IMG/VR virus record: IMGVR_UViG_3300032006_002703
Coordinates: 43,411 to 107,410 of that record
Length of the DNA: 64,000 nt
Origin: a virus
Reading direction: 5' to 3' (one strand)
A program made the position numbers and the translations under genes. Of this stretch, positions 1-64,000 are shown one piece after another. Below the pieces are notes generated by a model. The model had not been told where the DNA came from and ran no database searches. It saw only the letters and a list, made by a program, of their open reading frames with translations. Positions within the stretch are counted from its first letter, which is position 1. Every line of letters begins with the position of its first letter.

Positions 1-1919
1 GCTCCATAAATGTTTAAGTTTAGGCCAACTCTTTTTGAGGCTTCAAAGATTAAATTTAAATAATACTGAGGGTCTCCCTCTGATTTTGCGTGATATTCGT
101 CACTGAATACTATTCCATCTTTATTTTTTATATGATGTAAATTGTTGTCTCTGTAATACTTTTTAAGGTTCGCATTTTCTAGATAACCCTCTCCTCTCCA
201 AGCGCATTCGACTAGTTCTTTGAAAGATTTTGCAAATGTTCGCCCTCTGTCCACTTGGAACATAATCCCACGGTAAAGCCCACCATAACCATTAAGTGAT
301 CCTTTAAGCTTTCCTAGGTCAGTGCTATACGCATCTTGAGGATGCTTATTGAAGTTGGGTAAGTGATAGTCTGGTGCAGCTTCGTCTTGAAATGCTACAG
401 CTAAAACATTATCCTTTTTCGCTGCCTCTGTAAAAAATTGAAGCGTTCTTTCTCCTGCATCATCTACTATAGTAACCCTTCTGTTGTATAAATTTTCATC
501 ATTATTGTAATATGGGAGGAGCGCCTGCTTTAAGAGAGTTTCCTTCATGATGTCCAATTGCCTTCTTGTTGCCAGGATGCTTCCGCTGCCATCAACGTGA
601 ATCATTATATGTAAAGCTCCATCTTTAGGTAGGTGGTCATAATTATATTCTCTCCCGTGCCCATGGTGTCCATGGCAATTTGCCCCATGCTCTGCACAGC
701 CGCCTTGCCCGATACCTAAGCCTAATTTTTCGGTAACCGTTCCTGTTACTAGCCCTGCAGCTCCACCAGCGCCAGCCCCGCTTGTTAATCCGCCCACCCC
801 GCCAATTTGAGGAAGGTCAACATTCCCAGGATTTGAGGGGGTGCTTTCTTTATTTAGAGGATTAGAATAATTGGCGAGCTCTTCTCCATCGTTAATTCCA
901 TCCCCGTCCGTGTCTGCGCTATTTGGGTTTGTTCCTATCTGAGCCTCCGTCGAGGCTGGGAGCCCATCACCATCTCTATCGTTTTCTGGAGTAGCTTTAA
1001 GGTTTGCAGGCATAAGGGGAGAGGTTCCAACCCCTCCAAGAGTAGGAACAGCTTTTCCATTTAGTACTGCTTCTCCAACTCCCGCTCCAATTCCCGCTCC
1101 GCCTCCAGCGCCAGCGCCAACCGCACCACTACCTATTCCTGCACCGACCCCTTGGCTTGGATAATTATAAGCGTATAAATCTCCCTTGCCAAGCCCATTT
1201 CCTTTTTTCTCTGCATCGTCATTATTTTTAAGACTTTCTAGGTCTAATTCAAAATCTGGCACATCGTCTTTTGCTAAAGTTAAATTCGTAAGAACTTCTT
1301 CATCTTCCGTATCGATCCCCACCTTGCTTTCTGCCAATCTGCGATCCAGGATCCCCTTATCAAAGTCTCTTTCTCTTATGGCTCTATCTAGAGCGCCGAC
1401 ATCAACAGTTCCAATGTCGTCATTATTTACTCCAATATGATTCCTAACGTCCCTATTGTAAATTCCGTCATTTCGACGACCAACAACATCGGAACCTCCT
1501 CCTATTCCACCAATACTATGACCTATCACATCTCTGTCATCAATTATTACATCATCTCTATCGCGAATGACAACATGATCCGTATTGTCGACCACTGCAA
1601 TATGCGGGTTTCTTTCTCCGTCTCTTAAAACAATTACATCTGGATCATCGTCTAAAACTATTCCGTCAAGCCTATCTGGACCCACGTCATAGTCCCGAAC
1701 GGTATTTACATTCCTATCGACATAAACAATTTCCTTTTCTGGCTTTTCCTCGTCTTTATAAACTTCGTGAAAAAGATTTTCTCCATCTTCTATTACGTCT
1801 GCCGTAACGACATGTTCTGTCGATCTGTTTAGAAAAACCAATAAAATAAACATAAGCATCATAAAATACCCAGTAAATAGATTGGCCAGTGATAGTTTTT
1901 TTAGTTTTTTATTATTCAT
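1..1919 (-). CDS. Membrane-anchored Gly-rich protein with TSP3-like Ca-binding repeats and a VWA-like domain (partial, runs off the window)
   Basis: Not in the ORF track; translated by hand from ATG 1919 with no stop to position 1. N-terminal hydrophobic helix (LFTGYFMMLMFILLVFL), DRDGDGLP..E..IGTNP..ADTDGDGINDGEE repeat, His/Cys patch CAEHGANCHGHHGHG, MIDAS-like HVDGSGS. Confidence 0.8.
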   Translation of the reverse strand, partial: MNNKKLKKLSLANLFTGYFMMLMFILLVFLNRSTEHVVTADVIEDGENLFHEVYKDEEKPEKEIVYVDRNVNTVRDYDVGPDRLDGIVLDDDPDVIVLRDGERNPHIAVVDNTDHVVIRDRDDVIIDDRDVIGHSIGGIGGGSDVVGRRNDGIYNRDVRNHIGVNNDDIGTVDVGALDRAIRERDFDKGILDRRLAESKVGIDTEDEEVLTNLTLAKDDVPDFELDLESLKNNDDAEKKGNGLGKGDLYAYNYPSQGVGAGIGSGAVGAGAGGGAGIGAGVGEAVLNGKAVPTLGGVGTSPLMPANLKATPENDRDGDGLPASTEAQIGTNPNSADTDGDGINDGEELANYSNPLNKESTPSNPGNVDLPQIGGVGGLTSGAGAGGAAGLVTGTVTEKLGLGIGQGGCAEHGANCHGHHGHGREYNYDHLPKDGALHIMIHVDGSGSILATRRQLDIMKETLLKQALLPYYNNDENLYNRRVTIVDDAGERTLQFFTEAAKKDNVLAVAFQDEAAPDYHLPNFNKHPQDAYSTDLGKLKGSLNGYGGLYRGIMFQVDRGRTFAKSFKELVECAWRGEGYLENANLKKYYRDNNLHHIKNKDGIVFSDEYHAKSEGDPQYYLNLIFEASKRVGLNLNIYG

Positions 1920-2181
1920 GTCTTGTAATCTTTGAGACCTTAAAGCCTGCGTTCTCTACGGCCTTATGTATCTCTTTGTCTGTTAAGGTTTTTCCTTTAA
2001 TTAAATAAATATGAGCCGTTTCTTTTTTTATATCGAACGCGACCTTGTATACTTTTTTTGTTTTATTTAAATGCTTCTTGATTCCTATTGCACAAGATGG
2101 GCATACAAGTCCCTTTATTTTTGCATCTATAATTTCAGCGGAGCTAGAATTTAAAATAAGCAGGGAGCAGGCTGCGAGCAT
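1912..2181 (-). CDS. Exported heavy-metal-associated (HMA, MerP/CopZ-like) protein
   Basis: GLVCPSCA CxxC motif and C-terminal AVENAGF typical of HMA domains; signal-like MLAACSLLILNSSSA. Start uncertain (ORF track gives 2235). Confidence 0.8.
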   Translation of the reverse strand: MLAACSLLILNSSSAEIIDAKIKGLVCPSCAIGIKKHLNKTKKVYKVAFDIKKETAHIYLIKGKTLTDKEIHKAVENAGFKVSKITRHE

Positions 2182-2257
2182 TAGCGTTTTATTTACGCCC
2201 CTGTATTTCCTTTGTCTAATTCCCATAGATACCAATAATAATCATCCAGCGGATCCA

Positions 2258-2794
2258 TTATTCCCTTCTGTCTTTAGTTTGGACGCGGTTTCTAACCTCT
2301 CTCGCAAGCTCCTTTTTTGCCGCTTTGATTTGCTCGTGTCTTTCTTTTTGAGATTCTTTAAACGATTTAATTAAATCTGCAACCTCTTCTTTGTTTTTAT
2401 TTTTTAAATTTTCTTGCAAAACTTTTCTTGCAAGATGGAGCTCATTCTGCAAAAGTTTCATTGCGTTTACTTTTATTTTAATCTCTTCAATAGGCTCGGG
2501 GCGAGGTCGAGGTTTTCTTCCTTCTTTGTCTGCTTTTATGTTTTCTGCAATCCATTTCGCTAAAGTGCTACTGCCCATTCCAAAACCTCCTGGTAAGGGT
2601 CTGTAGTCTCTTACTTGTAATGCTGGAGGTTTTCCCCAATGTGGAGGAAATGGCTTCCGCTTATTTTCGGATAATTTGGGTTTAACTTTTTCTATTTCTT
2701 TTGTTTGGGGCGGGTTTGGTTTTGACCTTTCTTTTTCGCCGAAAGAAAATCCTGCGACCAGCAGGGTAATTATAATTAAATTTATTGTTTTCAT
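2258..2794 (-). CDS. Secreted basic/helical hypothetical protein
   Basis: Signal peptide MKTINLIIITLLVAGFSFG; ATG 2794 lies 9 nt after a GTGTAT box. Confidence 0.7.
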   Translation of the reverse strand: MKTINLIIITLLVAGFSFGEKERSKPNPPQTKEIEKVKPKLSENKRKPFPPHWGKPPALQVRDYRPLPGGFGMGSSTLAKWIAENIKADKEGRKPRPRPEPIEEIKIKVNAMKLLQNELHLARKVLQENLKNKNKEEVADLIKSFKESQKERHEQIKAAKKELAREVRNRVQTKDRRE

Positions 2795-2825
2795 TAAATA
2801 ATGATACACAAATTAACAAATAAAG

Positions 2826-4109
2826 TCAAGTGGTTAGTTCTTTTAAAACTCTGCCTTGATTTAATATTGGATGTGGCCTTCCGCTGTGATCGTAATATTG
2901 ATGTTTTGGATTAACTCCCATATGGTCATATATCGTCGTTAAAACATCTGGAGGGGTTATGCCTGTTACAGGTTCCGACCCAGTCTTATCGCTTTCTCCT
3001 GCGACCCTGCCCCCTTTTACTTTTCCGCCTGCTATTGCTGCCGCCATTGACCTGGACCAATGGTCGCGACCTCCATTGGCGTTAATTTTTGGGGTGCGGC
3101 CAAATTCTCCCCACGCCACAACCATAACATCATCCATCATTCCTCTTGAATGAAGGTCAATAATTAGTGCGCTAAATGCCTTGTCAAATTGAGGTAAATT
3201 TCTCTCTCCCATGCTTTTGTCGCTAGCCTGATGGGTGTCCCATCCAAATGGAGTTTTTACGGTCACCATTTTTACGCCACCTTCTACTAGCCTTCTGGCT
3301 AAAAGAAGATCTCTGCCAAAACCTTCTCCGTATAACTCTTTTGTGAATGTTGATTCTTTTTCAATATCGAATGCATTTGCGGCTTTGCCGCTGGTTAGCA
3401 ATCCTTGAGCCTTACTGTTAAATTCATCTATCGAATCTACCATTCCAGATTTGTCTAGTATACTTCTAAAGCTATCAAATTCTTTTAATAGATTCTTTCT
3501 ATTGTCAACAATGTCCACAGTTAAAGATTGATCTAAAGTAAAATTTGTATCTCTATACGGAATAGTGCTAGAGGGCCTGGTCTTTGTTTCATAGGGTCCA
3601 AACTCATGCGGTAAATATCCAGGTCTAGTGCCGTTGTTATGATTGGGCACTACGACATATGGCGGAACTTCTGCCCCTTTTGAAGCGTGCTCTGATATTG
3701 TAGAACCTATACTTGGATAGAAATTCTGTTGTTGATTGGGGACGGGGGCCTTATATCCAGAATGCATAATCTCGTGCGCAGAACTATGATTATTATTGTC
3801 GTGATAAAGGCCTTTTATGATTGACCATTTATCCATGCAGTCTGCGCATTTGGCTAAATGTTCGGGCAATTGAATTCCGTCTACCGTGGTGGGTATAGCC
3901 TCAAAATGCCCTTTGAACGGTTGAGGGGCGTAAGGTTTTGGATCAAAGGTTTCATGATGTGAAGGACCTCCGTTCATCCAGACTACTATAACTGATTTAT
4001 TTTTATGTAGACCCGTGCGTTTTTGAGAAGCAAGTAATTGAGGTAATGTCAAATTGTTGGCCCCGAGCATTGCCCCGCTTACTATAAAAGATCTGCGAGA
4101 TAATTTCAT
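2826..4109 (-). CDS. DUF1501 family protein with twin-arginine signal
   Basis: MKLSRRSF N-terminus; GGPSHHETFDPKP, LLARRLVEGGV, WDTH, WGEFGRTPKIN..GRDHW motifs characteristic of DUF1501. Confidence 0.92.
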   Translation of the reverse strand: MKLSRRSFIVSGAMLGANNLTLPQLLASQKRTGLHKNKSVIVVWMNGGPSHHETFDPKPYAPQPFKGHFEAIPTTVDGIQLPEHLAKCADCMDKWSIIKGLYHDNNNHSSAHEIMHSGYKAPVPNQQQNFYPSIGSTISEHASKGAEVPPYVVVPNHNNGTRPGYLPHEFGPYETKTRPSSTIPYRDTNFTLDQSLTVDIVDNRKNLLKEFDSFRSILDKSGMVDSIDEFNSKAQGLLTSGKAANAFDIEKESTFTKELYGEGFGRDLLLARRLVEGGVKMVTVKTPFGWDTHQASDKSMGERNLPQFDKAFSALIIDLHSRGMMDDVMVVAWGEFGRTPKINANGGRDHWSRSMAAAIAGGKVKGGRVAGESDKTGSEPVTGITPPDVLTTIYDHMGVNPKHQYYDHSGRPHPILNQGRVLKELTT

Positions 4110-4124
4110 GCCTTATATATACAC

Positions 4125-4391
4125 TTATTCTTCTTCTTTTTCTGGGAGACTCTCTTTCCATCTCGGCGGATTCAATGGGCATCTGGTTGTTCCCATTAGC
4201 AATTTTGCGCTTGAGCATCCACACGCCCTACATCTCGCAAGAGTGCTATTTCCTAACTCTTGCCACCATTTGCAATCCCTACATAATTCCAGTCGCTCGT
4301 TTAAAACTTCCTTGGTAACCACAGGGTAACCTTGTGATTTCCATTTTTTGAGCGCATTACTTAAATTTTTTGCGAGATCAATAAACTTCAT
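4125..4391 (-). CDS. Small Cys-rich (putative Zn-binding) protein
   Basis: ERLELCRDC...CRACGC...CP..RW pattern common in phage hypotheticals; ATG 4391 preferred to the ORF-track start. Confidence 0.7.
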   Translation of the reverse strand: MKFIDLAKNLSNALKKWKSQGYPVVTKEVLNERLELCRDCKWWQELGNSTLARCRACGCSSAKLLMGTTRCPLNPPRWKESLPEKEEE

Positions 4392-4431
4392 TACATAATA
4401 ATAAAAAACTTGCGAAAGATTTAAATTTTTT

Positions 4432-5028
4432 TTAAAGATCTCCTGCAGCATTCATAATTGCTCCTGCATCTATTCCTTGAAACGGACCAAGCGGCTGCTT
4501 ATTTGTTTCTATTTTATCCAGCACTGGAGAGCCTGAGTGCAAAACATATACTACGGTATCATCAACCAATATTATTAGCGCAGAAAAACTCCAGCCCGTG
4601 CTATGGGTAACTTGCTTAAAAGATAACATGTCTTTCCAAAAGCTTCCAATTCTTTTTTTACTGGTTTGTGATATTACTAATTCATAAGCTTTGCATTTTT
4701 CATGCTGATTTAGTGCGTCCTCTATCCCTGGGGGTAATTTAATACTATTGAAAAGGGTACTATCCAGCTTAAATCGCTCCATCACATCTAAGTAGGTAAG
4801 TGTTTTTAGGTTTGGGGTTGACTTGAAGTCAATGCCTAATTTCCTCAGATCTTCTCTTGTAGTTTTATTTGGAATGATTTTATTTATAACTTGCTCCATT
4901 TGGTTATAGGAGCTCCAGGGAATTGTTGTTCCCTCTTGAGCACTCGGCAAAAGAGTTTTGCAGCTAGATAGAAGTAATACCCCTAGGGCCACCAAGATAG
5001 AGGTTAGCTTATTGCTTTGCCTTAACAT
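4432..5028 (-). CDS. Putative lipoprotein
   Basis: Hydrophobic N-terminus ending in lipobox-like LLLSSC. Confidence 0.7.
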   Translation of the reverse strand: MLRQSNKLTSILVALGVLLLSSCKTLLPSAQEGTTIPWSSYNQMEQVINKIIPNKTTREDLRKLGIDFKSTPNLKTLTYLDVMERFKLDSTLFNSIKLPPGIEDALNQHEKCKAYELVISQTSKKRIGSFWKDMLSFKQVTHSTGWSFSALIILVDDTVVYVLHSGSPVLDKIETNKQPLGPFQGIDAGAIMNAAGDL

Positions 5029-5287
5029 TTTTAACGCCTGTATTTTTTAGCAATTGTGCGCCCATTCTTATTTTAGTTGTACTATTCAATTCCCAAAATC
5101 CTACTTTAGGTAAATATTTATCCATGTATTCACAAAGCTCCTTTCGACTCATGTCTTGAAGCTCTTGATCTATTGGGAGTCCCAAAATATTATCTTTTTC
5201 TTTGTTTGGATATTCTCTAAATTTTTCAACAAAAATATAGAGAGTGCCAACCGAATAGAGTAACCATTTTATTATTAATTGAAACAT
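5009..5287 (-). CDS. Hypothetical membrane-anchored protein
   Basis: ORF coupled to both neighbours; hydrophobic N-terminus. Confidence 0.6.
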   Translation of the reverse strand: MFQLIIKWLLYSVGTLYIFVEKFREYPNKEKDNILGLPIDQELQDMSRKELCEYMDKYLPKVGFWELNSTTKIRMGAQLLKNTGVKNVKAKQ

Positions 5288-5288
5288 A

Positions 5289-5636
5289 TCATCCTTTCTT
5301 TATTTTTCTTTTGGCCTTAACGTAAGGCTTCATTAGGTAATGTTTGATGAATCCTCCAATCATTTGCTTTCCTAGTCTTTTTCTTATTTTATTTTCATAC
5401 CTCGTCATTGGGCAATCAATAACCCTGGAGAATGTAATGACTCCTATAAAAGTACAAAGCGGCAAGCATACATACCACGGTGGATTTTGTGAGGGAGAAA
5501 ATCCATTATATACTAAAATAAAGAACGCTCCAAAATTACCAAAAACAACTAACCAATGGAGTACTACTACAAGCATCAATTTCAGGCTGTCTGTTTCTGG
5601 CAGAAACCCAAAACGGCGGTTTTTGTTCATCAACAT
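5289..5636 (-). CDS. DUF2784-like membrane protein
   Basis: Two hydrophobic helices with a His, then DCPMTRYEN..R...G....GGFIKHY matching the DUF2784 pattern. Confidence 0.7.
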   Translation of the reverse strand: MLMNKNRRFGFLPETDSLKLMLVVVLHWLVVFGNFGAFFILVYNGFSPSQNPPWYVCLPLCTFIGVITFSRVIDCPMTRYENKIRKRLGKQMIGGFIKHYLMKPYVKAKRKIKKG

Positions 5637-5644
5637 GTATTGTA

Positions 5645-7462
5645 TTACACAATACTCTCTAAAAATTCATGTTCCCCATTTAGGATTTCTTTTGCTAGCG
5701 CATAGTTTTTCTTGTCGTTATTTTTTGATATCGCTTTAAATTTTTCCTCTATTTTTATTTTTGAATTTTTAAATACGCAATCCGCTAGCTTTCTTGCTTC
5801 TTTTGTGTTAATCGATTGAGCTCTCGACGAAGAGGCGGCGATAACAAATAATTCTGCACCGATTTCTGCCAGTCTCCCAAGAAGTAGCTGCTGTTTATCT
5901 AGTGCGGGTCCGTATCTTACCATTGAATGAAAAAGCTTTCTCGCAAGCTTTTTGCTAGTTTTTGAAACATACTTTAATTGACCTTTTAAGGCGGGATCCA
6001 TACCATTTGGTATTCTATGAGAAAAAGGGAGCCACTGCTTTGGGTACCATTTTGCATAAAACCATGCCGCTTTAATTGCTGCGACCATTCTTGTTTTCAT
6101 TGGCAGTCTACTGTCTAAAACTGCACCTGCTGCCTTGAGGTGGGGATCTAATGCTTCTCTTGCAAGGATGAGTCGCATTATTTCGCTTGACCCTTCAAAA
6201 ATAAGGTTAATTCTTAAATCTCTAAACATTCTCTCTACTGCAGGGTTAAGTTGCCCTCTGTTTTTTAAAGACTGCGCGGTTTCGTAGCCTCTTCCGCCTC
6301 TAATTTGCATTGTTTCGTCGATCATTTTCCAGGCGGTTTCTGTTCCCCACATTTTTGCTATAGCAGATTCAACTCTAATATCGTGATTTTTATTGTCTGC
6401 CATTTGTGCGGTTAATAGTACCATGGATTCCATAGCAAACGTATTTGCAGCAAGGTGAGCTAACTTATCTGCAATTGCGGAATGTTTTCCTATTACACAG
6501 CCCCACTGTGATCTGGTAGACGTCCACTGTCTGCAAACCTTAAGCATCCATTTTGTTGCGCCAACACATATGGCGGGGAGGGTCAATCTTCCAATATTTA
6601 AAGTTCCCAAGGCAACTTTCATCCCCCTCCCTTCTCCTAGTATAATATTTTCTTTAGGGACGTAAACTTCATCAAATTTTACAACTCCATTGTATAACGC
6701 CTTAAGCCCCATGAACCTGCATCGATTAACTATACTTACTCCTGGCATATCCATGTCTACAATAAAAGCTGTAATTTGCTTTTTTCCATTTTTGTCTGGG
6801 GTTCTAGCCATTACTATGATGTGTTCCGCTTTTAATCCATTGGTGCACCAAAGCTTTTCTCCATTTAATACAAAATGACTTTTGTCTTCTGAGAGCTTTG
6901 CTTCTGTGATCATTTTGGAGGGGTCAGAACCTACTCCATCTTCCGTTAAAGCAAAAGCGCTTACCGCACCATTGCTGAATTTTGGTAAATATTTTTCTTT
7001 TTGCTCTTCTGTTCCGTACATCAAAAGGGGTTGGGGCACGCCTATTGATTGATGCGCGGACAGTAGGGCAGATATATTTCCGCACTCCGAGCCGCAGACC
7101 ATTGCAGCCTTTGAGTAATTTGTTTGAGATAAACCTCTTCCTCCGTATTCTTTTGGGATCTTGATTGCAAAGGCTCCAATTTTTGCCAGCTCTTTAAATA
7201 CCTCATCGGGAATTTCCCCATTTTCATCTATGGCGTCAGGGTCTACGTATTCGGTAAAAACATTTTTTAAATCCGAAGTGAAGTCTTCTCCCATTTTTGA
7301 TTGGTGTTCGTTTTGCTGGGGAAATGGAAATATATCGTTAAAGTTTATATTTCCACTATATAATCCACCTGCAAACGTTTTATTTAAATCCTCTCTCCCT
7401 GCTTCCGCAGCCTCAAGTGCGGCAGCTTTATCTTTCGACATTTTTGATGTATCTATTGACAT
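5645..7462 (-). CDS. fadE: Acyl-CoA dehydrogenase (long-chain, VLCAD/ACAD9-like length)
   Basis: IPKEYGG, AFALTE..VGSD, LNGEKLWCTNG, GGRGY, R.FRDLRI..IFEGSSEI with the catalytic Glu present. Confidence 0.95.
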   Translation of the reverse strand: MSIDTSKMSKDKAAALEAAEAGREDLNKTFAGGLYSGNINFNDIFPFPQQNEHQSKMGEDFTSDLKNVFTEYVDPDAIDENGEIPDEVFKELAKIGAFAIKIPKEYGGRGLSQTNYSKAAMVCGSECGNISALLSAHQSIGVPQPLLMYGTEEQKEKYLPKFSNGAVSAFALTEDGVGSDPSKMITEAKLSEDKSHFVLNGEKLWCTNGLKAEHIIVMARTPDKNGKKQITAFIVDMDMPGVSIVNRCRFMGLKALYNGVVKFDEVYVPKENIILGEGRGMKVALGTLNIGRLTLPAICVGATKWMLKVCRQWTSTRSQWGCVIGKHSAIADKLAHLAANTFAMESMVLLTAQMADNKNHDIRVESAIAKMWGTETAWKMIDETMQIRGGRGYETAQSLKNRGQLNPAVERMFRDLRINLIFEGSSEIMRLILAREALDPHLKAAGAVLDSRLPMKTRMVAAIKAAWFYAKWYPKQWLPFSHRIPNGMDPALKGQLKYVSKTSKKLARKLFHSMVRYGPALDKQQLLLGRLAEIGAELFVIAASSSRAQSINTKEARKLADCVFKNSKIKIEEKFKAISKNNDKKNYALAKEILNGEHEFLESIV

Positions 7463-7463
7463 A

Positions 7464-9446
7464 TTAGTGTGGTCCTGAAAATTTACTATACTCTATGGGG
7501 CCACCCTTAAAGGGTGCCCAACCTGTTCCCATGATCATTGCAAAATCGATATCGTCTGTAGTTTTTGCAACCTTTTCTTGTATGCATTTCTGCGCTTCTT
7601 GAGTCATTGACTCTACCATCTTGCTTTCTATGTCGCACAATATGGGGTTGTCTTTTTGCATTTTTAAAAATACTGGGTTTGGACAGACAGCTTCCCTCCC
7701 TTTATACAGGAAGAATCCTTTTCCGCTTTTTCTTCCAAATTGTTTTGTTTCTAGGATTTTATGAATTATTTGAGGGACCTTAAAATCATCTAGCCTTTTT
7801 TCTAAATCAAGCGCTACATGAGCTGCAACATCGAGACCTATTTCATCAAGCAGTCTTAGCGGACCCATAGGCATGCCAAAATCTAACATACAGTTCTCTA
7901 TGGAGGTTAGCGGGTGCCCGTCCGAAAATAATCTTAAAGCTTCAACAAGATAGGGTAATAGGATTCTGTTAACCAAAAAGCCTGGACTATCCTTAACCAC
8001 TACTGGAAGCTTTCCTATTGAGATTACAAATCTTTTTGCTCTATCTTCTGTCTCTGCGCTAGTTTTCTCTCCAACAACAATCTCAACCAATTTCATCTTA
8101 TGTACGGGATTAAAAAAATGAATTCCCACAAAGTTTTCTGGTCTTTTAAGTCCTTTTGCAAGTTCGGTTATTGACAGCGCAGAAGTGTTTGTCGCGAGAA
8201 TTGCATCTTCTGCTAGCCCGCTCTCTATTTCCTGCAGGACCTTTGTTTTTAATTCGAAATTTTCTACAACAGCCTCTATCGCTAGACTTTGCTTACTAAG
8301 GGGTACAGAGTTTTTTGTGAAGTTCAGTTTTCCCAAACAATCTCTAACTGTGGGCCTATCTATTTTATGCTTAAGTACCGCAGAAACAAAAAGTTTGCCT
8401 ATTTTTTTGAGACCAGATGCTATTGCGCTCTCAGAAACATCCTTTAATAAAACTCTTTTTCCTCTAGAGGATATCCATTGGGCAATCCCTGCGCCCATTG
8501 TTCCTGCGCCAATAACGACAATATCATCATCTATTTGTTTATCAAGTTTCGGGTCATACCATGGCATTCCATGGGGAAGCTTTTTCGCTCTTTCTTGCAG
8601 AAAGAATACTCTTATTAAATTTCTACAAGCCTTAGTTTTTGCGAGAGAAAGGAACCCTTTCTTTTCTAGCTTGAGTGCTGCGTACTTATTTTTAAAAAAA
8701 CTTTTTGCCACAACTTCAATTATTTTATTGGGTGCAGGGTAGTTTCCTCTAGTCTTTTTATAAACACTTTTCTTTGATAGAAAAATTGAAATCGGCAATA
8801 GTATGGCTTGTGTTAATTTATTGACTTTTCTTTTTGGTTTTTTGGAACCACACAAGCTAACGGCCTCTTTAAAAAGATTTTCCTTGTGGCACATCTTATC
8901 CACCATTCCTAATTTAAGCGCTTGAATTGGGGCATAGATTTTACCAGAAAGCAATGCCTGTAGGGATTTTGGTAAACCAATTATTCTTGGCAACCTAGTT
9001 GTTCCTCCCCATGCGGGTAATATCCCAAGCATAACCTCTGGGAGCCCTAGTTTTGTGCATTTTTCATTGGATGCAATTCTGTATTTACATGCAAGAGACA
9101 ATTCTAATCCCCCACCGAGGCAGGCGCCATTGATTGCGGCCACGGTAGGTATACTTAACCTTTCTATTCTATTAAAACTCTCTTGTCCGTAGCGCAAAAC
9201 TCCACGAAGCCACTTTTCGTTTGTTAAATTATCTTTCATGGATAGAAGATCCGCTCCTGCAAGATAAATCGAGGGTTTCTTGCTGACGAAAATAAGACCT
9301 TTAATATCTTTATTTCCTTCGACCTCCTCCAGGATTTCATTCAATCTAATAAAAAAATCCATATTTAAGATATTTGCTTTAGAGTTTGGTTGATCAAACT
9401 CTGCTACTGCAATTCCGTCTGTTATATTAAAATTAATCATTCGCAC
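7464..9446 (-). CDS. fadJ: Enoyl-CoA hydratase / 3-hydroxyacyl-CoA dehydrogenase multifunctional enzyme (FadJ/FadB family)
   Basis: Crotonase motifs AAINGACLGGGLELSLAC and GLPEVMLGILPAWGGT; NAD-binding GAGTMG, ATNTS, GIHFFNP, PGFLVNRIL, GMPMGP. Confidence 0.95.
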   Translation of the reverse strand: MRMINFNITDGIAVAEFDQPNSKANILNMDFFIRLNEILEEVEGNKDIKGLIFVSKKPSIYLAGADLLSMKDNLTNEKWLRGVLRYGQESFNRIERLSIPTVAAINGACLGGGLELSLACKYRIASNEKCTKLGLPEVMLGILPAWGGTTRLPRIIGLPKSLQALLSGKIYAPIQALKLGMVDKMCHKENLFKEAVSLCGSKKPKRKVNKLTQAILLPISIFLSKKSVYKKTRGNYPAPNKIIEVVAKSFFKNKYAALKLEKKGFLSLAKTKACRNLIRVFFLQERAKKLPHGMPWYDPKLDKQIDDDIVVIGAGTMGAGIAQWISSRGKRVLLKDVSESAIASGLKKIGKLFVSAVLKHKIDRPTVRDCLGKLNFTKNSVPLSKQSLAIEAVVENFELKTKVLQEIESGLAEDAILATNTSALSITELAKGLKRPENFVGIHFFNPVHKMKLVEIVVGEKTSAETEDRAKRFVISIGKLPVVVKDSPGFLVNRILLPYLVEALRLFSDGHPLTSIENCMLDFGMPMGPLRLLDEIGLDVAAHVALDLEKRLDDFKVPQIIHKILETKQFGRKSGKGFFLYKGREAVCPNPVFLKMQKDNPILCDIESKMVESMTQEAQKCIQEKVAKTTDDIDFAMIMGTGWAPFKGGPIEYSKFSGPH

Positions 9447-10693
9447 GTCTCAATTTCTATAGCGGACCCCTGGCCTCCGCCAACACAGAGCGAGGCGAGT
9501 CCTTTTTTTAGACCCCTTCTTTTTAACTCTTTAGCTAAAGTAAGAATGATTCTTGCTCCAGAAGCTCCAACAGGATGTCCTAGCGCTATCGCTCCTCCAT
9601 TAACGTTAAATTTCTCATCTGGAATTTCGCCAATATCGTTTTCGATTACTTTCTTGCATGCAAGTGTCTGTGCGGCAAACGCTTCATTTATTTCTATCAA
9701 ATCCATGTCTTTAAGGTTGACTCCAAGTTTCTTGATTGCAAACACTGGGCCAAGGCCCATTCTTTTTGGGTCGCAGCCAACATGAGTGTAATTGTTTATT
9801 TTTGCAATAGGTTTTTTTCCTGTTTTATTTAATCCTTCTTCAGTCATTAACAGCAAGGCAACTGCTCCGTCTGTTACTTGAGAAGAATTACCTGCGGTTA
9901 CCGTTCCTTCTCTTTTGTCAAAAATAGCGCGAAGCCTGTTGAGTTTTTCTGTCGTCGTATCTTCCCTGATTCCATTGTCTTTAGTGATAACTTCGCCGCT
10001 GGGAGAGTTAATGCAATCATCGTTTGAAATGTATATTGGTGATATTTCATCCGCTTGAATAAGACTGGTTGCCATGGAGGCTTTCCCGTGAGAAAGAAAG
10101 GAAAAAATGTCCTGCTCTTTTCTGCTGATTTCATATTCTCTCGCTAAAATTTCTGCAGTCTGCCCCATATTAATTCCAGACAGGGGATCGTGCAGGCCCA
10201 TGCGTAAACTAATTTTTGGAGCTAAATCACTTAATCTAAATTTTAAGATTGCTTTTAATTTCTCTTTTTTTGTTTTTGCCCCGAAGAGAGAAAATATCTT
10301 TTTAGACGTTGATCTTGAAAAAAGCAGGGGCATTTGAGACATGCTTTCCGTTCCTCCTGCAAGGAATATATGGCCTTCATTAGCCTTTGCTTTTGCCGAG
10401 GCACACGTTACTGCTTCGAATCCAGAGGCGCAATTTCTATGAACGGTTACTGCTGGTATATTTTTGGGCAAACCAAGTCTTGTTCCAATAATCCTAGAAA
10501 CATTCATTTCGTCAGCGGGCTGCCCAACGCAACCGAATATAACTTCATCTATCAAACCTAGGTCTATGTCTACTTCAGATAGGACTCCTTTACTCGCTGC
10601 AATCCCTAATGCAGACGCAGATTCCTCTGCAAGAGAGGTTCCCATCTTGCAAAACGGGGTTCTTTTTCCCTCTACAATATATAAGTCAGACAT
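9437..10693 (-). CDS. fadA: 3-ketoacyl-CoA thiolase (FadA/FadI family)
   Basis: RTPF, NCASG (catalytic Cys), VTAGNSS..TDGA, EINEAF, GGAIALGHPVGASG, LCVGGGQG all intact. Confidence 0.95.
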   Translation of the reverse strand: MSDLYIVEGKRTPFCKMGTSLAEESASALGIAASKGVLSEVDIDLGLIDEVIFGCVGQPADEMNVSRIIGTRLGLPKNIPAVTVHRNCASGFEAVTCASAKAKANEGHIFLAGGTESMSQMPLLFSRSTSKKIFSLFGAKTKKEKLKAILKFRLSDLAPKISLRMGLHDPLSGINMGQTAEILAREYEISRKEQDIFSFLSHGKASMATSLIQADEISPIYISNDDCINSPSGEVITKDNGIREDTTTEKLNRLRAIFDKREGTVTAGNSSQVTDGAVALLLMTEEGLNKTGKKPIAKINNYTHVGCDPKRMGLGPVFAIKKLGVNLKDMDLIEINEAFAAQTLACKKVIENDIGEIPDEKFNVNGGAIALGHPVGASGARIILTLAKELKRRGLKKGLASLCVGGGQGSAIEIETCE

Positions 10694-10727
10694 CGGCACA
10701 GTATATAGTAAATAATCTGTGAGAAAA

Positions 10728-11132
10728 TTACATTTTCCTTAGCATTAATATTGTTTTTCTTAGGTCTGGGTCTATAGGTTCTGGCAATTTATCTATCGAA
10801 AAATAATCCCAGTCGTTATGCTCGTAGCCATCTGGAGCACAGACTAGGTTGGGCCTGATTCTTTTAGCGATAGGATAAAGATAGCAAAAGAAATGTCTAT
10901 TGTTTGTTATGCGAAATTTATTAACGAAGGTTAGTGCGTATCTAGTTTTAATGAGAGTTTCTTCATACAGTTCTCTTTCTGCAGCCTTCCAGATCGGCTC
11001 TCCAGTTTCTACCATTCCGCATGGGACGCTCCAGTAGCCTTCTAGTTCTGTCCCCTTTATGCATCTTTTAAGCAATAAAACATCATTCTTGCATTTTAAC
11101 AAAACTCCTGCGACCTTAAGAGAGGAAGTCAT
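10728..11132 (-). CDS. NUDIX hydrolase
   Basis: Nudix box G.VETGE....AAERELYEET. Confidence 0.9.
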   Translation of the reverse strand: MTSSLKVAGVLLKCKNDVLLLKRCIKGTELEGYWSVPCGMVETGEPIWKAAERELYEETLIKTRYALTFVNKFRITNNRHFFCYLYPIAKRIRPNLVCAPDGYEHNDWDYFSIDKLPEPIDPDLRKTILMLRKM

Positions 11133-12195
11133 CTATGATCTCCTTGTTCTCCCAATGCGGACATCCGTCATATTGCATTATTTTAACTCTTTCTCCTTTT
11201 TTCTCCTTGGGACAAAGTGAGCCCCTGTCTTCGTAGAACGCAGTTTTAATTATGTTTTCATCTTTATCTAATAGGGCCACGTATTTCATAGGTTTTCTAA
11301 AAGGACATATATAATTTTTTATTTTTTTTCCTTTTGCATCAAGAAGGAACTCTCCTTTTCTTTTCTTGTATCCCTCCCTTCCGCAGGCCAGTGGTCCTCC
11401 GAAGCTTCCATCGCTTGGGTAATCTTTTTTAGCTGCATACGAGGCCGTTGCGTTTTTGTAAGAGTAATTTTCTAAATATTTTTGTACTGCTGTCAATTCA
11501 TGCTCAAAGCCTTCCAGCTCTTCTTCGCTTATTGATGGCATTTGAATTATTCCTTTGCCTGTTTTTCCTAACAAATCAACTGATAGATCAAACTTAAGAA
11601 ACACAAACTCACTGCTACTTTTGTATTCTGGGTATAAATGCTTAACCGCCAAAGAGTACATTAAATCCTGTAGGTTATCTGTTAGGTCTTTTCCTTTAAA
11701 GGTTTGCTTGCTTGATTTGAAATCTCTAATGTTTGCAGTGCCATCTTTGTACAAAAAAAGCTGGTCAATGAAACCTCTTATAGAATATTTTAACGAACCT
11801 TTATTTATGTCTATATTGAATTCTTTTTCTATAAATCTCTTTTTAAGATCTTTATTTTCGTCTCCATAAAAATCATAGCCCAGGCCGTTGACAATCATTC
11901 TGTTCATGTCCTCCATGTTTTCGTCGTCAATAACGGAAAGTCTTTTTGCGTGGGATTCGATTAACTCTTTAATTTCTGGAACGCACCATACATTTCTTTC
12001 TTTTAATATTTTATTAAATTGCCTTTTTTTTCCTTTTTGAGCCAGTGTTTCAAAAACTAAATGGCAGATCCAGCCTTTGCTTGCCCCCTCGTTTGTTGTG
12101 TCTGGAAGTTTTAAGATGTACTTGCACCAATATGTCCACGAGCATTGCTGCGCGGTTTTTATTCTGCTCGCGGACAATTTGACAGGCTTATTCAT
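11116..12195 (-). CDS. PD-(D/E)XK nuclease, Cas4/AddB-like
   Basis: LSASRIKT..QC, RGFIDQL, IRDFKSS and C-terminal Cys residues. Confidence 0.8.
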   Translation of the reverse strand: MNKPVKLSASRIKTAQQCSWTYWCKYILKLPDTTNEGASKGWICHLVFETLAQKGKKRQFNKILKERNVWCVPEIKELIESHAKRLSVIDDENMEDMNRMIVNGLGYDFYGDENKDLKKRFIEKEFNIDINKGSLKYSIRGFIDQLFLYKDGTANIRDFKSSKQTFKGKDLTDNLQDLMYSLAVKHLYPEYKSSSEFVFLKFDLSVDLLGKTGKGIIQMPSISEEELEGFEHELTAVQKYLENYSYKNATASYAAKKDYPSDGSFGGPLACGREGYKKRKGEFLLDAKGKKIKNYICPFRKPMKYVALLDKDENIIKTAFYEDRGSLCPKEKKGERVKIMQYDGCPHWENKEIIDDFLS

Positions 12196-13237
12196 TTATT
12201 AAGTCAAGAAGTATCTTTTTGTTTTTTAGCAACTGTTTTGATAACTCTTTATTCTCTTGCATTTCTTTAATTATTTCTAGAATAAATCTCCTCTGCTCTA
12301 TTTCTTTAATTTCTGTTTTTTTATTTTCCCATTTAAGGAAGTCCTTCTCGTCCATATCTCCGAAGTCATTTTTTACTGGTAGACAGAGCATTATTTTTTC
12401 TGGCGGAAAATGAGATAAGAGCTTTAAATAATTTTTAACGGAAGCTTTAAGGCCTCTATTTTCTTCCTTGCCTAAATCGTTATTGAATGCAATTATTATT
12501 TTTTTTGGACATAAGGATATTAGCGCACAAATTAATTTTGGTGAGATACTAAGACCGAAAGATACTAATGTGTTTTTATGGCCAAATTCTTGACACTTTA
12601 GTAAATCCCCTATGCTTTCCACTAGGATCACTTCATCCTTCTTTAAAATGCACTCCCTGGTCTCGCTATCTGTATACAGTGGATATATCCAGCTACTTTT
12701 TCTTCCAACATGTTTCCACTTTGGTCTCATAGAATTTTGGAGCATATCTCTTCCTGAAAACCCGTGGATTTGTTTATGTTCGTTATATATAGGGAATACG
12801 AATCTCTGATTTAGTTGTCCCGAGGTCGCTCTCCCTCCTTTAAGATTCTTAAGTATCTTGCTTGAGATTCCTTTATCATTATAGAATTTATAATGTGGAA
12901 GTAGTCTTTCTAGGCAGGATTCGTCATGAATTTCTTCTAGTTCGATTTTTTGTGGAGCGCATCTTTTACTATAAAGTTCGTCGATTTTATTATTTTTAAA
13001 ATATTTATTAATTTCTTTCGGGTCATTAGTTCCCAAGGTTGCTTGAATTAACCTTTTAAGCGGTGAGAATCGAGTGCCCTTAACGTAATCTTTCCACACT
13101 CCTGTATCTTTGTAGATTTGTATGGCTGTTGTATTGTCTCCATTTCTGAATATCGCATTCGTTTGCCAATAGGCGCCCCTGTCCGAGAGTTTGTATCCCA
13201 GGTCCTCTAGCACCTCCTTAATTTGTTCGCTATCCAT
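12188..13237 (-). CDS. DNA primase (DnaG-like, TOPRIM)
   Basis: RFVFPIYN....IHGFSGR, PKWK, VILVESIGD, IIIAFNND, KNDFGDM; adjacent to the helicase. Confidence 0.85.
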   Translation of the reverse strand: MDSEQIKEVLEDLGYKLSDRGAYWQTNAIFRNGDNTTAIQIYKDTGVWKDYVKGTRFSPLKRLIQATLGTNDPKEINKYFKNNKIDELYSKRCAPQKIELEEIHDESCLERLLPHYKFYNDKGISSKILKNLKGGRATSGQLNQRFVFPIYNEHKQIHGFSGRDMLQNSMRPKWKHVGRKSSWIYPLYTDSETRECILKKDEVILVESIGDLLKCQEFGHKNTLVSFGLSISPKLICALISLCPKKIIIAFNNDLGKEENRGLKASVKNYLKLLSHFPPEKIMLCLPVKNDFGDMDEKDFLKWENKKTEIKEIEQRRFILEIIKEMQENKELSKQLLKNKKILLDLINE

Positions 13238-13240
13238 AAT

Positions 13241-14764
13241 TTAAAGAGTCGGGACTGTGTTCTCTCGGTCGCCCCCGTCATCAATTAAAGCTACATCTTC
13301 TAGGATCATATGGTCAACCATATCTCTTAGGTCGCCCTTTTCCGTTATTCCAAAGTTTTCTATCTCAAGGTTGATATAATTTTGTTTAGTGCTTCCGTCT
13401 GCTAATTCTACAGGCTGCAATGCTCTATAAACATCTGGACCTAAGTGCCTATGTTTAAAACAAATTAATTTATGGGTGCCAAAGCCTGCAGGCTCTGAAT
13501 CTAGTTCGTCAAGCGTTTTCTTTCTTAGGCTAAATAGATGAGAACTAAATTGAGTAATTCTGTCAGAAAGAGAAACGATACTTTCATCGTCCACAATTGA
13601 ATCTGAATTTCTATTCGTGGTTATTCCGTACCTATTACTTTGAACACTGGTAATCATTGATATCATAGGATCTCCTTCGAAACATATTTCCTTTTGAACC
13701 AGGGCCTTAAACTTGTCTACCATTTCTCCGACCACCTGCCACTCGTTCTTATTTGAGAATTTCTCTGAGGTTGTCTTGATATAATCAAAACTAAAAATCA
13801 TCTTGTTTCCTCTTCCTACTTTTGCATAATAAAACCTTTTTATAATATTTAACATTGCGTCCACCGAAAGCCCTGCTACGTTATAGTAATAGAATTTTAG
13901 ACTTTTTACCTTAGGCCAAACTGCCCTAACCTTATTGATTACCTCATCCCCAGCTTGTCTCCATTTTCCTGTTTCAAGTAAATGAAGGGGAACCCCAGAA
14001 AGCGCCGCGCACTGACGCATAGTCAGCTCTTCTTTACTCATTTCTCCGTTATCAAAGTGGAGAACTGGAAGGTTTTCTTGAGAGCCTGAAACTTTAATCG
14101 AAAAATCCATACAAAAATTTGTTTTCCCGACTCCAGATCTTGCAACAATTACTGTTATATTTCCTGGCCTAAGGAGGGATCCGTAAAGATCGTTAATTCT
14201 AGAGTGAGGTCCTTCTGGGCCAAAGTCTTCTATGGGATTATTTCCCCTCTCTTCGATCATTTGCTCCATCTCTTCGAATATGTTTTCTGGAGAATCGGAG
14301 CCTTCTTGGTAGGTGTTTATTTGCTCGTTGTAAATTGTATCCGCGCTATTAATTATCTCATCATAAGAGGTTGAGTCTGGTAGTGACCTCATTTTTTTTG
14401 CGACATTAACTGATGCGTCATAAATGCCCCTTCTTACCGAAACTTTTTTTAACTCTTTAGCTGTTTTTATGACAGAGTTTTCTGATATTTTGCGCATAGA
14501 CAGAGCTTTAATGTAGTCTCCTATATTTAGGTTATCCTCAAATGATATCCCCAATGAGCTAACCCTTTGGGCTAATATAACCTCATCAAGAATCTCTCCC
14601 GACTCCAAGGCCTGCTTCAGGACGCAGAATATAGTTTTATTTACTAACGAATTTTCATCGTAGAAGTCCTGCTCAGAGATGAATGGGGCAACCTCAACAT
14701 ATAAATTAGGATACTTCATCAAACCTGCGAGCAAATGCTGTTCGTAATCTAGTGAATGGATCAT
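13241..14764 (-). CDS. dnaB: Replicative helicase, DnaB family
   Basis: Walker A ARSGVGKT, FDNGEM, FDYIK, QSNR. Start reassigned to ATG 14764 from promoter position. Confidence 0.88.
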   Translation of the reverse strand: MIHSLDYEQHLLAGLMKYPNLYVEVAPFISEQDFYDENSLVNKTIFCVLKQALESGEILDEVILAQRVSSLGISFEDNLNIGDYIKALSMRKISENSVIKTAKELKKVSVRRGIYDASVNVAKKMRSLPDSTSYDEIINSADTIYNEQINTYQEGSDSPENIFEEMEQMIEERGNNPIEDFGPEGPHSRINDLYGSLLRPGNITVIVARSGVGKTNFCMDFSIKVSGSQENLPVLHFDNGEMSKEELTMRQCAALSGVPLHLLETGKWRQAGDEVINKVRAVWPKVKSLKFYYYNVAGLSVDAMLNIIKRFYYAKVGRGNKMIFSFDYIKTTSEKFSNKNEWQVVGEMVDKFKALVQKEICFEGDPMISMITSVQSNRYGITTNRNSDSIVDDESIVSLSDRITQFSSHLFSLRKKTLDELDSEPAGFGTHKLICFKHRHLGPDVYRALQPVELADGSTKQNYINLEIENFGITEKGDLRDMVDHMILEDVALIDDGGDRENTVPTL

Positions 14765-14772
14765 ATTGCTAT

Positions 14773-14801
14773 AGTATAGCAAACAATCCAACGAATGTCA
14801 A
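14773..14801 (-). promoter_or_regulatory. sigma70-type promoter for the helicase/primase block
   Basis: TTGACA-17nt-TATACT, 8 nt before ATG 14764. Confidence 0.8.
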
Positions 14802-15076
14802 TCGTTATCTTCGGAATTTAATCCTAAATCTACGGACGTGCCCATTTCTTCCATTTGTGCTAGATATTGCTCCATTGCCTTCCTGAGGCCCATCTCTATA
14901 ATTTGAGAGCTTGACTTCGAGATGATGGCAGGGGATCCATTTTGAGCAACAAAGGCTAAAATTAGCCCTTTATTTTCTTCAGCGTCTCCAGTAAAGGAAT
15001 ATAATTGCTCTAATAGCCCTTCGGGGATAGTGAATTGAGGTAAAGATTCTGGATCAATTTCCATATTGTCATCCAT
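14798..15076 (-). CDS. Small acidic hypothetical protein
   Basis: ORF with a GTGTAT box 8 nt upstream. Confidence 0.7.
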   Translation of the reverse strand: MDDNMEIDPESLPQFTIPEGLLEQLYSFTGDAEENKGLILAFVAQNGSPAIISKSSSQIIEMGLRKAMEQYLAQMEEMGTSVDLGLNSEDND

Positions 15077-15097
15077 GTTATTATATACACTACATCT

Positions 15098-15502
15098 TTA
15101 TATAGCGAATTTTTTAAATAAACCAGAGTCTAAATCATCCGAATCATGAATCTCTATGAGTTTGATATTATTTAATTCACAAAATTCTTTTTTTTGCTTG
15201 TCTCTGCGTAGCTGATGAAGGAAGTTTATTTTTTGATTGTTGTGAAAATGAGGGACATATTTTGTGTGCTGTGCTCCTTGTACCTCTATTGCTATTTTTT
15301 TTGTAGCATTGTAAAAATCTATACTCATTTTTGTTCCTGCTACTGGGAGCTCCTCGAAAACTACTTGGTTTTCCCATCGCGCTTTTAAAAGCGTTTTTAC
15401 CTTAAATTGCCTCTTGCTCCTACTGGGCGACTCCCAATCTATTATATACTTTCTGATCTTGCGGACCCTTTTCGTTCCGCCGCTAATGGTTTTAAAGAGC
15501 AT
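15098..15502 (-). CDS. DUF559/Vsr-like restriction-fold endonuclease
   Basis: IDFY....IAIEVQGAQH...RDKQK..FC....IKLIEI pattern. Confidence 0.75.
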   Translation of the reverse strand: MLFKTISGGTKRVRKIRKYIIDWESPSRSKRQFKVKTLLKARWENQVVFEELPVAGTKMSIDFYNATKKIAIEVQGAQHTKYVPHFHNNQKINFLHQLRRDKQKKEFCELNNIKLIEIHDSDDLDSGLFKKFAI

Positions 15503-16577
15503 TGCTTATTTTCTGAAAATCCTTATACATAAATTCTGTAATTTCAGGATTTGACTCTAGGTATTCGAGCAGCTTTGGTTCGCCTTGTATTTTTTCTGGA
15601 ACCTTTAATCCTGCGTCTTTCAATTCTTTGATAAGAGAGTCCGCAAAACTTATCCAAGCCCCCTTTTTTTGAATCATGTCAAAAAGGTACATCATATCTA
15701 TAATTTCTCTTTCCTTCCATATTCCGCCATTTTTCCCGTATTTAATCGGGTATCTAACCTGAGATCCAGTTTTTTCATTTACGGATTTCCTGAATCGTAT
15801 TTTACAATAGTGGCCTATGGGGTCTCCTTTATCTGCGAGCTTTGAGGCGGTGGGGTTTTTAAACATAATGTCATTATTATATCTTTCTTCGAACTCTAGT
15901 ATGAAATTTGCGTAATGTTTTATTGCGTTTCCTCCAGCTTGCTTTACCTTGGGGCCTCCTCGTGCCGCATATGGATTGGTTGCAACCTCTACTCTTATCT
16001 GGGATGTAAGTATCATCATGTGTCCCATTTTGGTAATTGGAAGAACCATCTTCTTTAAAAATACAGAAGTTATAAGCGCTCCTCCCGCCACTTGTTCTGA
16101 TTCATCAAATGGCTTATCTATGTCTCCTATTCGACATAATGCGTCAACGCTATCTATAAGAAATAAAAATCTTTTTTCTTCAGGATTGTCGAGGACTAGC
16201 TGTCTAATTAATTCAAAAACTTTTTCAAAGATATTGCAATCAAAAATAAATAATTTTTCTGGATCCCTATCTATTCCAAGCTTGTCTAGCATTTCATTTT
16301 GCAGTCTTCCTTCACTCTTGACTATCACGACCATGCCATCGTCTTTAAAATGTTCTTGAAAGTTTTTCGCAACAGTTAATGCGCAACTTGTTTTACCTCC
16401 CTCGTTTATTCCTGTAAGTCTATGTGCTCCCGCGCAAAATCCCCCGTCTAGAGCAATATCCAAATTGAGGCTCCCAGAGGAAATTTTATAGTCTGCATCA
16501 GCATAGCCATTGTAGTGATATTTTTTGTTTTCCTTATTTGAGAGGAATTCGTTAATTTGATCTATTGCTCGGGTCAT
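15492..16577 (-). CDS. RecA/UvsX-like recombinase
   Basis: SSGSLNLDIAL.GG, Walker A GINEGGKTS, LIDSV, SQIR, GGNAIKHYA, KKGAWISF. Confidence 0.88.
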   Translation of the reverse strand: MTRAIDQINEFLSNKENKKYHYNGYADADYKISSGSLNLDIALDGGFCAGAHRLTGINEGGKTSCALTVAKNFQEHFKDDGMVVIVKSEGRLQNEMLDKLGIDRDPEKLFIFDCNIFEKVFELIRQLVLDNPEEKRFLFLIDSVDALCRIGDIDKPFDESEQVAGGALITSVFLKKMVLPITKMGHMMILTSQIRVEVATNPYAARGGPKVKQAGGNAIKHYANFILEFEERYNNDIMFKNPTASKLADKGDPIGHYCKIRFRKSVNEKTGSQVRYPIKYGKNGGIWKEREIIDMMYLFDMIQKKGAWISFADSLIKELKDAGLKVPEKIQGEPKLLEYLESNPEITEFMYKDFQKISNAL

Positions 16578-16900
16578 TATTTAAGAAAGTCTCTGACTGT
16601 TTTAAACCTCTTTTCAAAGGTTTTATCTTCACCAGTCTTTTCAGTTAGATTATAAGTTTTTGGCGGTGGAATTCTACGATTAAAGGCTTTGTATTTTTTG
16701 TCTAATAGTTTTTTGCCATATTTTGTTTTAAGAAAAAATAGAGTTTTTAATTTTTCTGGGAAATTGACGGTACTCCAAAAGTCTTCGTTTGGCATTTTTT
16801 TCATAAGCGCTCCCAGCATTTTATATTGTTTAATGTAGTCCGTTTTAGTTTTTAGGGACTCTTTTAAAAGGATTCTTTGCAGGACGGCTTTTTTGTTCAC
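16577..16900 (-). CDS. Basic hypothetical protein
   Basis: GTG start directly after a consensus promoter; coupled to the recA-like gene. Confidence 0.7.
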   Translation of the reverse strand: MNKKAVLQRILLKESLKTKTDYIKQYKMLGALMKKMPNEDFWSTVNFPEKLKTLFFLKTKYGKKLLDKKYKAFNRRIPPPKTYNLTEKTGEDKTFEKRFKTVRDFLK

Positions 16901-16906
16901 CGTAGT

Positions 16907-16935
16907 ATTATAGCAAATTAATCTTTCAGTGTCAA
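16907..16935 (-). promoter_or_regulatory. Perfect sigma70 consensus promoter
   Basis: TTGACA-17nt-TATAAT, 6 nt before GTG 16900. Confidence 0.88.
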
Positions 16936-18699
16936 GATTTGATGTGTGGGAAAATTGCTAGACACTCGTTTTTTGATAAAGTTATCAAATTTAAGATCAA
17001 TAGCTTCCTTGGTTGGCAAAGAATCCATCTCTCCGACTAAACTTTGAAATTCGGACTCTTTGAGTGTTGCATGGGTTTTTGAAATGTTAAATTGATGTAC
17101 CCTTCCAACTGGAGACTTTATGATAAGAATCTTATCCATAGACTCATCATGCTCAACGATCTTCTGTATTTCTGGCTTATCTATGAGCGCTTTTCTGTTA
17201 ATCGTATTTTTAACTTGTTCGTATTTTTTGGTTATTTTTTCAGTAAGGTTAAAAAGTTCTTCGTTTCGTTTTTTGCTAAGGGCTATTTGCTTTTGAATAC
17301 TGGCTAATTCTTCCGCGAGATCGCCTCTTCTTTGTTCTATATCTTGCTTGTCTCGTGTTAATTTTTTAATTTCTTTCTCAAGTTTATCTTTGCTTTTTAG
17401 CTTTTCTCTCGATACTTCGTCTAGTTCTTGCTTGTCTTTGTTTAATGCGCTAAGCTTTTCCCCTATTTCTTGACGAGCTTCGCTAAGTGCAACATCTCTT
17501 TTTTCAAGCTTACTCATCTCTTCTTCAATTTTTAATTTTCTTTCCTTAATGCAAGCGTCTTGATCGTCGAGGCTTTTACTTAAATCTTCGAGTTTTTTTT
17601 CTTTTTCGGTTAGCTTTCTCTCGTTAAAAGAAAGCTTTGGGAAATGTTTAATTAAGCTAATATTTGCCGCGATGACGAGTAATATTGCCAATGGATCAAA
17701 TACAAAAATTAATATAATTATTACTATCCTTACTGCTTGTGAGTTGTCAAAGGTTTTGCCTGTAGTATCTGTAATGAGCGCGGCAACATATTTTATAGGC
17801 CCCACTTCCGCTTCCACTTCAAGCAGGGCGTCCTTAAGACTAAATTTCTCCTTATCTAAATCGTCTATCCTGTCCATTGCTTCGGCGATTAATTGGTTAT
17901 ATTTTTCAACATCTTCAACTACATTGTCTTCTGCGCTGTATTCTGATTCTTGGTAATTTTCTATTTTTTCCCTAAGTATTGCAACTTGTTTCTCTGTTGA
18001 ACCCCGAGCTTCTTGGATTCTGGTGTTAATTGCTAGCATTTGTTTTGCTATAGATTCTCTTTCGGGCTTTTGCTTTTCTTTTAGCTCCTCTAGTTTTTTC
18101 TTTTTGTTCGAAAATAGCCCGCCCTTTGACTCCTCTAGGTCTGCGACCTCTTTGTTTAGTTCGTCTAGCCTTTTCTGGAGTCTCCCTAATTCTTCTCTGT
18201 CGTATTCGATACTTCTTTCTAGGGCTTCATATAAATCTTTTATTTTTTGCCGCTCTCTTTCGATGTTGACTTCGCTTTTGTCTTCTGAGGACTCAACTCT
18301 CTGTTCTGTTTTTTCTATTAGCTCTTTTTGGCGAGCAATATATTCTTTCTCTCTATTAATTTTATCGTCTATTTGCTTAATGGATGCTGCTGATTTATCC
18401 ATAGTATGTTGGTGTTCTATATGAGCTTTAGAGAGAAATCCGAATATGCCCATGCTTGTTATCCCCATCAGGACGATTACTGCGCCAGTTAGGTAAGCTT
18501 TGATTAATCTCGGCGCCTCTTTCCAATTCCTATGGAGCCAGACCGCTGCGGCAATTTTACCTACTTCTAAAACTGCCCCCATGATTATTACTGCAGAAGT
18601 AGAGCCAGGGAATATTGTGGCCAAGCCTATAATACTAAAATACGCTGCGATAGCAGATATACTAAGCGCGCAAAATAAAGTAAGTAATGCAAAGTACAT
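16918..18699 (-). CDS. Multi-TM membrane protein with long coiled coils
   Basis: Three N-terminal TM helices, GIFGFLSKAH, EVGPIKY, IFVFDPLAILL, extensive E/K-rich coiled coil. Confidence 0.75.
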   Translation of the reverse strand: MYFALLTLFCALSISAIAAYFSIIGLATIFPGSTSAVIIMGAVLEVGKIAAAVWLHRNWKEAPRLIKAYLTGAVIVLMGITSMGIFGFLSKAHIEHQHTMDKSAASIKQIDDKINREKEYIARQKELIEKTEQRVESSEDKSEVNIERERQKIKDLYEALERSIEYDREELGRLQKRLDELNKEVADLEESKGGLFSNKKKKLEELKEKQKPERESIAKQMLAINTRIQEARGSTEKQVAILREKIENYQESEYSAEDNVVEDVEKYNQLIAEAMDRIDDLDKEKFSLKDALLEVEAEVGPIKYVAALITDTTGKTFDNSQAVRIVIIILIFVFDPLAILLVIAANISLIKHFPKLSFNERKLTEKEKKLEDLSKSLDDQDACIKERKLKIEEEMSKLEKRDVALSEARQEIGEKLSALNKDKQELDEVSREKLKSKDKLEKEIKKLTRDKQDIEQRRGDLAEELASIQKQIALSKKRNEELFNLTEKITKKYEQVKNTINRKALIDKPEIQKIVEHDESMDKILIIKSPVGRVHQFNISKTHATLKESEFQSLVGEMDSLPTKEAIDLKFDNFIKKRVSSNFPTHQILTLKD

Positions 18700-18703
18700 T
18701 GAT

Positions 18704-19858
18704 TTATGTATTATTTAAGTTTCTACTGGAGTTTGGATATTGAAATGCTGCGTCGAATTCTGAAGATCCAGCTATTGTCGCTCTATTGCTATTTGCGTAA
18801 TGCCCTTTTTTGTCATTTCCGTAATAGCCAGTCTCGCCTTTAACTTTTGTAAGATCTGGCGTTTGGTTAGAGGTGGGAATGTGAATTGTTTCTCCAGCGG
18901 CATTAATTGCATATTTATAAGTCGCCCAAGATGCCCCGTCAATCACTAAATTTTGGTCAGTCCATATTGAGTTATCGCCGCTGGTTGTTTCTTCGAGTAA
19001 ATTTAAAAACTCATACCTTTGTAATCTCGAAGTTAGCGTCCCAAGGTCGCCTGTATCATTTTCATTGCCTGTAAATCCGTCCTCTGGCACCTGTTTCCCA
19101 AGTGGAATCCAGGAAGGAAGGATAGTGTTGTCCGCGCTACGCCTTGGAAAGGAGGGTGAGGGGTGTGTGGTTGGAGGTACTGTCCCGCTTGCTTTATAAT
19201 ACATTCCGTCCGAGTCCTTAATGATGGAGTTGTTTGAGTATGTGGCTAGAGGGTCTCTATTCGATGCGCCATCTATTTGCGCCTGAGTTAAGGTTGACAT
19301 CGCTGCAATAACTAGCGGCTGACTTGCAGTTTCTGAATCGGATATTCTGGCGATTATGAGCGGGGCCGAGTTTGTCCCATCCGCCTTAGTACCATGAGTT
19401 CCCCTTGACCAATGCGAAAAAGAGGTATTCCAATAAGGCTCGTTTGCTAAGGGCGCAAAGCATGCATACCTTACTTTAATTTTTTTCCATTTATTACTTA
19501 AGCTAGGGCTTGTTGCTAAATCTCCTCCGCTAATATCACTAATCAGCTGAAAGTAGTCTTCAGAGTCAGACCCGACAATGTCCCCTATGACATAAGGCTG
19601 TCCGTTTACCCATGGCGCTATATTGGGGTCGTCATAGTTGAGTTTAGTTGTAAATTCTGCGGTCCCCGCATTTACTGTGGATTCTGTTTTATTATCTAGC
19701 CAATGTTGCACCCAGAATGTTTGATTATATCTGTATTCACCAGCTCCAATGCTAATGCCAGTGATTTTAAACGTTTCCTTTGGTACGGGAGATCGAAAGT
19801 CAACAATTGTGTAGGGGTGGGGGCGGGAATCGTTTGAATATCTAAAGGAGGAGTTCAT
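18704..19858 (-). CDS. Hypothetical protein with two CBM5/12-like aromatic modules (possible virion protein)
   Basis: W..GQPYVIGDIV....YF...W and Y....IIK..DGMYYKA...W segments; GTGTAA box upstream. Confidence 0.5.
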   Translation of the reverse strand: MNSSFRYSNDSRPHPYTIVDFRSPVPKETFKITGISIGAGEYRYNQTFWVQHWLDNKTESTVNAGTAEFTTKLNYDDPNIAPWVNGQPYVIGDIVGSDSEDYFQLISDISGGDLATSPSLSNKWKKIKVRYACFAPLANEPYWNTSFSHWSRGTHGTKADGTNSAPLIIARISDSETASQPLVIAAMSTLTQAQIDGASNRDPLATYSNNSIIKDSDGMYYKASGTVPPTTHPSPSFPRRSADNTILPSWIPLGKQVPEDGFTGNENDTGDLGTLTSRLQRYEFLNLLEETTSGDNSIWTDQNLVIDGASWATYKYAINAAGETIHIPTSNQTPDLTKVKGETGYYGNDKKGHYANSNRATIAGSSEFDAAFQYPNSSRNLNNT

Positions 19859-19866
19859 GTCTTTTA

Positions 19867-20442
19867 TTACACCTCTTTGTTTGGCTTCGGGCAGATTTTT
19901 GAAATCATTTGATTTCTATTTTTCCCCGCATAGTACCAATGCCAGGCAATATCTTCCCTCATTTTTTTAATTTCAGCCTCCTTTTTATTGAGTTGATTCT
20001 CTAGTAGATCTAAGCACCTCATGTCAAGATGTGATAGGTCAATTTCTAACTCGACTGCTATCTTTAGTAGAGAATCTACGTCCTTTTTGTTTTTTGCCTT
20101 CGTTGCTTTATTATAGAGGGCTTGTTTTTTCTCTGCTTCGCTTTTTGGTTTATTTATAAGTTTGTCTGGGTGGGTTAGGATTACAATTTTTCTATAAAGG
20201 TCTTTTATCTGTGTTGAGGAAAATATTAGATCCTCTTGTTCTGTTGCTGCTTTTTTTCCTGGAGGGTCTTGGGTTAGGGGGTTTGGTATGTCGTTTTCTT
20301 TGCAATGAGTTATTATTGCCTCTACCCATTCCTTTTTAGCTTCTAGGAAAATTTCTCTGGTTTCATTATAATCTAATTCTATATATTTAGATTTATATTT
20401 AAGTTTTCGAAACCTGGAGGATTTTTGTTCGTCAGGATTCAT
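19867..20442 (-). CDS. J-domain (DnaJ-like) protein
   Basis: IKDLYRKIVILTHPDK with intact HPD motif. Confidence 0.75.
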   Translation of the reverse strand: MNPDEQKSSRFRKLKYKSKYIELDYNETREIFLEAKKEWVEAIITHCKENDIPNPLTQDPPGKKAATEQEDLIFSSTQIKDLYRKIVILTHPDKLINKPKSEAEKKQALYNKATKAKNKKDVDSLLKIAVELEIDLSHLDMRCLDLLENQLNKKEAEIKKMREDIAWHWYYAGKNRNQMISKICPKPNKEV

Positions 20443-20456
20443 GCAGCTAAATACAC

Positions 20457-20487
20457 AAAAAAAAGGGCGGGGAAAGCCCCCGCCCTT
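20457..20487 (-). terminator. Rho-independent terminator after the repeat fibre gene
   Basis: Minus strand AAGGGCGGGG-GCTTT-CCCCGCCCTT followed by a T run. Confidence 0.9.
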
Positions 20488-20510
20488 AGGTTAACAGTTT
20501 ATCTCAACTA

Positions 20511-21473
20511 TTACAATGAAGCAATATAGTCGAGGCTATAATCTGCGCTAGGCGTTTCATCCGAGAAGATGAAGGTAGCCCCCGAGGTGGAGACTCCACT
20601 TAGCTGTACAGCAAGAATAGGATCGCCTGCAGAATTCCTAAGCATTCCCATGATTTTGGGAGCAGAGGAAAACGTTTGAGAGAACGTAATTGCCTTGGAG
20701 GCAAGGTTGTTCCCTATTGCGACAGAACCTACTTCGGATTCACCGTCAAGATCGCTTACGGCAGTACTTAGCGTAGCGATGTTGGTCGAATTAGCCTTCA
20801 TGCCTGTAGAAACGGTGTTCTTCGCGGCACTCAATGTGCTGATCGCCTGAGAGCGAGCTGTAGACTCACTGACTACTGCGGAAGAAACGGTGTTCTTCGA
20901 GGCACTCAATGTGCTAACGGCATTCGAACGAGCTGTAGACTCACTGACTACTGCGGAAGAAACGGTGTTCTTTGCGGCACTCAATGTGCTGATCGCCTGG
21001 GAACGAGCTGTAGACTCACTGATTACTGCGGAAGAAACGGTGTTCTTCGCGGCACTCAATGTGCTGATCGCCTGGGAACGAGCTGTAGACTCACTGACTA
21101 CTGCGGAAGAAACGGTGTTCTTCGCGGCACTCAATGTGCTAACGGCATTCGAACGAGCTGTAGACTCACTGACTACTGCGGAAGAAACGGTGTTCTTCGC
21201 GGCACTCAATGTGCTGATCGCCTGAGAGCGAGCTGTAGACTCACTGACTACTGCGGAAGAAACGGTGTTCTTCGCGGCACTCAATGTGCTAACGGCATTC
21301 GAACGAGCTGTAGACTCAGTGGTTACTGCGGAAGAAACGGTGTTAAGATCATCGTCGAGGGCGAGATCTTTTGCACCGCTACCAGAGTCAACCGTGAGCT
21401 TGCTCGAGACTGCGTTATTAGCTAGAATGGCTCCGCCATTTAGCTTGACTTTCTCTGTGTTGAAGATAGCCAT
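20511..21473 (-). CDS. Ser/Thr/Ala-rich coiled-coil fibre protein with C-terminal H-type-lectin-like domain
   Basis: Seven 25-aa repeats SSAVVSESTARS(NAV/QAI)STLSAAKNTV; C-terminal ITFSQTFSSAPKI...VSTSGATF...LDYIA. Confidence 0.7.
   Translation of the reverse strand: MAIFNTEKVKLNGGAILANNAVSSKLTVDSGSGAKDLALDDDLNTVSSAVTTESTARSNAVSTLSAAKNTVSSAVVSESTARSQAISTLSAAKNTVSSAVVSESTARSNAVSTLSAAKNTVSSAVVSESTARSQAISTLSAAKNTVSSAVISESTARSQAISTLSAAKNTVSSAVVSESTARSNAVSTLSASKNTVSSAVVSESTARSQAISTLSAAKNTVSTGMKANSTNIATLSTAVSDLDGESEVGSVAIGNNLASKAITFSQTFSSAPKIMGMLRNSAGDPILAVQLSGVSTSGATFIFSDETPSADYSLDYIASL
20808..21344. repeat. 75-bp tandem repeat, 7 copies (coding)
   Basis: AGAAACGGTGTT recurs every 75 nt from 20808 to 21333. 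Confidence 0.95.
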
Positions 21474-21524
21474 ACTTATATGTACAAAGAAAACTAGCTT
21501 TGTGGGAACAGTCTGATATGATTT

Positions 21525-22904
21525 TTATAAAATATTTTCAGCATACATTTTCATATACAAAAATTTACTGCTTTCGGTGTAACTAGAGAAGTTCCGTAAG
21601 AAAGGATTCTTTTCGCTTTGAGGGCAATGGTCGAGGCAAAGTCTCTCGTCATCAATAATTTTAAAATTAAAGCCAGACGGGTCCGAGGCTTTTAATATTT
21701 CTTTAAAATCTGATTCCCCATTTGCTTTTTCTAATAAATTTTTGGTATACTGATGACACTTAATCATGCACGCTTCACTTTTTTCGCTTAATATTAAATA
21801 CTTAGTAGTGTTTTTGAAAAAATCTTCAATCATATTTTCTGGATTACAAATAAGCATGGAGTCTGTAATAAAGAGTATGTATTTATGTTCATTAATATGA
21901 CTTGCTATGGCTCGATACTTTTCCGTTCCTTGTTCTCTATATATATAAGCAGTATAATTATGTTTGTTTGCGTATCTTAAAACGTTATTCTCTGCCTCGA
22001 TCGAATGACGCCCTTCGTTGGAGATGGTTATCACTGCAACATCCTGGCCAGTGTTGTAGGAAATGTTCCCTTCTTTTGTTGAGGCTTCTTGTACTGAGGT
22101 GGGAACGTATCTACTTGCAAATTCTGTTACATCTTGCTTCTTTTGGGTTTTTTGTGCAATTGGACTTTCGAAAGAATAGTTAAATAACTCTAGGTCTTTT
22201 TTGTATACAGACTCAACAATAGCTCTGGATTCTTCGTCGTAATACTCGCTGTAATGCTTTTTTCTTTTTTGATTTCTTATTTTGGGGAGAGTTGCATTTT
22301 TAATGTTAATTTTTTTACAGATATAGTTGAAATCTTTTTCAATATTCTCAAATTTTCCTACATATGAAACAAAAGGTTTTCCGTTATCGGAATCCGCCTC
22401 TTCGGGATCATAGAGGAATTTATATTGCGGGAGGAAGTGGACGTTATATTTTGTCACTGGGTCACAAAGATCATCTTTAGTTAGATAGCTTTTACAGAAT
22501 TCTGTGAAGCTTGAAAAATTAAAGTCTGGATCTGTATTTCCCTCGTTACCCTCAAACTCTTTCCTTCTTGAAGCGTAAGTATAGGCTGAAACTACCCTAT
22601 CAAAAGGGTTTCTTACGAAGGCGCAGGAAAAATAGGATGGGTCATCGATGTAGGGCTGAACCAGGAATTTATTAATTGGGTAAAACGGATGGGCATAATC
22701 AACTGAATTTTCAAAATATAAAGAATTCTTTTTTTCGTTAAATATAGAGACTCGAATCTTTTTAAAGCCATCCGAGGATTCTACGCCTCTTATCATGGCT
22801 TGTTGAGAGCCGTAATTCCCCTCTCCCCAGACCATATTCATGCTAGAGCCTGCTGTTTTGGGAATATGGATAAATATAAATTTATGTTCTTTTGAGATAA
22901 TCAT
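21525..22904 (-). CDS. Sulfotransferase family 2 domain fused to a degenerate GT34-like domain
   Basis: FIHIPKTAGSS, FVRNPFDRVVSAY, HFLPQ, VGKFE, DLELFNY; C-terminal half with YANKHNY and YILFITDSMLICNP. Confidence 0.75.
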   Translation of the reverse strand: MIISKEHKFIFIHIPKTAGSSMNMVWGEGNYGSQQAMIRGVESSDGFKKIRVSIFNEKKNSLYFENSVDYAHPFYPINKFLVQPYIDDPSYFSCAFVRNPFDRVVSAYTYASRRKEFEGNEGNTDPDFNFSSFTEFCKSYLTKDDLCDPVTKYNVHFLPQYKFLYDPEEADSDNGKPFVSYVGKFENIEKDFNYICKKINIKNATLPKIRNQKRKKHYSEYYDEESRAIVESVYKKDLELFNYSFESPIAQKTQKKQDVTEFASRYVPTSVQEASTKEGNISYNTGQDVAVITISNEGRHSIEAENNVLRYANKHNYTAYIYREQGTEKYRAIASHINEHKYILFITDSMLICNPENMIEDFFKNTTKYLILSEKSEACMIKCHQYTKNLLEKANGESDFKEILKASDPSGFNFKIIDDERLCLDHCPQSEKNPFLRNFSSYTESSKFLYMKMYAENIL

Positions 22905-23573
22905 TTAAAAATCGTATTTGAAAAAATCTATGTCTTTTTTGTATATGCTTGCCACCTCGTCTATGCATTTTTGTGATTTATAGTACTCTTGGTAGGGCCT
23001 GGGGTCGGGAGTTGAATTTACGTGAGGTAGCGTTTCTTCGGTTATGTTTAATTTTTTACACACGTAATTAAAATCATTTTGAAGATTTTCAAATCTTCCG
23101 ATAAAATCTAAATTCATCTCATTTTTCTCGTTTGTGATAAAATTTAACTGTGGTCCGCTAAACATATATTTTCTGTGTGGGTTCCACCAATGCGCATTTT
23201 GAGCTAATTTTATCATCTTCCAGAAATCAAAAACAAACTCCTCGAATCCTATGTTTGGTATTGAGGTCCCTCCAATATCCGCCCATCCTAGACTTTGGGA
23301 AGCAGGAGCTTTGGGGCACTTTAGATGTTTCCAAAGAGATACCATACGACTCCATGGGTTTCGCACAAAGGTAAAGGTGAAGTAATCGTTAAGGGGATCC
23401 GTCATTGATACGTCATATTCAATTATTGAGTCATGTTTTGTGGGCCAATTCCAATTAGGATCCTCAGATATTGTGGTGGCGTCCTTGAATTTTTCTTTTA
23501 AAACCAACTCAATACTGCAACCTGCAGTCTTAGGTATATGAATGTAGATGAACTTGTCTATTTTTGAGATCAT
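22905..23573 (-). CDS. Sulfotransferase family 2 protein
   Basis: YIHIPKTAGCS, FVRNPWSRMVS, FIGRFENLQNDF, DIDFFKY. Confidence 0.88.
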   Translation of the reverse strand: MISKIDKFIYIHIPKTAGCSIELVLKEKFKDATTISEDPNWNWPTKHDSIIEYDVSMTDPLNDYFTFTFVRNPWSRMVSLWKHLKCPKAPASQSLGWADIGGTSIPNIGFEEFVFDFWKMIKLAQNAHWWNPHRKYMFSGPQLNFITNEKNEMNLDFIGRFENLQNDFNYVCKKLNITEETLPHVNSTPDPRPYQEYYKSQKCIDEVASIYKKDIDFFKYDF

Positions 23574-24679
23574 AAGATTTTGACTATTGTATCATAAGCG
23601 TTAATATTTTTTTGATTAGTTGTGCTGAATTTCGCTAGGCATTCTTTTGCTTGGCCTTTGTAATAATCTAGATTTTCATCGTGCATTGTTAGGGCATAGC
23701 GAAGCTGATTTACTGCATTTTGTATGTTTCTTACGTCATAATAGTAAGCAAACTCTTTAATTGCTTCCGAGTTATGAAGTAAGGGAAACCCTAGGTGAAG
23801 AAATTCTAAATGTCTAACTTCGAGATCTCCCTGCAAGTGGTTTGTTATTATTACTTTGCCCCACCTACTTAAGGCTTGCGGGTTTCTCCATTTATTGTTT
23901 AAAAAGACTTTCGGTGGGGTCAACTTACAAATGGATAGGTTTGCTGACAGTTGTTTAAAGCGGGTGCTTGTTCGTATCTTTTCGCAATTTGTAATAATAA
24001 CTTTATCTATTATATCTGGATGTTTATGGTTGAGCTTTTCGCATATTGCAAGCGGTAGTAGACATGTTGAGGTTATATTTTTATTTTCCTCGAATATGCA
24101 AACCGTATTCTTTTCTTCGCTTTTATAAAAAGGAGATTTTCCTTTTATTTTTAAGTCTCTTATCTCTTCTCCAAGAAACTTGGAGTCCCAAATTAGCGGT
24201 ACGGTTTTCGCTGGACAGGCGTACGTTGCCTCTAAATAAGGAATCGTTCTCGCTAAATGGTCCCAGGTCCAAATTTGATCAAATTGACGAATTAATCTTT
24301 GGGGAGGATTTGGGTGATTTGAGGTGGACATTTCACTGTCTAACATGTAGTGATCTTCAAGGCATAGATAAATGAATTTACAAGTTGGATTTTTACGCTT
24401 TAGTTCCTTGGCTACGTCTGCTTCATATTGAAAACCAGCTTCAATGCAAACATCAAAAGGAGTTGGTGATTTTTCATGAGGATCGAATCTGGCTAAAAAA
24501 TGACCCGCCCTTAATATGTCAAACCCAGAGCTTTTGTGTCGTGGATTGAATTTTTTATTTGTTACCAAAAAACATTTATGGCCAGCACGAGCTAAGGTAT
24601 CCGCAATAAAAATTATTAACTGATTTATTGAGGAGTTTCTTGGGTTGATTGCTGTGTTAATTGTTATCCCTATGTTCAT
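23570..24679 (-). CDS. DUF2827-like glycosyltransferase-fold protein
   Basis: MNIGIT, FDQIW, VPLIWDS, IFEEN.N..STC.LP, EFLHLGFPLLHNS, YYY; paralog of the next gene. Confidence 0.7.
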   Translation of the reverse strand: MNIGITINTAINPRNSSINQLIIFIADTLARAGHKCFLVTNKKFNPRHKSSGFDILRAGHFLARFDPHEKSPTPFDVCIEAGFQYEADVAKELKRKNPTCKFIYLCLEDHYMLDSEMSTSNHPNPPQRLIRQFDQIWTWDHLARTIPYLEATYACPAKTVPLIWDSKFLGEEIRDLKIKGKSPFYKSEEKNTVCIFEENKNITSTCLLPLAICEKLNHKHPDIIDKVIITNCEKIRTSTRFKQLSANLSICKLTPPKVFLNNKWRNPQALSRWGKVIITNHLQGDLEVRHLEFLHLGFPLLHNSEAIKEFAYYYDVRNIQNAVNQLRYALTMHDENLDYYKGQAKECLAKFSTTNQKNINAYDTIVKIL

Positions 24680-25776
24680 AGAAGATCTTTATAAGCCTGT
24701 TGGACGGCGGGGTTGTCTGGGTTGTATCTCCAAATTATTTGTTTACCCCTTTCTTTGTAATCTTCTAGATTATCATTATGGTTTGATATTGCATTTTTTA
24801 ATGCTGAAACTCCTTGTTTTAGAGCAAATCCAGGATAATAGTAGCCTGCTTCATTTTTTATAAATTCTGAATTATGAATAAGGGGTATACCCAGATAGAG
24901 CGCTTCTAAATAGGTATAGTTTAGCGCGTTCATGTGTTGATGGGAAACAATGTAGTTGCAGTGCTCTGAAAAAATAAATGGGAATGGAAATCTTTTTTCG
25001 AAGAACATCTTCCCGTCTTGCACTAAATCTAATTGCAGAAAATAGTTAGAAAAGTAACTTTCATCTGCAAAGTGATCACTGCCCCAAATATGAACCGAGT
25101 TTATTGCGTCTGCATTTTCATTATAAAGCCCCTCTGATATAAGTGCGGGACATATGCAATTTTTTACAATATTATTCGGTTCCGTTATTGCAATGTTTAC
25201 ATTTTCTGAAGGACTGTAAAAGGCGGTTTTGTCTTTTTGGTTTAATTTCTTTTCTTCATTTTCTATAGTTTCTGAGGACCATATGTAGGGAATGAATTTT
25301 ACGCTCTCTGTTTCATTTGTAATTTTATAGTAATCTATAGAATAGTCATAATGGGGGGAGGTCCATACTTCGTCTACGCTTCTCTGTCTTCCCATTCCTC
25401 CTCCATTTGATCCATTGATGCAAAATTCAAGATCTATGAAGAGTCTTGGGCCATAATTGACTTGTATGATTTTAATTGATGGATTTCGGTTTCTTAATAT
25501 TTTTATCCAATCCTCTCCCCAGGTTATAGCTGCTTGTATAAATAGATCACATTTTATATCCTGATCCATGACCTCCTTCATTGAACAAACTTCGTAGTTG
25601 TCCAATAAAACTTTTTTATTTACCGCTATGTTTTCGTCTTCTAGGGCATGTTTTTCTGCAACAAGTAAGGTTTCGTGCCCAAGAGACTGAAATATATTAT
25701 ATAAAGCGAAAATATTTTGATTTTGTCCGTTCGAAAATATTCCCGTGCTAAAGTCTGCTGTTATAAGAATCCTCAT
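24676..25776 (-). CDS. DUF2827-like glycosyltransferase-fold protein
   Basis: IFSNG.NQN, DEVWTSPH, PYIWS, EPN..VKNCICP, VSHQ..NALNY.YLEALY.G.PLIHNS, GYYYP; GTGTAC box 12 nt upstream. Confidence 0.8.
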   Translation of the reverse strand: MRILITADFSTGIFSNGQNQNIFALYNIFQSLGHETLLVAEKHALEDENIAVNKKVLLDNYEVCSMKEVMDQDIKCDLFIQAAITWGEDWIKILRNRNPSIKIIQVNYGPRLFIDLEFCINGSNGGGMGRQRSVDEVWTSPHYDYSIDYYKITNETESVKFIPYIWSSETIENEEKKLNQKDKTAFYSPSENVNIAITEPNNIVKNCICPALISEGLYNENADAINSVHIWGSDHFADESYFSNYFLQLDLVQDGKMFFEKRFPFPFIFSEHCNYIVSHQHMNALNYTYLEALYLGIPLIHNSEFIKNEAGYYYPGFALKQGVSALKNAISNHNDNLEDYKERGKQIIWRYNPDNPAVQQAYKDLL

Positions 25777-25881
25777 CTTGATCAGAATGTACACTGTTAT
25801 TTAAAAGGAAAGAATAAAACTCTGCCTATTAAAAAGTCTCCAAAGTAACTTTTAACTTTTCATGTAACTTTAATAAAGTTT

Positions 25882-25887
25882 GTGTAT
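25882..25887 (+). promoter_or_regulatory. GTGTAH box before the portal gene (representative of 11 exact copies; see findings)
   Basis: GTGTAT 10 nt before ATG 25898; a mirror GTGTAC (25789-25794, minus strand) serves the divergent DUF2827 gene. Confidence 0.7.
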
Positions 25888-25897
25888 TATAACTCTG

Positions 25898-27961
25898 ATG
25901 GGCAAGCGAAAATACATTAAAAAGTCTTCCTATTGGGACCAATTCTCCAGGGCAGACCAAGTAGAGATTCAGCCTTCTCCTAATCCAATTTTAACTGGAG
26001 ATCCATACTTGGGAGATGGGACAGAATCTTTTGAGGTCCTTAAGGGTAGTTACTCTAGGACTGGGTCAAGAATTGTTGACGCTGCCAGAAAAAATAAAAT
26101 ACATAAATCAATTAAGAAGGAGAAGCATGGTAATATTGCTTCTGGCTTACTTCCTTATCAGGTTGGTGAAGATGGAGTTTCTGTACAGGATGCTATCGAG
26201 CTCTGTCAAAAGGCTTATACAAATATAGCAGTGTTTCGCAATGCGGTTGACGTTATGTCTGAGTTCGCTAATTCTACATTATATTTAGAGGGTGGAGTTT
26301 CTAAGTCTGTCGATTTTATTTATAAATGGTTCGATAGGGTTAAAATGGGGAACCTTAAAGATCAATATTTTAGAGAATACTATAGGTCTGGCAATATATT
26401 TTTATATAGAATTGATGGTAAATTTGATCAAACAGCCTTTAAGGAAATGAGTAGGGTTTATGGCGAGGAGGGCTTAATGCAACCTGGGACTTTGCCTGTT
26501 AAATATATAATGCTTAATCCTTTTGACATCTCTGCTAAGCGAGCTACTTCGTTTGCTGAGGGAGCATACTTCAAAGTCTTATCCGAATACGATATCGAGG
26601 TCCTGGCGAATCCCAAGACTGATTACGATAAAGAAGTGTTAGAAGGTTTACCTCCAGAAATTAAAACAAAAATCAAAGAGGGTAATTATCAGCAAACTGG
26701 CTTGGAGTATCAGCTTGACCCTGCAAAATTGAGCTATTCTTTTTATAAGAAGCAGGATTATGAGCCGTTTGCCATTCCCTTTGGTTACCCAGTATTGGAG
26801 GATATTAATTTTAAAATCGAATTAAAGAAGATAGATCAGGCTATTTGTCGTACTATTGAAAATGTAATTCTTTTAATTACGATGGGAGCAAAACCTGATG
26901 ACGGAGGTATAAATCCTAATAATATGGCAGCAATGCAGGAGCTTTTTAAAAATGAAAGCGTGGGGCGTGTGCTTGTCAGTGATTATACTACCAATGCAGA
27001 GTTTGTTATTCCTGATTTAAATAAAGTTTTAGGATCTGAAAAATATAAAATTGTAGATCAGGATATTAAAGAGGGGCTTCAGAATATTATCGTTGGGGAT
27101 GAAAGGTATAGTAATACTCAGGTTAAGGCTCAAATATTTTTAGAAAGACTAAAGGAGGCAAGGAACGCATTTTTGACTGATTTCCTTCAGCCTCAAATCA
27201 AAATGATTTGTCAGAATCTTGGATTTAGGAAATATCCTATCGCAAAATTTGAAGAAATTGATATTAAGGATGAGGTTCAGCTTCAGAGGGTTGCGACCAG
27301 ACTTTTAGAGCTGGGTATAATTACCCCCGAGCAAGGTATTAATGCAATTAAGACAGGAATCTATCCAAAGCCTGAGGAGCTCGCATCTTCCCAGGAGGAG
27401 TATTTAGTTAACCGAGAGCAGGGTTACTTTAATCCACTCGTAGGAGGAATGCCCACCGTTGAAGCTGCAGGTGCGGACGAAGAGCGAAAGCTTAAGGAAA
27501 AAATTTCAGAAAATACCCTAAATCAGCAGGCTGAAATGCGCCAACAGTCTCAAACTGGAACCCCTCCGAAGGAATCTGGTCGACCAACGGGTGCCACGGG
27601 ACCGCAGGGGCAAGCTTCTAGCGTTATATCAACAGAAGATATAAAAAATATAATTTATAAGGCAGAAAATTTAAAGTCTTACGCAGTAAGTGTTATAAAA
27701 AAGGAAAAAAACAAAAAGAGAATCAGTAAGGCTCAATCAGAGATATTAGATGAGCTTTGCAAGTCGGTTATTGCGTCTAAGGTAGAGAATGAATGGGAAC
27801 AGGCTATAGAGTCATGCGTTCGGGACAATAATGAAATCGTTAAGCTTGTCCCCATGAAGGAAATCTTAGATATTTCGGAACGCGATTCATTGGACCTGTA
27901 CGCTGCGGCACTTTACTACCACAGTAGGAATCAGGAGAATGATAGCGAACGTAACAGTTAA
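25898..27961 (+). CDS. Probable portal protein
   Basis: About 690 aa, first gene of the structural block; FRNAVDVMSEF, FREYYRSGNIFLY, KKQDYEPFAIP and a low-complexity C-terminus resembling large-phage portals. Recognition only. Confidence 0.6.
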   Translation: MGKRKYIKKSSYWDQFSRADQVEIQPSPNPILTGDPYLGDGTESFEVLKGSYSRTGSRIVDAARKNKIHKSIKKEKHGNIASGLLPYQVGEDGVSVQDAIELCQKAYTNIAVFRNAVDVMSEFANSTLYLEGGVSKSVDFIYKWFDRVKMGNLKDQYFREYYRSGNIFLYRIDGKFDQTAFKEMSRVYGEEGLMQPGTLPVKYIMLNPFDISAKRATSFAEGAYFKVLSEYDIEVLANPKTDYDKEVLEGLPPEIKTKIKEGNYQQTGLEYQLDPAKLSYSFYKKQDYEPFAIPFGYPVLEDINFKIELKKIDQAICRTIENVILLITMGAKPDDGGINPNNMAAMQELFKNESVGRVLVSDYTTNAEFVIPDLNKVLGSEKYKIVDQDIKEGLQNIIVGDERYSNTQVKAQIFLERLKEARNAFLTDFLQPQIKMICQNLGFRKYPIAKFEEIDIKDEVQLQRVATRLLELGIITPEQGINAIKTGIYPKPEELASSQEEYLVNREQGYFNPLVGGMPTVEAAGADEERKLKEKISENTLNQQAEMRQQSQTGTPPKESGRPTGATGPQGQASSVISTEDIKNIIYKAENLKSYAVSVIKKEKNKKRISKAQSEILDELCKSVIASKVENEWEQAIESCVRDNNEIVKLVPMKEILDISERDSLDLYAAALYYHSRNQENDSERNS

Positions 27962-29363
27962 TAGTAATTATACCACTCTGTTATCCGCTGGAGCGGGGGT
28001 TAGGTTGGCTAATGTTGGAATGTATTTTTGTAATCATGGAAATCAGCCTAACGTTATTAGTATTTATGCATTATCTAATAACTCTCAGCCGTCGAAATCT
28101 AATGTTTTAGCGTATAACGTGGCTGTCGCTCCTAGTGAAACCTTTTATTTTGGACAGGAGAAGTTTATATTGGATGAAGGTGAAAGGCTCGTTGCAAAGA
28201 CTGGAATGAGTACAATGACATCCACCTTAACCTTCATGAGCATTGGTTCTAGCGATTATTCCAGCAATGCTAAGGGAACTGCAACGCTTGATGGTGATGG
28301 TGTTGGCGCTGTTGTAGTTACTGCTCCAGGAGCTGGGTATACATCCCCGCCAACCATCACTTTCACTGGTTGTCAGGGTCAAAACGCGACCGCAACGGTA
28401 ACGTTAACTGATAGTGGTCAAGTTCACGAAGTTGTAATTACAAATCCAGGAACTGGCTATATTTGTCCTCCTGTAGTTGAGCTTCAGGGTGGAAATGATC
28501 CAGTGGTAGAGGGTTGTACTGATTCCGCTGCAACAAATTACAATCACTTGGCCACGGTAGATGATGGATCTTGTACTTATCCAGCTGCAGTAACCAGGCA
28601 GGCGAATATTGTTAATTGGTGGAAATTTGATGAAAGCTCTGGTTCGAATGCTGCGGACTCAGTTGGGGCAGTTACTGCGGAAATTAAAAATCCAGGAGCA
28701 GACGACGATCAATGGGTTGCGGGAAAGAAAAATAATTCCTTACATTTAAATGGCCTCGGAGATGCAAATAACTTAGGTGTGGGTAATTACATGGATATAG
28801 GAGCAAGCAACAGCTCTTTTAAATTTGAGCAAAAGCCTTTCTCCATAAGTCTTTGGCTTAAGAGTGAAGCAGATTCCTCATGGAATGGTAATTCAGCTAT
28901 AATGGCTACTAAAAAATATTTTCAGCCAGACGACACTCAGGGAAATTTTATATTAGGCGCTCGGGAGGGGGCATCAAGCCCGCGAATAGGTTTCTTTATG
29001 TACAACAGCAATACCATTGGCACTCAGTATGGGGCGGATTTTGCTCATACTGATGGCGGCGGGAATCGTATTAATATTTTTGATGGAGGGTGGCATCACC
29101 TTTCTGTTACTAGTAGCGGAGGTGCGCTTCGAATATATCTTGACGGCATTCTTGGTACTGGAATAAATCATAGCGCACCTGGGGGGGAGACTTTCTTTAA
29201 TTATGATTACCCTATTAATGATGGATTTGATAGTGGAATTTATTTTGGTTTTGTTGAATGGCACTGGTATAAGTGGGATGGATTAATGGATGATATAAGA
29301 ATTTACGATATTCAACTTTCCGATTCCGAGGTTCAAAATATTTCAACGGGGGATTGGGGGTAA
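27939..29363 (+). CDS. Virion protein with PG.GY..PP repeats, GCTD motif and LamG/concanavalin-like domain
   Basis: VTAPGAGYTSPPTITF, EGCTDSAATNYN..ATVDDGSCTY, WWKFDE..G..A.D, WHHL, YLDG, GLMDDIRIYD. Confidence 0.75.
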   Translation: MIANVTVNSNYTTLLSAGAGVRLANVGMYFCNHGNQPNVISIYALSNNSQPSKSNVLAYNVAVAPSETFYFGQEKFILDEGERLVAKTGMSTMTSTLTFMSIGSSDYSSNAKGTATLDGDGVGAVVVTAPGAGYTSPPTITFTGCQGQNATATVTLTDSGQVHEVVITNPGTGYICPPVVELQGGNDPVVEGCTDSAATNYNHLATVDDGSCTYPAAVTRQANIVNWWKFDESSGSNAADSVGAVTAEIKNPGADDDQWVAGKKNNSLHLNGLGDANNLGVGNYMDIGASNSSFKFEQKPFSISLWLKSEADSSWNGNSAIMATKKYFQPDDTQGNFILGAREGASSPRIGFFMYNSNTIGTQYGADFAHTDGGGNRINIFDGGWHHLSVTSSGGALRIYLDGILGTGINHSAPGGETFFNYDYPINDGFDSGIYFGFVEWHWYKWDGLMDDIRIYDIQLSDSEVQNISTGDWG

Positions 29364-31525
29364 TGCCAGATTTTATTAACCAGTTTGGAGATGTTTCTCA
29401 TACCTATATTTCTGGGGATACTTTTGTTCGCACGAATAACGATCAGGTCATATTTGGAGAAAAGACTTTTATTAGTGACGTTTATATTTCTGGTGACTTG
29501 ATTGTGTCTGGGGAAACTAGAACTCAAAGCATTGTTGACCTTGACGTTACGGGTGATATTAGTGGTTATATTTTTAGGGGAAGGACTGGATATTTTGATA
29601 CAATAGTAACCGAAGGTCTTCAAGGGCCTGGAGGGGGTAAGATTGCTGGAGGAGGAGGTATCGATGGAGGGCCAATTTTTATAGATAATGTGACCGCATC
29701 TGTTGGAAGTATTAATATCGAATCTCGCGATGATCAAAATTTTATTACTGATATTTCTACTGCGGAAAACAGTTTTAAGGTTGACCTTATGGTGGAAAGA
29801 GGGGACTCTCAATTATATAGGCCAACTGGAGTTTTATATTATCAAACTGGACAAGCTGGGGAAACTCCTAATGAAGATAATCCAGTTTACGTTGACCCTA
29901 TGTCTTTACAGCAAGATTCTAACGGCTACTCGTGGAATAAGCAAGTTACTCTCTCAATTAATGATAGCTTAATTGATGCAAGCAAAAGGGTTTACTACGT
30001 CTTTAAGAATGGGGAACGCTCAACCGAATTAAGCGCAAAACTTGAAACTGCTCCAGAGGTTACTGCTGCTGAATTTATCCAGCAAGATGGTGTGTCTATA
30101 TACCCCGCCTATAGTGCAAGCTTTACGGATCAAGCAGGGGTTCAGCATTCTGCTAATGCTGGGGCTGGCCAAATTACTCATCAAACCAAAGTAAGGAATG
30201 GGAATACTGTAAAGATTAAAGTTGCCGCAGATAAGGACTTTGAGCAAATTCAATTAGGAGGAGGGCTTAGTGGAATAATTAGTGTTACAACTTTAGAGTC
30301 TGGCGGTAGTTATAGTTGCGAAGTTGACAGAACCATTTCAGTAGGTAATACCTCCGACCAAAATAAATCCTTTACCGTCAAGGTGAAAGATGATAAGGGT
30401 AATTGGTCTGATGTTAAAGCTAGTACAGATTTTTCCCCAGGGACTTCTGGAGGGTCCGCAACTATAGTATCAAATAACTACAGCCCTACAATGAGCATTA
30501 GCTCTCCAAATTACGACAACGGAAATCCCGCCATACAGCAGGGAGCTCAAACTGATCCGTTTACTTATAATCTTACTTATTCTGGCCCTGCAGAAGTTTA
30601 TTGGAAGGTTGAATTTTTGAGTTTTGTTGGCACAGATGGAAACAGTGGAGAGGCTGTATTATGGGATTGGAATGTGCCCAGTGGAGCGAATGATCAAAGC
30701 GGGAACACTCCAACTACTGCTCAACCTGCCTCAGGCTCTGTACAGTTCATGGATGGATCTGATATAATGTCTGAGGAGGAAGCCTCAAAGCAACCATTTA
30801 GGGTTAAACTTTTTTATAAACCCACGGGCAAAGAGAGTTCGTGGATTAATGCGCCTTCTGTTTTTCTTCAACAGTATATGAAGATTCCAACGTTAACCGT
30901 TGGCAATAAAACTATTCGGGCTGGTGATGACAATGGAAATAATGAGAATATTAGTATAAATTCTTCTTCTCAATTAAGTGGGGGCCTAGAGGATGAAGGG
31001 GTTCCTGCGGCTGATTCAAGTGGCAATACTAGCTTTGTGTCTATGGGACCAACTTCAGTAACCATTTATAACGGCGCAAGCCCTGGAGCTTTTCAAAGTT
31101 ACCCAACGTATAAAATAACGAAGGTTTCTGGGGAAGAGATGTTCGCAGTTCCGATTCAGCAGGGACAAATAACCGTAAAAGGTTTTACAACTAAAGTAAT
31201 TACGACCGATCAAAATGGGGTTGTAAATGCAGCGGGCGTACTAATTAAAGGTGATAATGACTCCTATGCTACTACTGTCGAAAACGTCAACAAGATTAAA
31301 AGCAAAACTGGAACCTCTCAGGCTATTACTGTTAAGGTTGGGACTGGCGATGAGGGTAATATTCCATATAATTCAAACATTACCGAGGTAGGAGAGGCGG
31401 ATGCCTCCAGCTCTGCTGAGTTTAATTTGAATCATGATAAAAGTCGTATATGGTTTGATAGTCAGTTTCTTGCGCAAGTGGGACAGGGTGCGACAGTAAT
31501 AATTCACATACAGGAGGCGGTGTAG
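29363..31525 (+). CDS. Virion structural/fibre-type protein A (paralog of next gene)
   Basis: DQVIFGEKTF fibre motif, SG/TG-rich N-terminus, beta-rich body shared with 31527..33587; TAATG overlap start. Confidence 0.6.
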   Translation: MPDFINQFGDVSHTYISGDTFVRTNNDQVIFGEKTFISDVYISGDLIVSGETRTQSIVDLDVTGDISGYIFRGRTGYFDTIVTEGLQGPGGGKIAGGGGIDGGPIFIDNVTASVGSINIESRDDQNFITDISTAENSFKVDLMVERGDSQLYRPTGVLYYQTGQAGETPNEDNPVYVDPMSLQQDSNGYSWNKQVTLSINDSLIDASKRVYYVFKNGERSTELSAKLETAPEVTAAEFIQQDGVSIYPAYSASFTDQAGVQHSANAGAGQITHQTKVRNGNTVKIKVAADKDFEQIQLGGGLSGIISVTTLESGGSYSCEVDRTISVGNTSDQNKSFTVKVKDDKGNWSDVKASTDFSPGTSGGSATIVSNNYSPTMSISSPNYDNGNPAIQQGAQTDPFTYNLTYSGPAEVYWKVEFLSFVGTDGNSGEAVLWDWNVPSGANDQSGNTPTTAQPASGSVQFMDGSDIMSEEEASKQPFRVKLFYKPTGKESSWINAPSVFLQQYMKIPTLTVGNKTIRAGDDNGNNENISINSSSQLSGGLEDEGVPAADSSGNTSFVSMGPTSVTIYNGASPGAFQSYPTYKITKVSGEEMFAVPIQQGQITVKGFTTKVITTDQNGVVNAAGVLIKGDNDSYATTVENVNKIKSKTGTSQAITVKVGTGDEGNIPYNSNITEVGEADASSSAEFNLNHDKSRIWFDSQFLAQVGQGATVIIHIQEAV

Positions 31526-31526
31526 T

Positions 31527-33587
31527 ATGAGCTTTAGTTTAAATGATGCCAAGAGCCAACTCGGGAATGTCTTAACTGTTCTTCCGTCTAAATTGTCAAG
31601 GTTTGAGGTTGCTGATGATTATGATTTTAATTCAGAAGTTCCTTTGCAAGAAAATCTTTTTGCAATTAGTTCTGCAGGCTTAAGTTATGTCTCAATTAAA
31701 GATGATGCTGATAATTTGATTTGGCAGTCTGTTGGTGGGGGTGGCGGCGGAGGCTTCTCCGAAGACTCTCCGAAGGGAGGCCCTATATTCGTTACAGGCC
31801 TTTATTCTAGCGCTGGAGCCGTAAGTATGGAGGGCGACCTGCAATACGGGGCGGTTTGGACTGGTGCATCTACGCCAGAAGATTCGGTTACCGTTAACCT
31901 TTTGGTTGAACGTGGGGATTCTCAAAATTATAAACCTACTGGAGTTTACTATTATCAAACTGGACAAGCGAGCGAAACTCCTAACGAAGCTGCGCCAGTT
32001 TATATTTCTGCAGATAATTTAACTCTTGATCAAAATGATTACTCTTGGAAAACAGAGGTGGATATCTCAACCTTAGACTCTTTAATGTATGACGATGGGG
32101 ATAGTTTATCTACATATTATTTGTTTTTTAACGGAGAAAGGAGTACTGAAATATCTATTAAGCGCTCCGCTTTACCAGAAGTTGAGGATGCTATTTTTGA
32201 AATTCAGGATGGTAGCTATGGGGATTGTGGCAGCGGTAATGAATATCCTTTTATGGGTTCTCACTTAGGTGGATTCATTACCCCTGGGAATACTACTGGG
32301 TTTGATATGCATACTCAAACCGCAGTGAAAAATGGAGATGAAGTCTTAATCAAGGTAACCTCTGATAAGCCTCTTTCGTCTGTGATATTTAAGAATGATG
32401 CTGGGATTATTCGTTCTTTGGAGTCTCTAGAAGCAACCTGGTATGGGCCATCTGTGGATAATGGAGGTTCATGGGATACTCATTTTTTAGTTAATATTAC
32501 TAATGCGGACGCTATTGCGTCTGATCAAACGTTTCAAATTAAGATTAAAGATCTTCAGGGGAATGTTTCTGAGGATTGGTTTGAATCAACTAATGGATTA
32601 AATACTGATAATACTTCCCCCTCTTTTTCTGTTGGAAATCCAGCGTATTCTCATGGCGGCCTTGCTATAGGACCAGGGGATGGCGTCGCGGAATATAATG
32701 TAGCTGGAAACTTTGGAGGTACAGACTATTTCCAGTTTGATTTGCAATATAGTGACATTGTTCTGGATGTGAGTCATGCTTGGGATGATAGTAACTTATT
32801 AAATGATGGGCAGAAAATAAAGGTTAAAGCTTCAAGTGGGCCAAGTTCCGCCGAGCAAACTCTTTCACCGTTCTCTTTGAAGGTTTTAAGATCAACCAAT
32901 GGAGCTTTCGTCGAATATAACTCGGTCCCTTCCCTTATAGTTCAGGATGGAAACGATCCAGTTTTAACTTTAAATGTTGATGCTGTCAGATCTGGGCCAG
33001 GCGATGGCCATGAAGATGAAATCATTGTGACTTCAAACGTTTCTTTAAGTAGTCTTGATTTATTTGCAGATCAGGATCCGTTTGGTGACGGAACTGTAAT
33101 CACATCCCCTGGGGCTAGTTCGGCGGTTCAGGTTGATGCAAAAAATTGGAAAATTAAAGTCAAATCTCTGGACTCTGCGGCAAGAGAAACTCCTTTTGAT
33201 ATCATTCTTACTACCACAAAATACTCTTCACAAGGTTCTCCAATAACAGTTAGTAGTCAGGTTCGTGGGTTCGTTCAAAGGGAAATATCTAAAAATGGCG
33301 TAGAGGCTCTTTCGGAAATTCCAATTGGCACTGTTGTGGTGAACCCTGCAAAAATTAAAAGCAAGAGTGGGTTGATGGAAAATTTAACCCTTAAGGTTAA
33401 TTCTGGAAACGAGGCTAATGTGCCTTTTAACTCCGAAGTGTCTTCTTCTAGTCTTGGGGGTGGAGTGGGCGCAGAGTTCGGACTCTCGGCGGATTCTTCA
33501 TCTATAATTTTAGATTCAGATGCGAGGGCTCAATGGTCCCCTCAGGACTCTACCACCGTATACATAACATTGGAGGAGCTTATATAA
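31527..33587 (+). CDS. Virion structural protein B
   Basis: Shares VERGDSQ.Y.PTGV.YYQTGQA.ETPNE and the C-terminus with A, and the N-terminus with C. Confidence 0.6.
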   Translation: MSFSLNDAKSQLGNVLTVLPSKLSRFEVADDYDFNSEVPLQENLFAISSAGLSYVSIKDDADNLIWQSVGGGGGGGFSEDSPKGGPIFVTGLYSSAGAVSMEGDLQYGAVWTGASTPEDSVTVNLLVERGDSQNYKPTGVYYYQTGQASETPNEAAPVYISADNLTLDQNDYSWKTEVDISTLDSLMYDDGDSLSTYYLFFNGERSTEISIKRSALPEVEDAIFEIQDGSYGDCGSGNEYPFMGSHLGGFITPGNTTGFDMHTQTAVKNGDEVLIKVTSDKPLSSVIFKNDAGIIRSLESLEATWYGPSVDNGGSWDTHFLVNITNADAIASDQTFQIKIKDLQGNVSEDWFESTNGLNTDNTSPSFSVGNPAYSHGGLAIGPGDGVAEYNVAGNFGGTDYFQFDLQYSDIVLDVSHAWDDSNLLNDGQKIKVKASSGPSSAEQTLSPFSLKVLRSTNGAFVEYNSVPSLIVQDGNDPVLTLNVDAVRSGPGDGHEDEIIVTSNVSLSSLDLFADQDPFGDGTVITSPGASSAVQVDAKNWKIKVKSLDSAARETPFDIILTTTKYSSQGSPITVSSQVRGFVQREISKNGVEALSEIPIGTVVVNPAKIKSKSGLMENLTLKVNSGNEANVPFNSEVSSSSLGGGVGAEFGLSADSSSIILDSDARAQWSPQDSTTVYITLEELI

Positions 33588-33588
33588 G

Positions 33589-34467
33589 ATGAGTACTGAC
33601 TCTGACGCAAGGGCTCAATTAGGAAACGTATTAAGCGTTCTTCCGCAGAAGCTTCATAAGATAGAATTCGATGCATCTTATGATTTCGCCTCAGAAATTC
33701 CCGTTTCTAAAAATATGCTTTCCCTTGATTCCCTTGGGGTCGCCTGGATTTCGGAAGATAATCCTAATGCAATTAACGATGGCAACCTTTATTTGTGGAA
33801 GAAAATTGGCGGGTCCTCTGTTGTTGGCGACGGGGGCGGAGCTGGTGGCGGAGGTGGATTAACCTTAAGCGGGGTCGGCGACGGCGTTGGTTCGGGAGTC
33901 GGGTATATTGATTCTCTATTTTTGGATATTGAAACCGATCCTAATGGACTGGAGCTTGTTAAGCCCCCAGGAAAAAATCCCACAGTTAAACTTTCAGATC
34001 AACTCGCCCAAGCCTCAAATGAGTTGGTTATTATGTGGACTATTCCTGAAGGTTTCAGGAAAGGCTTAGTTCCATTTCCCGACACTTTTAATGTTCCCGC
34101 GAATACGACGCCGACAGTATTTACTCAACTTATTGCAAGTGGCAATCCTACTCCCAGTTATGCAACTACAGTTTCTAATGTCACTTCTAGTGGTTTTGAG
34201 CTGGAATTGAGCGCTCAGGTTAATGAGCCTCATCAGTCGATGAATATATTAATTAAAACTAATGAGCCCGTGGAGATGGTGGGTATACCTGAGCTTCCAG
34301 TTGGTTGGGATTGGTTCGTTTTTGATACTGAGGCGGAGATTTTGGGCCTTTACCAGCTTAACCAATTAATTGTTAATAGTATTTATTACGCAAAGGACAC
34401 TAATCGTATGTATATTTTATCCTCAGAAACTAATGAATTAGTGTACTATCAAGGGAGCCCTGTATAA
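33589..34467 (+). CDS. Virion structural protein C (adaptor-like; H-type-lectin-like middle domain)
   Basis: N-terminus like B, Gly linker, FPDTF...PTV...SNVTSSGF domain, C-terminal IYYAKDTNRMY. Confidence 0.55.
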   Translation: MSTDSDARAQLGNVLSVLPQKLHKIEFDASYDFASEIPVSKNMLSLDSLGVAWISEDNPNAINDGNLYLWKKIGGSSVVGDGGGAGGGGGLTLSGVGDGVGSGVGYIDSLFLDIETDPNGLELVKPPGKNPTVKLSDQLAQASNELVIMWTIPEGFRKGLVPFPDTFNVPANTTPTVFTQLIASGNPTPSYATTVSNVTSSGFELELSAQVNEPHQSMNILIKTNEPVEMVGIPELPVGWDWFVFDTEAEILGLYQLNQLIVNSIYYAKDTNRMYILSSETNELVYYQGSPV

Positions 34468-34469
34468 AA

Positions 34470-37400
34470 ATGTCGTTAATTAATTTAGATGCCCTAGAGA
34501 TTGAGAACGCCGCTTCTATTGTGGGTAATGATCCGTCATCTCCCATTAATCCAGGTCAAGCAGGAAGAATTGCTTTTGCTAAGGATACTAACGTGTTATA
34601 TTTTGCAGAGGATGAAACTACATGGATAAAGTTTTTACCTCAAGAGGCGACCGTGGGTGGAGTAGGTTCTACTCCAACGGCGCCCGTCGGGAGCGATGTT
34701 GATGATGACGGGCTGGCTCAACTAGCTACTGGTACTGGGTTTTTAAATGGATATTACACTATGGATGCCGAGAGGAAGGAGATTGGTATTTATTATAGCG
34801 GCACTTTTGATAACCCTATAGATCCGAGAGTTTTTATTTTTGAGACGGAGGCATCTTATGAAAGTATTCTTCAGGAGAATATTTTAGGCCCTGCGGAAAC
34901 CTTAACTTATGCTGGCCAAGTATTTAGCGCTCCAGATTATTGTTGGGACCCTGAGTGGTTTGCGACTGCAGTAGATCAAATCCAGAACATTACCCTTGAC
35001 TCAATTACTGAAGGCGACGAGGTTTCTCTTTCCGTTAATGGTCAGACTACCACCATAACTACAAGCGGAGATGATGATTCAGATTTTGCGGTGCAATTGA
35101 AGGTTATTCTTCAAAACAATCATTCGAATTTTTCTTGGAGTGTTAATGGTTCAACCGTCTCCATATCCGCTCCAATTGGGTCTGTTATTCTTACTGAAGG
35201 CTCTTCCAGTGGGACTGGTTCCGTAACTTTCACTGAAATTCAAGCTGGCCATGCCGCAGCACCTATGCTAGAAGATAATAGCATGATAATGTTTAAGAAT
35301 TTCAAGGATCGTGCTGGCAAAAATACCGTGATTGCTCCGAAGTATCCATATAGCTACTATGCGAGCCACCCCCTTTATAGGGCTGAAAACTATGACATAT
35401 ATAATGATGGCTCTTTAATTGAATCTAGGATTACTGGATGGTCGGGAAGTTACGTGACTTCACGAGCTTTGGACAAGCAGAAATCATGGTTAAATCAGGG
35501 GAGAACTGGGGTGACTCCTAGAATCAAAAAAAATAAAATCACCGTAGGTGGTCAACTTTTTTATCATACTGGTATAGAGTTCGGGTGGACTGGCATGAGT
35601 GGCGACGCATTGGGGAATCGAGAGCATTGGAACTATTCGGCGAAGCAATACGGTCAGGTCGATGGCAACTTTAGGAGTACCGATAAATATGTACATGGGC
35701 GGCAATCGGGAATGAATATACCTAAAAAATCTAATCTTTTTTATACCACCGATAAAGGGGACGACGCTTTCGCGGCACTGGATTTTTCCAATACTAAAGT
35801 TAACCCCATTTACTATAATCATGTAGTCTTAGGTTTTGGGGGCGCAAGTCAAAGTTCAAAGATTCATGGTAAGCCAAGGAGAAGCTATGAGAATAGGCAC
35901 CACGCCATTATAGGCAATTCTCAAATGTTAGGTTTTGGCGGCAATGGCAATGATGGGCAAGGTGGGAATTCCGTGGTGGCCAGCTATGGACCTCAGGGGA
36001 TTTTGATTCATAACTATGGCTACAAGACTTCGTCTGATAAAAATTATGACTCACTTTGGCTTAGTCCAGCGGGGGGCTTTTTCTCTAATAGAGTAACTGG
36101 ATATAATACATATTATGAAGCGTATGGTCATAGTCAGGACGCGCCGTGGGGAGGAGGTATGGACGATCCTTTTGATTGGATGTGGAGTGATATGGCCTAT
36201 AACTCTTATTATACTGGGCTAGGTTATAGTGGTATAGGTAGGCGACACATTTTACCGTGGACGTTCAATACTGGCGCCGTGGACTTACCTGCAACCGAGG
36301 ATAGTGCGCATTGGCTTTCTAATGACTTTGCAGGCCCAACGGATTTGAGTGATCATTCACATAGAATGCAATTTAAGAATCATTATACAACTGGCTTGCT
36401 TCCATATTCATATGGCACCACTGCTCAAAATAGATCCCCAGACTACTATGGCAAGCTGGAGGAAAATGTTGATGTAACCATGCCTACCACAAATGAAGTG
36501 GTTACGTTTGAAAAATATCCTGTTATAAAAAATGGCTACTATTTTTGGAATGGCTCACAGGCTGGGGATTATAGGACGAACGACCCTGATAACGATGGGG
36601 GAGATTGGGGTAATCCCAATAACGGAACCACACAGGGTGGTTATTATTACTATATAAAGCAAAGATTACCAGGGCCAGGCGCTCCATCAACAAGTTCTCA
36701 GTATCCTTTTAATTATATAAATAAATCCAGACAGTGGCCATATAATATGTGCACCCTAAAGGATGGCGCCTTTAGTGTCCCTCCTAAAGAAACTATTCAG
36801 GGGATTAAGGATGGAAAATGGTCTTGGGGCCCTGAGGATGAAGTTACTTTTGAGTTTATTTATAAAGCTACCCCTATAAAGCCTAATTATGGAGATAACT
36901 ATTGGGAGTGGACGCAAAATAATTCTTCATATAATAGTGCAGGATTTAATAACACTTACAATTATGCCGCCGCCCAGCAAGAGGGAACGGATCATCCCAA
37001 CAGCTTTGAGAATATGGTCTTAAATGACATACATCCTGGCAACTACGCAAATGTTCAGGGTTCTTTTATAAATTTAGGCGGGCACCAATCTTACTATTGG
37101 TTAACTATTGGGGTTTGTGCTGGTAGATTAACGGTAGTAAATCAAAGGCCAGGGAAGCAGTCTAGAGCTGGTGAATATCCAGCAAGTCACCCGTTTTTAA
37201 TGGGAGAAACCTTGCTTGAGAATAATAAATGGTATCACTTTGCAGTAGTTAAGCATAAGGCTTCTGAAAAAAATAGACTAGAGCTTTACGTTAATGGAAA
37301 ACTTGACGGATGCGCCTCACTGGTCGCTGACGTTTCTCAGCATGGCTCTAATTATAATGGTGGAACTTATTATACTGATACAAGTGTTGTCCCGAATATA

Positions 37401-38345
37401 GAAAATTTGCCAGTTGACAATGTGTCTGTTCCTCATTTTGTTTCTCACCCCTCTGATCTCCCTGATGGTAAAGGTCATGGTAATTATTCTTGGATGGGAG
37501 AATATTGGGGTTATCCTGTAAAGGGAAATGCGAAATATAGTCCAGATGGAGCTGGCGGAAAAAATAACACAGATCCTATTCAGCCTGATGGGGCTGGTAC
37601 TGAATATTCCTATGGGTGGCTTAATGTAGATAAGGTTATAGCTGCCACCGCTGGAGAGTATCCTGTCGAAGAGGGTAGTAATATGAAGGTTTATTATCAT
37701 GGAGATTTGAGAGAAAAAACATCAGGCGGCTATGGAACTCAGTCGGCATACGATATGGATAATTTTGAAGAAACGGTTGGGAATAGCGCTGAGCATACTA
37801 TAATTAACTTTGGTTCCCCTTATTATCAAACGTCGAGTAATTGTAGATTTGGGCCTCTGCAGGTTGCGAATAAAGCTATTTACGATGGCGATTTCTCTAG
37901 CAGCTTCACTATTGATGATGATCTTGGGATTATAGATGGGCCAATCGCCCCTAAAATTAATGAGAGTCTGGTTTACGTTGATTGGAGTAACGCGCCTTCC
38001 ACTTCTTGGGATTATGAGGATTTGGCTTATTTCGATTTCAAATTCAGTGTGCAGGATAATTTCCAGATGCGTGATAATATAAAAATGGAAACCTATATTC
38101 GAATTGGAGACTTTGAATATGATTGGGTTATGCCCACTAATTGGGTTACTGCTAAAAAGATGGCAAGTTGGCATTGGGATACCTCTACATATGTTAGCGC
38201 TGAGAATTCTCAAATGCGCTCTGTGGACTTGTATTTAAGGATGGGATATTTTGGGGAAGAGGGTCCAAATAGAAATAAAAACCTGGATGACAAAAGAAAT
38301 AGTGTAAGAAATTATCTACTTAGTAAATATTTAAATATAACATAA
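34470..38345 (+). CDS. Large putative receptor-binding/fibre protein with LamG-like domain
   Basis: 1291 aa, rich in Y/N/G/W; NKWYHFAVV...ELYVNGKLD; N-terminal IAFAKDTNVLY. Confidence 0.6.
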   Translation: MSLINLDALEIENAASIVGNDPSSPINPGQAGRIAFAKDTNVLYFAEDETTWIKFLPQEATVGGVGSTPTAPVGSDVDDDGLAQLATGTGFLNGYYTMDAERKEIGIYYSGTFDNPIDPRVFIFETEASYESILQENILGPAETLTYAGQVFSAPDYCWDPEWFATAVDQIQNITLDSITEGDEVSLSVNGQTTTITTSGDDDSDFAVQLKVILQNNHSNFSWSVNGSTVSISAPIGSVILTEGSSSGTGSVTFTEIQAGHAAAPMLEDNSMIMFKNFKDRAGKNTVIAPKYPYSYYASHPLYRAENYDIYNDGSLIESRITGWSGSYVTSRALDKQKSWLNQGRTGVTPRIKKNKITVGGQLFYHTGIEFGWTGMSGDALGNREHWNYSAKQYGQVDGNFRSTDKYVHGRQSGMNIPKKSNLFYTTDKGDDAFAALDFSNTKVNPIYYNHVVLGFGGASQSSKIHGKPRRSYENRHHAIIGNSQMLGFGGNGNDGQGGNSVVASYGPQGILIHNYGYKTSSDKNYDSLWLSPAGGFFSNRVTGYNTYYEAYGHSQDAPWGGGMDDPFDWMWSDMAYNSYYTGLGYSGIGRRHILPWTFNTGAVDLPATEDSAHWLSNDFAGPTDLSDHSHRMQFKNHYTTGLLPYSYGTTAQNRSPDYYGKLEENVDVTMPTTNEVVTFEKYPVIKNGYYFWNGSQAGDYRTNDPDNDGGDWGNPNNGTTQGGYYYYIKQRLPGPGAPSTSSQYPFNYINKSRQWPYNMCTLKDGAFSVPPKETIQGIKDGKWSWGPEDEVTFEFIYKATPIKPNYGDNYWEWTQNNSSYNSAGFNNTYNYAAAQQEGTDHPNSFENMVLNDIHPGNYANVQGSFINLGGHQSYYWLTIGVCAGRLTVVNQRPGKQSRAGEYPASHPFLMGETLLENNKWYHFAVVKHKASEKNRLELYVNGKLDGCASLVADVSQHGSNYNGGTYYTDTSVVPNIENLPVDNVSVPHFVSHPSDLPDGKGHGNYSWMGEYWGYPVKGNAKYSPDGAGGKNNTDPIQPDGAGTEYSYGWLNVDKVIAATAGEYPVEEGSNMKVYYHGDLREKTSGGYGTQSAYDMDNFEETVGNSAEHTIINFGSPYYQTSSNCRFGPLQVANKAIYDGDFSSSFTIDDDLGIIDGPIAPKINESLVYVDWSNAPSTSWDYEDLAYFDFKFSVQDNFQMRDNIKMETYIRIGDFEYDWVMPTNWVTAKKMASWHWDTSTYVSAENSQMRSVDLYLRMGYFGEEGPNRNKNLDDKRNSVRNYLLSKYLNIT

Positions 38346-38346
38346 A

Positions 38347-40008
38347 ATGCCAGATTCAACACAATTAACTGCAAATGCTAATTATACAGAAGCTTATATT
38401 TTAAGCGCTAGTGCGTATCATGCACAAAATAATCCAACGGGAGTAAAGAACGGGGAAATATTTTTTGCAACGGATACTAAAAAAGTTTTCCTTGGCGTTG
38501 TAGACGCTCAAAGCAACCTCACATGGAGAGTATTAGAGTCTATTAATGCTGGTTCAACTTCAGACACAAATCCTATTAGTGCATCAGGCCCTGCTTGTTG
38601 GTATGACGCTAATAATAATTACTCTAATGATGGTGTTGCTCCTGGAATTAGGATGCGGTGCATAAGGGATATGTCTGGTAATGATTATCATATGGTTTCA
38701 AACCATGCCTCAAGTCAATTTACTTTATCTAAGGACGGCGGGGTTTATTATTTTGGCGACGGGGGGACTGCAGACCCCGATTCCACCTTAAGGTATAAGT
38801 GTGTTGATTCGGTTTTAAATTTAAGCGGTTTGAGAATAGGGGGTAATTTAGCCTTCAGCAATGGAGGCTGTAGCGGACTTGTTGTATTTAAACTTAAGTC
38901 TCCTTATGCTATGGGAACTGGCGATGATCAAAGCGGCCTACATGACGCTTATGCGCATTCTCTGCCATATGAGGAAATTGATACGGTTTATGCTAACGAA
39001 AGTGATCAAGAGCGCTTCTGGAGAAAAATGAATTGCAAGCCTGCTGATGTTACGAATCATTCTTTTTTCCCTTGGTATTCTGCGTATTTCTTTGGTAGAA
39101 ACTATGTCCACGGTACATCAATGAAGCATGGGGGCGGCTATTACTGGTATTCGGTTAGAAACCACACAGCGGGATATGTTCATCCCAGGGCAGGTATTTT
39201 TAATAATTGTCATCTAGGTTGGAATACTTTATTTTTTAGATCTGCAGGGGATGGCAAAGCTGCAGAAATTTTATTAAACGGACGAAATTTTATAGCCTTA
39301 TCGGCTCCCATGGCAGAGGGTTCGATTAAAGCGGATTATGATGGTGACTTTGGGCAGGCCCTTTGGGTCACAAACCCTCCTGGTGATAAAGATTTCCTGC
39401 GACCCATAAACACTAAATGGGAACTTCCTGACGCAGATGCGAATGGAGTGAAGACTACCCCGAAGAGTGAATATATCATGCATAATGGTTATGCATATGG
39501 CCATGCGTACGCGAAATATTGGAGATACCCCTACGTTGAACCTGGCTATGAATGGTATGCGGGGGATAATGTGGATGGCACAAACACGGCGGATACTGCT
39601 TATAGGAAGGGTAGCATGATGAGTTACGGCTACAATAATACGACTACGAGAAATGGGCTAGGTGAGTCGTTATTGGCCCCTGCGAATAGGCCTAATAGCA
39701 TATGGTATAATAGTATTATGTCGAATTACAATGGCAATATGCCTAATAAAGATACTATATCTACAAATGACGTTTCTGTTACCGTAGCTAATAACCAGCT
39801 TGATCTGACTGGCACTCAAACATCCTTATGGTCTGAGAATATAATGTGGAATAAGAGAATTTCTGATGATGACAGAGACGCAGTCCTCAAGGAGGTTCAT
39901 ACAAAATATCAAGCTAATGGGAGTGCTATGCCGCAATTGCCTGGAGGTAATACAAGTCCAGTTATGATGCCATCTAAAAATAGTCTGAGGGAAGGCCCCT
40001 GGGTGTGA
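38347..40008 (+). CDS. Putative receptor-binding/fibre protein
   Basis: N-terminal GEIFFATDTKKVFLG, WYDA...DMSGN.YH lectin-like start, C-terminal E.I.WNK.ISD....V...KY. Confidence 0.6.
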   Translation: MPDSTQLTANANYTEAYILSASAYHAQNNPTGVKNGEIFFATDTKKVFLGVVDAQSNLTWRVLESINAGSTSDTNPISASGPACWYDANNNYSNDGVAPGIRMRCIRDMSGNDYHMVSNHASSQFTLSKDGGVYYFGDGGTADPDSTLRYKCVDSVLNLSGLRIGGNLAFSNGGCSGLVVFKLKSPYAMGTGDDQSGLHDAYAHSLPYEEIDTVYANESDQERFWRKMNCKPADVTNHSFFPWYSAYFFGRNYVHGTSMKHGGGYYWYSVRNHTAGYVHPRAGIFNNCHLGWNTLFFRSAGDGKAAEILLNGRNFIALSAPMAEGSIKADYDGDFGQALWVTNPPGDKDFLRPINTKWELPDADANGVKTTPKSEYIMHNGYAYGHAYAKYWRYPYVEPGYEWYAGDNVDGTNTADTAYRKGSMMSYGYNNTTTRNGLGESLLAPANRPNSIWYNSIMSNYNGNMPNKDTISTNDVSVTVANNQLDLTGTQTSLWSENIMWNKRISDDDRDAVLKEVHTKYQANGSAMPQLPGGNTSPVMMPSKNSLREGPWV

Positions 40009-40012
40009 TGTA

Positions 40013-40234
40013 ATGAAGGTGTTTTTATACGAAAGCCTTGAGGATGCAGATTCAGAGAATCAAATCTTCTCTTCGATATTCGGAAGTGTTTGGTCTCAAC
40101 CAATGGAAATTACCACTGGTGACGCTAATGGCAAATTTTGGCTACCTTACTTAGCGGAACTTCAGCTGTATCAAGCGACTGGAGTTGTCGCAGACATTCC
40201 GAAAAACGAGATTTATTTACCCGAAGATAATTGA
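40013..40234 (+). CDS. Small acidic protein after fibre gene (possible assembly chaperone)
   Basis: Position and size only. Confidence 0.45.
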   Translation: MKVFLYESLEDADSENQIFSSIFGSVWSQPMEITTGDANGKFWLPYLAELQLYQATGVVADIPKNEIYLPEDN

Positions 40235-40927
40235 GTAGGCTATCGCTTCTTGGTGAGTGACATAACCTTCGTGGTCATGATCTGGAGTACCAACGTTAGG
40301 ATCTATAGCATCTATTCTTGCGGACAATAATTGTCCAGTAGCATTAAGCTCTCCCGATAGGAGGGAAATATAATTTTGAAGGTTTTCCCCCGTTTTATTT
40401 AACTCTCCAGAGAGTAAAAGTATTCCGTTTTGAAGATTCTGACCCGTTTGGAATAGTTCTCCAGAGAGATTCTTGTGGAGGGCGTAGAGATTCTGACCCG
40501 TTTGGAATAGTTCTCCAGAGAGATTCTTGTGGAGGGCGTAGAGATTCTGACCCGTTTGGAATAGTTCTCCAGAGAGATTCTTGTGGAGAGCGTAGAGATT
40601 CTGACCCGTTTGGAATAGTTCTCCAGAGAGATTCTTGTGGAGAGCGTAGAGATTCTGACCCGTTTGGAATAGTTCTCCAGAGAGATTCTTATGAAGAACA
40701 TAAAGGTCTTTTCCTGTAACGAATAAATTTCCGCTTGACGCGAATCCAAATTCGCTTGGGCCTCCCCATCCCCATGCTTCCGCTCCAGATATATATTGGG
40801 TATAAACTCCATCTACTATTACGTTGTGTCCAGAGACCCATACAAGGGGGTCTAAAACGTTTTCTCCTATTACGAATTCCTCTGGGCCTGTTCGTTTTAG
40901 GTAGTGCTTTATTTGTCTGATTTCCAT
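40217..40927 (-). CDS. SG/TG-rich coiled-coil repeat protein (putative virion fibre)
   Basis: 18-aa repeats LSGELFQTGQNLYALHKN; hydrophobic C-terminal AIAYSIIFG. Confidence 0.65.
   Translation of the reverse strand: MEIRQIKHYLKRTGPEEFVIGENVLDPLVWVSGHNVIVDGVYTQYISGAEAWGWGGPSEFGFASSGNLFVTGKDLYVLHKNLSGELFQTGQNLYALHKNLSGELFQTGQNLYALHKNLSGELFQTGQNLYALHKNLSGELFQTGQNLYALHKNLSGELFQTGQNLQNGILLLSGELNKTGENLQNYISLLSGELNATGQLLSARIDAIDPNVGTPDHDHEGYVTHQEAIAYSIIFG
40434..40690. repeat. 54-bp tandem repeat, about 4.75 copies (coding)
   Basis: AGATTCTGACCCGTTTGGAATAGTTCTCCAG recurs every 54 nt. Confidence 0.95.
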
Positions 40928-40948
40928 ATTGGGAGATCGAGTTTATGG

Positions 40949-43432
40949 TTAAAGGTTGAAAGCTTCGCTCCATACGGAGATTCCGTCTTCATTTGTAGCT
41001 TTTACTCTGCTGTAATATGTTGGGGCGGAGTCTGGCTTTTCTAATCCGAGGATAACTTTGCTAAAGCTCTCGTTGCTCTTTTCGCCAAGTGCTGCAAAGT
41101 CATCCCACTCCTCATAGTCATCCACTCCTTCTTCTGTTTCGCCCCAAACTATAATAATAGCGGCTGGTTTTGCTCCATATACTTTACCCTCCACTATATA
41201 TGAGATTGCTCCATTGTCTAGTAGTCCCGCATAACCTGCTGATATTTCTCTGACTATAGGAGTTTCGCTTATTAGCCACCCCTGCACTTCTGGGCTTTCT
41301 GTGGCAACTGGCGGTTCTGGAGCTAAGGGTGCTTGAGGGGCCCATGTTGTCCATCTTGTTTCTGGGAGAGGCTCGGGAGGATCAAACGCTCCGACTACCC
41401 TCTCTAGGTTTATTTCTGCGTTAGGATCTAGATACGTAATCGTATAGTCCACGTTGAAGTCGGATATTAAATGATCTCTCTTAATCATTATGTCGCTAGC
41501 ATTGGTGTTGTCTATAGAGACGCTGTGTCCATCGTATAGGTAAAAACTCTTGTAGTTTGTTTCGCTTGAATATATTTTAATAGGATAAATAGAATCATTT
41601 AAAATTGTTACGTTTTGTATATTATCTAGCCCGTGATCACTTAGTCTTTGTGCGCCATCTTGATTCCCTAGGAATGAGTCTAGCTTTAGTGCATATTGAG
41701 CCTCCGTGTCAAATGCATATTTTCTTTGCTTTGGGCGGTCATCTGGAGCGCTTTCGTCTAATATAAAAAACTGGCCCGCCTCTGGAGTATTGGGATTGTC
41801 TCTACCGTTTTTATACTGAGTGTTAAATAGGTCGTCAAGGATGTCTCTATCTACTCCGTATTGAGGTGGAGGATTATTTCCGTATACATCAGAGTCTGGA
41901 GCCTCCATTAGAATATGGTCCGCTTCTATTTTTTCTGTAAACGTGTCTGTTCTTTTTGTAAATTGAAGTCTTGATAAAGCGTTGTTTACTTCTGCTAATC
42001 CAGATATATTAACTAGCGCCTGATGGGTTTTTGCGTCAGATGTTATAAGTTTTCCACTGAGAATCGGTATGATTTTATCTAGATCTTGCCTTGCTAGGAG
42101 GGCCTCTCCTGAAATTGATCGAAGTAATCCATGCGCCGTTTCATCAGAATCCACGGTAACTCCAACCTCTATGTCTGCAAGTTCTCCTGAGATGCCTTTA
42201 AGCCATCTATTCGTTTCCGTCATTTGACCAGTAAGAGTACCTGAAACGCTTTCTAGTAGTCCATGGGTTTTTACGTCTGCGTCTGTTGAGACGTGGACCT
42301 CTATGTCCGCAAGTTCTCCTGAGATGCCTTTGAGCCATCTATTCGTTTCCGTCATTTGACCAGTGAGAGTACCTGAAACGCTTTCTAGTAGTCCATGGGT
42401 TTTTACGTCTGCGTCTGTTGAGACGTGGACCTCTATGTCCGCAAGTTCTCCAGAGATTCCAGATAATTGGATATTAGTTTGCTTTGCTTTGTTTAAAAGT
42501 TCCGTTTCAAGTTGCACGCTCCAAAGGGTTTGATCCTTGATGTCTGCAAGTTTTAAGTATTGGCTGGATGCTGTCTCTTTAAGCGTCTCTAACTTTGCAC
42601 TGGTCTCACTTTGTTCAAATAGGTTTCCCGTTAGAGTTCCTGAGATATTTTCCAATAGGCCATGGCTTTTAATATCCGCATCCGTAGAGACATGGACCTC
42701 TATATCAGAAAGTTCGCCAGATATACCAGAAAGCCACGTGTTGGATGATGTTATTTTATCGTTTATTTTTTGGGATTGATTATCTATGTCTTCCGAGACT
42801 GCAATAACGTCATCTAAACTATTGTTTATGGTAATGAGTCGAGAAATGGAATCTTTTTGTTCGAAGAGTGATCCTGTAAGTGTTCCAGAAACGCTTTCAA
42901 GTAATTCATGTGTTTTAGTGTCCGCATCTGTAGAAACATGAACTTCTATGTCTGCCAGTTCTCCAGAGATTCCTGAAAGCCACGTGTTGGATTTTACGTT
43001 TTCAGTTAAGGTGTTTGCCGCAATGGGAAGGCTTGTTTCCGCGAGAGATTTTATCCCTTGTAGTTCACTTAGGTTACCCGCTAGGAGTCCTACTTGCTGG
43101 TTGAGTTGAGGGCTAATAGTTTCTTCTAAGAGATTGTTGGTTTTATTCACCAACAGTAAACTTCCAGAGGTTGACCCAGATATACTGCTCAAATATGTGT
43201 GAGCAACGGTATCATGATCGAGTTTTGCTTCTACATGTATACCGCTTAATTGACCAGAGAAAACTCTTAGTATAGTATCTAACTTATCTTCATTAGTATC
43301 TGGGGTCCAGACGCCAGATTGACTATCCCATCTGTACTGTAACGAAGGCGATGCGGCATTGCCTTGAAACTTCGTGTATTCGTCGGAATATGTGGGATTT
43401 TTTTTATAATCAGGCTGGTCTTGGTTGGTCAT
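40949..43432 (-). CDS. SG-rich repeat protein with C-terminal FN3-like domain (putative virion protein)
   Basis: Repeated L.GISGELADIEVHVSTDAD.KTH.LLE.VSGTLTG; Pro-rich linker; IVWG...YYSRVKATNEDG..WSE; GTGTAA box upstream. Confidence 0.6.
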   Translation of the reverse strand: MTNQDQPDYKKNPTYSDEYTKFQGNAASPSLQYRWDSQSGVWTPDTNEDKLDTILRVFSGQLSGIHVEAKLDHDTVAHTYLSSISGSTSGSLLLVNKTNNLLEETISPQLNQQVGLLAGNLSELQGIKSLAETSLPIAANTLTENVKSNTWLSGISGELADIEVHVSTDADTKTHELLESVSGTLTGSLFEQKDSISRLITINNSLDDVIAVSEDIDNQSQKINDKITSSNTWLSGISGELSDIEVHVSTDADIKSHGLLENISGTLTGNLFEQSETSAKLETLKETASSQYLKLADIKDQTLWSVQLETELLNKAKQTNIQLSGISGELADIEVHVSTDADVKTHGLLESVSGTLTGQMTETNRWLKGISGELADIEVHVSTDADVKTHGLLESVSGTLTGQMTETNRWLKGISGELADIEVGVTVDSDETAHGLLRSISGEALLARQDLDKIIPILSGKLITSDAKTHQALVNISGLAEVNNALSRLQFTKRTDTFTEKIEADHILMEAPDSDVYGNNPPPQYGVDRDILDDLFNTQYKNGRDNPNTPEAGQFFILDESAPDDRPKQRKYAFDTEAQYALKLDSFLGNQDGAQRLSDHGLDNIQNVTILNDSIYPIKIYSSETNYKSFYLYDGHSVSIDNTNASDIMIKRDHLISDFNVDYTITYLDPNAEINLERVVGAFDPPEPLPETRWTTWAPQAPLAPEPPVATESPEVQGWLISETPIVREISAGYAGLLDNGAISYIVEGKVYGAKPAAIIIVWGETEEGVDDYEEWDDFAALGEKSNESFSKVILGLEKPDSAPTYYSRVKATNEDGISVWSEAFNL
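42165..42455. repeat. 132-bp tandem repeat, about 2.2 near-identical copies plus degenerate copies near 42.7 and 42.9 kb
   Basis: ATGTC(T/C)GCAAGTTCTCC at 42171, 42303 and 42435. Confidence 0.9.
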
Positions 43433-43467
43433 ACCAAGATATGTTTACACCTAAATGTTAGCCGTTT

Positions 43468-43809
43468 CTACCTATCTTGCGGGTGTTTTTTCCCTCCGCG
43501 CTCTTTACTCCAGTTTTTAAACCACTTTGATTGGACTGGATCCCTTCCGTCTTTATCTTTCCTTTTTTCGGAAAGCTCTTTACTTCGATCTAGTAAATCT
43601 CCGTAAGTTTCTTTCTTGTTTGCCGTTGAAGCTAAAAAATCTTTTGAAGAGTAAGGGTCAACTAAGGTGTCAAATGAGGGGTTCGGCGCAGTAAATAACC
43701 TTACCCATTCAAGTCCGTCTTCATCTATGTATACTTTTTCGTCATTCATCCCTAATATAACCTCTTTAATCTCAAGGGTTTTGGGGTTCTGGAAATCGTA
43801 CGCTGGCAT
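43468..43809 (-). CDS. FmdB-like regulatory protein lacking the zinc-ribbon cysteines
   Basis: MPAYDF......I.EV...M.D.......W.RLFTAP layout with no Cys. Confidence 0.55.
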   Translation of the reverse strand: MPAYDFQNPKTLEIKEVILGMNDEKVYIDEDGLEWVRLFTAPNPSFDTLVDPYSSKDFLASTANKKETYGDLLDRSKELSEKRKDKDGRDPVQSKWFKNWSKERGGKKHPQDR

Positions 43810-43822
43810 ATATAATATTATG

Positions 43823-44908
43823 CTATGAACCTATAATTTCTAAAATTGAAGACATGGAGTTATCGTATTTAAATTCTTCCTGAAGCTCAAGACCTTTAGC
43901 GTTTTCCTTTCCGACCCTTTCTTCTGCTTCTTTCATTGCGTTAATCATATCGCTATCTTCAAAATTATATATATTCCCTACATTGAAGTCCCCTTCTTCT
44001 TGAAAAAACATTCCGTCCGCTGCAGGTTCTTTACCAACTGGATCAATCATGATTGCATTTGAGGGGTTTGCCCAATCTTTATGAGCCCCACAATTTAACA
44101 CAATGCTCCATTTCCCTAGTGCTGATGAATTGAACGCAGGTAAATTCCAGCCTTCTGCGCCACTTAGACCAGATAGATCTATGTCGATAGCATTAAGATA
44201 ATCATTAACTTGCGAGTTTTTAGGGAGAAAAGGTAAGAAATTTATATTCCCTATTCTTTCTCCGTTTGTAGGTTTTAGCAAGAGCTGTTTCATTTGGTCT
44301 TCTTTTATGAAGGGATTTGATACGCAGCATGTTAGTTGGTATTTATAGTTATTTCCATAAGTCTCCGCCCATAGTTTTATTATCTTTTCTGTATGCTTTC
44401 GTTTTTCCCATTTTCCCATTAATCCAAAATGAATCTTATCTTTTAGATATTCTTTATTGGTTTTGTGAAAATCGGGGTCGAAACCTAGGGGTACAAAATG
44501 AACATTCTCGCACCCTTTCCTTTTGAATAAGTCAGCCGCGCAGCTGCTACTAAAGATTACCTTATCTTGTAGGTTGACTAGGTTAACCTCTGTCTCTGTT
44601 GGGTTGTCAAGCTCGTAAAATGTATATAAAGTTTGATTTCGAGTTATTCTATTTTCTGAGCCATTTATGTGCCACATTTGAATCGTGGGGGAGTCTGAAC
44701 TAACCTTACGAAATCTAGAGTCAACCCCTTCTTGGAGCCAAGCCCTAAAATCTTGAGGCAGTAAATCAAATGCAGAAAGGTCCCCCTTTTCTCCTATGGG
44801 AAAAATAGAGACTTCCTTTTTTAAGTTCCTAAGAGATCTTAAGAAATTTAAAGAAACGTTCCCAAATGAAAGGGAATTTAGGGGACCTTTGAATACAATA
44901 TTGTCCAT
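43823..44908 (-). CDS. GT-B (GT4-like) glycosyltransferase
   Basis: VPLGFDP, GKWEKRK, SGAEGWNLPAF (EGxxLP motif). Confidence 0.82.
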   Translation of the reverse strand: MDNIVFKGPLNSLSFGNVSLNFLRSLRNLKKEVSIFPIGEKGDLSAFDLLPQDFRAWLQEGVDSRFRKVSSDSPTIQMWHINGSENRITRNQTLYTFYELDNPTETEVNLVNLQDKVIFSSSCAADLFKRKGCENVHFVPLGFDPDFHKTNKEYLKDKIHFGLMGKWEKRKHTEKIIKLWAETYGNNYKYQLTCCVSNPFIKEDQMKQLLLKPTNGERIGNINFLPFLPKNSQVNDYLNAIDIDLSGLSGAEGWNLPAFNSSALGKWSIVLNCGAHKDWANPSNAIMIDPVGKEPAADGMFFQEEGDFNVGNIYNFEDSDMINAMKEAEERVGKENAKGLELQEEFKYDNSMSSILEIIGS

Positions 44909-45291
44909 TAAAATGGAATCTCTTCTAAAACTTCATCCTCTGTCTTTTTATTCTCTTGAGAATCTTTCGTTTGCTCCGAATCCTTTTGGTCACTGAGGAA
45001 ATGAACCCTTTCTGCGGCGCAGAATAGTTTGGTTCGTTTTTCCTGTTCCTTGGTTTCCCATCTTTTAAGTTCGAGCCTACCTTCCACGATAACCTTGCGC
45101 CCCTTTTCAAGGAATTTACTACAATTGTCCGCAAGCTTGTTCCAAGCTTCTACGTCAATATAGGTTGGTTCATTCTCCTTATATGGGTTATTGATAGCTA
45201 TGCCGAATTTACAGACGGTGTACTTTTCGTTGATGTTTGAGGATTCTGGATCCCTGGTGAGGTTTCCTTCTGCTATGAATTTATTTAACAT
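44908..45291 (-). CDS. ssb: Single-stranded DNA-binding protein
   Basis: N....GNLTRDPE, AWNKLA...L.KG..V.VEGRL...W, acidic tail EEIPF. Confidence 0.95.
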   Translation of the reverse strand: MLNKFIAEGNLTRDPESSNINEKYTVCKFGIAINNPYKENEPTYIDVEAWNKLADNCSKFLEKGRKVIVEGRLELKRWETKEQEKRTKLFCAAERVHFLSDQKDSEQTKDSQENKKTEDEVLEEIPF

Positions 45292-45892
45292 AATTTATAA
45301 TTTCCTTGTTAAGGGTTTGTTTTACATATGAAATCGCTGCATTATGAATATTTATGCAACCTTGAATACTTAGGCCCATTTCTTTTGCCACATCTTTCCA
45401 GGGCATAAGTTTATTTTGTTTTCCCTCTTCATATCTTAAATTAAAGATTCTTCCCACACGATTATCCTTGTGTTCTTTTACTATTTCTAGTATTTTTTCA
45501 TAAGAGTCGATATCTAATGATTCTTTCGGATCTGGTGCGTGAGTCTTCATTAAAAATTCGAGGTTATTGTATTTGTGATTGAAGATTTTAGATTGCTTTT
45601 TGTGTTTATTGTAAGTATTTAAACATAACCATCTCGCTTCATTTCCTAGGAATGTAGAAAATTTTGTTTTCTTTGATGGGTTGTATTTAAGTGCTGCTTG
45701 ATAAATATAGTAATCCTTTTCCTGTATTAGTTCTAAACCAAATTTCAGAAAGTTCGATCGTTCGAAATGAGATGTTACTATGGATATAAAAATTCCACTA
45801 TGTCTCAGGATCAATTCTTTGATCGCAGAATCTGCGGCGTTATTGTCCTTAACGTTTTGGACTAATTGGTTATCTGTAAGTTTTTTAGGCAT
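45281..45892 (-). CDS. Phage-encoded sigma70-family factor
   Basis: Region 2-like YQAALKYNPSK.TKFSTF; region 4-like HTH WKDVAKEMGLSIQGCINIHN.AI. Confidence 0.8.
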   Translation of the reverse strand: MPKKLTDNQLVQNVKDNNAADSAIKELILRHSGIFISIVTSHFERSNFLKFGLELIQEKDYYIYQAALKYNPSKKTKFSTFLGNEARWLCLNTYNKHKKQSKIFNHKYNNLEFLMKTHAPDPKESLDIDSYEKILEIVKEHKDNRVGRIFNLRYEEGKQNKLMPWKDVAKEMGLSIQGCINIHNAAISYVKQTLNKEIINYVK

Positions 45893-46440
45893 TGTTTTAC
45901 TATTGATCTACATTCCTCTATATCCTCGAAGGTATCCCAATTGATTAATTGATCTGCGCACTCCATTAATAGGGGATCGCTTTCCTCTTCTTCATTGTTA
46001 GATGGAGGAAGGAGGGTAGGCTGGCCATCAAGTGAGATTGTCCTTGAAATATGAATTAGTTTCCCACCGAGACTGTGAATCCAGTCTGCTTCATTTCTAT
46101 ATCTCACATCCGTGACTACAGGCAGTACTTCATCTTTAATATAAGATCTTGCATCTTCTTCAATCTTTTTTATCCAGCAAGATGAGTCAAGCTTCCTTCT
46201 TAAGTGAGTTCCATAGGTTACTAAAAAAGGTCTAATAACTTCCTTTTCCTTTGGGTCGTTAGTAAAAGGAGATATTCCTATATTTTTAACTAAAAACTCT
46301 CTGCACTCATCCTTGAGTGCATCTGCAAATGCCAACCTGCGGGCACCTATTCTTGAAGAGATAAATGAATAGAAGGTGTCTTTTCCGCTTCTAGCGACTC
46401 CTGAAATTCCTAAGATTGAAGGCTTATGATTCATCTTCAT
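45862..46440 (-). CDS. Deoxynucleoside monophosphate kinase-like P-loop protein
   Basis: GISGVARSGKDT, AFADALK, R.FL..YGT..R, VTDVRY.NE..WI...GG..I.I.R. Confidence 0.85.
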   Translation of the reverse strand: MKMNHKPSILGISGVARSGKDTFYSFISSRIGARRLAFADALKDECREFLVKNIGISPFTNDPKEKEVIRPFLVTYGTHLRRKLDSSCWIKKIEEDARSYIKDEVLPVVTDVRYRNEADWIHSLGGKLIHISRTISLDGQPTLLPPSNNEEEESDPLLMECADQLINWDTFEDIEECRSIVKQCLKNLQITN

Positions 46441-46741
46441 TGTAAAGATCCAGCGCCTGATCAAATGATTCTGCTAGATCATCCATTCCCGCCAAGATCA
46501 GGACCGCCTTGGTCGGTATGAATGTATAGCTGGCGGAAGTTGTTATCTCTGTAAGTGTTGAGGTGATATCCATACATCCAATTGTAGGGGACAGTTGGGT
46601 TTTTGTTCCAAATTTCTCAAAAATACTAGAAATTGCTAGTATGCAAGCATCATTTCTTGTAGGAGCCTTTATTGCCATTTCCCAGTTACCTGAAGTTATG
46701 GCATAAAGTCGGTCGGAATCGGATTCTAGTTTTAATATCAT
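46424..46741 (-). CDS. Hypothetical protein
   Basis: ATG 46741 lies 7 nt after a -10 box; the ORF-track TTG start is the -35 box itself. Confidence 0.65.
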   Translation of the reverse strand: MILKLESDSDRLYAITSGNWEMAIKAPTRNDACILAISSIFEKFGTKTQLSPTIGCMDITSTLTEITTSASYTFIPTKAVLILAGMDDLAESFDQALDLYNEDES

Positions 46742-46748
46742 GGCTCCT

Positions 46749-46777
46749 ATAATACAACATATATCCAATAATGTCAA
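46749..46777 (-). promoter_or_regulatory. sigma70-type promoter (leftward: dNMP kinase, sigma, ssb block)
   Basis: TTGACA-17nt-TATTAT. Confidence 0.82.
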
Positions 46778-46848
46778 GGATAAATTCTGTTTAAAGATGC
46801 TTCTTATCTAAAGGTTACTATTTAAATAATATTTATATTAATACATGA

Positions 46849-46883
46849 TTGAATTTTCACACTACGGCGTTTGAATTTTCAAA
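46849..46883. repeat. Direct repeat TTGAATTTTCA x2 (22-bp period); second copy within inverted repeat TTTGAA-TT-TTCAAA
   Basis: Copies at 46849-46859 and 46871-46881 between divergent promoters. Confidence 0.75.
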
Positions 46884-46890
46884 CTTAGAC

Positions 46891-46919
46891 TTGACAATTT
46901 TATTTTAGAATGATAGTAT
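46891..46919 (+). promoter_or_regulatory. sigma70-type promoter (rightward) with extended -10
   Basis: TTGACA-17nt-TAGTAT with TG.n upstream, 6 nt before ATG 46926. Confidence 0.8.
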
Positions 46920-46925
46920 AGAACA

Positions 46926-47237
46926 ATGCAAAAGTTTATAGCTGTTCCATGGAAGATTCAAGAAGACGTGATTAAGGGGAAACTAATAGGCACCGATCTT
47001 GCGGTTTTCATGCACCTCGCCTCAAAATGTGGTCACGGAGAAAGGATATTCACATCGAGAGAGTCCATACAAAAGGCAATGGGAGGGATCTCCCTCAGTA
47101 GAGTTGCAGATAGTTTAGGAAGACTTAATAAGGCGGGTCACATTGAGAGAAAAAGATTAAATGGCACAACCTCAACGAGGTTACTCACGTTCGTGAAAGA
47201 CGCAAGACACATCTACATCAAGGGGAAGATAAGTTGA
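46926..47237 (+). CDS. Winged-helix DNA-binding protein resembling phage replication-initiator N-terminal HTH
   Basis: L....LAVFMHL.....G...FTSRESI...MG.ISLSRV..SL.RL.KAGHIER pattern. Confidence 0.7.
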   Translation: MQKFIAVPWKIQEDVIKGKLIGTDLAVFMHLASKCGHGERIFTSRESIQKAMGGISLSRVADSLGRLNKAGHIERKRLNGTTSTRLLTFVKDARHIYIKGKIS

Positions 47238-48193
47238 AAATTTCAGTCAGAATGGAAGGCGGTCTAGGAGATCACTTTGCGGCAAACCGCTTCATACCAG
47301 CAATAAGAGAGAGGCATCCAAATTGTACGATAGATTTATTTTCAGACACCGAAGGGAATACGGCTCAGTCAGAAATACTAAATAAAATGTGGCCATCTCA
47401 TTTTAATGAAACTTTTATAATCGAAGAAAAAAAATACAAAAATTTCAGAATAAAGTCTACCAACTTTCCAGAAGAGGATCATAGAGGAAATATCAAAAAT
47501 ATTCCAGATGATAAATATAAGACAATGACCGAGGAGTACGACAAGTTTTATGATCTTCATATCGATTCACTAGAATGGTTGAACCACGATTACGACTGGC
47601 TCAAACATTTTTATACTTTTCCGAAGCCAGAAACCTCAGGGAGGTTAAAGGGAGACTCCTGCTGGTTTCCAGAGAAATTCATATTAGCTCATTTATACGC
47701 AAGAGACGATGCGGATTCAAACATGGAGAGCTGGTACATAGAAAGATTGCTTAAAAATATAACACAAGAATTTGACGTTATCGTACTCTATGACGACAAA
47801 TCAGAAGATCAATATAAGGAGCTCATGAAACAAAAAAATGAAAAGCTTCATTTTATGAGAGAGAGCCTAGTAAACATATTTGATATCGCCTCAAGATGTT
47901 CAGCGATGTTTGGAATTGATTCGGGAATCAGGTTTATACCATACCATTACGGAAAGCCAGTATTTACATTCTCAAAATACTGCAAGGAGTACGGCGTTGT
48001 TCAGTACTCGTATTTAATTCGATGGCTCTTCAACGACAGGTATGTATTTCCGCTCCATTACGAAGTGACCAGTGCAGCCAAAATTCTAAAAAACTGCTTA
48101 AAAAATCCAGCCTACCGACTCTACCCCCACCTCCTCGACGACATCGAAAGACTTGTCGCCCAGAGAGATATAACAGAATATATAACAGAATGA
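47234..48193 (+). CDS. Glycosyltransferase-like (GT-B, GT9/GT11-like)
   Basis: GGLGDH, MFGIDSG.....HYGKP. Confidence 0.6.
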   Translation: MKISVRMEGGLGDHFAANRFIPAIRERHPNCTIDLFSDTEGNTAQSEILNKMWPSHFNETFIIEEKKYKNFRIKSTNFPEEDHRGNIKNIPDDKYKTMTEEYDKFYDLHIDSLEWLNHDYDWLKHFYTFPKPETSGRLKGDSCWFPEKFILAHLYARDDADSNMESWYIERLLKNITQEFDVIVLYDDKSEDQYKELMKQKNEKLHFMRESLVNIFDIASRCSAMFGIDSGIRFIPYHYGKPVFTFSKYCKEYGVVQYSYLIRWLFNDRYVFPLHYEVTSAAKILKNCLKNPAYRLYPHLLDDIERLVAQRDITEYITE

Positions 48194-48981
48194 AAGTAGC
48201 TTTATGTTTTAGTGGCAAGCTTGGAGACTGGGACCAGTGCACGGATTCCATTCTTCAAAATATAATTACCCCGCTCAAGCCAGATATCTTTCTAGTAACA
48301 TGGGATGACGAAGACTATCAAAGCTTCGTGCAATTCTACAAACCAAAAAAATGGAAAACATTTAATTTTAAAGAAAAAAAAGAATCTTTAGACAATTTAA
48401 CCTTCGACGTGGTACAGCAACCAAATGCAGGACTTATCCCAATGCTGTATAATCTGCACGCCTGCAGCAGCTTAAGGACGCAGTACGAGCACGCAGCCAA
48501 AATTAAGTACGACCTAATAATAAGAATGCGCCCAGACTTAATGATCCTTGAGCAAATTAAAAAACATGAAATAGACGATTGCATAAAAAACAACATAATC
48601 AGATTACCATATTTCGAGAGCACTAATATTTATAATCATGAAGAGGAGATGGCTAAAGAATTTAGCTTCAGCTTTGTATACGACAAAGCATCACTACCAG
48701 AACAGATAAATGATCAAATAGCAATTGGGCCACACAAAGCTATGCTTAAATACATGACCGCATCAACTCGCGCAAGAGAAGCGATCAACTACTTATGGAA
48801 TGAAGGCTATCCAGAATACATGATCAAGGTGCCAGAATCGGTTTTCACGACTTGCTTAAAATTAAACAACTGCAAATATAAACAACTCACAGGAACAAAC
48901 TCCTTTGGAAACATACAAACCATCCTTCATAAAGATGGCAAAAAATGGCATACAGCAGGACACAACTCAATACAACAATGA
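48190..48981 (+). CDS. Glycan-cluster protein of the MKVALCFSG type (putative glycosyltransferase)
   Basis: MKVALCFSG, KYDLIIRMRPD, NDQIAIG; ATGA-coupled start. Confidence 0.6.
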   Translation: MKVALCFSGKLGDWDQCTDSILQNIITPLKPDIFLVTWDDEDYQSFVQFYKPKKWKTFNFKEKKESLDNLTFDVVQQPNAGLIPMLYNLHACSSLRTQYEHAAKIKYDLIIRMRPDLMILEQIKKHEIDDCIKNNIIRLPYFESTNIYNHEEEMAKEFSFSFVYDKASLPEQINDQIAIGPHKAMLKYMTASTRAREAINYLWNEGYPEYMIKVPESVFTTCLKLNNCKYKQLTGTNSFGNIQTILHKDGKKWHTAGHNSIQQ

Positions 48982-49820
48982 AAATATATCTTTGCGCAAT
49001 AACACAAAACGAAAAAGAAAATATGGATGAGCTTACTCGAGAAATCCATAAAGATCTAGATGGACTAATTATCGTAGACGGTGGGTCTACGGATGGAACT
49101 GTTGAGTTAATGAAAAAGCGCGAAGGTAATGGCGCGGTAGTTCATAGAAAATGGACCAACGACCATGACTTTCAAATGAATGAATTCCTAAGGCAGGGCC
49201 CAATGAAAAACGGAGACTGGTTTATCTTAAGAGATTCTACAGAAAGGTTAAATCCTGACTTCACAAAAAAATGTCACGATTTATGCGCAAGGTTCGACAG
49301 AGCAGGAATCCAAACTGTATACGATAGAAGCAAGATCCTAATGGCAAGATACTATGACGATCAATTTTTTCTAGGTTCGCCGCATTGGGGATTACAAGGT
49401 CAAAGACAGAAGATTATTCGACTAAGTGACGTGGAAGGCTTTGAGGATTCCAACAGTTACGGCTGGACCGTTAGAATAAAGAATAGGTCCCCAGAATACA
49501 ATTATCGCCATCAATTAAAATACTATTATGTTTATGGAAGGTCCAATCATATGCTTCTTGGAAATGAGGAAAACAAAGAGGAATACTTTAGGCTAGAAAC
49601 GCAAAGACAGAGGTTCAGAAAAATATGCGAAGAAAAATATAAATTAAATCATACAATAAAAGACCTAGAATCTTTTTTGTCAACAAACAAATGGCATAAA
49701 GATAATGAATTTATAGAAATAATAAACGACGAAAGAATTCTATCAAAATTTTACAGGAACGCTATATTAAATGAAAGCCCCGATAGTATTAACAGCACAC
49801 AATCGCCCAGAATACCTTAA
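48978..49820 (+). CDS. GT2-like glycosyltransferase
   Basis: ITQNE, IIVDGGSTDGT, DWFILRDSTE. Confidence 0.8.
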   Translation: MKIYLCAITQNEKENMDELTREIHKDLDGLIIVDGGSTDGTVELMKKREGNGAVVHRKWTNDHDFQMNEFLRQGPMKNGDWFILRDSTERLNPDFTKKCHDLCARFDRAGIQTVYDRSKILMARYYDDQFFLGSPHWGLQGQRQKIIRLSDVEGFEDSNSYGWTVRIKNRSPEYNYRHQLKYYYVYGRSNHMLLGNEENKEEYFRLETQRQRFRKICEEKYKLNHTIKDLESFLSTNKWHKDNEFIEIINDERILSKFYRNAILNESPDSINSTQSPRIP

Positions 49821-50676
49821 GTTGGTTATTGACTCTCTAGCTGGTCAATGCGACGACAGGGATACCTTTTGTTTTATAGACGGGCCCCGCTTCAAAGAGG
49901 ATGTAGATAAGGTTATTGAGTGTTACGAGATATGTAAGAATGACTTACCCAATGCTCAAACCTTTTGTGCCAACCAGAATTTAGGAGTCGCCTTCTTAAT
50001 GAAAGCTGCGAGAGAAAAAGCCTTCGAAGAAAATGACTTCCTGATATTAATAGAAGACGATTCCGTACTTCAACCCCATTACATCAGACAGCTCGATATG
50101 CTTATTGATAAATTTAGAGATGACGAGCGAGTAGCTATGATAAATTGCTTCGGAGAACACCACCGCTCAAAGACATCACATAGGTATTCCTACATTAACT
50201 ATACGGATGACCTTGATCTTAAAACCCCCTACAGAGAACAGGAGGAGAATAAAGACAAGTTAATCCTTATGGATCATCTCTGGGCTTACGCAATGAGAAA
50301 AAGTTCATATGAAAAAATATACGATATAATGGAGGGGTACTGGCAGTTGCTACCTCAAGAATATAGAGCCAGGCCGCATCAATTAATACATGAGCATATG
50401 TCTAAATTTGGAATAGATCCAAATAAAATAGTTTCCAGCCAAGACTCATGTACCTCTTCGGCATTCGCCGCAAGAGGAATGATTAAGCTCTCGACGTTTA
50501 CGAATAACTTTGAATATATAGGAGCTACTGGAGAGCATAGCAGGCCAGAGTTCTTCAAGAAGGCGGGTTGGGACGATCAAGATGTCTATGACAAATATCA
50601 AGACGACTTCATTTGGAACGAAAAAGTTTATTTAGAAATAGAACAACATATAAAAAAGAAATATTTAAAATGTTAA
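49771..50676 (+). CDS. GT-A fold glycosyltransferase
   Basis: HNRPEYL, FIDGP, NLGV, ILIEDD, YIGATGEH. Confidence 0.8.
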   Translation: MKAPIVLTAHNRPEYLKLVIDSLAGQCDDRDTFCFIDGPRFKEDVDKVIECYEICKNDLPNAQTFCANQNLGVAFLMKAAREKAFEENDFLILIEDDSVLQPHYIRQLDMLIDKFRDDERVAMINCFGEHHRSKTSHRYSYINYTDDLDLKTPYREQEENKDKLILMDHLWAYAMRKSSYEKIYDIMEGYWQLLPQEYRARPHQLIHEHMSKFGIDPNKIVSSQDSCTSSAFAARGMIKLSTFTNNFEYIGATGEHSRPEFFKKAGWDDQDVYDKYQDDFIWNEKVYLEIEQHIKKKYLKC

Positions 50677-51323
50677 AATACGATATATGCATGGCAACAT
50701 GGAATCGGCCCAATGCATTAAAACTAACCCTAGATACCCTGCTATGCAGTGACTTATCACGATGCAACAAAATCTATATTCACGACGACCACTCAACCAA
50801 TCAGGATACACTAGATCTACTAGCTTCGCTTAGCTGCCACGAAAAAATCAAAATATTTAGACAGCCCCAAAACTTAAAGCCTAAAGAAAATACAAGCATG
50901 TGCATGAAGGCGTCAACAACAGAAGAGTTAGTAATAATAGGATCCGACTCAAAATTCAACAAAAACTGGCTGAATAAAATGCACGAAATAAAAGAAAAAG
51001 CTTCCCGCCTAGGAAACTGGGGAGCAGTAAGCGTTACGAATTTTAAAAATCACAAAGTAATAAAAAAACTCGAAGAAGATTTTGTACTAAAAAATAGCAT
51101 ATCCAGTTTTGCTACAATGTACAGAAGAGAAATACTCAACATGCTCTACGAGGAGGGCGAGGCAAAGACATGGAAGAGGGGGTATGACTGGATGTACTCA
51201 GATAAGTGCGTAAGCCTAGGACTCCCAATATACTCCACCAACCACTCATATGTAAGCCACGTCCTCCATCAAGGAGAGGGCGGAATACATGGACACGTTA
51301 AAGAATTTAGCTTCATAGAATGA
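50670..51323 (+). CDS. GT2-like glycosyltransferase
   Basis: TWNRP..LK.TL, IHDDHST, SYVSH. Confidence 0.78.
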   Translation: MLKYDICMATWNRPNALKLTLDTLLCSDLSRCNKIYIHDDHSTNQDTLDLLASLSCHEKIKIFRQPQNLKPKENTSMCMKASTTEELVIIGSDSKFNKNWLNKMHEIKEKASRLGNWGAVSVTNFKNHKVIKKLEEDFVLKNSISSFATMYRREILNMLYEEGEAKTWKRGYDWMYSDKCVSLGLPIYSTNHSYVSHVLHQGEGGIHGHVKEFSFIE

Positions 51324-52042
51324 TTCCTAAAAAAATATTTACCTCATTCAAACCTAACCTCGGCGAATGCGAGGAGTGCAGGAGAACTATAGAGGAATGG
51401 AAAAGCCTTAATGAGAGTTTCGAGGTATTATACTTTTCAGATGAGGAAGTAGGACAATTCTTTAAAGACTACGAACCAGGTAGAATGGCTTACGATATTC
51501 TCAACAACGGAACCTCCATAGCGGATTTCTTCAGGATCTGTTACATACATGCAGAAGGCGGAATATGGGTTGATTTTGACATGGCCCCCTTCAGTTTACT
51601 AAACCATATTAAGGAATCTTACCTAGAGAATGAGAACCTCTTCTTTGATCTAGGCCACAAAAACATAAGCTACATGTTGATATCTGGAGCAGTAAAGAGT
51701 AATCTTTTTCAAAAAGCAGTTGAACAAATTGCTGAAAACATATTTTCCATAAAGGATCAGATTTACGGAAAAAACATATACCCCTCCAAGGTAGGCAGCG
51801 GCTCAGACCTAGACATAACGGGACCACATGCATTTCAAAACTTTATATCAGAAGAATTTGGTATGCGAATATTCGACGGGAACTTCCCTGGGGACAATTA
51901 CAAGCGCCATTCTTCAAGCGACATGAATTTCTTCTATACCCCAGTTTATGGACTAACAAAGAAAACAGAAGCCTACAAGCAACTTCAACAAAAGCATCAA
52001 CTAAAATATTGGAGAGACCACCTCAAAAGGGAATCAGCATGA
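51320..52042 (+). CDS. GT32-like (DxD) glycosyltransferase
   Basis: MIPKKIF, ADFFRICYIH.EGGIWVDFD, ITGP. Confidence 0.85.
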   Translation: MIPKKIFTSFKPNLGECEECRRTIEEWKSLNESFEVLYFSDEEVGQFFKDYEPGRMAYDILNNGTSIADFFRICYIHAEGGIWVDFDMAPFSLLNHIKESYLENENLFFDLGHKNISYMLISGAVKSNLFQKAVEQIAENIFSIKDQIYGKNIYPSKVGSGSDLDITGPHAFQNFISEEFGMRIFDGNFPGDNYKRHSSSDMNFFYTPVYGLTKKTEAYKQLQQKHQLKYWRDHLKRESA

Positions 52043-52791
52043 AGACTTCTAAAAAAATAATTAAAATCTTTGGTCTTAAAAGGTCAGGAACAAACTATCT
52101 GGAATGGATTCTAAAGAATAACTTTAAAGACCTACTCGTCTTCACTAATCAGTTTCAAGAAAAGGGCGGGGTGCCCCAAGAATTATCAAACATCCTCGGA
52201 GACAATATAGGCAACAAGCACGAAAGTCCAACGCAGCTTATGAGTAAAATCTGCACAGGAGCCCCCCTTACGAAACATGAGAAGGACAGGCTATTCTCAC
52301 ACGCCTATTTCAATAAAGAAAATAGGCTAGAGGCAGAGAGTATCATCTCAGCAAGAAACGTATACTATATATTCAATACTAAAAATCCATTTTCATGGTA
52401 CGAGAGTTTTTGCAAGTTCTTTGGACACAACATGCACCCGATCCAAAAAAAATATCTAATTAAATATTCTAGCATATACGAGAGCTACTACGATTTCCTT
52501 GACAAACATGAGGATCGATGCCTAATAGTGAGGTACGAAGATCTACTAAGCAAGACAGAGAACTCCCTTTCCTTAATTTCTAAAAAACTTAACATAAATA
52601 CTACAGCAAGCGTACGCCGACCGCCATCAAGAATAGGGCCAGATTTATGTAAAACAGGAAAACCATTTGATAAAAAGAGTTATTTTTTAAATGAGGAATT
52701 CATGGAGAAGTATTCCCAAGAAGAAATAAAACTAATAGGAAGCCTACTCACTGATAGGTCTAGAAACTTATATCGCAGCTCCATCATTTAA
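52039..52791 (+). CDS. Sulfotransferase-like protein
   Basis: GLKRSGTNYL PAPS-binding loop, KNPFSW..S, IVRYEDLL. Confidence 0.72.
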   Translation: MKTSKKIIKIFGLKRSGTNYLEWILKNNFKDLLVFTNQFQEKGGVPQELSNILGDNIGNKHESPTQLMSKICTGAPLTKHEKDRLFSHAYFNKENRLEAESIISARNVYYIFNTKNPFSWYESFCKFFGHNMHPIQKKYLIKYSSIYESYYDFLDKHEDRCLIVRYEDLLSKTENSLSLISKKLNINTTASVRRPPSRIGPDLCKTGKPFDKKSYFLNEEFMEKYSQEEIKLIGSLLTDRSRNLYRSSII

Positions 52792-52797
52792 AATAAA

Positions 52798-53601
52798 ATG
52801 ACAAACGCCCAGAAAATAATTTTCCCCTGCTTTATTGGGGAGTTTGGGCATGAGCTATTTAATTGGCAGGCGCACCTTCGAAAGTTATCCAGATCTTATT
52901 CACACGTAATCACTTATTGTAGGGATAGAAATACTGAATTGTATAAAGATTTTTCCCACGAAATAATAACAATAGACAGTGAATCACTTCCTGCCGACCT
53001 AAACTCCGAGAGTAGCATGGTGGTGCTACCGAAGCAATTCAGTAATAGCGAGAACAATTCCCTCTTTATATGTCCACCAACCCTACCCCCAACACGGAAA
53101 GAGTGGGAGGAGTGTGAACCCCACCCCGAATATGTACCCCTTGGTAATAAAGAAACAAAAAAAACCTATGATGCGGTATTGCACTTACGAAACAGGGTTC
53201 ACAGGCAACACGGCAATGATAGTTTAGACTGGAGCTTGAAACTTACAGAGAGGTTATCAAGAGAATACAATATATGCATCATAGGTGCGACTGGTGGAGC
53301 GGTGAACCCGAACGACCACGGCCTTAATGTACCAGCCTTTTTTGATAAAAACTTGCGCGATCTAGCCCTTATTTGCCGAAGCTCTAAAATTTGCGTTGGA
53401 GTCTCAAGCGGCCCGATGCACTTTTCAGCCCTATGCGAAACCCCCGTATGCGTATGGACAAACGAGCGCGGCATGAAACTCCACAATAGATACAAAACAA
53501 CATGGAACCCGTTTAAAGTAGGGGTTGATTATTTCCCAAATAGGCCATCTATAGAACAAATACTTGAATCTGTCAGCTTAAAACAAAATAATACAACATG
53601 A
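52798..53601 (+). CDS. GT9-like glycosyltransferase
   Basis: GEFGHELF.WQ, CVGVSSGPMHFSALC.TP. Confidence 0.7.
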   Translation: MTNAQKIIFPCFIGEFGHELFNWQAHLRKLSRSYSHVITYCRDRNTELYKDFSHEIITIDSESLPADLNSESSMVVLPKQFSNSENNSLFICPPTLPPTRKEWEECEPHPEYVPLGNKETKKTYDAVLHLRNRVHRQHGNDSLDWSLKLTERLSREYNICIIGATGGAVNPNDHGLNVPAFFDKNLRDLALICRSSKICVGVSSGPMHFSALCETPVCVWTNERGMKLHNRYKTTWNPFKVGVDYFPNRPSIEQILESVSLKQNNTT

Positions 53602-54188
53602 TCCCCAAAGATAAAGTTATTTCGTCCTGGAAAAACAGGGCAATCAAACAAGGGGAGAGGACAGTTGGTTACCTCAATAGAAGCATGGACGTTCAGGATA
53701 ATGAGCACGAAATTCGTTCTAGCTTTATTTCAAGTCATATAGATAAAACAAAAAAAGTCCTAGATTACGGTTGTGGAACAGGAAGGCAGACCTGTCTATT
53801 CAATAAAGGGAATTATATAGGAGCGGACATTACAGCGGAGTTGCTTGAAATTGCAAAAAAGCTCTATCCTGAGCATAACTTCCTTCAATTAAGCGAGGTG
53901 GGAGAAGTTCCAGATGTAGAATTCGATATGTTTTTCACATCGACGGTTTTACAACACAACTCGGATGAAACAGTAAACCTAATATTCTCCAATCTTAAAA
54001 AAATAAAGCCAGACAACCTAGAGTTTGTATTATACGAAAACTCCAGGACCCAATGCGGGCACGTAAAGGGAAGAAGCTCAAGCGAATACGTTAATTTAAT
54101 TTCCAACTTCTTTAACATTAAGAGTCATTCAGGGAGTACTCACGTCATTCACGGACAGGAGCATGGGGTTAGTATTATCAAAACATGA
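53598..54188 (+). CDS. Class I SAM-dependent methyltransferase
   Basis: VLDYGCGTGR, GADI, VLQH. Confidence 0.88.
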   Translation: MIPKDKVISSWKNRAIKQGERTVGYLNRSMDVQDNEHEIRSSFISSHIDKTKKVLDYGCGTGRQTCLFNKGNYIGADITAELLEIAKKLYPEHNFLQLSEVGEVPDVEFDMFFTSTVLQHNSDETVNLIFSNLKKIKPDNLEFVLYENSRTQCGHVKGRSSSEYVNLISNFFNIKSHSGSTHVIHGQEHGVSIIKT

Positions 54189-55561
54189 ACAAAGGAGTCC
54201 AGTTAATAATTTTCGACCTCGATGGAGTCATCATAGACTCCAGGGAACTTCATTATGAATGCTTAAACGCTGCCCTATCAACCATTAACCCTAAATATAT
54301 AATAAAAAGAGAAGAACACCTTTCTGTTTTTGACGGCCTACCAACTACAAAAAAATTAAGACTACTCACAAAAAGAAAAGGTCTACCAGAAAACCTTTAC
54401 GATAAAATCTGGAACCTAAAACAGAAGGCTACGCGAGAAAGACTTCTTGATCTAGAAAGGGACTACAAATTAATAGAGATAATGATGTCACTTAAGGATC
54501 GTGGGATTAAAATTGCAGTCGCATCAAACTCTGTAAGAGAAAGCGTTAAAATGACCCTCCTAGGAAAGGGTTTAATGAAATATGTAGATTGCTTTTATTC
54601 AAACGAAGATGTAATGAGAGGGAAACCTAATCCCGAAATGTATTATAAGTGCATGATAAAATTAGGTATTCCAGCAAAAAATACTATAATAATAGAGGAC
54701 TCCCATACAGGTAGGATGGCAGCAGAATCCTCTGGAGGTAACCTACTTGCAGTTAAAAATTGTGAGGATGTAACTTTAGAAAATATAAATTTTAAAATAG
54801 AAAAAATGACTAAAACAGAAAAAGTACCTTGGCAAGGTGAAGATATGAACGTGTTGATACCCATGGCGGGAGCGGGAACCAGATTCGAGCAAGCGGGTTA
54901 TACGTTCCCAAAACCTTTAATAGATGTAAGAGGCAAGCCTATGATTCAATGGGTGGTAGAAAGCCTAAACATGAACGCGAATTACATTTTTATCGTTCAA
55001 GACGAGCATTACAAAAGGTATGCCCTACAGCATACCCTCAGCCTTATAGCCCCCAATTGTAAAATTGTCACAGTGAGCGAATTAACAGAAGGTGCGGCAT
55101 GCACTACTCTACTAGCTAAAGAATTCATCAATAACGATCGGCCGCTACTACTTGCAAATTCAGATCAATTTGTCGACTGGGAAAGTAATGAGTTCATGTA
55201 CTCAATGATTGCTGATGAAATTGACGGAGGCATATTAACATTTAAATCAACCCACCCCAAATGGAGCTATGCAAAGCTAAACGAAGACGGCTTCGTGACA
55301 GAGGTTGCAGAAAAAATTCCTATCAGTGAACACGCTACGGTAGGAATCTACTACTGGAAACACGGGTCAGATTACGTTAAGTATACAGAGCAAATGATAG
55401 AAAAAAATATCAGAGTAAACAATGAATTCTACGTTTGCCCAGTATACAACGAAGCCATACAAGACGATAAAAAAATAAAAATCTCCCACATTGAGTTTGA
55501 AAACATGTGGGGACTGGGAACTCCAGAGGATTTAAAATATTTCATAGACAACTATAAATGA
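54185..55561 (+). CDS. HAD phosphatase fused to sugar-phosphate nucleotidyltransferase
   Basis: IFDLDGV, KPNPE, IEDS, then LIPMAGAGTRF...PKPLIDV, TEGAACT, EFYVCPVYN, GLGTPEDL. Confidence 0.9.
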   Translation: MNKGVQLIIFDLDGVIIDSRELHYECLNAALSTINPKYIIKREEHLSVFDGLPTTKKLRLLTKRKGLPENLYDKIWNLKQKATRERLLDLERDYKLIEIMMSLKDRGIKIAVASNSVRESVKMTLLGKGLMKYVDCFYSNEDVMRGKPNPEMYYKCMIKLGIPAKNTIIIEDSHTGRMAAESSGGNLLAVKNCEDVTLENINFKIEKMTKTEKVPWQGEDMNVLIPMAGAGTRFEQAGYTFPKPLIDVRGKPMIQWVVESLNMNANYIFIVQDEHYKRYALQHTLSLIAPNCKIVTVSELTEGAACTTLLAKEFINNDRPLLLANSDQFVDWESNEFMYSMIADEIDGGILTFKSTHPKWSYAKLNEDGFVTEVAEKIPISEHATVGIYYWKHGSDYVKYTEQMIEKNIRVNNEFYVCPVYNEAIQDDKKIKISHIEFENMWGLGTPEDLKYFIDNYK

Positions 55562-56586
55562 GCACAATCATATTAACAGGAGTCACAGGTCAAGATGGAA
55601 GCCACATGGCAGACTATCTCCTAAAAAATACGGATCATAAAATTCATGGAGGAGTGAGAAGATTAAGCGTTCCGAATCATAAAAATATTAAACATATAAA
55701 ATCTAACAAGTTCAACTTGATCAGTTTAGATTTAACAGATAGCCATAGCATAGAGAAAAGTATAATAGACCTATCTCCAGATTATTTTATCAATTTTGCA
55801 GCGCAATCTTTTGTGGGAGGGAGCTGGGATTACCCAAAGCAAACCTTCGAAACAAACGCGACAGCTGTGCTAGATATCTTAGAATCAATAAGAAAGCATG
55901 CTCCGTCCTGTAGATTCTATAACGCAGGAACAAGTGAAGAATTTGGGGACGTGGAATACTCCCCTCAAGACGAGCTACACCCACTAAAGCCTCGCAGTCC
56001 ATATGGAGCAAGTAAAGCTGCGGCAAGACATTTAGTAAAAGTTTATAGGGAATCTTACAATTTGTATGCAGTGCAGGGCTGGTTATTTAATCACGAAGGC
56101 ACCAGAAGGGGCGAGGAGTTCGTGACTAGAAAAATTACAAAGTCTGTTGCAAAAATAAAGAAGGCAATAGAAGAAAACCTAGAATGGGAACCCCTTGAAT
56201 TAGGAAACTTGGACGCTCATAGAGATTGGAGCGACGCAGAAGACTTCGTGGATGGAATATGGAAAATGCTTAATCAAGAGAAGCCAAAGGATTATATCCT
56301 TTCAAGCGGAAAAGCTCATACTATTAGGGATTTTGTAGAAACTGCGTTTCGTTTTGTAGGCATAGATGGGTATTGGGTATCTAGCGGTATAAAAGAAAAG
56401 TATAAAACTGCGTCAATCGATCAAGAACTAGTAAAAATAAACCCTAAATTTTATAGACCTGCTGAAGTGGAATACCTTTTAGGGAATTCAAATGCGGCGA
56501 AGGAAGGAATCGGATGGTTACCCAAGGTTTCGTTCAAAAAACTAGTAGAAAAAATGGTGATTAATGATCAAAAGCAACTAGAATGA
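55558..56586 (+). CDS. gmd: GDP-mannose 4,6-dehydratase
   Basis: TGVTGQDGS, AAQSFV, PRSPYGASK, FNHE..RRG.EFVTRKI, LGNLDA.RDW, YRPAEV. Confidence 0.95.
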   Translation: MSTIILTGVTGQDGSHMADYLLKNTDHKIHGGVRRLSVPNHKNIKHIKSNKFNLISLDLTDSHSIEKSIIDLSPDYFINFAAQSFVGGSWDYPKQTFETNATAVLDILESIRKHAPSCRFYNAGTSEEFGDVEYSPQDELHPLKPRSPYGASKAAARHLVKVYRESYNLYAVQGWLFNHEGTRRGEEFVTRKITKSVAKIKKAIEENLEWEPLELGNLDAHRDWSDAEDFVDGIWKMLNQEKPKDYILSSGKAHTIRDFVETAFRFVGIDGYWVSSGIKEKYKTASIDQELVKINPKFYRPAEVEYLLGNSNAAKEGIGWLPKVSFKKLVEKMVINDQKQLE

Positions 56587-57008
56587 GAAGTATAGCTCAT
56601 AGAGGAAACACTGAAGGAAGAAATAAAAAGCTAGAAAACCACCCCAATTATATTTCTAACGCAATCCACGAAGGTTACGATGCAGAGGTTGACGTTTGGT
56701 TGTCTGACGGTCTCGATTTAGGACACGATAAACCCCAGTACTCAATTGAATTAGATTACCTATTGAGTTTTAGCGAATTCCTATGGATTCATTGTAAAAA
56801 CCTAGAGGCCTTACATTTCCTTAATGAATTCCCAGAGTTAAATGTATTCTGGCATCAAAAGGATGACTTCACACTTACTTCTAAAAACTTTATATGGACC
56901 TATCCAGGAAAGCAGGTGACGCAAAATTCAATTTTAGTAATAGGAGACGCTTGTAAATACGAAGGACCCTCGTGTTATGGACTTTGTGCGGATAATTTTA
57001 AAGAATGA
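56583..57008 (+). CDS. Short glycerophosphodiester phosphodiesterase-like protein
   Basis: IAHRGN, EN.P, EVDVW, LGHD.P, WIHCKN. Confidence 0.8.
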   Translation: MRSIAHRGNTEGRNKKLENHPNYISNAIHEGYDAEVDVWLSDGLDLGHDKPQYSIELDYLLSFSEFLWIHCKNLEALHFLNEFPELNVFWHQKDDFTLTSKNFIWTYPGKQVTQNSILVIGDACKYEGPSCYGLCADNFKE

Positions 57009-57832
57009 AACCATCAATTTCAGACCCCAAGTGGCGCCTTAGATTTTTTAAAGATCTGCAAAAAAGATTTTTTGAGTTAGAGAGAAAAATCTCTATTGTA
57101 ATTCAAGGTCCGCTCCATAAGAGGTCGATCAGAACTATTCCACATTATCTAAAATATGGAGATGTTGTAGTTTCCTGCTGGGACAAAGATGACTTAAGCT
57201 TACTGAGGGAGTATAGAGATAAAGTAACACTTGTTGTAAATAAACGGGAAGAGGTTCCACGCAGCAGACTCAGATCATTTGGAAGGCATGGGCCAAACCC
57301 ATGGATTTTACAAAATTATTCTTCATATCACGGAGTAAGTGCGGCAGATGGATTCTTTGCGATTAAACTAAGGTCGGATGAGTCGTATCCAGACCTTAAT
57401 GCAATAATTCATAAATTATATTTCTGGAATGAGGATACAAAATTTTCCACAAAATTCATAACCTCAGATATTTATTTCAGATTCGATAGGGAAGAACCAT
57501 TTCACCCATCAGATCATATAATCGCAGGCAAAAGAGATCAATTAAAAAGAGGTTTCGAGAGAGCTATATTTAATGCAAGGGCAGAAATTCAAAAAAAATA
57601 CGCTTTCCCAGAAAGATTGATTTGCGAATCCTTTTTAGAGACGATCTGGGATCCTGAAGCCAAATGCTTTATTCGTGCAGAGAAAAGCAGGTCAAAGGAA
57701 TTAATGAAAAAGTATTTTGATATAATACCTATTCGTCTATTAAAAGATTTTACATGGTCTTCAAGCTATAGGAAGTATGAGGGATTAAAACAGCCAGAAT
57801 TGGGGTGGTGCCAGGATATAAGTGCAATATAA
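57005..57832 (+). CDS. WavE-like polysaccharide synthesis protein
   Basis: ISIVIQGP, VVSCW, Q..S...G, AIKLRSD, FHPSD, PE. Confidence 0.7.
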   Translation: MKPSISDPKWRLRFFKDLQKRFFELERKISIVIQGPLHKRSIRTIPHYLKYGDVVVSCWDKDDLSLLREYRDKVTLVVNKREEVPRSRLRSFGRHGPNPWILQNYSSYHGVSAADGFFAIKLRSDESYPDLNAIIHKLYFWNEDTKFSTKFITSDIYFRFDREEPFHPSDHIIAGKRDQLKRGFERAIFNARAEIQKKYAFPERLICESFLETIWDPEAKCFIRAEKSRSKELMKKYFDIIPIRLLKDFTWSSSYRKYEGLKQPELGWCQDISAI

Positions 57833-57894
57833 TTTTCGTTGAAATTCTTGTTTTTAAGACTACTATTCAAATAGAGGGTGTACATTTATACATT

Positions 57895-58833
57895 ATGAAA
57901 TATCTTACCACTACTATATTAAGCATACTATTACTAACAACCTACTTGCCTGGAGAAGGTAAGAGCAGAAAAGAGGTGGCAGACCATTTGCAAAACATCT
58001 CTGTAACAATTAAATCTGAAGGTCGTTGGTCTAAATCTGAGGGCTCTGGCGTTTTAGTCAATAGAGAGATAGAGGGAGAGAAAATAACTTTTGTGTGGAC
58101 CGCTGCGCATGTCATAGATAACCTAAGGACAATTAGAGAGGTTGTAGACAGCGAAGGGAACACAAAAAAGCTTGTAGAATTTAGAGATGCCAGAATAGTA
58201 AAAGAGCTTGTAGAATCTGGTAGACGCGTAGGAGAAATAAAAATGGACGCTTCAGTAATTAAATATAGTGATGCGGAAAATGGCCACGACCTAGCCCTAC
58301 TAATGGTAAGAGCAAGGGATTATGGAAAAGATAGCGCCAAATTCTTAGAAAAAACAAAAGATGAAAAAATTGTTCCAATCGGCACTCGCCTCTATCACGT
58401 AGGAAGTCTCTTGGGACAAGTAGGCTCCAACAGCATGACTACAGGAATAGTTTCTCAAGTAGGGAGAGTTCTTGGAGATATTGCTCGGGGCGCAGAATTT
58501 GATCAAACAACAGTCACAGCATTCCCAGGAAGCAGCGGCGGTGGAGTTTTTCTTGAAAATGGGGAATATGTAGGGATGGTCGTTCGTGGCGCAGGAGAAG
58601 GATTTAATTTCATAGTCCCAATTCGACGCATGGAAGATTGGGCGAAAGAAAATAATATACTTTGGGCAATTGACACAAAAGTAAAAATGCCAACATTCAA
58701 TGAAATCAAAAAGATACCCGTTGAAGGAAATTCTGACGAAAAGAAAACTAGAGAACACGAAGGCTCAGAAGAAAACTTTTCCTCTCCAGCGGACCAGTTC
58801 CCATTCTTAATTAAAAAGACAAGTAAGAAATAA
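57895..58833 (+). CDS. Trypsin-like serine protease with N-terminal signal/TM
   Basis: GSGV, TAAHV, DLALL, PGSSGGG catalytic triad motifs; ATG 57895 lies 11 nt after GTGTAC. Confidence 0.88.
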   Translation: MKYLTTTILSILLLTTYLPGEGKSRKEVADHLQNISVTIKSEGRWSKSEGSGVLVNREIEGEKITFVWTAAHVIDNLRTIREVVDSEGNTKKLVEFRDARIVKELVESGRRVGEIKMDASVIKYSDAENGHDLALLMVRARDYGKDSAKFLEKTKDEKIVPIGTRLYHVGSLLGQVGSNSMTTGIVSQVGRVLGDIARGAEFDQTTVTAFPGSSGGGVFLENGEYVGMVVRGAGEGFNFIVPIRRMEDWAKENNILWAIDTKVKMPTFNEIKKIPVEGNSDEKKTREHEGSEENFSSPADQFPFLIKKTSKK

Positions 58834-58837
58834 GTAG

Positions 58838-58865
58838 TTGACTTAAGGAGGAAGTGACGTATAAT
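58838..58865 (+). promoter_or_regulatory. sigma70-type promoter
   Basis: TTGACT-16nt-TATAAT, 6 nt before ATG 58872. Confidence 0.72.
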
Positions 58866-58871
58866 ATATAA

Positions 58872-59441
58872 ATGTCACTTTCGCTTTATAAACCTAATAG
58901 TAAAAATACTGGTTGCGCATTCAATTTTAAGATTGGCACTAGTAAAAAACACGAACCGACACTATACGTCAGCTCTATCCAGCAGCACAGCTGGGACCCC
59001 AAGACAAATACTGGAAACTTCTCTGGAAACAAGGATGATACTGATAAAAACATCCATGTAAAATTTAATGAATGGGAAGTTGGAAGCATTATAAGCGCGT
59101 TCGATAATAGAACGGAGTATAGTACATTTCATGCGTTTGAGGAAAATAAAACAACCATCAAATTTACCCCATGGGATAAACAGGTTAAGGTCAAAAAGCA
59201 GGATCCTAAAACCAAGAAGTATGTGGAGGAGACGGTAATTTCTCCAGCATTCGGAATGGTATTTACTCGAAATGGAAACCAAAGCTTTAGAATCCCAATT
59301 GAGGCGGGAGAAGTAGAGACGATAAAACAATTCCTCAAAATGTTTTTGTCAAATTTAATGAATGACAGATATAAAAAGGAACAAGATCGAGTAAGTCAGG
59401 CGAAAGCTAAAGAGCCAGCAGGCGACCTACCCCCGTTTTAA
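58872..59441 (+). CDS. Hypothetical protein (possible nucleic-acid-binding; SSB-like DLPPF tail)
   Basis: Beta-rich ORF with terminal PF after an acidic residue; function speculative. Confidence 0.5.
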   Translation: MSLSLYKPNSKNTGCAFNFKIGTSKKHEPTLYVSSIQQHSWDPKTNTGNFSGNKDDTDKNIHVKFNEWEVGSIISAFDNRTEYSTFHAFEENKTTIKFTPWDKQVKVKKQDPKTKKYVEETVISPAFGMVFTRNGNQSFRIPIEAGEVETIKQFLKMFLSNLMNDRYKKEQDRVSQAKAKEPAGDLPPF

Positions 59442-59447
59442 GCAAAA

Positions 59448-61454
59448 ATGCCAATCCTAGGCGCTGCAATACATGACCTTTCAAAATTGCGAGCAGAGAC
59501 TTGGTCTGATAACAAAGGGTCTAGTACTATGAAAAAAAAGAAAATTTTATATCATAGCAATTACTGCAAGGCGTTTACGGGCTTTGGAAAAAATGCAAAA
59601 AATATATTATCCTACCTATCTAGAACAGGTAAGTATGAATTAGTAGAGTTTTGCAATGGGGTTAAGTGGGGAAATAAAGATCTAGAAATGCTCCCTTGGA
59701 CATGCGAAGGATCAATACCCGAAAACGATAGGTTGATACAAGAAATACAGAAAGACGAGACAAGAGCGAGGCAAATGGGTTATGGGGCAAATTGCATTGA
59801 TGATATAATTGAAAGAGAAAAGCCAGATATATATTTAGGAGTAGAGGACATTTGGGCGTTCTCAAAATACTGGGATAAAAAATGGTGGAATAAACTAAAT
59901 TGCATGGTTTGGACAACCCTGGACAGTTTGCCAATTTTACCAGACGCAGTAAAGGCAGCAGAAAAAATAAAGCACTATTATACCTGGTCAACATTTGCAA
60001 CAAGAGAGTTAAATAAACTAGGTCACAAGCACGTAGAGTGTTTACATGGCTCCGTAGACACAAAGACCTTCTTTAGATATCCTGATGAGGCAAGAAAAGA
60101 CATAAGAAAAGGGAATAACATTTCGGATGATGATTTCATAATAGGTTTTGTATTCAGAAATCAATTAAGGAAAAGTGCGCCCAATTTACTAGATGGGTTT
60201 AAGGAATTTTTACAAAGAAATCCAAAAGCAAAAGGAAAATTATTGTTGCATACTTCATGGTCAGAGGGTTGGGACATTCCAAGGCTACTACATGAAAAAG
60301 GGATAGATAAGTCCTTAGTCCTAACAACATATTTCTGTTCTAATTGTAATGCCTATGAAATAAAACCATTCGAGGGCGAGGATAAGAATAGCGGAGAGCG
60401 CCAGCCTTGTAAATTTTGCGGAGAGAAAAATAGTATGAATACAACCAGTGTTAAATCTGGAGTTAACGAAAGGCAGCTGAATGAGATATATAACGCTATG
60501 GATGTTTACTGTCACCCATTTACCAGTGGCGGGCAAGAGCTTCCAATTCAAGAAGCGAAACTAACGGAGCTTATTACTTTAGTTACAAACTATAGTTGCG
60601 GAGAGGATGGCTGCAATCAAGAAAGTGGAGGAATGCCTTTAGAGTGGGCGGAGTACAGGGAACCAGGAACTCAATTCATAAAAGCCAGCACACACCCATC
60701 CAGCATTGCAAGACAATTAACAAAAGTCCACAAAATGCCAAAAGATAAACGAAGAAGGATGGGACAAAAAGCAAGAAAATATGTCGTAGATAATTACAGT
60801 ATAGAAGTAATAGGCAAGCGCCTTGAAAACATTTTTGATTCAATGCCATTCTCAGATTGGGATTTTAATTTTGACTCCCTAAAACCAGACCCAACCTACA
60901 ATCCACCAGAAATAGAGAGTGACGAAGAATGGCTAATTGACATCTATCACAACATCTTAAAAATGAATGTAGATAAAGAGGAATCTGGACACAAACATTG
61001 GACAAAAGAATTAAAAAAAGGAAAAAGCAGGAATGACATCCTTCGGTATTTTAAAAAGGTTGCAGAGAAGGATCATGAGGCGGCAAATAAATTAAAAATC
61101 GAAGACTTTCTAGATAAAGAAGATGAAGGCAAGCGTGTCCTGTGTGTTATGCCTCAATCAATTGGGGATGTATTCCTGACAACCTCCTTAATTTCAAATA
61201 TTAAAAAAACTTATCCAGAGTATAACATATATTATGCGACCAAACAAGAATACTTTGAAATACTAGACGGGAACCCGCACATCCATAAGGTTATTCCATA
61301 CTCAAAAGAAATGGAAAACCTTGCAATACTAGAAGGGCAAGGAAAGCATAAGGGTTATTTTGAAATAGCATTCCTTCCATTTATTGGAACCCAGAGAATT
61401 TTAAATTATATGCACAACGGAAAAGATAAAATACAATTCGATATATGCACTTAA
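59448..61454 (+). CDS. GT4-like glycosyltransferase with CxxC insert and C-terminal GT9-like N-domain
   Basis: TGFG, FRNQLRK, CSNC..CKFC, GGQELPIQEA, then IGDVFLTT...YILDGNPHI-type motifs. Start may be ATG 59529. Confidence 0.8.
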   Translation: MPILGAAIHDLSKLRAETWSDNKGSSTMKKKKILYHSNYCKAFTGFGKNAKNILSYLSRTGKYELVEFCNGVKWGNKDLEMLPWTCEGSIPENDRLIQEIQKDETRARQMGYGANCIDDIIEREKPDIYLGVEDIWAFSKYWDKKWWNKLNCMVWTTLDSLPILPDAVKAAEKIKHYYTWSTFATRELNKLGHKHVECLHGSVDTKTFFRYPDEARKDIRKGNNISDDDFIIGFVFRNQLRKSAPNLLDGFKEFLQRNPKAKGKLLLHTSWSEGWDIPRLLHEKGIDKSLVLTTYFCSNCNAYEIKPFEGEDKNSGERQPCKFCGEKNSMNTTSVKSGVNERQLNEIYNAMDVYCHPFTSGGQELPIQEAKLTELITLVTNYSCGEDGCNQESGGMPLEWAEYREPGTQFIKASTHPSSIARQLTKVHKMPKDKRRRMGQKARKYVVDNYSIEVIGKRLENIFDSMPFSDWDFNFDSLKPDPTYNPPEIESDEEWLIDIYHNILKMNVDKEESGHKHWTKELKKGKSRNDILRYFKKVAEKDHEAANKLKIEDFLDKEDEGKRVLCVMPQSIGDVFLTTSLISNIKKTYPEYNIYYATKQEYFEILDGNPHIHKVIPYSKEMENLAILEGQGKHKGYFEIAFLPFIGTQRILNYMHNGKDKIQFDICT

Positions 61455-62662
61455 TAGAACAATATGCACTTAACTGTGGAGTTAAAATAGATCAGCCTCA
61501 AGTTGAAGAGAGCTTTTACCCAGTACCTTTTGAGAAATATATAACACTTCACGCGAGTAGCGGAATGGCGGCAAAAAACTACGATCATTACAATGATGTA
61601 ATGAAAATGATTTATCCCTATTTAAAAAAAGAGGGGATCGAAGTAATACAAATAGGAGGGGAATCAGATGCGCCCATCTCTTATGCCCATAGTTATCGAG
61701 GGACGACAACCCTTAAGCAAACTTTTTATTTAATTAAAAATTCACTATTGCACTTTGGGAACGATTCATTCAGCACTCATGTTGCATCAGGATATAATAA
61801 GCCGATAGTTTCCCTATATAGCGTTTTATACAAGGAGTGTTGCGGGCCCTACTTTGGAGACAAAGACATACAAGTCATGCTGGAGCCAGACATGACTAAT
61901 AAAAAATGCTCCTTTTCCGATAAAGAGAATCCTAAGAGAGTGAATGAGATTCTCCCAGAGGAGGTAGCAAGAAGCGTTTTGGATCAATTAAAAATAGAAC
62001 ATAACTTACATAGAATAAAAACAGTTCACATCGGGAGCTTTTTTCACACGCCGATCATAGAGGTTATTCCAAATTTTATTATGGATCCAGGCTTCATGTC
62101 TGGGTCGGTATTAAATATAAGAATGGACCTTGCTTTTGAAGAAAGAAATTTAGCACATTGGGCCCAACAGAAAAAAATTAACATTTTCACAGACAAGGAA
62201 ATAGAAACAACTTATTTAGTAGCCATAAAAGATCAAATAATGGGCATTACCTACGAAGTAGGGGTTGACTCCAGCCCAGAATATATATCCCAATTAAAAG
62301 CCCTAGGCTTCAATGTAGTACTTCACACAAAAGACAGGGATAACCTAAAAAGGATAAGATTAGACTTCTTCGATTGGCAGGTTCAGTATTTTGAACCTAA
62401 AACAAAAAAAATGCTTGACAATTACTCCGAATTATGTGATAATAGCCACTATGAAAGTTCAAAAATACTATTATCGAATGGACAAAAATATCCCTCCAAG
62501 GCTGCGTGGCTCAGAGACCTTCCTGGAGTGGATTCCGACCACCCGATTCTAGATTGTTCAGAATTTTGGGAAGAGCAAGATTACTTAAAAATATATAACG
62601 GAGAAATAGAAGATGGCACGGAAGAAAACACAAAATACCAGCGAGAGCACAGTAGAGAATAG
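61445..62662 (+). CDS. GT9-like glycosyltransferase domain protein
   Basis: ITLH.S....KNY, IQIGG, HFGNDSF..HVA....KPIVSLY. Confidence 0.75.
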   Translation: MHLIEQYALNCGVKIDQPQVEESFYPVPFEKYITLHASSGMAAKNYDHYNDVMKMIYPYLKKEGIEVIQIGGESDAPISYAHSYRGTTTLKQTFYLIKNSLLHFGNDSFSTHVASGYNKPIVSLYSVLYKECCGPYFGDKDIQVMLEPDMTNKKCSFSDKENPKRVNEILPEEVARSVLDQLKIEHNLHRIKTVHIGSFFHTPIIEVIPNFIMDPGFMSGSVLNIRMDLAFEERNLAHWAQQKKINIFTDKEIETTYLVAIKDQIMGITYEVGVDSSPEYISQLKALGFNVVLHTKDRDNLKRIRLDFFDWQVQYFEPKTKKMLDNYSELCDNSHYESSKILLSNGQKYPSKAAWLRDLPGVDSDHPILDCSEFWEEQDYLKIYNGEIEDGTEENTKYQREHSRE

Positions 62663-63422
62663 CGTAACAATTTCAGATGCAGGGGTGGATAACTCGTTTG
62701 GCCCTTCTTTATTCCAAAGAGACGAGAATGGTTTGCTAAAGAATACTCAGTACGAATTTAATGAAGACGGCTCCGTAAACTGGAGGGCGATGATTAAAGA
62801 GGAGCACCTCTTCCCCAATAAAGGCTGGTTTGAATCCAGAAAGAGGGAGGTTCCCTCTTCAGCGGAAGGCCTGGCAGATCATCAACTCTTGATTAAACTA
62901 AGTGGAATTAAGGAGCTTGCAAAACTTAGGGGATTTAATCACATTAGTTACCGAACGGAAAAATGCGAACAGAATCATGTTGCTGTAAATTGCACCATAA
63001 GTTTTATACCAAATTACGAAACAGGAGGAGCTTGCGTTTCATATGAAGATATGGCCAATGCAACGCTAGAAAACACAAGCAGTTTTGCAACTAAATTCCT
63101 AGAAACCATTGCCTGCAACAGAGCTTTTGTTAGAGCTGTTAGAAATTTTTTAAATGTTCACATTGTTGGCGATGATGAAATCGACAAGTCCAACAATCCA
63201 ATGATTACAGCATCAGCACCATCCTCACTTACCCCCTCCAGCATCCTAGAGAGTCAGGTTAGGGATAAGTTAAATTGCGGAAACTTCGATGCCTTTAAGC
63301 AGGTGCTAAGGAATTGGTGGCAAGAAAAGAAATACAACAATCAAGAGGTAGGCAAATGGGCCTCATTTGACGATGTCCCAGCAAAGGAAGCTAGGGTCTT
63401 ATTGAAACTCATAAATGATTGA
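62613..63422 (+). CDS. Hypothetical phage protein (possibly ssDNA-annealing-like)
   Basis: LLIKLSGIKELA, A.NRAFVRAVR weakly recall Rad52/Sak-type proteins. Confidence 0.45.
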   Translation: MARKKTQNTSESTVENSVTISDAGVDNSFGPSLFQRDENGLLKNTQYEFNEDGSVNWRAMIKEEHLFPNKGWFESRKREVPSSAEGLADHQLLIKLSGIKELAKLRGFNHISYRTEKCEQNHVAVNCTISFIPNYETGGACVSYEDMANATLENTSSFATKFLETIACNRAFVRAVRNFLNVHIVGDDEIDKSNNPMITASAPSSLTPSSILESQVRDKLNCGNFDAFKQVLRNWWQEKKYNNQEVGKWASFDDVPAKEARVLLKLIND

Positions 63423-63454
63423 TTTAAAGGCATATTGGTGTAATATAAACCAGT

Positions 63455-64000
63455 ATGCCTTTCGATTTACCACCAAACGCCAAGATTGGAGACGAATACG
63501 TTTTTGCGGGCCGTAAGTATATAGCTCGACAAGACCCAGCACCTCGTCGCCCAAGCGATTTTCGAACAAAAGACGAAGCTGTAGCGGCGTTTGTTCCAGA
63601 TATTTATAGACTAGAAAACGTAGGCTTAGCGAGCTGGACCGATGAAAGTCTTCGAGATCACTTCGAGAACAGCGGTTACAAAGAATGCAAATTTTACAAT
63701 CCATCTACAGGTCAATTCGAAAGCTTTCCTATTTACGAGCACTTTGCAAGGTGCAACTTTTTTTGGCCTTATAGTTCTGTAGAGGATCTAGGGGATCCAG
63801 TCCTTGCCCTCGAGGATGCTCTTCAAAATTTTAATCCTGAGGCATTTATCGCAGATAGCCTGTGGCCAGACCAAGCGAGTTTTGACGCATGGTATACAAC
63901 TAACCAATCGACAGCACACAATTGGATGACTCATTATCCAGATGTTAATTTCTATTCACAACAAGCAGGTAAAACTTGGGCGGATTACGGAATAACCCAA
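63455..64000 (+). CDS. Hypothetical protein (partial, runs off the window)
   Basis: Not in the ORF track; hand translation MPFDLPPNAKIGDEYVFAGRKY... is open to 64000; GTGTAA box 11 nt upstream. Confidence 0.75.
   Translation, partial: MPFDLPPNAKIGDEYVFAGRKYIARQDPAPRRPSDFRTKDEAVAAFVPDIYRLENVGLASWTDESLRDHFENSGYKECKFYNPSTGQFESFPIYEHFARCNFFWPYSSVEDLGDPVLALEDALQNFNPEAFIADSLWPDQASFDAWYTTNQSTAHNWMTHYPDVNFYSQQAGKTWADYGITQ

What the first reader, a model, noticed from the sequence alone, without database searches (positions are those of the whole stretch)
2794..63455. GTGTAH box 8-12 nt before start codons: candidate phage-sigma (late) promoter
Seen, as box position and spacer to ATG. Minus strand: 2804-09 (9), 4119-24 (9), 5645-50 (8), 15085-90 (8), 19867-72 (8), 20451-56 (8), 25789-94 (12), 43445-50 (12), and variant TTGTAC 21482-87 (8). 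Plus strand: 25882-87 (10), 57878-83 (11), 63438-43 (11). A rough hand estimate gives fewer than one such hit by chance. Targets include portal, fibres, DUF2827, protease, J-domain and DUF1501, and none is a gene directly preceded by a TTGACA promoter. Twice the box is formed by the upstream Val-stop codons GTG TAA. Inference: a -10-like element read by the sigma factor at 45281..45892, giving near-leaderless late transcripts.
Basis: partly seen in the sequence, partly recalled or inferred. Interest (0 to 1): 0.75.

Follow-up and report, generated by a model that had tools for sequence, protein, structure and literature searches.

The report
Phage GTGTA promoters abutting start codons
An uncultured 107-kb marine phage and hundreds of its relatives put the five-letter word GTGTA 9-13 bases before the first gene of many transcription units. 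It is most likely a one-piece promoter read by a sigma factor the phage makes itself, set so close to the gene that the message has almost no leader.

Summary
In the window, 11 of 21 GTGTAH words lie 8-12 nt before a called ATG, against 0.05 expected (p 7e-24). GTGTA is the top upstream 5-mer in the whole 107-kb phage, in 80 related viral loci and in five complete or near-complete relatives. It is not enriched in three unrelated phages or in 510 kb of candidate-host (PVC) bacterial DNA.

It behaves as a promoter, not a translation signal:
- It heads transcription units, follows a terminator, and forms back-to-back divergent pairs.
- It is strand-specific.
- It lies 13 nt before a tRNA gene.
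- Its geometry matches the phage's own TTGACA/TATAAT promoters, which also end 6-8 nt before ATG.
- No -35 partner was found.

The sigma at 45281-45892 has an ECF-like two-domain fold and is expressed from a host-type promoter. It is present in every GTGTA-bearing genome I checked. A second conserved sigma-like gene, which I found outside the window, is missing from three complete relatives that keep the boxes.

No transcription start or binding data exist, so the sigma-to-box link and the leaderless transcripts are inferences. "Late" is too narrow a label. The closest known case is phiEco32 gp36 with its tAATGTAtA promoter. This scan has already reported the same motif on at least seven other phage genomes.

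The parts
2804..2809 (-). GTGTAT box, 9 nt before the ATG of the 178-aa gene 2258-2794. Overlaps a TTGACT-17-TATCAT sigma70-like site, so it may be a hybrid promoter.
4119..4124 (-). GTGTAT box, 9 nt before the ATG of the DUF1501 gene 2826-4109.
5645..5650 (-). GTGTAA box made from the Val-stop codons of the acyl-CoA dehydrogenase gene. Lies 8 nt before the ATG of the DUF2784 gene 5289-5636.
15085..15090 (-). GTGTAT box, 8 nt before the ATG of the 92-aa gene 14798-15076.
19867..19872 (-). GTGTAA box made from the Val-stop codons of the upstream gene. Lies 8 nt before the ATG of the 384-aa gene 18704-19858.
20451..20456 (-). GTGTAT box, 8 nt before the ATG of the 191-aa gene 19867-20442. It sits directly after the T-run of a strong terminator. 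The same terminator-plus-box layout precedes the orthologous gene in relatives.
20463..20487 (-). Intrinsic terminator (11-bp stem, 8 GC pairs, T-run) that closes the upstream unit just before the box at 20451-20456.
25789..25794 (-). GTGTAC box, 12 nt before the ATG of the DUF2827 gene 24676-25776. It is one arm of a divergent pair. The box is kept before DUF2827 orthologues in relatives.
25882..25887 (+). GTGTAT box, 10 nt before the ATG of the 687-aa gene 25898-27961, which heads the long plus-strand module up to 40234. It is the other arm of the divergent pair.
43445..43450 (-). GTGTAA box, 12 nt before the ATG of the 827-aa gene 40949-43432, directly downstream of the sigma operon. The box is kept before orthologues in 32 sites.
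57878..57883 (+). GTGTAC box, 11 nt before the ATG of the trypsin-like protease gene 57895-58833.
63438..63443 (+). GTGTAA box, 11 nt before the ATG of the gene 63455-64000, which is cut by the contig end. No J-domain was detected in it.
21482..21487 (-). TTGTAC variant, 8 nt before the ATG of the gene 20511-21473. It may be a weak box, but it has no statistical support.
45281..45892 (-). Sigma-A (P0001, 203 aa), a divergent ECF-like sigma with sigma2 and sigma4 domains. It is the candidate reader of the box.
46749..46777 (-). Host-type promoter TTGACA-17-TATTAT, ending 7 nt before the ATG at 46741. It heads the operon 105-aa gene, dNMP kinase, sigma-A, SSB, glycosyltransferase, 113-aa gene.
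46891..46919 (+). Divergent host-type promoter TTGACA-17-TAGTAT, ending 6 nt before the ATG at 46926.
14773..14801 (-). Host-type promoter TTGACA-17-TATACT, ending 8 nt before the ATG of the helicase gene (start at 14764).
16907..16935 (-). Perfect TTGACA-17-TATAAT promoter (with TG), ending 6 nt before the GTG start at 16900.
58838..58865 (+). Host-type promoter TTGACT-16-TATAAT, ending 6 nt before the ATG at 58872.

Best explanation
GTGTA is the single conserved element of a second, non-early promoter class of this phage lineage. Shown: the word is invariant, strand-specific and sits at the head of transcription units. Its distance to the start codon has a hard lower limit of 9 nt after GTGTA. 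Inferred steps: (1) Host RNA polymerase with the host primary sigma reads the phage's TTGACA-17-TAnnnT promoters, one of which drives the operon that holds sigma-A (45281-45892). (2) Sigma-A, an ECF-like two-domain sigma, replaces the host sigma on core polymerase. Its sigma2 domain recognises GTGTA as a -10-type element at about -14 to -10, with the final A at -10 in the position of the flipped base in ECF sigmas. The A/T-rich, G-poor stretch after it melts. No -35 partner is needed. (3) Transcription starts at the tenth base after GTGTA. This is the A of the ATG when the spacer is 9 nt, and 1-4 nt before it otherwise. The first gene of each unit is therefore translated from a leaderless or near-leaderless mRNA, as for the early promoters. 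Downstream genes in a unit use coupling or ordinary Shine-Dalgarno sites.
For: Enrichment: window 11 of 21 against 0.05 expected; genome 16 of 47 against 0.39; 80 related loci, GTGTAA 97 of 398 against 3.3, p 4e-109. GTGTA is also the top 5-mer in complete or near-complete relatives G001, G002, G023, G040 and G025.

Spacing in relatives is 9:60, 10:20, 11:7, 12:30, 13:9, with none below 9. A pyrimidine at +9 and a purine at +10 after the box are kept even when the ATG is 12-13 nt away.

Promoter rather than translation signal:
- The box lies 13 nt before the mature 5' end of tRNA-Ser.
- Box genes are almost never translationally coupled (2 of 56 against 286 of 549).
- They are more often divergent (17 of 56 against 69 of 549).
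- Orientation is 59 GTGTA against 4 TACAC.
- A terminator followed directly by the box is conserved across orthologues.
- Back-to-back boxes occur 20-87 nt apart, leaving no room for another promoter; TACAC lies upstream of 9 of 56 boxes against 0.6 expected.
- The spacer is G-poor, so it holds no Shine-Dalgarno site.

Same geometry as the host-type promoters, which end 6-8 nt before ATG in all three genomes tested.

Not a sigma70 -10 hexamer: T at the position equivalent to -7 is only 42%.

Sigma-A:
- A profile of the family hits only sigma factors in PDB, and the top Foldseek hits are all sigma factors.
- Residues 3-104 match E. coli sigmaE region 2 bound to its -10 element (4lup, Z 11.4, rmsd 2.7 A, 94 of 94 residues).
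- Residues 125-199 match sigmaE region 4 (2h27, Z 9.4).
- Its operon is served by a host-type promoter in 35 of 78 relatives and by a GTGTA box in none.
- Sigma-A is present in all six genomes with boxes. The second sigma-like gene is absent from G023, G040 and G025, which keep the boxes.

Precedent: phiEco32 gp36 reads a single element, tAATGTAtA, with the start 6-8 bp downstream (PMC8948821).

Controls: the same pipeline returns Shine-Dalgarno words, not GTGTA, in HTVC008M, PBC4 and phiEco32. GTGTA is seen once against 1.9 expected in 510 kb of Planctomycetota/Verrucomicrobiota loci. No phage RNA polymerase gene was found.
Against: There is no direct evidence. No RNA run holds this phage, so no transcription start is mapped, and nothing shows that sigma-A binds the box.

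Co-occurrence of sigma-A and the box is confounded by shared ancestry, because every genome examined belongs to one lineage.

Sigma-A keeps an intact, highly conserved sigma4 domain, which normally reads a -35 element. None was found, and this is unexplained.

A second sigma-like gene exists in this phage. The record is only about 76% complete, so other factors may be missing.

Some boxes lie 15-75 nt from the next start, so not all transcripts would be leaderless.

Gene starts came from a crude first-ATG caller.
Confidence: 0.62

Rival explanations
1. GTGTA is a promoter element, but sigma-A does not read it. The reader would be the host polymerase with its own sigma, redirected by a phage appropriator, as in T4 MotA/AsiA or in Thermus phage P23-45, whose -35-less promoters carry an extended -10 (from my own knowledge). 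Alternatively it would be the second sigma-like protein (sigma-B, genome 23132-23911).
For: In two boxes the TA of GTGTA lines up exactly as the first two bases of a -10 hexamer, 17 bp after a TTGACT or TTGAAA -35. Sigma-B is more conserved than sigma-A among the relatives that have it (55-73% against about 41% identity). Co-occurrence cannot separate sigma-A from other lineage-wide proteins.
Against: The bases after TA do not follow the sigma70 hexamer, with T at -7 only 42%. Sigma-B is absent from three complete or near-complete genomes that keep GTGTA as the top upstream word. Sigma-A is made from a strong host-type promoter and never from a box.
Confidence: 0.2
2. GTGTA acts at the RNA level. 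It would be a ribosome-binding or translation-enhancer signal, or a processing site for an endoribonuclease that trims polycistronic RNA to short-leader messages.
For: The fixed short distance to the start codon resembles a translation signal. Two boxes lie inside the 3' end of the upstream gene, where read-through RNA would carry them.
Against: The box precedes a tRNA gene at the same distance. It follows a strong terminator. It forms back-to-back pairs in divergent gaps where no upstream transcript is expected. It is absent from coupled internal genes, which use AGGAG-type sites. GUGUA pairs with at most three bases of the canonical anti-Shine-Dalgarno tail. The spacing has a hard lower limit instead of an optimum.
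Confidence: 0.05
3. GTGTA is the binding site of a phage transcription factor, either a repressor or an activator, that overlaps an unrecognised promoter. It would not itself be a sigma-recognised element.
For: Short invariant words near starts can be operator half-sites. Back-to-back GTGTA/TACAC pairs look palindromic. The 113-aa gene at 43468-43809 has a weak regulator-like hit.
Against: Most boxes are single and strictly oriented, 59 against 4. No other conserved promoter element exists around them. The Y/R pair at a fixed +9/+10 fits a start-site rule.
Confidence: 0.08

Closest known systems
Middle and late promoters of Escherichia phage phiEco32, read by the phage sigma gp36 (PMC8948821)
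   Same: Both are single conserved elements with a TGTA core (tAATGTAtA against GTGTA followed by A/T). Neither has a -35 element. The phiEco32 start lies 6-8 bp after the element, which puts it where the ATG sits here. In both phages the sigma is a non-late phage gene and the early genes use host sigma70 promoters.
   Different: No sequence homology was detectable between sigma-A and gp36 (hhalign probability 0.2%). According to the paper, gp36 lacks region 4, whereas sigma-A has a well-predicted sigma4 domain. phiEco32 genes have ordinary leaders with Shine-Dalgarno sites, whereas here the promoter abuts the start codon. The host and lineage are unrelated, and no gp79-like cofactor was identified.
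ECF (group 4) sigma factors such as E. coli sigmaE, with -35 GGAACTT and -10 GTC (PMC6648896; PDB 4lup, 2h27)
   Same: Both have a two-domain sigma2-linker-sigma4 architecture of about 200 aa. The best structural matches are sigmaE region 2 on its -10 DNA and sigmaE region 4. Both use a short GT-containing -10 element. The box's last base falls at about -10, where ECF sigmas flip a base out (this last point is from my own knowledge).
   Different: ECF promoters depend on a strong -35 element, and none exists here. Sigma-A scores below Pfam's Sigma70_r2 cut-off. No anti-sigma partner was identified.
T4 late promoters (TATAAATA) read by gp55 with gp33 and the sliding clamp (from my own knowledge)
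   Same: A phage sigma-like protein reads a single -10-type element with no -35, for genes expressed after the early phase.
   Different: The sequence word is different. gp55 is a truncated sigma without a sigma4 domain, and T4 late mRNAs have leaders. No gp33 or gp45 coupling was examined here.
Leaderless mRNAs of Actinobacteria, Deinococcus-Thermus and Thermus phage phiYS40 (from my own knowledge; PMC4633059 for mycobacteria)
   Same: The -10 element lies 6-8 nt before the start codon, so transcription and translation begin at the same base.
   Different: Here both promoter classes of a whole marine phage lineage use this layout. The probable host group (PVC bacteria) is not known for leaderless expression. 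No 5' ends have been mapped.

Membership tests
Sigma-70 family, ECF-like two-domain sigma (for the protein at 45281-45892) | Sigma2 domain fold (regions 2.1-2.4) | tested here: met
   AF2 model, pLDDT 80.6. Residues 3-104 match sigmaE region 2 bound to -10 DNA (4lup_C, Z 11.4, rmsd 2.7 A, 94 of 94 residues). The family profile hits only sigma factors in PDB.
Sigma-70 family, ECF-like two-domain sigma (for the protein at 45281-45892) | Sigma4 domain (helix-turn-helix, regions 4.1-4.2) | tested here: met
   Residues 125-199 match sigmaE region 4 on -35 DNA (2h27_D, Z 9.4, rmsd 2.8 A, 69 of 69) and SigD4 (3vfz, Z 9.4, rmsd 2.0 A).
Sigma-70 family, ECF-like two-domain sigma (for the protein at 45281-45892) | Sequence match to Pfam Sigma70_r2 above the curated cut-off | tested here: not met
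   E 0.044 and 14 bits against a cut-off of 24. Eighteen of 24 family members match weakly, best E 3.9e-4. PHROG 351 'RNA polymerase sigma factor' gives E 4e-5. The family is therefore divergent, and membership rests on fold and profile evidence.
Sigma-70 family, ECF-like two-domain sigma (for the protein at 45281-45892) | Binds core RNA polymerase and directs promoter-specific initiation | not testable with these tools
   Needs biochemistry.
Single-element phage-sigma promoters (phiEco32 gp36 type) | One short conserved element and no -35 element | tested here: met
   Only GTGTA and its A/T-rich flanks carry information. No enriched word was found at any register in -42..-9, apart from TACAC of divergent partners and A/T words.
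Single-element phage-sigma promoters (phiEco32 gp36 type) | Transcription start a fixed 6-9 bp downstream of the element | not testable with these tools
   Indirect only: a hard lower limit of 9 nt to the ATG and a Y/R pair at +9/+10. No RNA run holds the phage.
Single-element phage-sigma promoters (phiEco32 gp36 type) | Sigma homologous to gp36 | tested here: not met
   hhalign of the family profile against gp36 gives probability 0.2% and E 0.32.
Host sigma70 promoter with extended -10 (TGn-TATAAT) | Conserved -10 hexamer with T at -7, and TG at -15/-14 | tested here: not met
   After GTG-TA, the next four positions only follow A/T background, and T at the -7 equivalent is 42%. TG sits one base closer than in TGnTATAAT.
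Shine-Dalgarno-type translation signal | Complementary to the 16S 3' tail and found before coding genes only | tested here: not met
   GUGUA is not complementary beyond three bases. AGGAG-type sites occur before other genes of the same phage. The box precedes a tRNA gene.
Leaderless mRNA architecture | Promoter -10 element ends about 5-9 nt before the start codon | tested here: met
   The host-type promoters end 6-8 nt before ATG in G000, G001 and G002. GTGTA lies 9-13 nt before ATG.

The most novel reading that the evidence does not exclude
A large, uncultured lineage of marine phages (318 or more viral contigs, probably infecting Planctomycetota or Verrucomicrobiota) runs an almost wholly leaderless expression programme. 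Both the host-type early promoters and a phage-specific GTGTA class are fused to start codons. The GTGTA class would be read by an ECF-like sigma that, unlike known ECF sigmas, needs no -35 element although it keeps a conserved sigma4 domain. In part of the lineage, a second sigma made from a GTGTA-headed unit would add a further tier to the cascade.
Probability: 0.45. Interest if true: 0.65.

Novelty: new variant of a known kind. Interest (0 to 1): 0.55.

Why it matters
If it holds, a five-base word gives a ready transcription map for hundreds of uncultured marine phage genomes. It marks unit starts, true start codons and the early versus non-early gene classes.

It would also add a new sigma family with its cognate promoter to the few phage examples known (T4 gp55, SPO1 gp28 and gp34, phiEco32 gp36, 7-11 gp47). 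An ECF-like sigma that works without a -35 element is of mechanistic interest.

Systematic fusion of both promoter classes to start codons implies a host that translates leaderless mRNA efficiently. That is a testable clue to the unknown host. The minimal promoter-plus-sigma pair could also serve as an orthogonal expression part.

Tried and rejected
- No RNA holder was listed for the window DNA.
- tblastn of sigma-A and of a typical family member against 50,697 phage records found nothing. The terminase is only 24-27% identical to Firmicutes phages. No cultured relative was found.
- A -35 partner was sought in fixed register and at any register. None was found.
- A third (late) promoter word was sought by eye in 121 unexplained intergenic regions of three genomes. 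Nothing convincing appeared, only weaker host-type promoter variants.
- The TTGTAC variant was rejected as unsupported, because TGTA without the leading G is not enriched.
- tRNA genes in relatives were checked. Only two were found (tRNA-Thr in G002 and G025), and neither has a box. The tRNA argument therefore rests on one locus.
- The J-domain label for the gene at 63455 was checked. Pfam gave no hit and the protein has no HPD motif.
- A literature search for GTGTA with phage promoter or sigma, and for marine, uncultured, leaderless phage sigma, found no description of this motif or lineage.
- A test for leaderless signatures in PVC bacterial loci gave only a faint bump at 6-7 nt, which is too weak to use.


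Full report
**What the DNA is.** The window is bases 43411-107410 of a single 107,410-bp viral contig with 39% GC. CheckV estimates it to be 76% complete. It is an uncultured marine phage. DNA runs that hold it are seawater and marine metagenomes. No cultured phage shares its sigma, and its terminase is only 24-27% identical to any cultured phage.

**Checking the observation.**
- All 12 sites are at the stated coordinates with the stated spacers.
- GTGTAH is under-represented overall, with 21 copies against 50 expected from shuffles.
- Yet 11 of the 21 copies lie 8-12 nt before a called ATG, against 0.05 expected (p 6.9e-24).
- In an unbiased k-mer scan of the -22..-4 windows of 120 called genes of the whole genome, GTGTA ranks first. 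It takes 16 of 47 copies against 0.39 expected (p 7e-22).
- Allowing GTG starts adds two more sites, at genome 8091(-) and 21350(+). The second heads the module that contains the terminase.
- The same pipeline applied to Pelagibacter phage HTVC008M, Bacillus phage PBC4 and phiEco32 returns Shine-Dalgarno words and no GTGTA signal.

**Conservation in relatives.** The sigma at 45281-45892 (P0001, called sigma-A here) belongs to a family of more than 900 proteins of about 200 aa from marine metagenomes. I found 318 viral contigs that encode it.
- In the 80 loci fetched (sigma 37-48% identical), GTGTAA is again the top upstream 6-mer. It takes 97 of 398 copies against 3.3 expected (p 4e-109).
- The number of bases between GTGTA and the ATG is 9 (60 sites), 10 (20), 11 (7), 12 (30) or 13 (9). 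It is never smaller than 9.
- The genes downstream fall into 40 protein clusters.
- For orthologous genes, the flanks have diverged while GTGTA has not. Examples are the 827-aa gene after the sigma operon, DUF2827, and the 191-aa gene with its terminator.
- Five complete or near-complete relatives of 139-214 kb give the same genome-wide result.

**Promoter or translation signal?** Six observations favour transcription.
1. In the part of the genome outside the window, a box lies 13 nt before the mature 5' end of tRNA-Ser(gct), the first of two tRNA genes. The chance of this is about 0.002, but it is a single case.
2. Box genes are almost never translationally coupled to the gene before them (2 of 56 against 286 of 549). 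They are more often the first gene after a strand switch (17 of 56 against 69 of 549). The word is strictly oriented, with 59 GTGTA against 4 TACAC in the same windows.
3. At 20451-20456 the box follows the T-run of the strongest terminator in the window. This arrangement is conserved in relatives.
4. Boxes form back-to-back divergent pairs 20-87 nt apart. These occur at genome 6574/6595 and 8091/8119, and in the window at 25794/25882. TACAC is found upstream of 9 of 56 boxes against 0.6 expected. That leaves no room for another promoter.
5. The spacer is almost free of G, so it holds no Shine-Dalgarno site. Internal genes such as the presumed head genes do carry AGGAG-type sites.
6. The phage's host-type promoters (TTGACA, 16-18 bp, TAnnnT) also end 6-8 nt before the start codon. 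There are 7 such sites in this genome, 12 in G001 and 16 in G002. Placing a promoter against the start codon is therefore the lineage's general habit.

**Where transcription would start.** The hard lower limit of 9 nt fits a start at the tenth base after GTGTA. An ATG cannot lie upstream of the start. Position +9 is a pyrimidine and +10 a purine even at sites where the ATG is 12-13 nt away. Many of those sites are orthologues, so this is suggestive only. On this numbering the box covers -14 to -10.

**Which factor reads it?** The bases after TA do not follow a sigma70 hexamer, since T at the -7 equivalent is only 42%. No -35 element exists in any register. No phage RNA polymerase gene was found.

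Sigma-A has no Pfam hit above the cut-off, but other evidence identifies it as a sigma:
- Its family profile hits only sigma factors in PDB.
- Its AF2 model (pLDDT 80.6) matches sigma factors throughout.
- The N-terminal domain superposes on E. coli sigmaE region 2 bound to its -10 element (Z 11.4, rmsd 2.7 A, 94 of 94 residues).
- The C-terminal domain superposes on sigmaE region 4 (Z 9.4).

Sigma-A sits in an operon headed by a TTGACA-17-TATTAT promoter. In 35 of 78 relatives the nearest recognisable promoter upstream of sigma-A is of this host type. In none is it a GTGTA box. This fits a cascade from host sigma to sigma-A to the GTGTA units.

**A second sigma.** A Pfam scan of the whole genome found a second sigma-like gene, sigma-B (P0122, 259 aa, genome 23132-23911, outside the window). 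It has a Cys-rich insertion and an ECF-like region 4. It is 73% and 55% identical in G002 and G001. In all three genomes it lies downstream of a box-headed unit.

However, it is absent from five of six sigma-A-bearing records that are at least 90% complete. Local tblastn confirms its absence from G023, G040 and G025, and GTGTA is still the top upstream word in all three. The only complete sigma-B record found also has sigma-A. Sigma-A is therefore the sigma that tracks the box, and sigma-B is more likely one of its targets. Shared ancestry still confounds this argument.

**Comparison with known systems.** The nearest case is phiEco32. Its sigma gp36 reads a single element, tAATGTAtA, with the start 6-8 bp downstream (PMC8948821). 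The two cases share a TGTA core, a one-piece design and the same implied start position. The sigmas are not detectably homologous, and gp36 lacks region 4, whereas sigma-A has it. In fold, sigma-A is ECF-like. E. coli sigmaE uses a short GTC -10 element (PMC6648896), but ECF promoters need a -35 element. T4 gp55 with TATAAATA is the same idea with other parts. The systematic leaderless layout recalls Actinobacteria and Thermus phages (from my own knowledge).

**Host.** The phage's DUF1501 gene is closest to Planctomycetota and Verrucomicrobiota genes at 35-43% identity. In 510 kb of such bacterial DNA, GTGTA is not enriched before starts, with 1 seen against 1.9 expected. It is therefore not an ordinary signal of those bacteria. 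The host remains unknown.

- The class is non-early, not strictly late. Its targets include tRNA-Ser, a ClpB-like ATPase, DUF1501, DUF2784, a protease and the unit that carries sigma-B.
- One box overlaps a TTGACT -35.
- The TTGTAC variant is unsupported.
- The J-domain, portal and fibre labels were not confirmed.

**Standing.** The promoter reading is strong but indirect. The links to sigma-A and to leaderless transcripts are inferences. Earlier notes of this scan describe the same motif on at least seven other phage genomes and reach the same reading. New here are the tRNA target, the second sigma with its phyletic exclusion, the promoter context of sigma-A, and the Y/R start-site pattern.

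Noticed in passing
L090:3132-3911 (+) = genome 23132-23911, outside the window: A second sigma-like gene (P0122, 259 aa). It has a weak Sigma70_r2 match, a Cys-rich insertion after region 2 and an ECF-like region 4. It is 55-73% identical in some relatives and absent from others. It lies downstream of a GTGTA-headed unit and is directly preceded by a small gene with a weak host-type promoter. It may be a further tier of the cascade.
   Followed up: partly
L089:7174-7283 (+) = genome 7174-7283: A GTGTA box lies 13 nt before tRNA-Ser(gct), which is followed one base later by tRNA-Ser(gga). This is the only non-coding target of the box that I found.
   Followed up: yes
window 14773-14801, 16907-16935, 46749-46777, 46891-46919, 58838-58865, and genome-wide: All strong TTGACA/TATAAT-type promoters of this phage and of two complete relatives end 6-8 nt before a start codon. 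One of these is a GTG start at 16900. The early transcripts should therefore be leaderless too.
   Followed up: yes
window 5645-10693 (-): Three adjacent genes encode an acyl-CoA dehydrogenase, an enoyl-CoA hydratase/3-hydroxyacyl-CoA dehydrogenase fusion and a thiolase (Pfam E 1e-34 to 1e-61).
   Followed up: partly
window 20511-25794 (-): The unit behind the GTGTAC box at 25789 encodes two DUF2827 paralogues and two Sulfotransfer_2 enzymes before a 320-aa gene. It ends at the strong terminator at 20463-20487.
   Followed up: partly
window 34441-34446 (+) and 38302-38307 (+): GTGTAC and GTGTAA lie inside the 3' ends of genes, 23 and 39 nt before the ATGs at 34470 and 38347. The first is followed by an AAGGGAG Shine-Dalgarno-like site. 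They may be internal box promoters that give leadered transcripts.
   Followed up: no
L117 and L082 (two contigs of one MAG labelled Halobacteriovorax): One contig carries a DUF1501 gene 81% identical to the phage's, and the other carries a sigma-A homologue. These are phage contigs binned into a bacterial MAG. The eight MAG hits for sigma-A span unrelated phyla, so the bin labels are not host evidence.
   Followed up: no
L118-L196 (Planctomycetota and Verrucomicrobiota loci): There is a faint excess of TAnnnT ending 6-7 nt before first ATGs (about 4% of 358 crude gene calls against about 0.6% background). This might hint at leaderless genes in these bacteria, but gene starts were not curated.
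   Followed up: no
G001:C1:190991-191182 (+): The 214-kb relative carries a third sigma gene of 181 aa, with a clear Sigma70_r2 match (47.8 bits). It is absent from this phage.
   Followed up: no

Follow-up and report, generated by a model that had tools for sequence, protein, structure and literature searches.

Metabolic genes carried by phages are a known class, within which lipid catabolism is among the least documented functions. Viral genes of fatty-acid metabolism have been described as fadB and fadL reads in Pacific Ocean viromes (PMC4053976), as single fadJ and fadD genes on phage contigs from PHA bioreactors (PMC12013262), and as an acyl-CoA dehydrogenase, an acyl-CoA synthetase and a lipase in the giant virus PkV RF01 (PMC9270025), while hydratase and thiolase are, according to a 2022 review, found in no giant virus. 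It should also be mentioned that host fatty-acid degradation rises in phage-infected cells at low phosphate (PMC11170926), and that a survey speaks of lipid-metabolism genes of this kind as "still poorly characterized in phages" (PMC7678222). The locus described here shares with these earlier viral genes the idea of pushing infected cells towards fatty-acid oxidation, but the earlier reports concern single genes or read-level signals, whereas the present four core reactions are encoded by one conserved operon in assembled phage genomes. We found no paper in the literature on such a phage operon.

The window analysed is a stretch of 64 kb, which makes up the end of a 107,410-bp IMG/VR virus record (G000) that is 76% complete according to CheckV. 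The initial annotation held a whole beta-oxidation operon to be very unusual for a bacteriophage, and this notion is in agreement with a comparison to 50,697 GenBank phage records, among which matches to FadB/J are only 28-39% identical; the matches listed belong either to a handful of large records, of multi-contig or genome-shotgun type and annotated with ordinary cellular fad and paa genes, or to short records without annotation.

Enzymes of the operon

Three genes on the minus strand, in the order thiolase (10693-9437), FadJ/FadB-type enzyme (9440-7464) and acyl-CoA dehydrogenase (ACAD, 7462-5645), constitute one operon and are found where the initial annotation had placed a tightly coupled set, and the intact catalytic motifs that it described are likewise present in the alignments of all three proteins. 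All four reactions of the spiral are encoded, namely dehydrogenation by the ACAD, hydration and NAD-dependent oxidation by the FadJ-like enzyme and thiolysis by the thiolase, and as far as can be judged from their sequences the three enzymes look active. Among the closest known systems for the thiolase and FadJ-like pair are E. coli FadIJ (the anaerobic trifunctional enzyme; 8BNU, 6YSV), grouped with FadBA and the mitochondrial trifunctional protein.

The thiolase (418 aa) is of the degradative type (acetyl-CoA C-acyltransferase) according to Pfam (Thiolase_N 2e-61, Thiolase_C 1e-43) and to the NCBIfam subfamily TIGR01930, of which it passes the cut-off (407.7 bits, cut-off 240.55), and it also matches E. 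coli FadI and TFE-beta. Scores for the more narrowly defined equivalogs are below the cut-offs for both FadI (NF006516, 310.5 against 560) and FadA (NF006510, 284.3 against 519). Read from alignments to 4E1L and 4C2J, its motifs are intact, comprising the cysteine in HRNCASG, the asparagine of NEAF, the histidine of GHP and the second cysteine in CVGGGQG (CxGGGxG).

The FadJ/FadB-type enoyl-CoA hydratase/3-hydroxyacyl-CoA dehydrogenase (658 aa) consists of a crotonase domain (ECH_1, 3e-32, residues 9-213) fused to the NAD-binding (3HCDH_N, 3e-55, residues 309-486) and C-terminal (3HCDH, 2.5e-24, residues 489-581) domains of the dehydrogenase. Among solved structures the best match is to E. coli FadJ (8BNU, 7e-119), with which it aligns over 646 residues, the alignment stopping about 45 residues short of the end of the E. 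coli chain. The catalytic residues are all present, including both hydratase glutamates (in GGGLELSLAC and GLPEV), the NAD site GAGTMGAGI and the histidine of GIHFFNP. The protein has the architecture and the predicted chemistry of FadJ/FadB but is not a strict ortholog, and it scores below the equivalog cut-offs of NF008363 (FadJ, 542.4 against 869) and NF008727 (516.6 against 870).

The ACAD (605 aa) is, by Pfam and by its solved relatives, a VLCAD/ACAD9-like long acyl-CoA dehydrogenase, with N, M and C domains and an additional ACAD9/ACADV_C domain (PF21343, 2.7e-08, 34.6 bits against a cut-off of 27.8). Its best solved relatives are ACAD9 (4.6e-85) and then VLCAD, and with these enzymes (8PHE, 2UXW, 3B96) it has in common the domain architecture, the C-terminal extension and the catalytic glutamate motif, the glutamate in LIFEGSSEI aligning with that of the ACAD9 motif and being invariant in 14 relatives. 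VLCAD and ACAD9 are however mitochondrial, whereas the phage ACAD is a bacterial/phage protein. Assignment to the E. coli FadE type was also considered and rejected (NF038187, 108.6 bits against a cut-off of 1300; 605 aa against about 814 aa).

Gene junctions and expression signals

Thiolase and FadJ-type genes are joined by an ATGA overlap, and since this overlap involves the thiolase stop, the true start of the FadJ-type gene is probably the ATG at 9440 and not the GTG at 9446 that opens the reading frame. At the next junction the FadJ-type and ACAD genes meet as TAAtATG, with a gap of 1 nt. Upstream, the thiolase is separated from a NUDIX gene by a spacer (10694..10727, minus strand) in which a sequence scan revealed no strong promoter or terminator; the initial annotation was right in placing the operon downstream of a primase, nuclease and NUDIX run on the same strand, but the distance is 34 nt and not 35. 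The operon, which has no promoter box of its own, would probably be read through from these replication genes. At the opposite end, the last ACAD codon and the stop codon (GTG TAA; 5645..5650, minus strand) form a GTGTAA box, as had been pointed out in the initial annotation; the following gene starts with an ATG 9 nt further on, and GTGTA within 25 nt upstream of a start is indeed enriched (12 of 114 ORFs, against 0.45 expected). This overlap is a sign that the operon has adapted to the gene signals of the phage; stronger evidence against misassembly is set out below.

Genomic context

The view that the operon resides in a phage genome is in agreement with the gene content of the record, which includes a large terminase (phrog_2 match, 7.6e-26), DNA polymerase, a ClpB-like protein, nrdA and nrdB side by side, DnaB, primase and RecA. 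More than 595 relatives of the terminase are present in IMG/VR at 69-74% identity, and the order terminase, portal-sized gene, 231-aa gene and capsid-sized gene is kept in more than 40 contigs as a conserved, putative head module. A PHROGs search gave no match for the portal-sized or the capsid-sized protein, the latter likewise has no match in GenBank phages, and its AlphaFold model has a mean pLDDT of 39 (16-sequence alignment), leaving the capsid fold unconfirmed. In our reading the record represents an uncultured marine tailed phage with a genome of about 140 kb, the host of which is probably a marine Verrucomicrobiota bacterium near Opitutales.

From the operon there are about 49 kb to one end of the contig and about 53 kb to the other, with nrdAB, polymerase and terminase on one side and NUDIX, nuclease, primase, DnaB and RecA plus 50 kb more on the other. 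The run immediately upstream (10728..14791, minus strand, assigned by Pfam) comprises NUDIX (10728-11132), a PD-(D/E)XK nuclease (11116-12195), a DnaG-type primase (12188-13237) and DnaB helicase (13241-14791), and is found in the same order in a 93% complete relative (G009), which is without fad genes. Downstream of the ACAD follows a DUF2784 gene (5289..5636, minus strand; Pfam 2e-09), a gene that travels with the phage fad operon, since six phage-like loci but no cellular locus have a homolog of it adjoining the fad genes. Beyond it, up to the edge of the window, lies further cargo (3..5287, minus strand, assigned by Pfam), made up of DUF1501 (2826-4109), an HMA-domain protein (1912-2235), a TSP3-repeat protein that runs out of the window (3-1919) and ORFs of 92, 198, 108 and 183 aa. 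The same set in the same order is found in another relative (G001/L085), while in G009 the slot holds unrelated genes; the cargo island that contains the fad operon is variable and lies between nrdAB and the NUDIX-nuclease-primase-DnaB run. The fad genes are host-derived metabolic genes with viral genes on both sides, in other words probable auxiliary metabolic genes.

It could be argued that the fad genes are nevertheless host DNA in a cellular contig, a chimera or a prophage record with host flanks, since they specify ordinary cellular metabolism, since the neighbouring DUF1501 (the nearest named cellular relatives of which are from Opitutales), HMA and TSP3 genes are also host-like, and since IMG/VR flags a related record (G002) as provirus. 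The position of the operon deep inside the contig, between nrdAB and the primase-helicase run, is in poor agreement with this, as is the recurrence of both junctions in assemblies from three other studies at 97-100% identity. The upstream border is spanned by X2 record 15 (10254-11257) and X4 record 23 (10558-10863), and the ACAD/DUF2784 junction by X2 record 10 (5545-7158) and X7 record 25 (5046-5797). Furthermore, the linkage of the operon with terminase and polymerase is repeated in G001, a 48-kb contig that carries terminase (71%), the capsid-sized gene (73%), DNA polymerase (70%), the end of the FadJ-type gene, the ACAD and the downstream genes. Composition and codon usage are likewise phage-like and not Verrucomicrobiota-like: GC3 of the fad genes is 0.32-0.34, compared with a phage genome mean of 0.36 and with 0.52-0.84 in cellular homologs, and the RSCU correlation is 0.79-0.86 for these genes, the median being 0.78. 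Over 80 kb the GC of the flagged record itself is even, at 0.32-0.37, and the record matches phage protein families. Copies in phage context form a clade of their own, at most 57-61% identical to cellular copies. That the stretch is host DNA is for these reasons highly improbable, and we regard the operon as part of the phage genome.

Origin of the operon

The closest cellular operons are those of Verrucomicrobiota (for example L175, L092, L109, L132, L146 and the Opitutales MAG L099), which have the same three enzymes in the same order and with the same tight spacing, at 50-61% identity to the phage for ACAD (at most about 57-61% for the closest), 45-55% for the thiolase and 37-47% for the FadJ-type enzyme. 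They differ from the phage operon in that they usually open with an AMP-forming acyl-CoA ligase and often have a patatin lipase with a cNMP domain, both of which the phage is without, and in their GC3 of 0.52-0.84, whereas the phage genes have the low GC3 given above and are flanked by replication genes. Neither patatin nor ligase was found in four fad-bearing virus records, and a search of G001-G003 likewise gave no ligase.

The initial annotation had pointed to PVC bacteria for comparison, and the trees, calculated under LG+G4 only, indeed identify Verrucomicrobiota as the donor lineage, with Opitutales nearest. The tree of the concatenated alignment places the phage rows in a single clade (SH-aLRT 99), sister to an Opitutales MAG and L175, a grouping that may be inflated since the low-GC phage rows are deviant in amino-acid make-up in this alignment. 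In the ACAD alignment the phage rows are not flagged, and here the phage-containing clade (100/99) lies inside an Opitutales-containing clade (96/95). The tree of the thiolase alone splits the phage copies (2 changes) on weak branches, and the phage thiolases may still have one origin. It should also be noted that the donor lineage may differ from the present host.

We take the three genes to correspond to the end of a lipid-catabolic operon with four to five genes that is common among Verrucomicrobiota, in the order cNMP-regulated patatin phospholipase, AMP-forming acyl-CoA ligase, thiolase, FadJ-like enzyme and VLCAD-like dehydrogenase. They were captured as a block, shifted to phage composition and kept under purifying selection. 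The capture was selective, with the enzymes of the spiral taken from a longer host operon and the lipase and ligase left behind.

Selection and distribution among phages

In pairwise comparisons of five phage copies each of the three genes has a dN/dS of 0.04-0.2. For the window's own subclade, to which ACAD relatives at 73-89% identity are known, dS against L085 is saturated. The operon is kept under purifying selection, and the three-gene order is maintained across phage copies that have diverged down to 46-65% amino-acid identity as well as across two phage types. Together with the codon usage and the bridged borders, these observations argue for long residence in phages, and the claim of the initial annotation that the genes had been integrated for long, and were not misassembled, is thereby substantiated.

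An alternative in which the operon has no role in infection and is carried along neutrally or in decay takes its support from the variable-island location and from its absence in relatives: none of 22 records with a related terminase, two of them near-complete and 20 fragmentary (most 28-53% complete), was found to contain the ACAD. The two near-complete relatives indicate that the operon is dispensable for this phage group. However, no frame is interrupted and every catalytic residue is retained, which together with the low dN/dS and the conserved gene order is hard to reconcile with decay. Furthermore, 99 of the 120 best database ACAD matches (90%-identity clusters) fall in the phage-containing clade, and from 10 of 10 members of known context we infer that the 89 database ACADs grouping with those of the phages are viral. 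There is consequently very little to be said for a passenger.

The operon is also carried by a second phage type, the sdaA-linked form (G002 and G003; loci L086-L088, L171 and L172), which has 11 of 111 ORFs in common with the window phage. In the parts searched, G002 and G003 have no homolog of the terminase, capsid-sized gene or polymerase, and the window phage, which belongs to a terminase clade of its own, is a different genome type. Since the block, together with nrdAB, a trypsin-like peptidase and DUF2784, is found in both types, it appears to be mobile between phages. It is a metabolic module common to unrelated phage genomes, and it provides a marker for marine Verrucomicrobiota phages. 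A more far-reaching reading is that marine phages of Verrucomicrobiota, of at least two unrelated genome types, share this mobile module as the first complete virus-encoded beta-oxidation spiral, with which own or imported lipid would be burned for replication, so that infection by phages would turn over marine lipid carbon directly; we consider this conceivable, with the balance tipping slightly towards doubt.

Possible role in infected cells

In our judgement the operon is in good likelihood a genuine auxiliary metabolic operon of marine phages, captured from Verrucomicrobiota, that would raise the beta-oxidation capacity of the infected cell. Its products would add capacity to the spiral in that the ACAD would convert acyl-CoA to enoyl-CoA and pass electrons to host ETF, the FadJ-like enzyme would carry out hydration followed by oxidation with NAD+, and the thiolase would release acetyl-CoA. 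The initial annotation noted that acyl-CoA synthetase and ETF are missing from the window, and this extends to the entire 107-kb contig, representing 76% of the genome, on which neither PF00501 (AMP-binding ligase) nor PF01012 (ETF) has a match. The same contig likewise gave no match to patatin, Abhydrolase_6, GDSL_2 or GDPD, and ETF-quinone oxidoreductase is not encoded on it either. Since lipase, ligase and ETF are not encoded there, the phage cannot run the pathway without its host, which would have to set fatty acids free, activate them to acyl-CoA and re-oxidise the flavin. The benefit would consist of ATP, reducing power and acetyl-CoA, obtained from lipid of membranes or stores or from imported lipid at a time when host expression declines. 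That lipid is burned for acetyl-CoA and NADH during infection, as the initial annotation proposed, is an interpretation in which expression, substrate, timing and benefit are all presumed; an intact operon under selection, with about a hundred protein clusters in marine metagenomes, does however make it a testable idea that some phages fund their replication by raised fatty-acid oxidation.

The operon could also be phage-borne and active and yet serve a purpose other than bulk energy from host lipid, such as clearing free fatty acids or lysophospholipid products, using imported fatty acids, providing acetyl-CoA for the large glycan-modification gene sets of the phage or recycling phospholipid under phosphate stress. 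The chemistry would be identical in all cases, acyl-CoA giving acetyl-CoA, NADH and reduced flavin, with only the product of importance being different, so that sequence cannot separate them; the VLCAD-like ACAD and the site beside nrdAB and replication genes fit a role in energy or precursor supply at least equally well. Other purposes of this kind seem unlikely to us, though less so than the alternatives discussed above, and they gain some plausibility from the lack of the donor's lipase and ligase, which leaves the phage with no mobilisation of membrane lipid of its own, and from the rise in virocell fatty-acid degradation specifically under low phosphate (PMC11170926). The cargo on related phage contigs is likewise suggestive of a general catabolic and phosphate-scavenging role, in that a GDPD-type enzyme (glycerophosphodiester phosphodiesterase) is found between the FadJ-type and ACAD genes in L174 and L176, and that a serine dehydratase, an Ldh_2-family dehydrogenase, an aminotransferase and an M20 peptidase are found beside the operon in others.

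The operon and its place in the phage genome

The three fad genes span positions 10693-5645 on the minus strand of the window and encode a thiolase of 418 amino acids (10693-9437; Thiolase_N 2e-61, Thiolase_C 1e-43), a FadJ-like multifunctional enzyme of 658 amino acids (9440-7464; ECH_1, 3HCDH_N 3e-55 and 3HCDH) and an acyl-CoA dehydrogenase (ACAD) of 605 amino acids (7462-5645) with three ACAD domains and an extra ACAD9/ACADV C-terminal domain. These Pfam domains, together with intact motifs, bear out the initial annotation as an operon of a thiolase, a FadJ/FadB-type enzyme and an acyl-CoA dehydrogenase. The genes are indeed as tightly coupled as was claimed there, the thiolase stop and the FadJ start sharing an ATGA and 1 nt separating the FadJ stop from the ACAD start, and because of the ATGA overlap the FadJ start is likely the ATG at 9440 and not the GTG at 9446. 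On the same strand, 5' of the operon and past a spacer that measures 34 nt rather than the 35 nt first reported, are found genes for NUDIX, a PD-(D/E)XK nuclease, a DnaG-type primase, DnaB and RecA.

The operon resides on a single contig of 107,410 bp without terminal repeat (G000), a linear IMG/VR virus record with a CheckV completeness of 76%, of which the window is the final 64 kb. The contig encodes a large terminase (phrog_2, 7.6e-26), a DNA polymerase and a ClpB-like ATPase, more than 595 terminase relatives with 69-74% identity occur in IMG/VR on contigs of up to 195 kb, and in more than 40 related contigs the terminase is followed, as in G000, by a portal-sized, a 231-aa and a capsid-sized gene. 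Cultured phages are only distantly related, at 24-27% terminase identity, and the structure model of the capsid-sized protein is of poor quality. Two tRNA-Ser genes next to each other, with anticodons GCT and GGA (G000:C1:7192-7372, locus L001), make up the whole tRNA complement of the contig.

The operon belongs to the phage genome, as is evident from its position, from independent assemblies, from a second contig and from its composition. About 49 kb of sequence separates it from one contig end and about 53 kb from the other, and it is flanked by nrdAB and the replication run, the class I ribonucleotide reductase genes nrdA (with ATP-cone) and nrdB being found immediately before the window (G000:C1:39867-43374, L251:2868-6375) and converging on the fad island. 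The argument against misassembly made in the initial annotation is strengthened by contigs from other studies that span both operon borders, near 5.6 and 10.7 kb, with 97-100% identity: the NUDIX/thiolase junction is crossed by record 15 of contig set X2 (10254-11257) and record 23 of set X4 (10558-10863), and the ACAD/DUF2784 junction by record 10 of X2 (5545-7158) and record 25 of set X7 (5046-5797). Furthermore, the 48-kb IMG/VR contig G001, whose terminase, capsid-sized gene and polymerase are 71%, 73% and 70% identical to those of G000, also holds the FadJ end, an ACAD with 80% identity and the genes found 3' of it in G000. Host-like composition is likewise not seen at the operon, since the GC3 of the fad genes is 0.32-0.34 against a phage mean of 0.36 and 0.52-0.84 in the closest cellular homologs, and their RSCU correlation with the phage is 0.79-0.86 against about 0.78 for the remaining phage genes.

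Expression, enzyme integrity and proposed role

A GTGTA box, often GTGTATATA, is found 8-12 nt 5' of start codons throughout the contig, preceding 12 of 114 ORFs where 0.45 would be expected, and of the contig's 47 GTGTA sites 21 have an ATG within the next 5-13 nt. Examples in the window are located at 5645-5650, 4119-4124, 15085-15090, 19867-19872 and 43445-43450, and the motif resembles a promoter or start signal specific to the phage, with hardly any leader. One box precedes a 92-aa gene 5' of DnaB and another is found at the ACAD stop, where it was rightly proposed to serve the next gene, and none is found before the thiolase. Since a scan of the 34 nt between NUDIX and thiolase likewise revealed neither a strong promoter nor a strong terminator, co-transcription of the fad genes with the replication genes would be the simplest reading.

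The catalytic residues are in place in all three enzymes. The thiolase retains the nucleophilic Cys, the NEAF Asn, the GHP His and the CVGGGQG Cys; the FadJ-like protein, which aligns with E. coli FadJ (8BNU) over 646 residues (7e-119), retains both hydratase glutamates, the NAD-binding glycine motif and the HFFNP histidine; and the catalytic glutamate of the ACAD (LIFEGSSEI) is kept and is invariant across 14 relatives. The thiolase passed only the general acetyl-CoA C-acyltransferase model of NCBIfam, and the FadJ-like protein and the ACAD score under the NCBIfam FadJ, FadB and FadE equivalog cut-offs, and the proteins are therefore predicted to work like FadI/J plus a long-chain ACAD without being strict orthologs. 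The dehydrogenase is nearest to ACAD9 and VLCAD and is not a FadE of the E. coli type.

It is plausible that the fad products would add capacity to the β-oxidation spiral, with the ACAD handing electrons to host ETF, FadJ generating NADH and the thiolase setting acetyl-CoA free, while acyl-CoA would have to be supplied by a host lipase and ligase and flavin re-oxidation would also have to fall to the host. Reads of fadB and fadL in Pacific viromes have been interpreted as energy generation (PMC4053976), and fatty-acid degradation is up in phage-infected Pseudoalteromonas under low phosphate (PMC11170926).

Origin and maintenance

In a search of 185,579 species genomes the top cellular hits for the ACAD are almost all from Verrucomicrobiota, with at most 57% identity, and the metagenomic cellular locus L175 (50% GC) reaches 61%. 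The matching Verrucomicrobiota genomes have a thiolase-FadJ-ACAD order identical to that of the phage, and in most cellular operons an AMP-forming ligase is found directly 5' of the thiolase, often with a patatin phospholipase 5' of the ligase; of this longer operon the phage has only the last three genes. The patatin of L175 bears a cyclic-nucleotide-binding domain. Neither the contig nor three further virus records with fad genes yielded a ligase, a patatin, an ETF or any other lipase family, which extends to the whole contig the absence of acyl-CoA synthetase and ETF noted earlier for the window.

In a FastTree phylogeny of 260 ACADs all ten phage-context copies fall in one 99-member clade without a named cellular sequence. 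With IQ-TREE, and LG+G4 as the only model, the phage-containing ACAD clade (100/99) is nested in a clade (96/95) holding an Opitutales MAG and Opitutus, and a concatenated three-gene tree, in which the amino-acid make-up of the low-GC rows is deviant, gives under that same model a single phage clade (SH-aLRT 99) adjoining the Opitutales MAG and L175. Judged from these trees the operon is of Verrucomicrobiota origin. Pairwise dN/dS is 0.04-0.2 for each fad gene among five closely related phage copies, and the gene order is conserved among phage copies with just 46-65% amino-acid identity. The operon is long-resident and selectively maintained in the phage.

A further host-like gene of the island, DUF1501 (2826-4109), from a family typical of Planctomycetes and Verrucomicrobia, repeats the pattern of the fad genes. 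Its protein belongs to its own phage-like clade (58-85% identity, with relatives on contigs up to 187 kb), outside which identity drops to 45%, with named Opitutales proteins first. A 198-aa ORF without Pfam match 3' of the operon (4432-5028) has a 33% identical homolog adjoining the ACAD at the cellular locus L199:11856-12497, and its capture may have accompanied that of the operon.

Novelty and distribution

A full-text literature search found no published description of a complete phage β-oxidation operon. Phage contigs with single fadJ and fadD genes have been published (PMC12013262), and giant viruses have ACAD, ligase and lipase and, according to a 2022 review, lack hydratase and thiolase (PMC9270025), whereas the present operon has both. 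The rarity suspected initially is in agreement with a search of 50,697 GenBank phage records, where FadB/J matches were obtained only at 28-39% identity; those listed come from short unannotated records and from a small number of large records, multi-contig or genome-shotgun, in which ordinary cellular fad and paa genes are annotated. Some GenBank "phage" records with fadB, fadJ and paa genes resemble contigs of bacterial genomes that were deposited under a phage label: CAKLQH02/CAKLQF02 (Acinetobacter phage MD-2021a), and AGRM01000003.1 and AFYI01000004.1, which are assigned to Salmonella enterica. The operon described here is a real phage operon, and it counts among the auxiliary metabolic genes, a class already known.

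The operon is accessory in this phage group, the ACAD being absent from 22 related-terminase records, two of them at least 90% complete. The relative G009, 93% complete, keeps the backbone from nrdB to NUDIX-nuclease-primase-DnaB, and its nrdB-to-NUDIX slot holds ~16 kb of unrelated genes (L257, G009:C1:21000-40999) against ~10.7 kb here (1-11132), and the fad genes are therefore located in a variable cargo island. The nrdB gene is 87-91% identical in terminase relatives without fad genes.

A different genome type among the IMG/VR contigs (G002, G003, L087, L171 and L172) also has the operon, there followed by L-serine dehydratase. G002, which matches several phage families, has only 11 of 111 ORFs in common with G000, namely the three fad genes, DUF2784, nrdA, nrdB, three pieces matching the single trypsin-like peptidase gene of the window (57805-58833), a weak RecA match and one other, and the fad block therefore seems to have been exchanged between phages. 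The peptidase, split into three ORFs in G002, is far from the fad genes in the window and in the other type is found between nrdA and nrdB, adjoining the operon. The catabolic cargo of this other type is unusually rich, with an Ldh_2-family dehydrogenase, a class-III aminotransferase, an M20 peptidase and a DNA methylase beside the operon (L086:11842-21389, L087:5294-6373, L172:5127-6233).

In a third phage-like contig set a glycerophosphodiester phosphodiesterase gene is inserted between FadJ and ACAD on the strand opposite to the fad genes (L176:4214-4870 and L174:1345-1980, both minus), and a ClpP-like gene is found nearby (L176:7512-8258). A solitary ACAD of 629 amino acids (45% identity), with neither thiolase nor FadJ near it, is encoded on two IMG/VR contigs of 171 and 152 kb (L089 and L090, GC 48-50%); in the tree it is placed with a Fibrobacterota sequence, within the clade most distant from that of the phage copies, and this viral ACAD is therefore a case apart. 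Two ACADs, P0010 and P0119, are named "DNA polymerase II" in public records, and P0010 (73% identical) comes from a 17.7-kb contig that is assigned to a Candidatus Woesebacteria bin, where a phage contig has probably been mis-binned.

What the first reader, a model, noticed from the sequence alone, without database searches (positions are those of the whole stretch)
20511..25794. Candidate fibre glycosylation-and-sulfation cassette: 2x DUF2827 + 2x sulfotransferase + Ser/Thr-rich fibre
Seen: a self-contained unit from a GTGTAC box (25789) to a strong terminator (20457). It encodes two DUF2827-like paralogs, two PAPS-type sulfotransferases and a coiled-coil fibre whose 25-aa repeat is 9/25 Ser/Thr and ends in a lectin-like knob. 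From my recollection of the family, DUF2827 genes occur as paralog groups beside Ser/Thr-rich (LST-repeat) trimeric adhesins in Burkholderia, and the fibre here has similar STNIATLSTAVS/STLSA text. Inference: DUF2827 enzymes O-glycosylate the fibre and the sulfotransferases sulfate the glycan, giving a proteoglycan-like virion appendage. This is my best candidate for an undescribed system.
Basis: partly seen in the sequence, partly recalled or inferred. Interest (0 to 1): 0.85.

Follow-up and report, generated by a model that had tools for sequence, protein, structure and literature searches.

The report
Phage fibre glycosylation-and-sulfation gene cassette
An uncultured marine phage encodes sugar-adding and sulfate-adding enzymes beside a serine/threonine-rich fibre, in a cassette shared by dozens of related phages, so it probably coats that fibre with a sulfated sugar layer, which no experiment has yet shown.

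Summary
Five tightly packed minus-strand genes (25794 to 20511) end in a strong terminator. They encode two DUF2827 proteins, two Sulfotransfer_2 enzymes and a 320-aa fibre.

The fibre has a 25-aa repeat in about eight copies, with 10 Ser/Thr per repeat. It models as a 204-residue helix followed by an H-type-lectin-like knob.

- The second sulfotransferase is fused to a GT34-like domain that has lost its DxD motif.
- The second DUF2827 lacks 12 of 26 family-conserved residues. Six sister proteins share this pattern.
- A J-domain co-chaperone gene directly downstream belongs to the conserved module.
- The unit is not self-contained. It has no sugar-nucleotide or PAPS genes, and a second glycan cluster lies at 47-63 kb.

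In 79 IMG/VR loci the order is DUF2827 pair, then variable glycosyltransferase and glycan-decorating genes, then a fibre of this family, then a J-domain gene. DUF2827 folds as a GT4-like GT-B enzyme. A Burkholderia plasmid places three DUF2827 genes behind a YadA-like adhesin with the same SLST-type motif.

Best reading: a dedicated fibre O-glycosylation system whose glycan is sulfated here (confidence about 0.5). This scan has already noted the DUF2827-fibre pairing on other DNA (44 notes, at least 37 genomes). New here are the sulfation variant and the two degenerate domains.

The parts
25789..25794 (-). GTGTAC box, 12 nt upstream of the likely true start (ATG 25776) of the first gene. It is a candidate phage-specific promoter or leader motif.
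   Evidence: Sequence read. The motif recurs before other genes according to earlier notes. I did not test its function.
24676..25776 (-). DUF2827 paralogue 1 (position-1 clade), a canonical GT-B, GT4-like glycosyltransferase and the probable initiating fibre O-glycosyltransferase. The mechanical ORF runs to GTG 25794.
   Evidence: Pfam PF10933 E 3e-69. It keeps 26 of 26 family-wide conserved residues. AlphaFold2 pLDDT 90, pTM 0.89. Foldseek matches MshA, BshA, WaaG, PimA, T4 AGT and GtfA/B.
23570..24679 (-). DUF2827 paralogue 2 (position-2 clade), a degenerate form. It has lost the Asn-Gly loop, the invariant Lys and other residues. It is probably a non-catalytic or re-specialised partner. 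It overlaps its neighbours by 4 nt on each side.
   Evidence: Pfam E 1e-57. It keeps 14 of 26 conserved residues, the lowest of 117 sequences. Six metagenomic sisters (56-76% identical) share the same loss pattern. The tree shows two old clades by gene position.
22905..23573 (-). Stand-alone PAPS-type sulfotransferase (Sulfotransfer_2).
   Evidence: Pfam E 5e-20, PHROG 3347 E 7e-24. It keeps 51 of 59 columns conserved among 112 homologues, including HIPKxxGxS and RNPWxRxxS.
22167..22904 (-). Sulfotransferase domain (residues 1-246) of the 459-aa fusion protein.
   Evidence: Pfam Sulfotransfer_2 E 3e-19, residues 2-244. It keeps 45 of 59 conserved columns and both PAPS-binding motifs.
21525..22097 (-). 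GT34-like GT-A domain (residues about 270-459) of the same protein, degenerate. The DxD motif W-M-D-S-D-T of the relatives reads F-I-T-D-S-M here.
   Evidence: BLASTP E 4e-21 to L032:14450-15226, which Pfam calls Glyco_transf_34 at E 2e-12. It keeps 29 of 83 conserved columns against a median of 82. There is no significant Pfam hit in the window protein itself.
20511..21473 (-). Fibre protein of 320 aa. It has a conserved N-terminal ~30 aa, a 204-residue helical stalk of 25-aa Ser/Thr-rich repeats, and a C-terminal H-type-lectin-like beta domain. It is the presumed substrate. A TTGTAC box lies 8 nt before its ATG.
   Evidence: S+T is 33% against 14.5% background. It holds 8 of the 10 [ST]LS[STA] motifs found in all 62 window ORFs.
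20808..21344 (-). 75-bp tandem repeat array that encodes the 25-aa stalk repeats.
   Evidence: Tandem Repeats Finder: period 75, 7.2 copies, 90% matches, score 885.
20463..20487 (-). Intrinsic-terminator-like hairpin that closes the operon just after the fibre stop codon.
   Evidence: 11-bp stem, 8 G-C pairs, 3-nt loop, T run. Terminator-like sites in the region as a whole are no more frequent than in shuffles, but this is by far the strongest.
19867..20442 (-). J-domain co-chaperone (191 aa, HPD at residues 91-93). It is a conserved downstream neighbour of the fibre gene in related phages and has its own GTGTAT box.
   Evidence: Pfam DnaJ is below its cut-off (E 0.0012; 21.8 bits). A family profile (A4, invariant H-P-D) hits J-domains as its 28 best PDB matches (31 of 32 in all), best E 5e-6. 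Homologues occur in 25 of 54 non-redundant DUF2827 loci.

Best explanation
This is a dedicated fibre-modification cassette. During late infection the four enzyme genes and the fibre gene are transcribed together.

Proposed steps:
1. The canonical DUF2827 enzyme (paralogue 1), a cytoplasmic GT4-like GT-B glycosyltransferase, puts the first sugar on Ser/Thr of the periodic S/T-L-S-type motif in the fibre's helical stalk.
2. The degenerate paralogue 2 and the degenerate GT34-like domain act as non-catalytic partners, for substrate binding or complex assembly, much as GtfB serves GtfA on serine-rich repeat adhesins.
3. The two intact PAPS-dependent sulfotransferases, one tethered to the complex through the GT34-like domain, sulfate the attached sugar using host PAPS.
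4. The J-domain protein recruits host DnaK to keep the long repeat chain competent for modification and trimerisation.

The product would be a trimeric fibre about 30 nm long, with a lectin-like tip and a polyanionic sulfated glycan coat, mounted on the virion.

Shown here: the domain identities, the fold, the synteny, the motif sharing and the degeneracy patterns. Inferred: the fibre as substrate, glycan as the sulfate acceptor, a heteromeric enzyme complex, the chaperone role and a virion location.
For: **Enzyme identities**
- Pfam hits for both DUF2827 and both sulfotransferases are above their cut-offs.
- The DUF2827 model has pLDDT 90 and matches retaining GT4 enzymes and GtfA/B.

**Synteny in 79 IMG/VR loci**
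- DUF2827 comes in pairs in 57 of 80 loci.
- The order is pair, variable enzymes, fibre with the same N- and C-termini, J-domain gene.

**The variable genes are glycan enzymes**
- Among 69 non-redundant genes: GT34 in 25, GT25 in 24, GT32 in 15, GT47-like in 13, GT2 in 6, GT8 in 4, pyruvyl transferase in 5, sulfotransferases in 5, plus methyltransferases.
- No flippase, polymerase or lipid-carrier enzyme appears among the Pfam families listed. This fits direct cytoplasmic protein glycosylation.

**Sulfation is tied to glycan synthesis**
- The sulfotransferase is fused to glycosyltransferase domains here and in L001 (Sulfotransfer_2 + GT25 + GT2 + GT32).

**The fibre looks like a substrate**
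- Fibres of this family have 20-35% S+T against 14.5% background.
- Ser/Thr-rich proteins are enriched within 4 genes of DUF2827 (odds ratio 5.0, p 3e-7).
- A B. glumae plasmid has a YadA-like adhesin followed by three DUF2827 genes. That adhesin has 31% S+T and 10 [ST]LS[STA] motifs. The window fibre has 8 such motifs out of 10 in the whole window. The preprint reports the same association.

**State of the domains**
- Both sulfotransferase domains keep the family's conserved residues.
- Paralogue 2 and the GT34-like domain do not, yet the paralogue-2 pattern is conserved in sister proteins.

**Operon structure**
- The enzyme genes overlap by 4 nt or abut, and one terminator follows the fibre gene.
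Against: - There is no biochemical evidence for any step.
- DUF2827 has never been assayed, and its donor and acceptor are unknown.
- Nothing shows that the fibre is a virion component. It has only weak PHROG and Pfam hits.
- Gene adjacency in a structural region is confounded. Fibres are often Ser/Thr-rich, and the loci are phylogenetically related, so the enrichment p-value overstates independence. Only 31 of 54 loci show a Ser/Thr-rich neighbour, although many loci are truncated.
- Sulfotransferases occur in only about 6 of the related cassettes.
- The phage carries two other large glycan clusters that could serve a different target, and this cassette could feed into them.
- A folded coiled coil is an unusual acceptor for a GT-B enzyme.
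- No APS kinase or PAPS supply is encoded, though the genome is only an estimated 76% complete.
Confidence: 0.5

Rival explanations
1. The enzymes do build a sulfated glycan, but on another target. Candidates are other virion proteins (capsid, tail), working with the phage's two larger glycan clusters, or the infected cell's envelope glycans, as a host-takeover or superinfection-exclusion function. The fibre would be only a neighbour.
For: - The same genome has a 16-kb cluster with GT2 x3, GT32, Sulfotransfer_3, Gmd, a nucleotidyltransferase, GT4 and GT9, and a nine-gene sugar operon upstream (note e1-6018783).
- PHROGs files this sulfotransferase family under 'moron, auxiliary metabolic gene and host takeover'.
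- In mycobacteriophages the known glycan targets are capsid and tail-tube subunits (as described in PMC12619734).
Against: - The fixed order of pair, glycosyltransferases, fibre and J-domain gene holds across dozens of loci, while the glycosyltransferase content varies.
- No membrane, flippase or lipid-carrier enzyme appears in the Pfam tally of these cassettes.
- Bacteria place DUF2827 directly behind adhesins that carry the same motif.
Confidence: 0.2
2. The DUF2827 pair glycosylates the fibre, but the sulfotransferases are unrelated passengers. They would act on a host metabolite, lipid or polysaccharide, or directly on protein hydroxyls, and merely inserted into a variable slot.
For: - Sulfotransferases are present in only a minority of cassettes: the window, L001, L010, L012/L013 and L067.
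- The slot between the DUF2827 pair and the fibre is a hot spot of gene turnover.
- This sulfotransferase has 1,044 metagenomic homologues, most of them probably outside such cassettes.
Against: - The sulfotransferase is covalently fused to glycosyltransferase-type domains in two independent architectures.
- The other occupants of the slot are all glycan-building or glycan-decorating enzymes, such as pyruvyl and methyl transferases.
- From general knowledge, not tested here: characterised Sulfotransfer_2 members are carbohydrate sulfotransferases.
Confidence: 0.15
3. DUF2827 and its partners glycosylate phage DNA (hypermodified bases), as T4 alpha-glucosyltransferase does. Linkage to the fibre would be coincidental.
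For: - T4 AGT is among the fold matches (rank 14).
- Virus-encoded glycosyltransferases that hypermodify DNA are known (cited in PMC12619734).
Against: - No thymidylate-synthase-type hydroxymethylase is found in the 107-kb contig, although it is incomplete.
- Bacterial DUF2827 genes sit behind adhesin genes.
- The cassette lies beside the probable portal gene and the fibre, not in the replication module.
- From general knowledge: sulfated or pyruvylated DNA glycans are unknown.
Confidence: 0.04
4. The cassette is decaying. With a degenerate paralogue 2 and a degenerate GT34-like domain, glycosylation has been lost in this phage, and the remaining genes are relics or have an unrelated new role.
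For: Paralogue 2 keeps 14 of 26 conserved residues and the GT34-like domain keeps 29 of 83. Both are at or near the bottom of their families.
Against: - All reading frames are intact and tightly coupled.
- Paralogue 1 and both sulfotransferases keep their conserved residues.
- Six sister proteins at 56-76% identity share the paralogue-2 substitutions and keep the rest of the fold motifs. This indicates a stable, selected subfamily.
Confidence: 0.06

Closest known systems
DUF2827 gene arrays beside trimeric autotransporter adhesins in Burkholderia, Veillonellales and Pasteurellales (bioRxiv 10.64898/2026.01.22.700529)
   Same: - Same Pfam family (PF10933).
- Two or three successive copies.
- They sit directly next to a fibrous, trimeric, Ser/Thr-rich protein with SLST-type motifs.
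- Cytoplasmic enzymes, with no experimental function.
- Seen here on a B. glumae plasmid: YadA-like adhesin, then three DUF2827 genes, then a prolyl isomerase.
   Different: - Here the system is viral.
- The fibre is not an autotransporter: it has no beta-barrel anchor and no signal peptide.
- The pair belongs to two old position-specific clades.
- It is joined by a hypervariable set of extra glycosyltransferases, sulfotransferases and a J-domain protein.
- Identity to the Burkholderia proteins is only about 28-29%.
GtfA/GtfB O-GlcNAc transferase pair with further glycosyltransferases for serine-rich repeat adhesins of Gram-positive bacteria (PMC6973325, PMC5207161; PDB 5e9t)
   Same: - Two adjoining GT-B paralogues next to a Ser-rich repeat fibre.
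- Cytoplasmic O-glycosylation before assembly.
- Strain-variable extra glycosyltransferases extend the glycan.
- One paralogue may be non-catalytic.
- 5e9t is among the fold matches (rank 42).
   Different: - A different sequence family: DUF2827, not the GtfA/GtfB families.
- No accessory Sec export genes.
- The substrate here is a predicted helix rather than a disordered repeat.
- Degeneracy of paralogue 2 is seen in this phage clade only and not in most pairs.
- Sulfation is not part of the serine-rich repeat adhesin system.
Mycobacteriophage virion glycosylation (Freeman et al. 2023, Cell Host Microbe; known to me through its citation and summary in PMC12619734; the paper itself was not held)
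   Same: Phage-encoded glycosyltransferases near structural genes modify the phage's own virion proteins.
   Different: - The targets there are the C-termini of capsid and tail-tube subunits, not a repeat fibre.
- Different glycosyltransferase families.
- No sulfotransferase and no J-domain partner.
H-type lectin knobs and phage or pyocin fibre tip domains (Helix pomatia agglutinin 2ccv, R-pyocin fibre 6cl5, LKA1 gp49 4ru4)
   Same: The C-terminal 75 residues of the fibre model as a six-stranded beta domain with these as best matches (TM about 0.5). From general knowledge, H-type lectins are trimers, as a coiled-coil fibre would be.
   Different: The sequence signal is below Pfam's cut-off. 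Sugar binding is untested. In this fibre family the C-terminal domain is the conserved end, not the variable one.

Membership tests
DUF2827 (PF10933) | Full-length match to the family HMM above the gathering score | tested here: met
   234 bits and 196 bits against a cut-off of 25, covering positions 12-362 and 1-360 of 362.
DUF2827 (PF10933) | Retention of the residues conserved in at least 90% of family members (Asn-Gly loop, EPN...K, R, N-Y...E, PxxHNS, GYYY, H) | tested here: met
   Paralogue 1 keeps 26 of 26. Paralogue 2 does NOT meet this: 14 of 26, the lowest of 117 sequences. The same pattern is seen in six sister proteins.
GT-B fold, GT4-like glycosyltransferases | Two Rossmann-like domains with an inter-domain cleft, and structural similarity to solved GT4 enzymes | tested here: met
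   AlphaFold2 pLDDT 90, pTM 0.89. Foldseek probability 1.00 to MshA, BshA, WaaG and PimA, TM up to 0.65. Tested for paralogue 1 only.
GT-B fold, GT4-like glycosyltransferases | Sugar-nucleotide-dependent transfer activity | not testable with these tools
   No assay exists for any DUF2827 protein.
Sulfotransfer_2 (PF03567), PAPS-dependent carbohydrate sulfotransferases | HMM match above the cut-off, plus the 5'-phosphosulfate loop (PKxxG-S/T) and the 3'-phosphate motif (RxPxxRxxS) | tested here: met
   73 and 70 bits against a cut-off of 22. HIPKTAG-S and VRNP-x-x-R-x-x-S are present in both. They keep 51 of 59 and 45 of 59 conserved columns, against a median of 55.
Glyco_transf_34 / DUF273-type GT-A domain | Significant HMM match and an intact DxD metal- and nucleotide-binding motif | tested here: not met
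   There is no Pfam hit in the window protein. Homology to GT34-positive relatives is clear (BLASTP 4e-21). However, the DxD motif present in all 32 relatives is lost, and only 29 of 83 conserved columns remain. This is a homologous but degenerate domain.
H-type lectin (PF09458) | HMM match above the cut-off, the H-lectin beta-sandwich fold, and sugar-binding residues | tested here: inconclusive
   Pfam 17.2 bits against a cut-off of 24. The best fold matches are 4q56 and 2ccv at TM 0.53, E 1e-3. I did not examine binding residues.
J-domain (DnaJ, PF00226) co-chaperones | Helix II, HPD loop, helix III | tested here: met
   Pfam is below its cut-off for the single sequence. H-P-D is invariant in 25 family members. 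The family profile hits J-domains as its 28 best PDB matches (31 of 32 in all), best E 5e-6.
Serine-rich repeat adhesin GtfA/GtfB glycosylation system | Paired GT-B paralogues, a Ser-rich repeat substrate and accessory Sec export genes | tested here: not met
   A paired GT-B and a repeat substrate are present. The sequence families differ, and no SecA2/SecY2 genes are in the cassette. This is a functional analogy only.

The most novel reading that the evidence does not exclude
A large, uncultured group of marine phages carries a hypervariable fibre-glycan cassette: an old DUF2827 heteropair, a shuffling set of glycosyltransferases and glycan-decorating enzymes, a repeat fibre and a J-domain co-chaperone. 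It would diversify the sugar coat of a virion fibre much as bacteria diversify O-antigens. In this phage's clade the glycan-extending enzymes have become non-catalytic scaffolds, and two sulfotransferases make a glycosaminoglycan-like polyanionic fibre. If the host is a sulfated-polysaccharide-degrading Verrucomicrobium (Coraliomargarita or Puniceicoccaceae type), the fibre could mimic the host's food polymers and be captured by its glycan-binding surface proteins as a first adsorption step.
Probability: 0.12. Interest if true: 0.9.

Novelty: new variant of a known kind. Interest (0 to 1): 0.62.

Why it matters
Protein glycosylation of phage particles is known experimentally only from mycobacteriophages. 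I know of no description of a sulfated virion glycan in a phage, and a library search for phage, tail fiber, glycosyltransferase and sulfotransferase together found no paper.

If the cassette works as proposed, it would:
- assign a first function and a natural substrate to the uncharacterised DUF2827 family. This would also bear on the glycosylation of Burkholderia and Veillonella adhesins.
- reveal a widespread, rapidly diversifying surface-glycan system in marine phages (169 IMG/VR loci).
- offer a compact five-gene set that can be tested in E. coli by mass spectrometry.

The degenerate paralogue 2 and GT34-like domain would be a clean natural example of enzymes turned into scaffolds.

Tried and rejected
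**Searches that found nothing or too little**
- Megablast of the cassette, and tblastn of DUF2827 and of the probable portal protein, against GenBank phages gave no match. The lineage has no cultured relative in that collection.
- tblastn of the sulfotransferase against GenBank phages gave only 3 weak hits.
- A single-sequence scan of IMG/VR found nothing. The alignment-based scan worked.
- phmmer of both sulfotransferases against PDB sequences gave no useful match.
- PHROGs has no family for DUF2827.

**Steps that were blocked**
I could not fetch the contigs of the closest relatives. P0004 and P0201 are reported on a contig of the same length (50,339 bp), and so are P0079 and P0198 (4,650 bp). 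This suggests, but does not prove, that sister phages keep the same arrangement.
- Freeman et al. 2023 is not held in the library.

**Readings considered and set aside**
- DNA glycosylation: no hydroxymethylase in the contig.
- Phage-encoded PAPS supply: no APS kinase.
- The GT34-like domain as an active third glycosyltransferase: rejected because the DxD motif is lost.

Full report
**1. What is there**

The window is the last 64 kb of a single 107,410-bp viral contig. CheckV estimates it as 76% complete.

On the minus strand between 25794 and 20511 lie five ORFs:
- 24676-25794
- 23570-24679
- 22905-23573
- 21525-22904
- 20511-21473

The first four overlap by 4 nt or abut. The fifth follows after 51 nt.

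Pfam calls the first two DUF2827 (E 3e-69 and 1e-57). It calls the third, and residues 2-244 of the fourth, Sulfotransfer_2 (E 5e-20 and 3e-19). PHROGs places both sulfotransferases in phrog_3347.

A GTGTAC box sits at 25794-25789, 12 nt before ATG 25776. That ATG, not the GTG inside the box, matches where homologues start. The strongest terminator-like hairpin of the region (11-bp stem, 8 G-C pairs, T run) lies at 20487-20463, just after the fibre stop codon.

Each cassette gene is single-copy in the contig.

**2. The fibre**

- A 75-bp tandem repeat (7.2 copies, 90% matches) encodes seven near-identical 25-aa units and one degenerate unit. There are 10 Ser/Thr per unit. Hydrophobic periodicity is 25/7 = 3.57 residues, as expected for an amphipathic coiled-coil helix.
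- AlphaFold2, run on an alignment of 21 family members, gives a low-confidence N-terminus (residues 1-37), one continuous helix (39-242) and a six-stranded beta domain (246-319, pLDDT about 90). As a coiled coil, 204 helical residues would span about 30 nm. That length is my inference.
- The best PDB matches of the beta domain are H-type lectins (4q56, 2ccv; TM 0.53; E 1e-3). Next come tailspike and R-pyocin fibre domains. The Pfam H_lectin hit is below its cut-off. 'Lectin-like knob' is therefore reasonable but not proven.
- S+T is 33% of the protein against 14.5% for all ORFs of the compared loci.

**3. DUF2827**

- The model of paralogue 1 (pLDDT 90, pTM 0.89) is a GT-B fold. Its best matches are retaining GT4 enzymes: MshA, BshA, WaaG and PimA. 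T4 DNA alpha-glucosyltransferase is at rank 14. The streptococcal GtfA/GtfB complex is at rank 42.
- A profile search of 1.84 billion representative proteins finds 1,198 clusters at E below 1e-10.
- The only relevant paper in the library is a 2026 preprint. [quoted passage not shown]
- I checked this on a Burkholderia glumae plasmid. A YadA-like gene is followed by DUF2827, DUF2827, a hypothetical gene, DUF2827 and a prolyl isomerase.
- That adhesin has 31% S+T and ten [ST]LS[STA] motifs. The window fibre has eight, one per repeat, out of only ten in all 62 window ORFs. The two proteins share a 9-mer with one mismatch (IATLSTAVS against IASLSTAVS).

**4. Comparative genomics**

- An alignment-based scan of IMG/VR found 169 viral loci, of which 79 were fetched.
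- DUF2827 is paired in 57 of 80 loci, counting the window.
- In the main group the gene order is fixed:
  1. a probable portal or large structural gene
  2. a small gene
  3. the DUF2827 pair
  4. one to five variable genes
  5. a protein that shares the fibre's N-terminal motif (MAKIFRTE.L.L), a repeat stalk with SSL-type motifs and the C-terminal ~90 residues
  6. a ~227-aa protein homologous to the window's 19867-20442
- A tree puts the first and second genes of the pairs in two separate old clades. The window's two genes fall one in each.
- Sixty-nine non-redundant genes (68 from the variable slot or between the DUF2827 genes of related loci, plus the window's fusion protein) were scanned against Pfam. 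The counts were GT34 25, GT25 24, GT32 15, RXYLT1_C/GT47 13, DUF273 8, GT2 6, pyruvyl transferase 5, GT8 4, Sulfotransfer_2 4, Sulfotransfer_4 1, several methyltransferases and IRX15/GXM 2. No flippase, polymerase or lipid-carrier enzyme appears among the 23 families listed.
- The slot therefore holds enzymes that build and decorate a glycan in the cytoplasm, and its content changes from phage to phage. Sulfotransferases occupy it in the window, L001, L010 and L012/L013, and lie next to DUF2827 in L067 and L083.
- In L001 the sulfotransferase is fused to GT25, GT2 and GT32 domains.
- Ser/Thr-rich proteins (at least 22% S+T, at least 150 aa) are enriched within four genes of DUF2827: 55 of 327 against 10 of 259 further away (odds ratio 5.0, p 3e-7; 31 of 54 non-redundant loci). 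Relatedness of the loci and the structural-gene context inflate this figure.

**5.

(a) A degenerate GT34-like domain.
- Residues about 270-459 of the 459-aa protein are homologous to the GT34-like domain found in 39 proteins of these loci, the window's own included (BLASTP 4e-21 to a Pfam-positive member).
- The window copy keeps only 29 of 83 conserved columns (median 82).
- Its DxD motif, present in all 32 relatives, is lost.

(b) A degenerate second DUF2827.
- Paralogue 2 keeps 14 of 26 family-wide conserved residues, the lowest of 117 sequences. It has lost the Asn-Gly loop and the invariant Lys.
- Six metagenomic proteins at 56-76% identity show the same losses and keep the same remaining motifs. 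This is a stable subfamily, not decay.

(c) Intact partners.
- By contrast, paralogue 1 keeps 26 of 26 residues.
- Both sulfotransferase domains keep the PAPS-binding motifs and 51 and 45 of 59 conserved columns.

(d) A true J-domain neighbour.
- H-P-D is invariant in 25 homologues, and their profile matches J-domains as its 28 best PDB hits, 31 of 32 in all.
- Homologues occur in 25 of 54 non-redundant DUF2827 loci, including a second, T4-like-looking group with single DUF2827 genes.

(e) The cassette does not stand alone.
- It encodes no sugar-nucleotide enzyme, and the contig has no APS kinase.
- The window holds a second cluster at 47-63 kb with GT2 x3, GT32, Sulfotransfer_3, a methyltransferase, a HAD-nucleotidyltransferase fusion, GDP-mannose 4,6-dehydratase (E 1e-106), WavE, GT4 and GT9.

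**6. Context**

- The divergently transcribed 693-aa protein at 25880-27961 has no Pfam or PHROG hit. Its nearest ESM Atlas clusters are viral and partly carry portal families (scores 0.95-0.96). I call it a probable portal on that lead alone.
- A Coraliomargarita MAG contig (L081) carries the same cassette order. Another agent tied a different operon of this phage to Verrucomicrobiota.
- This is a weak host hint, because binned contigs can be phage.

**7. Mechanism**

The best-supported reading is a dedicated system that O-glycosylates the fibre's repeat stalk and, in this phage, sulfates the sugar. Four lines of evidence support it:
- The enzyme families are firm.
- The linkage to the fibre rests on conserved synteny across many phages and on the independent bacterial parallel with the same sequence motif.
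- The link between sulfation and the glycan rests on domain fusions and on what else occupies the variable slot.
- The pattern of one intact and one degenerate GT-B paralogue, plus a degenerate GT-A domain fused to an active sulfotransferase, suggests a multi-protein complex. In such a complex the dead domains would hold the substrate or the partners, as GtfB does for GtfA (PMC6973325, PMC5207161). This last point is inference.

Rivals: another glycan target (0.20), passenger sulfotransferases (0.15), a decaying cassette (0.06) and DNA glycosylation (0.04). They are weighed in their own sections.

**8. Novelty**

- Within this scan the DUF2827-plus-fibre pairing has been reported many times on other DNA (44 notes in at least 37 genomes). 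The same stretch was also noted from another window.
- In the searched literature DUF2827 appears only in the preprint on bacterial adhesins and in a database paper.
- No paper combined phage, tail fiber, glycosyltransferase and sulfotransferase.
- Virion glycosylation is documented for mycobacteriophages on other proteins with other enzymes.

I therefore class this as a new variant of a known kind, namely dedicated glycosylation of a fibrous Ser/Thr-rich protein and phage virion glycosylation. Its particular interest lies in the sulfation and in the scaffold-like dead domains. Nothing here is experimentally shown.

Noticed in passing
window 47234-62662 (+): A second, larger glycan cluster: three GT2, GT32, Sulfotransfer_3 (52009-52791), a methyltransferase, a HAD-nucleotidyltransferase fusion (54185-55561), GDP-mannose 4,6-dehydratase (55558-56586, E 1e-106), WavE-like, GT4-like and GT9-like genes. 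It could supply donors or modify other targets.
   Followed up: partly
window 57805-58833 (+): A trypsin-like serine peptidase (Trypsin_2, E 2e-14) is embedded in the glycan cluster.
   Followed up: no
window 33589-34467 (+): A 292-aa protein in the plus-strand virion module also gives a weak H_lectin hit (E 0.008, residues 163-215). The knob domain of the fibre family also occurs inside 1,000-1,300-aa Gly-rich proteins of related loci. It appears to be a shuffled module among virion proteins.
   Followed up: no
window 25776-25794 (-): The mechanical ORF start (GTG 25794) is part of the GTGTAC box. Homologues begin at the Met encoded at 25776, so the real protein is probably 366 aa, not 372.
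   Followed up: yes
L110 (B. glumae plasmid NZ_CP100259.1) 7264-14430: The bacterial locus reads YadA-like adhesin, DUF2827, DUF2827, hypothetical gene, DUF2827, then a peptidyl-prolyl isomerase. A folding helper sits beside the DUF2827 array, which parallels the J-domain gene in the phage cassettes.
   Followed up: partly
L081 (Coraliomargarita MAG contig CBFHLR010000041.1): It has the same cassette order: DUF2827 x2, a 1,019-aa protein with the GT34-like domain, a 231-aa fibre and a J-domain gene. It is either a binned phage contig or a prophage, and gives a weak hint of a Verrucomicrobiota host.
   Followed up: no
L088 and L090 (Prochlorococcus single-cell assemblies): A single DUF2827 gene is followed directly by 897-aa and 1,407-aa proteins with 30-31% Ser+Thr. 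The pairing extends to cyanophage-type contigs.
   Followed up: no
window 5645-16577 (-): The region upstream of the cassette holds replication and recombination genes: DnaB-like helicase 13241-14791, primase-like 12188-13237, PD-(D/E)XK nuclease 11116-12195 and RecA 15492-16577. The cassette lies between this module and the probable portal gene.
   Followed up: no
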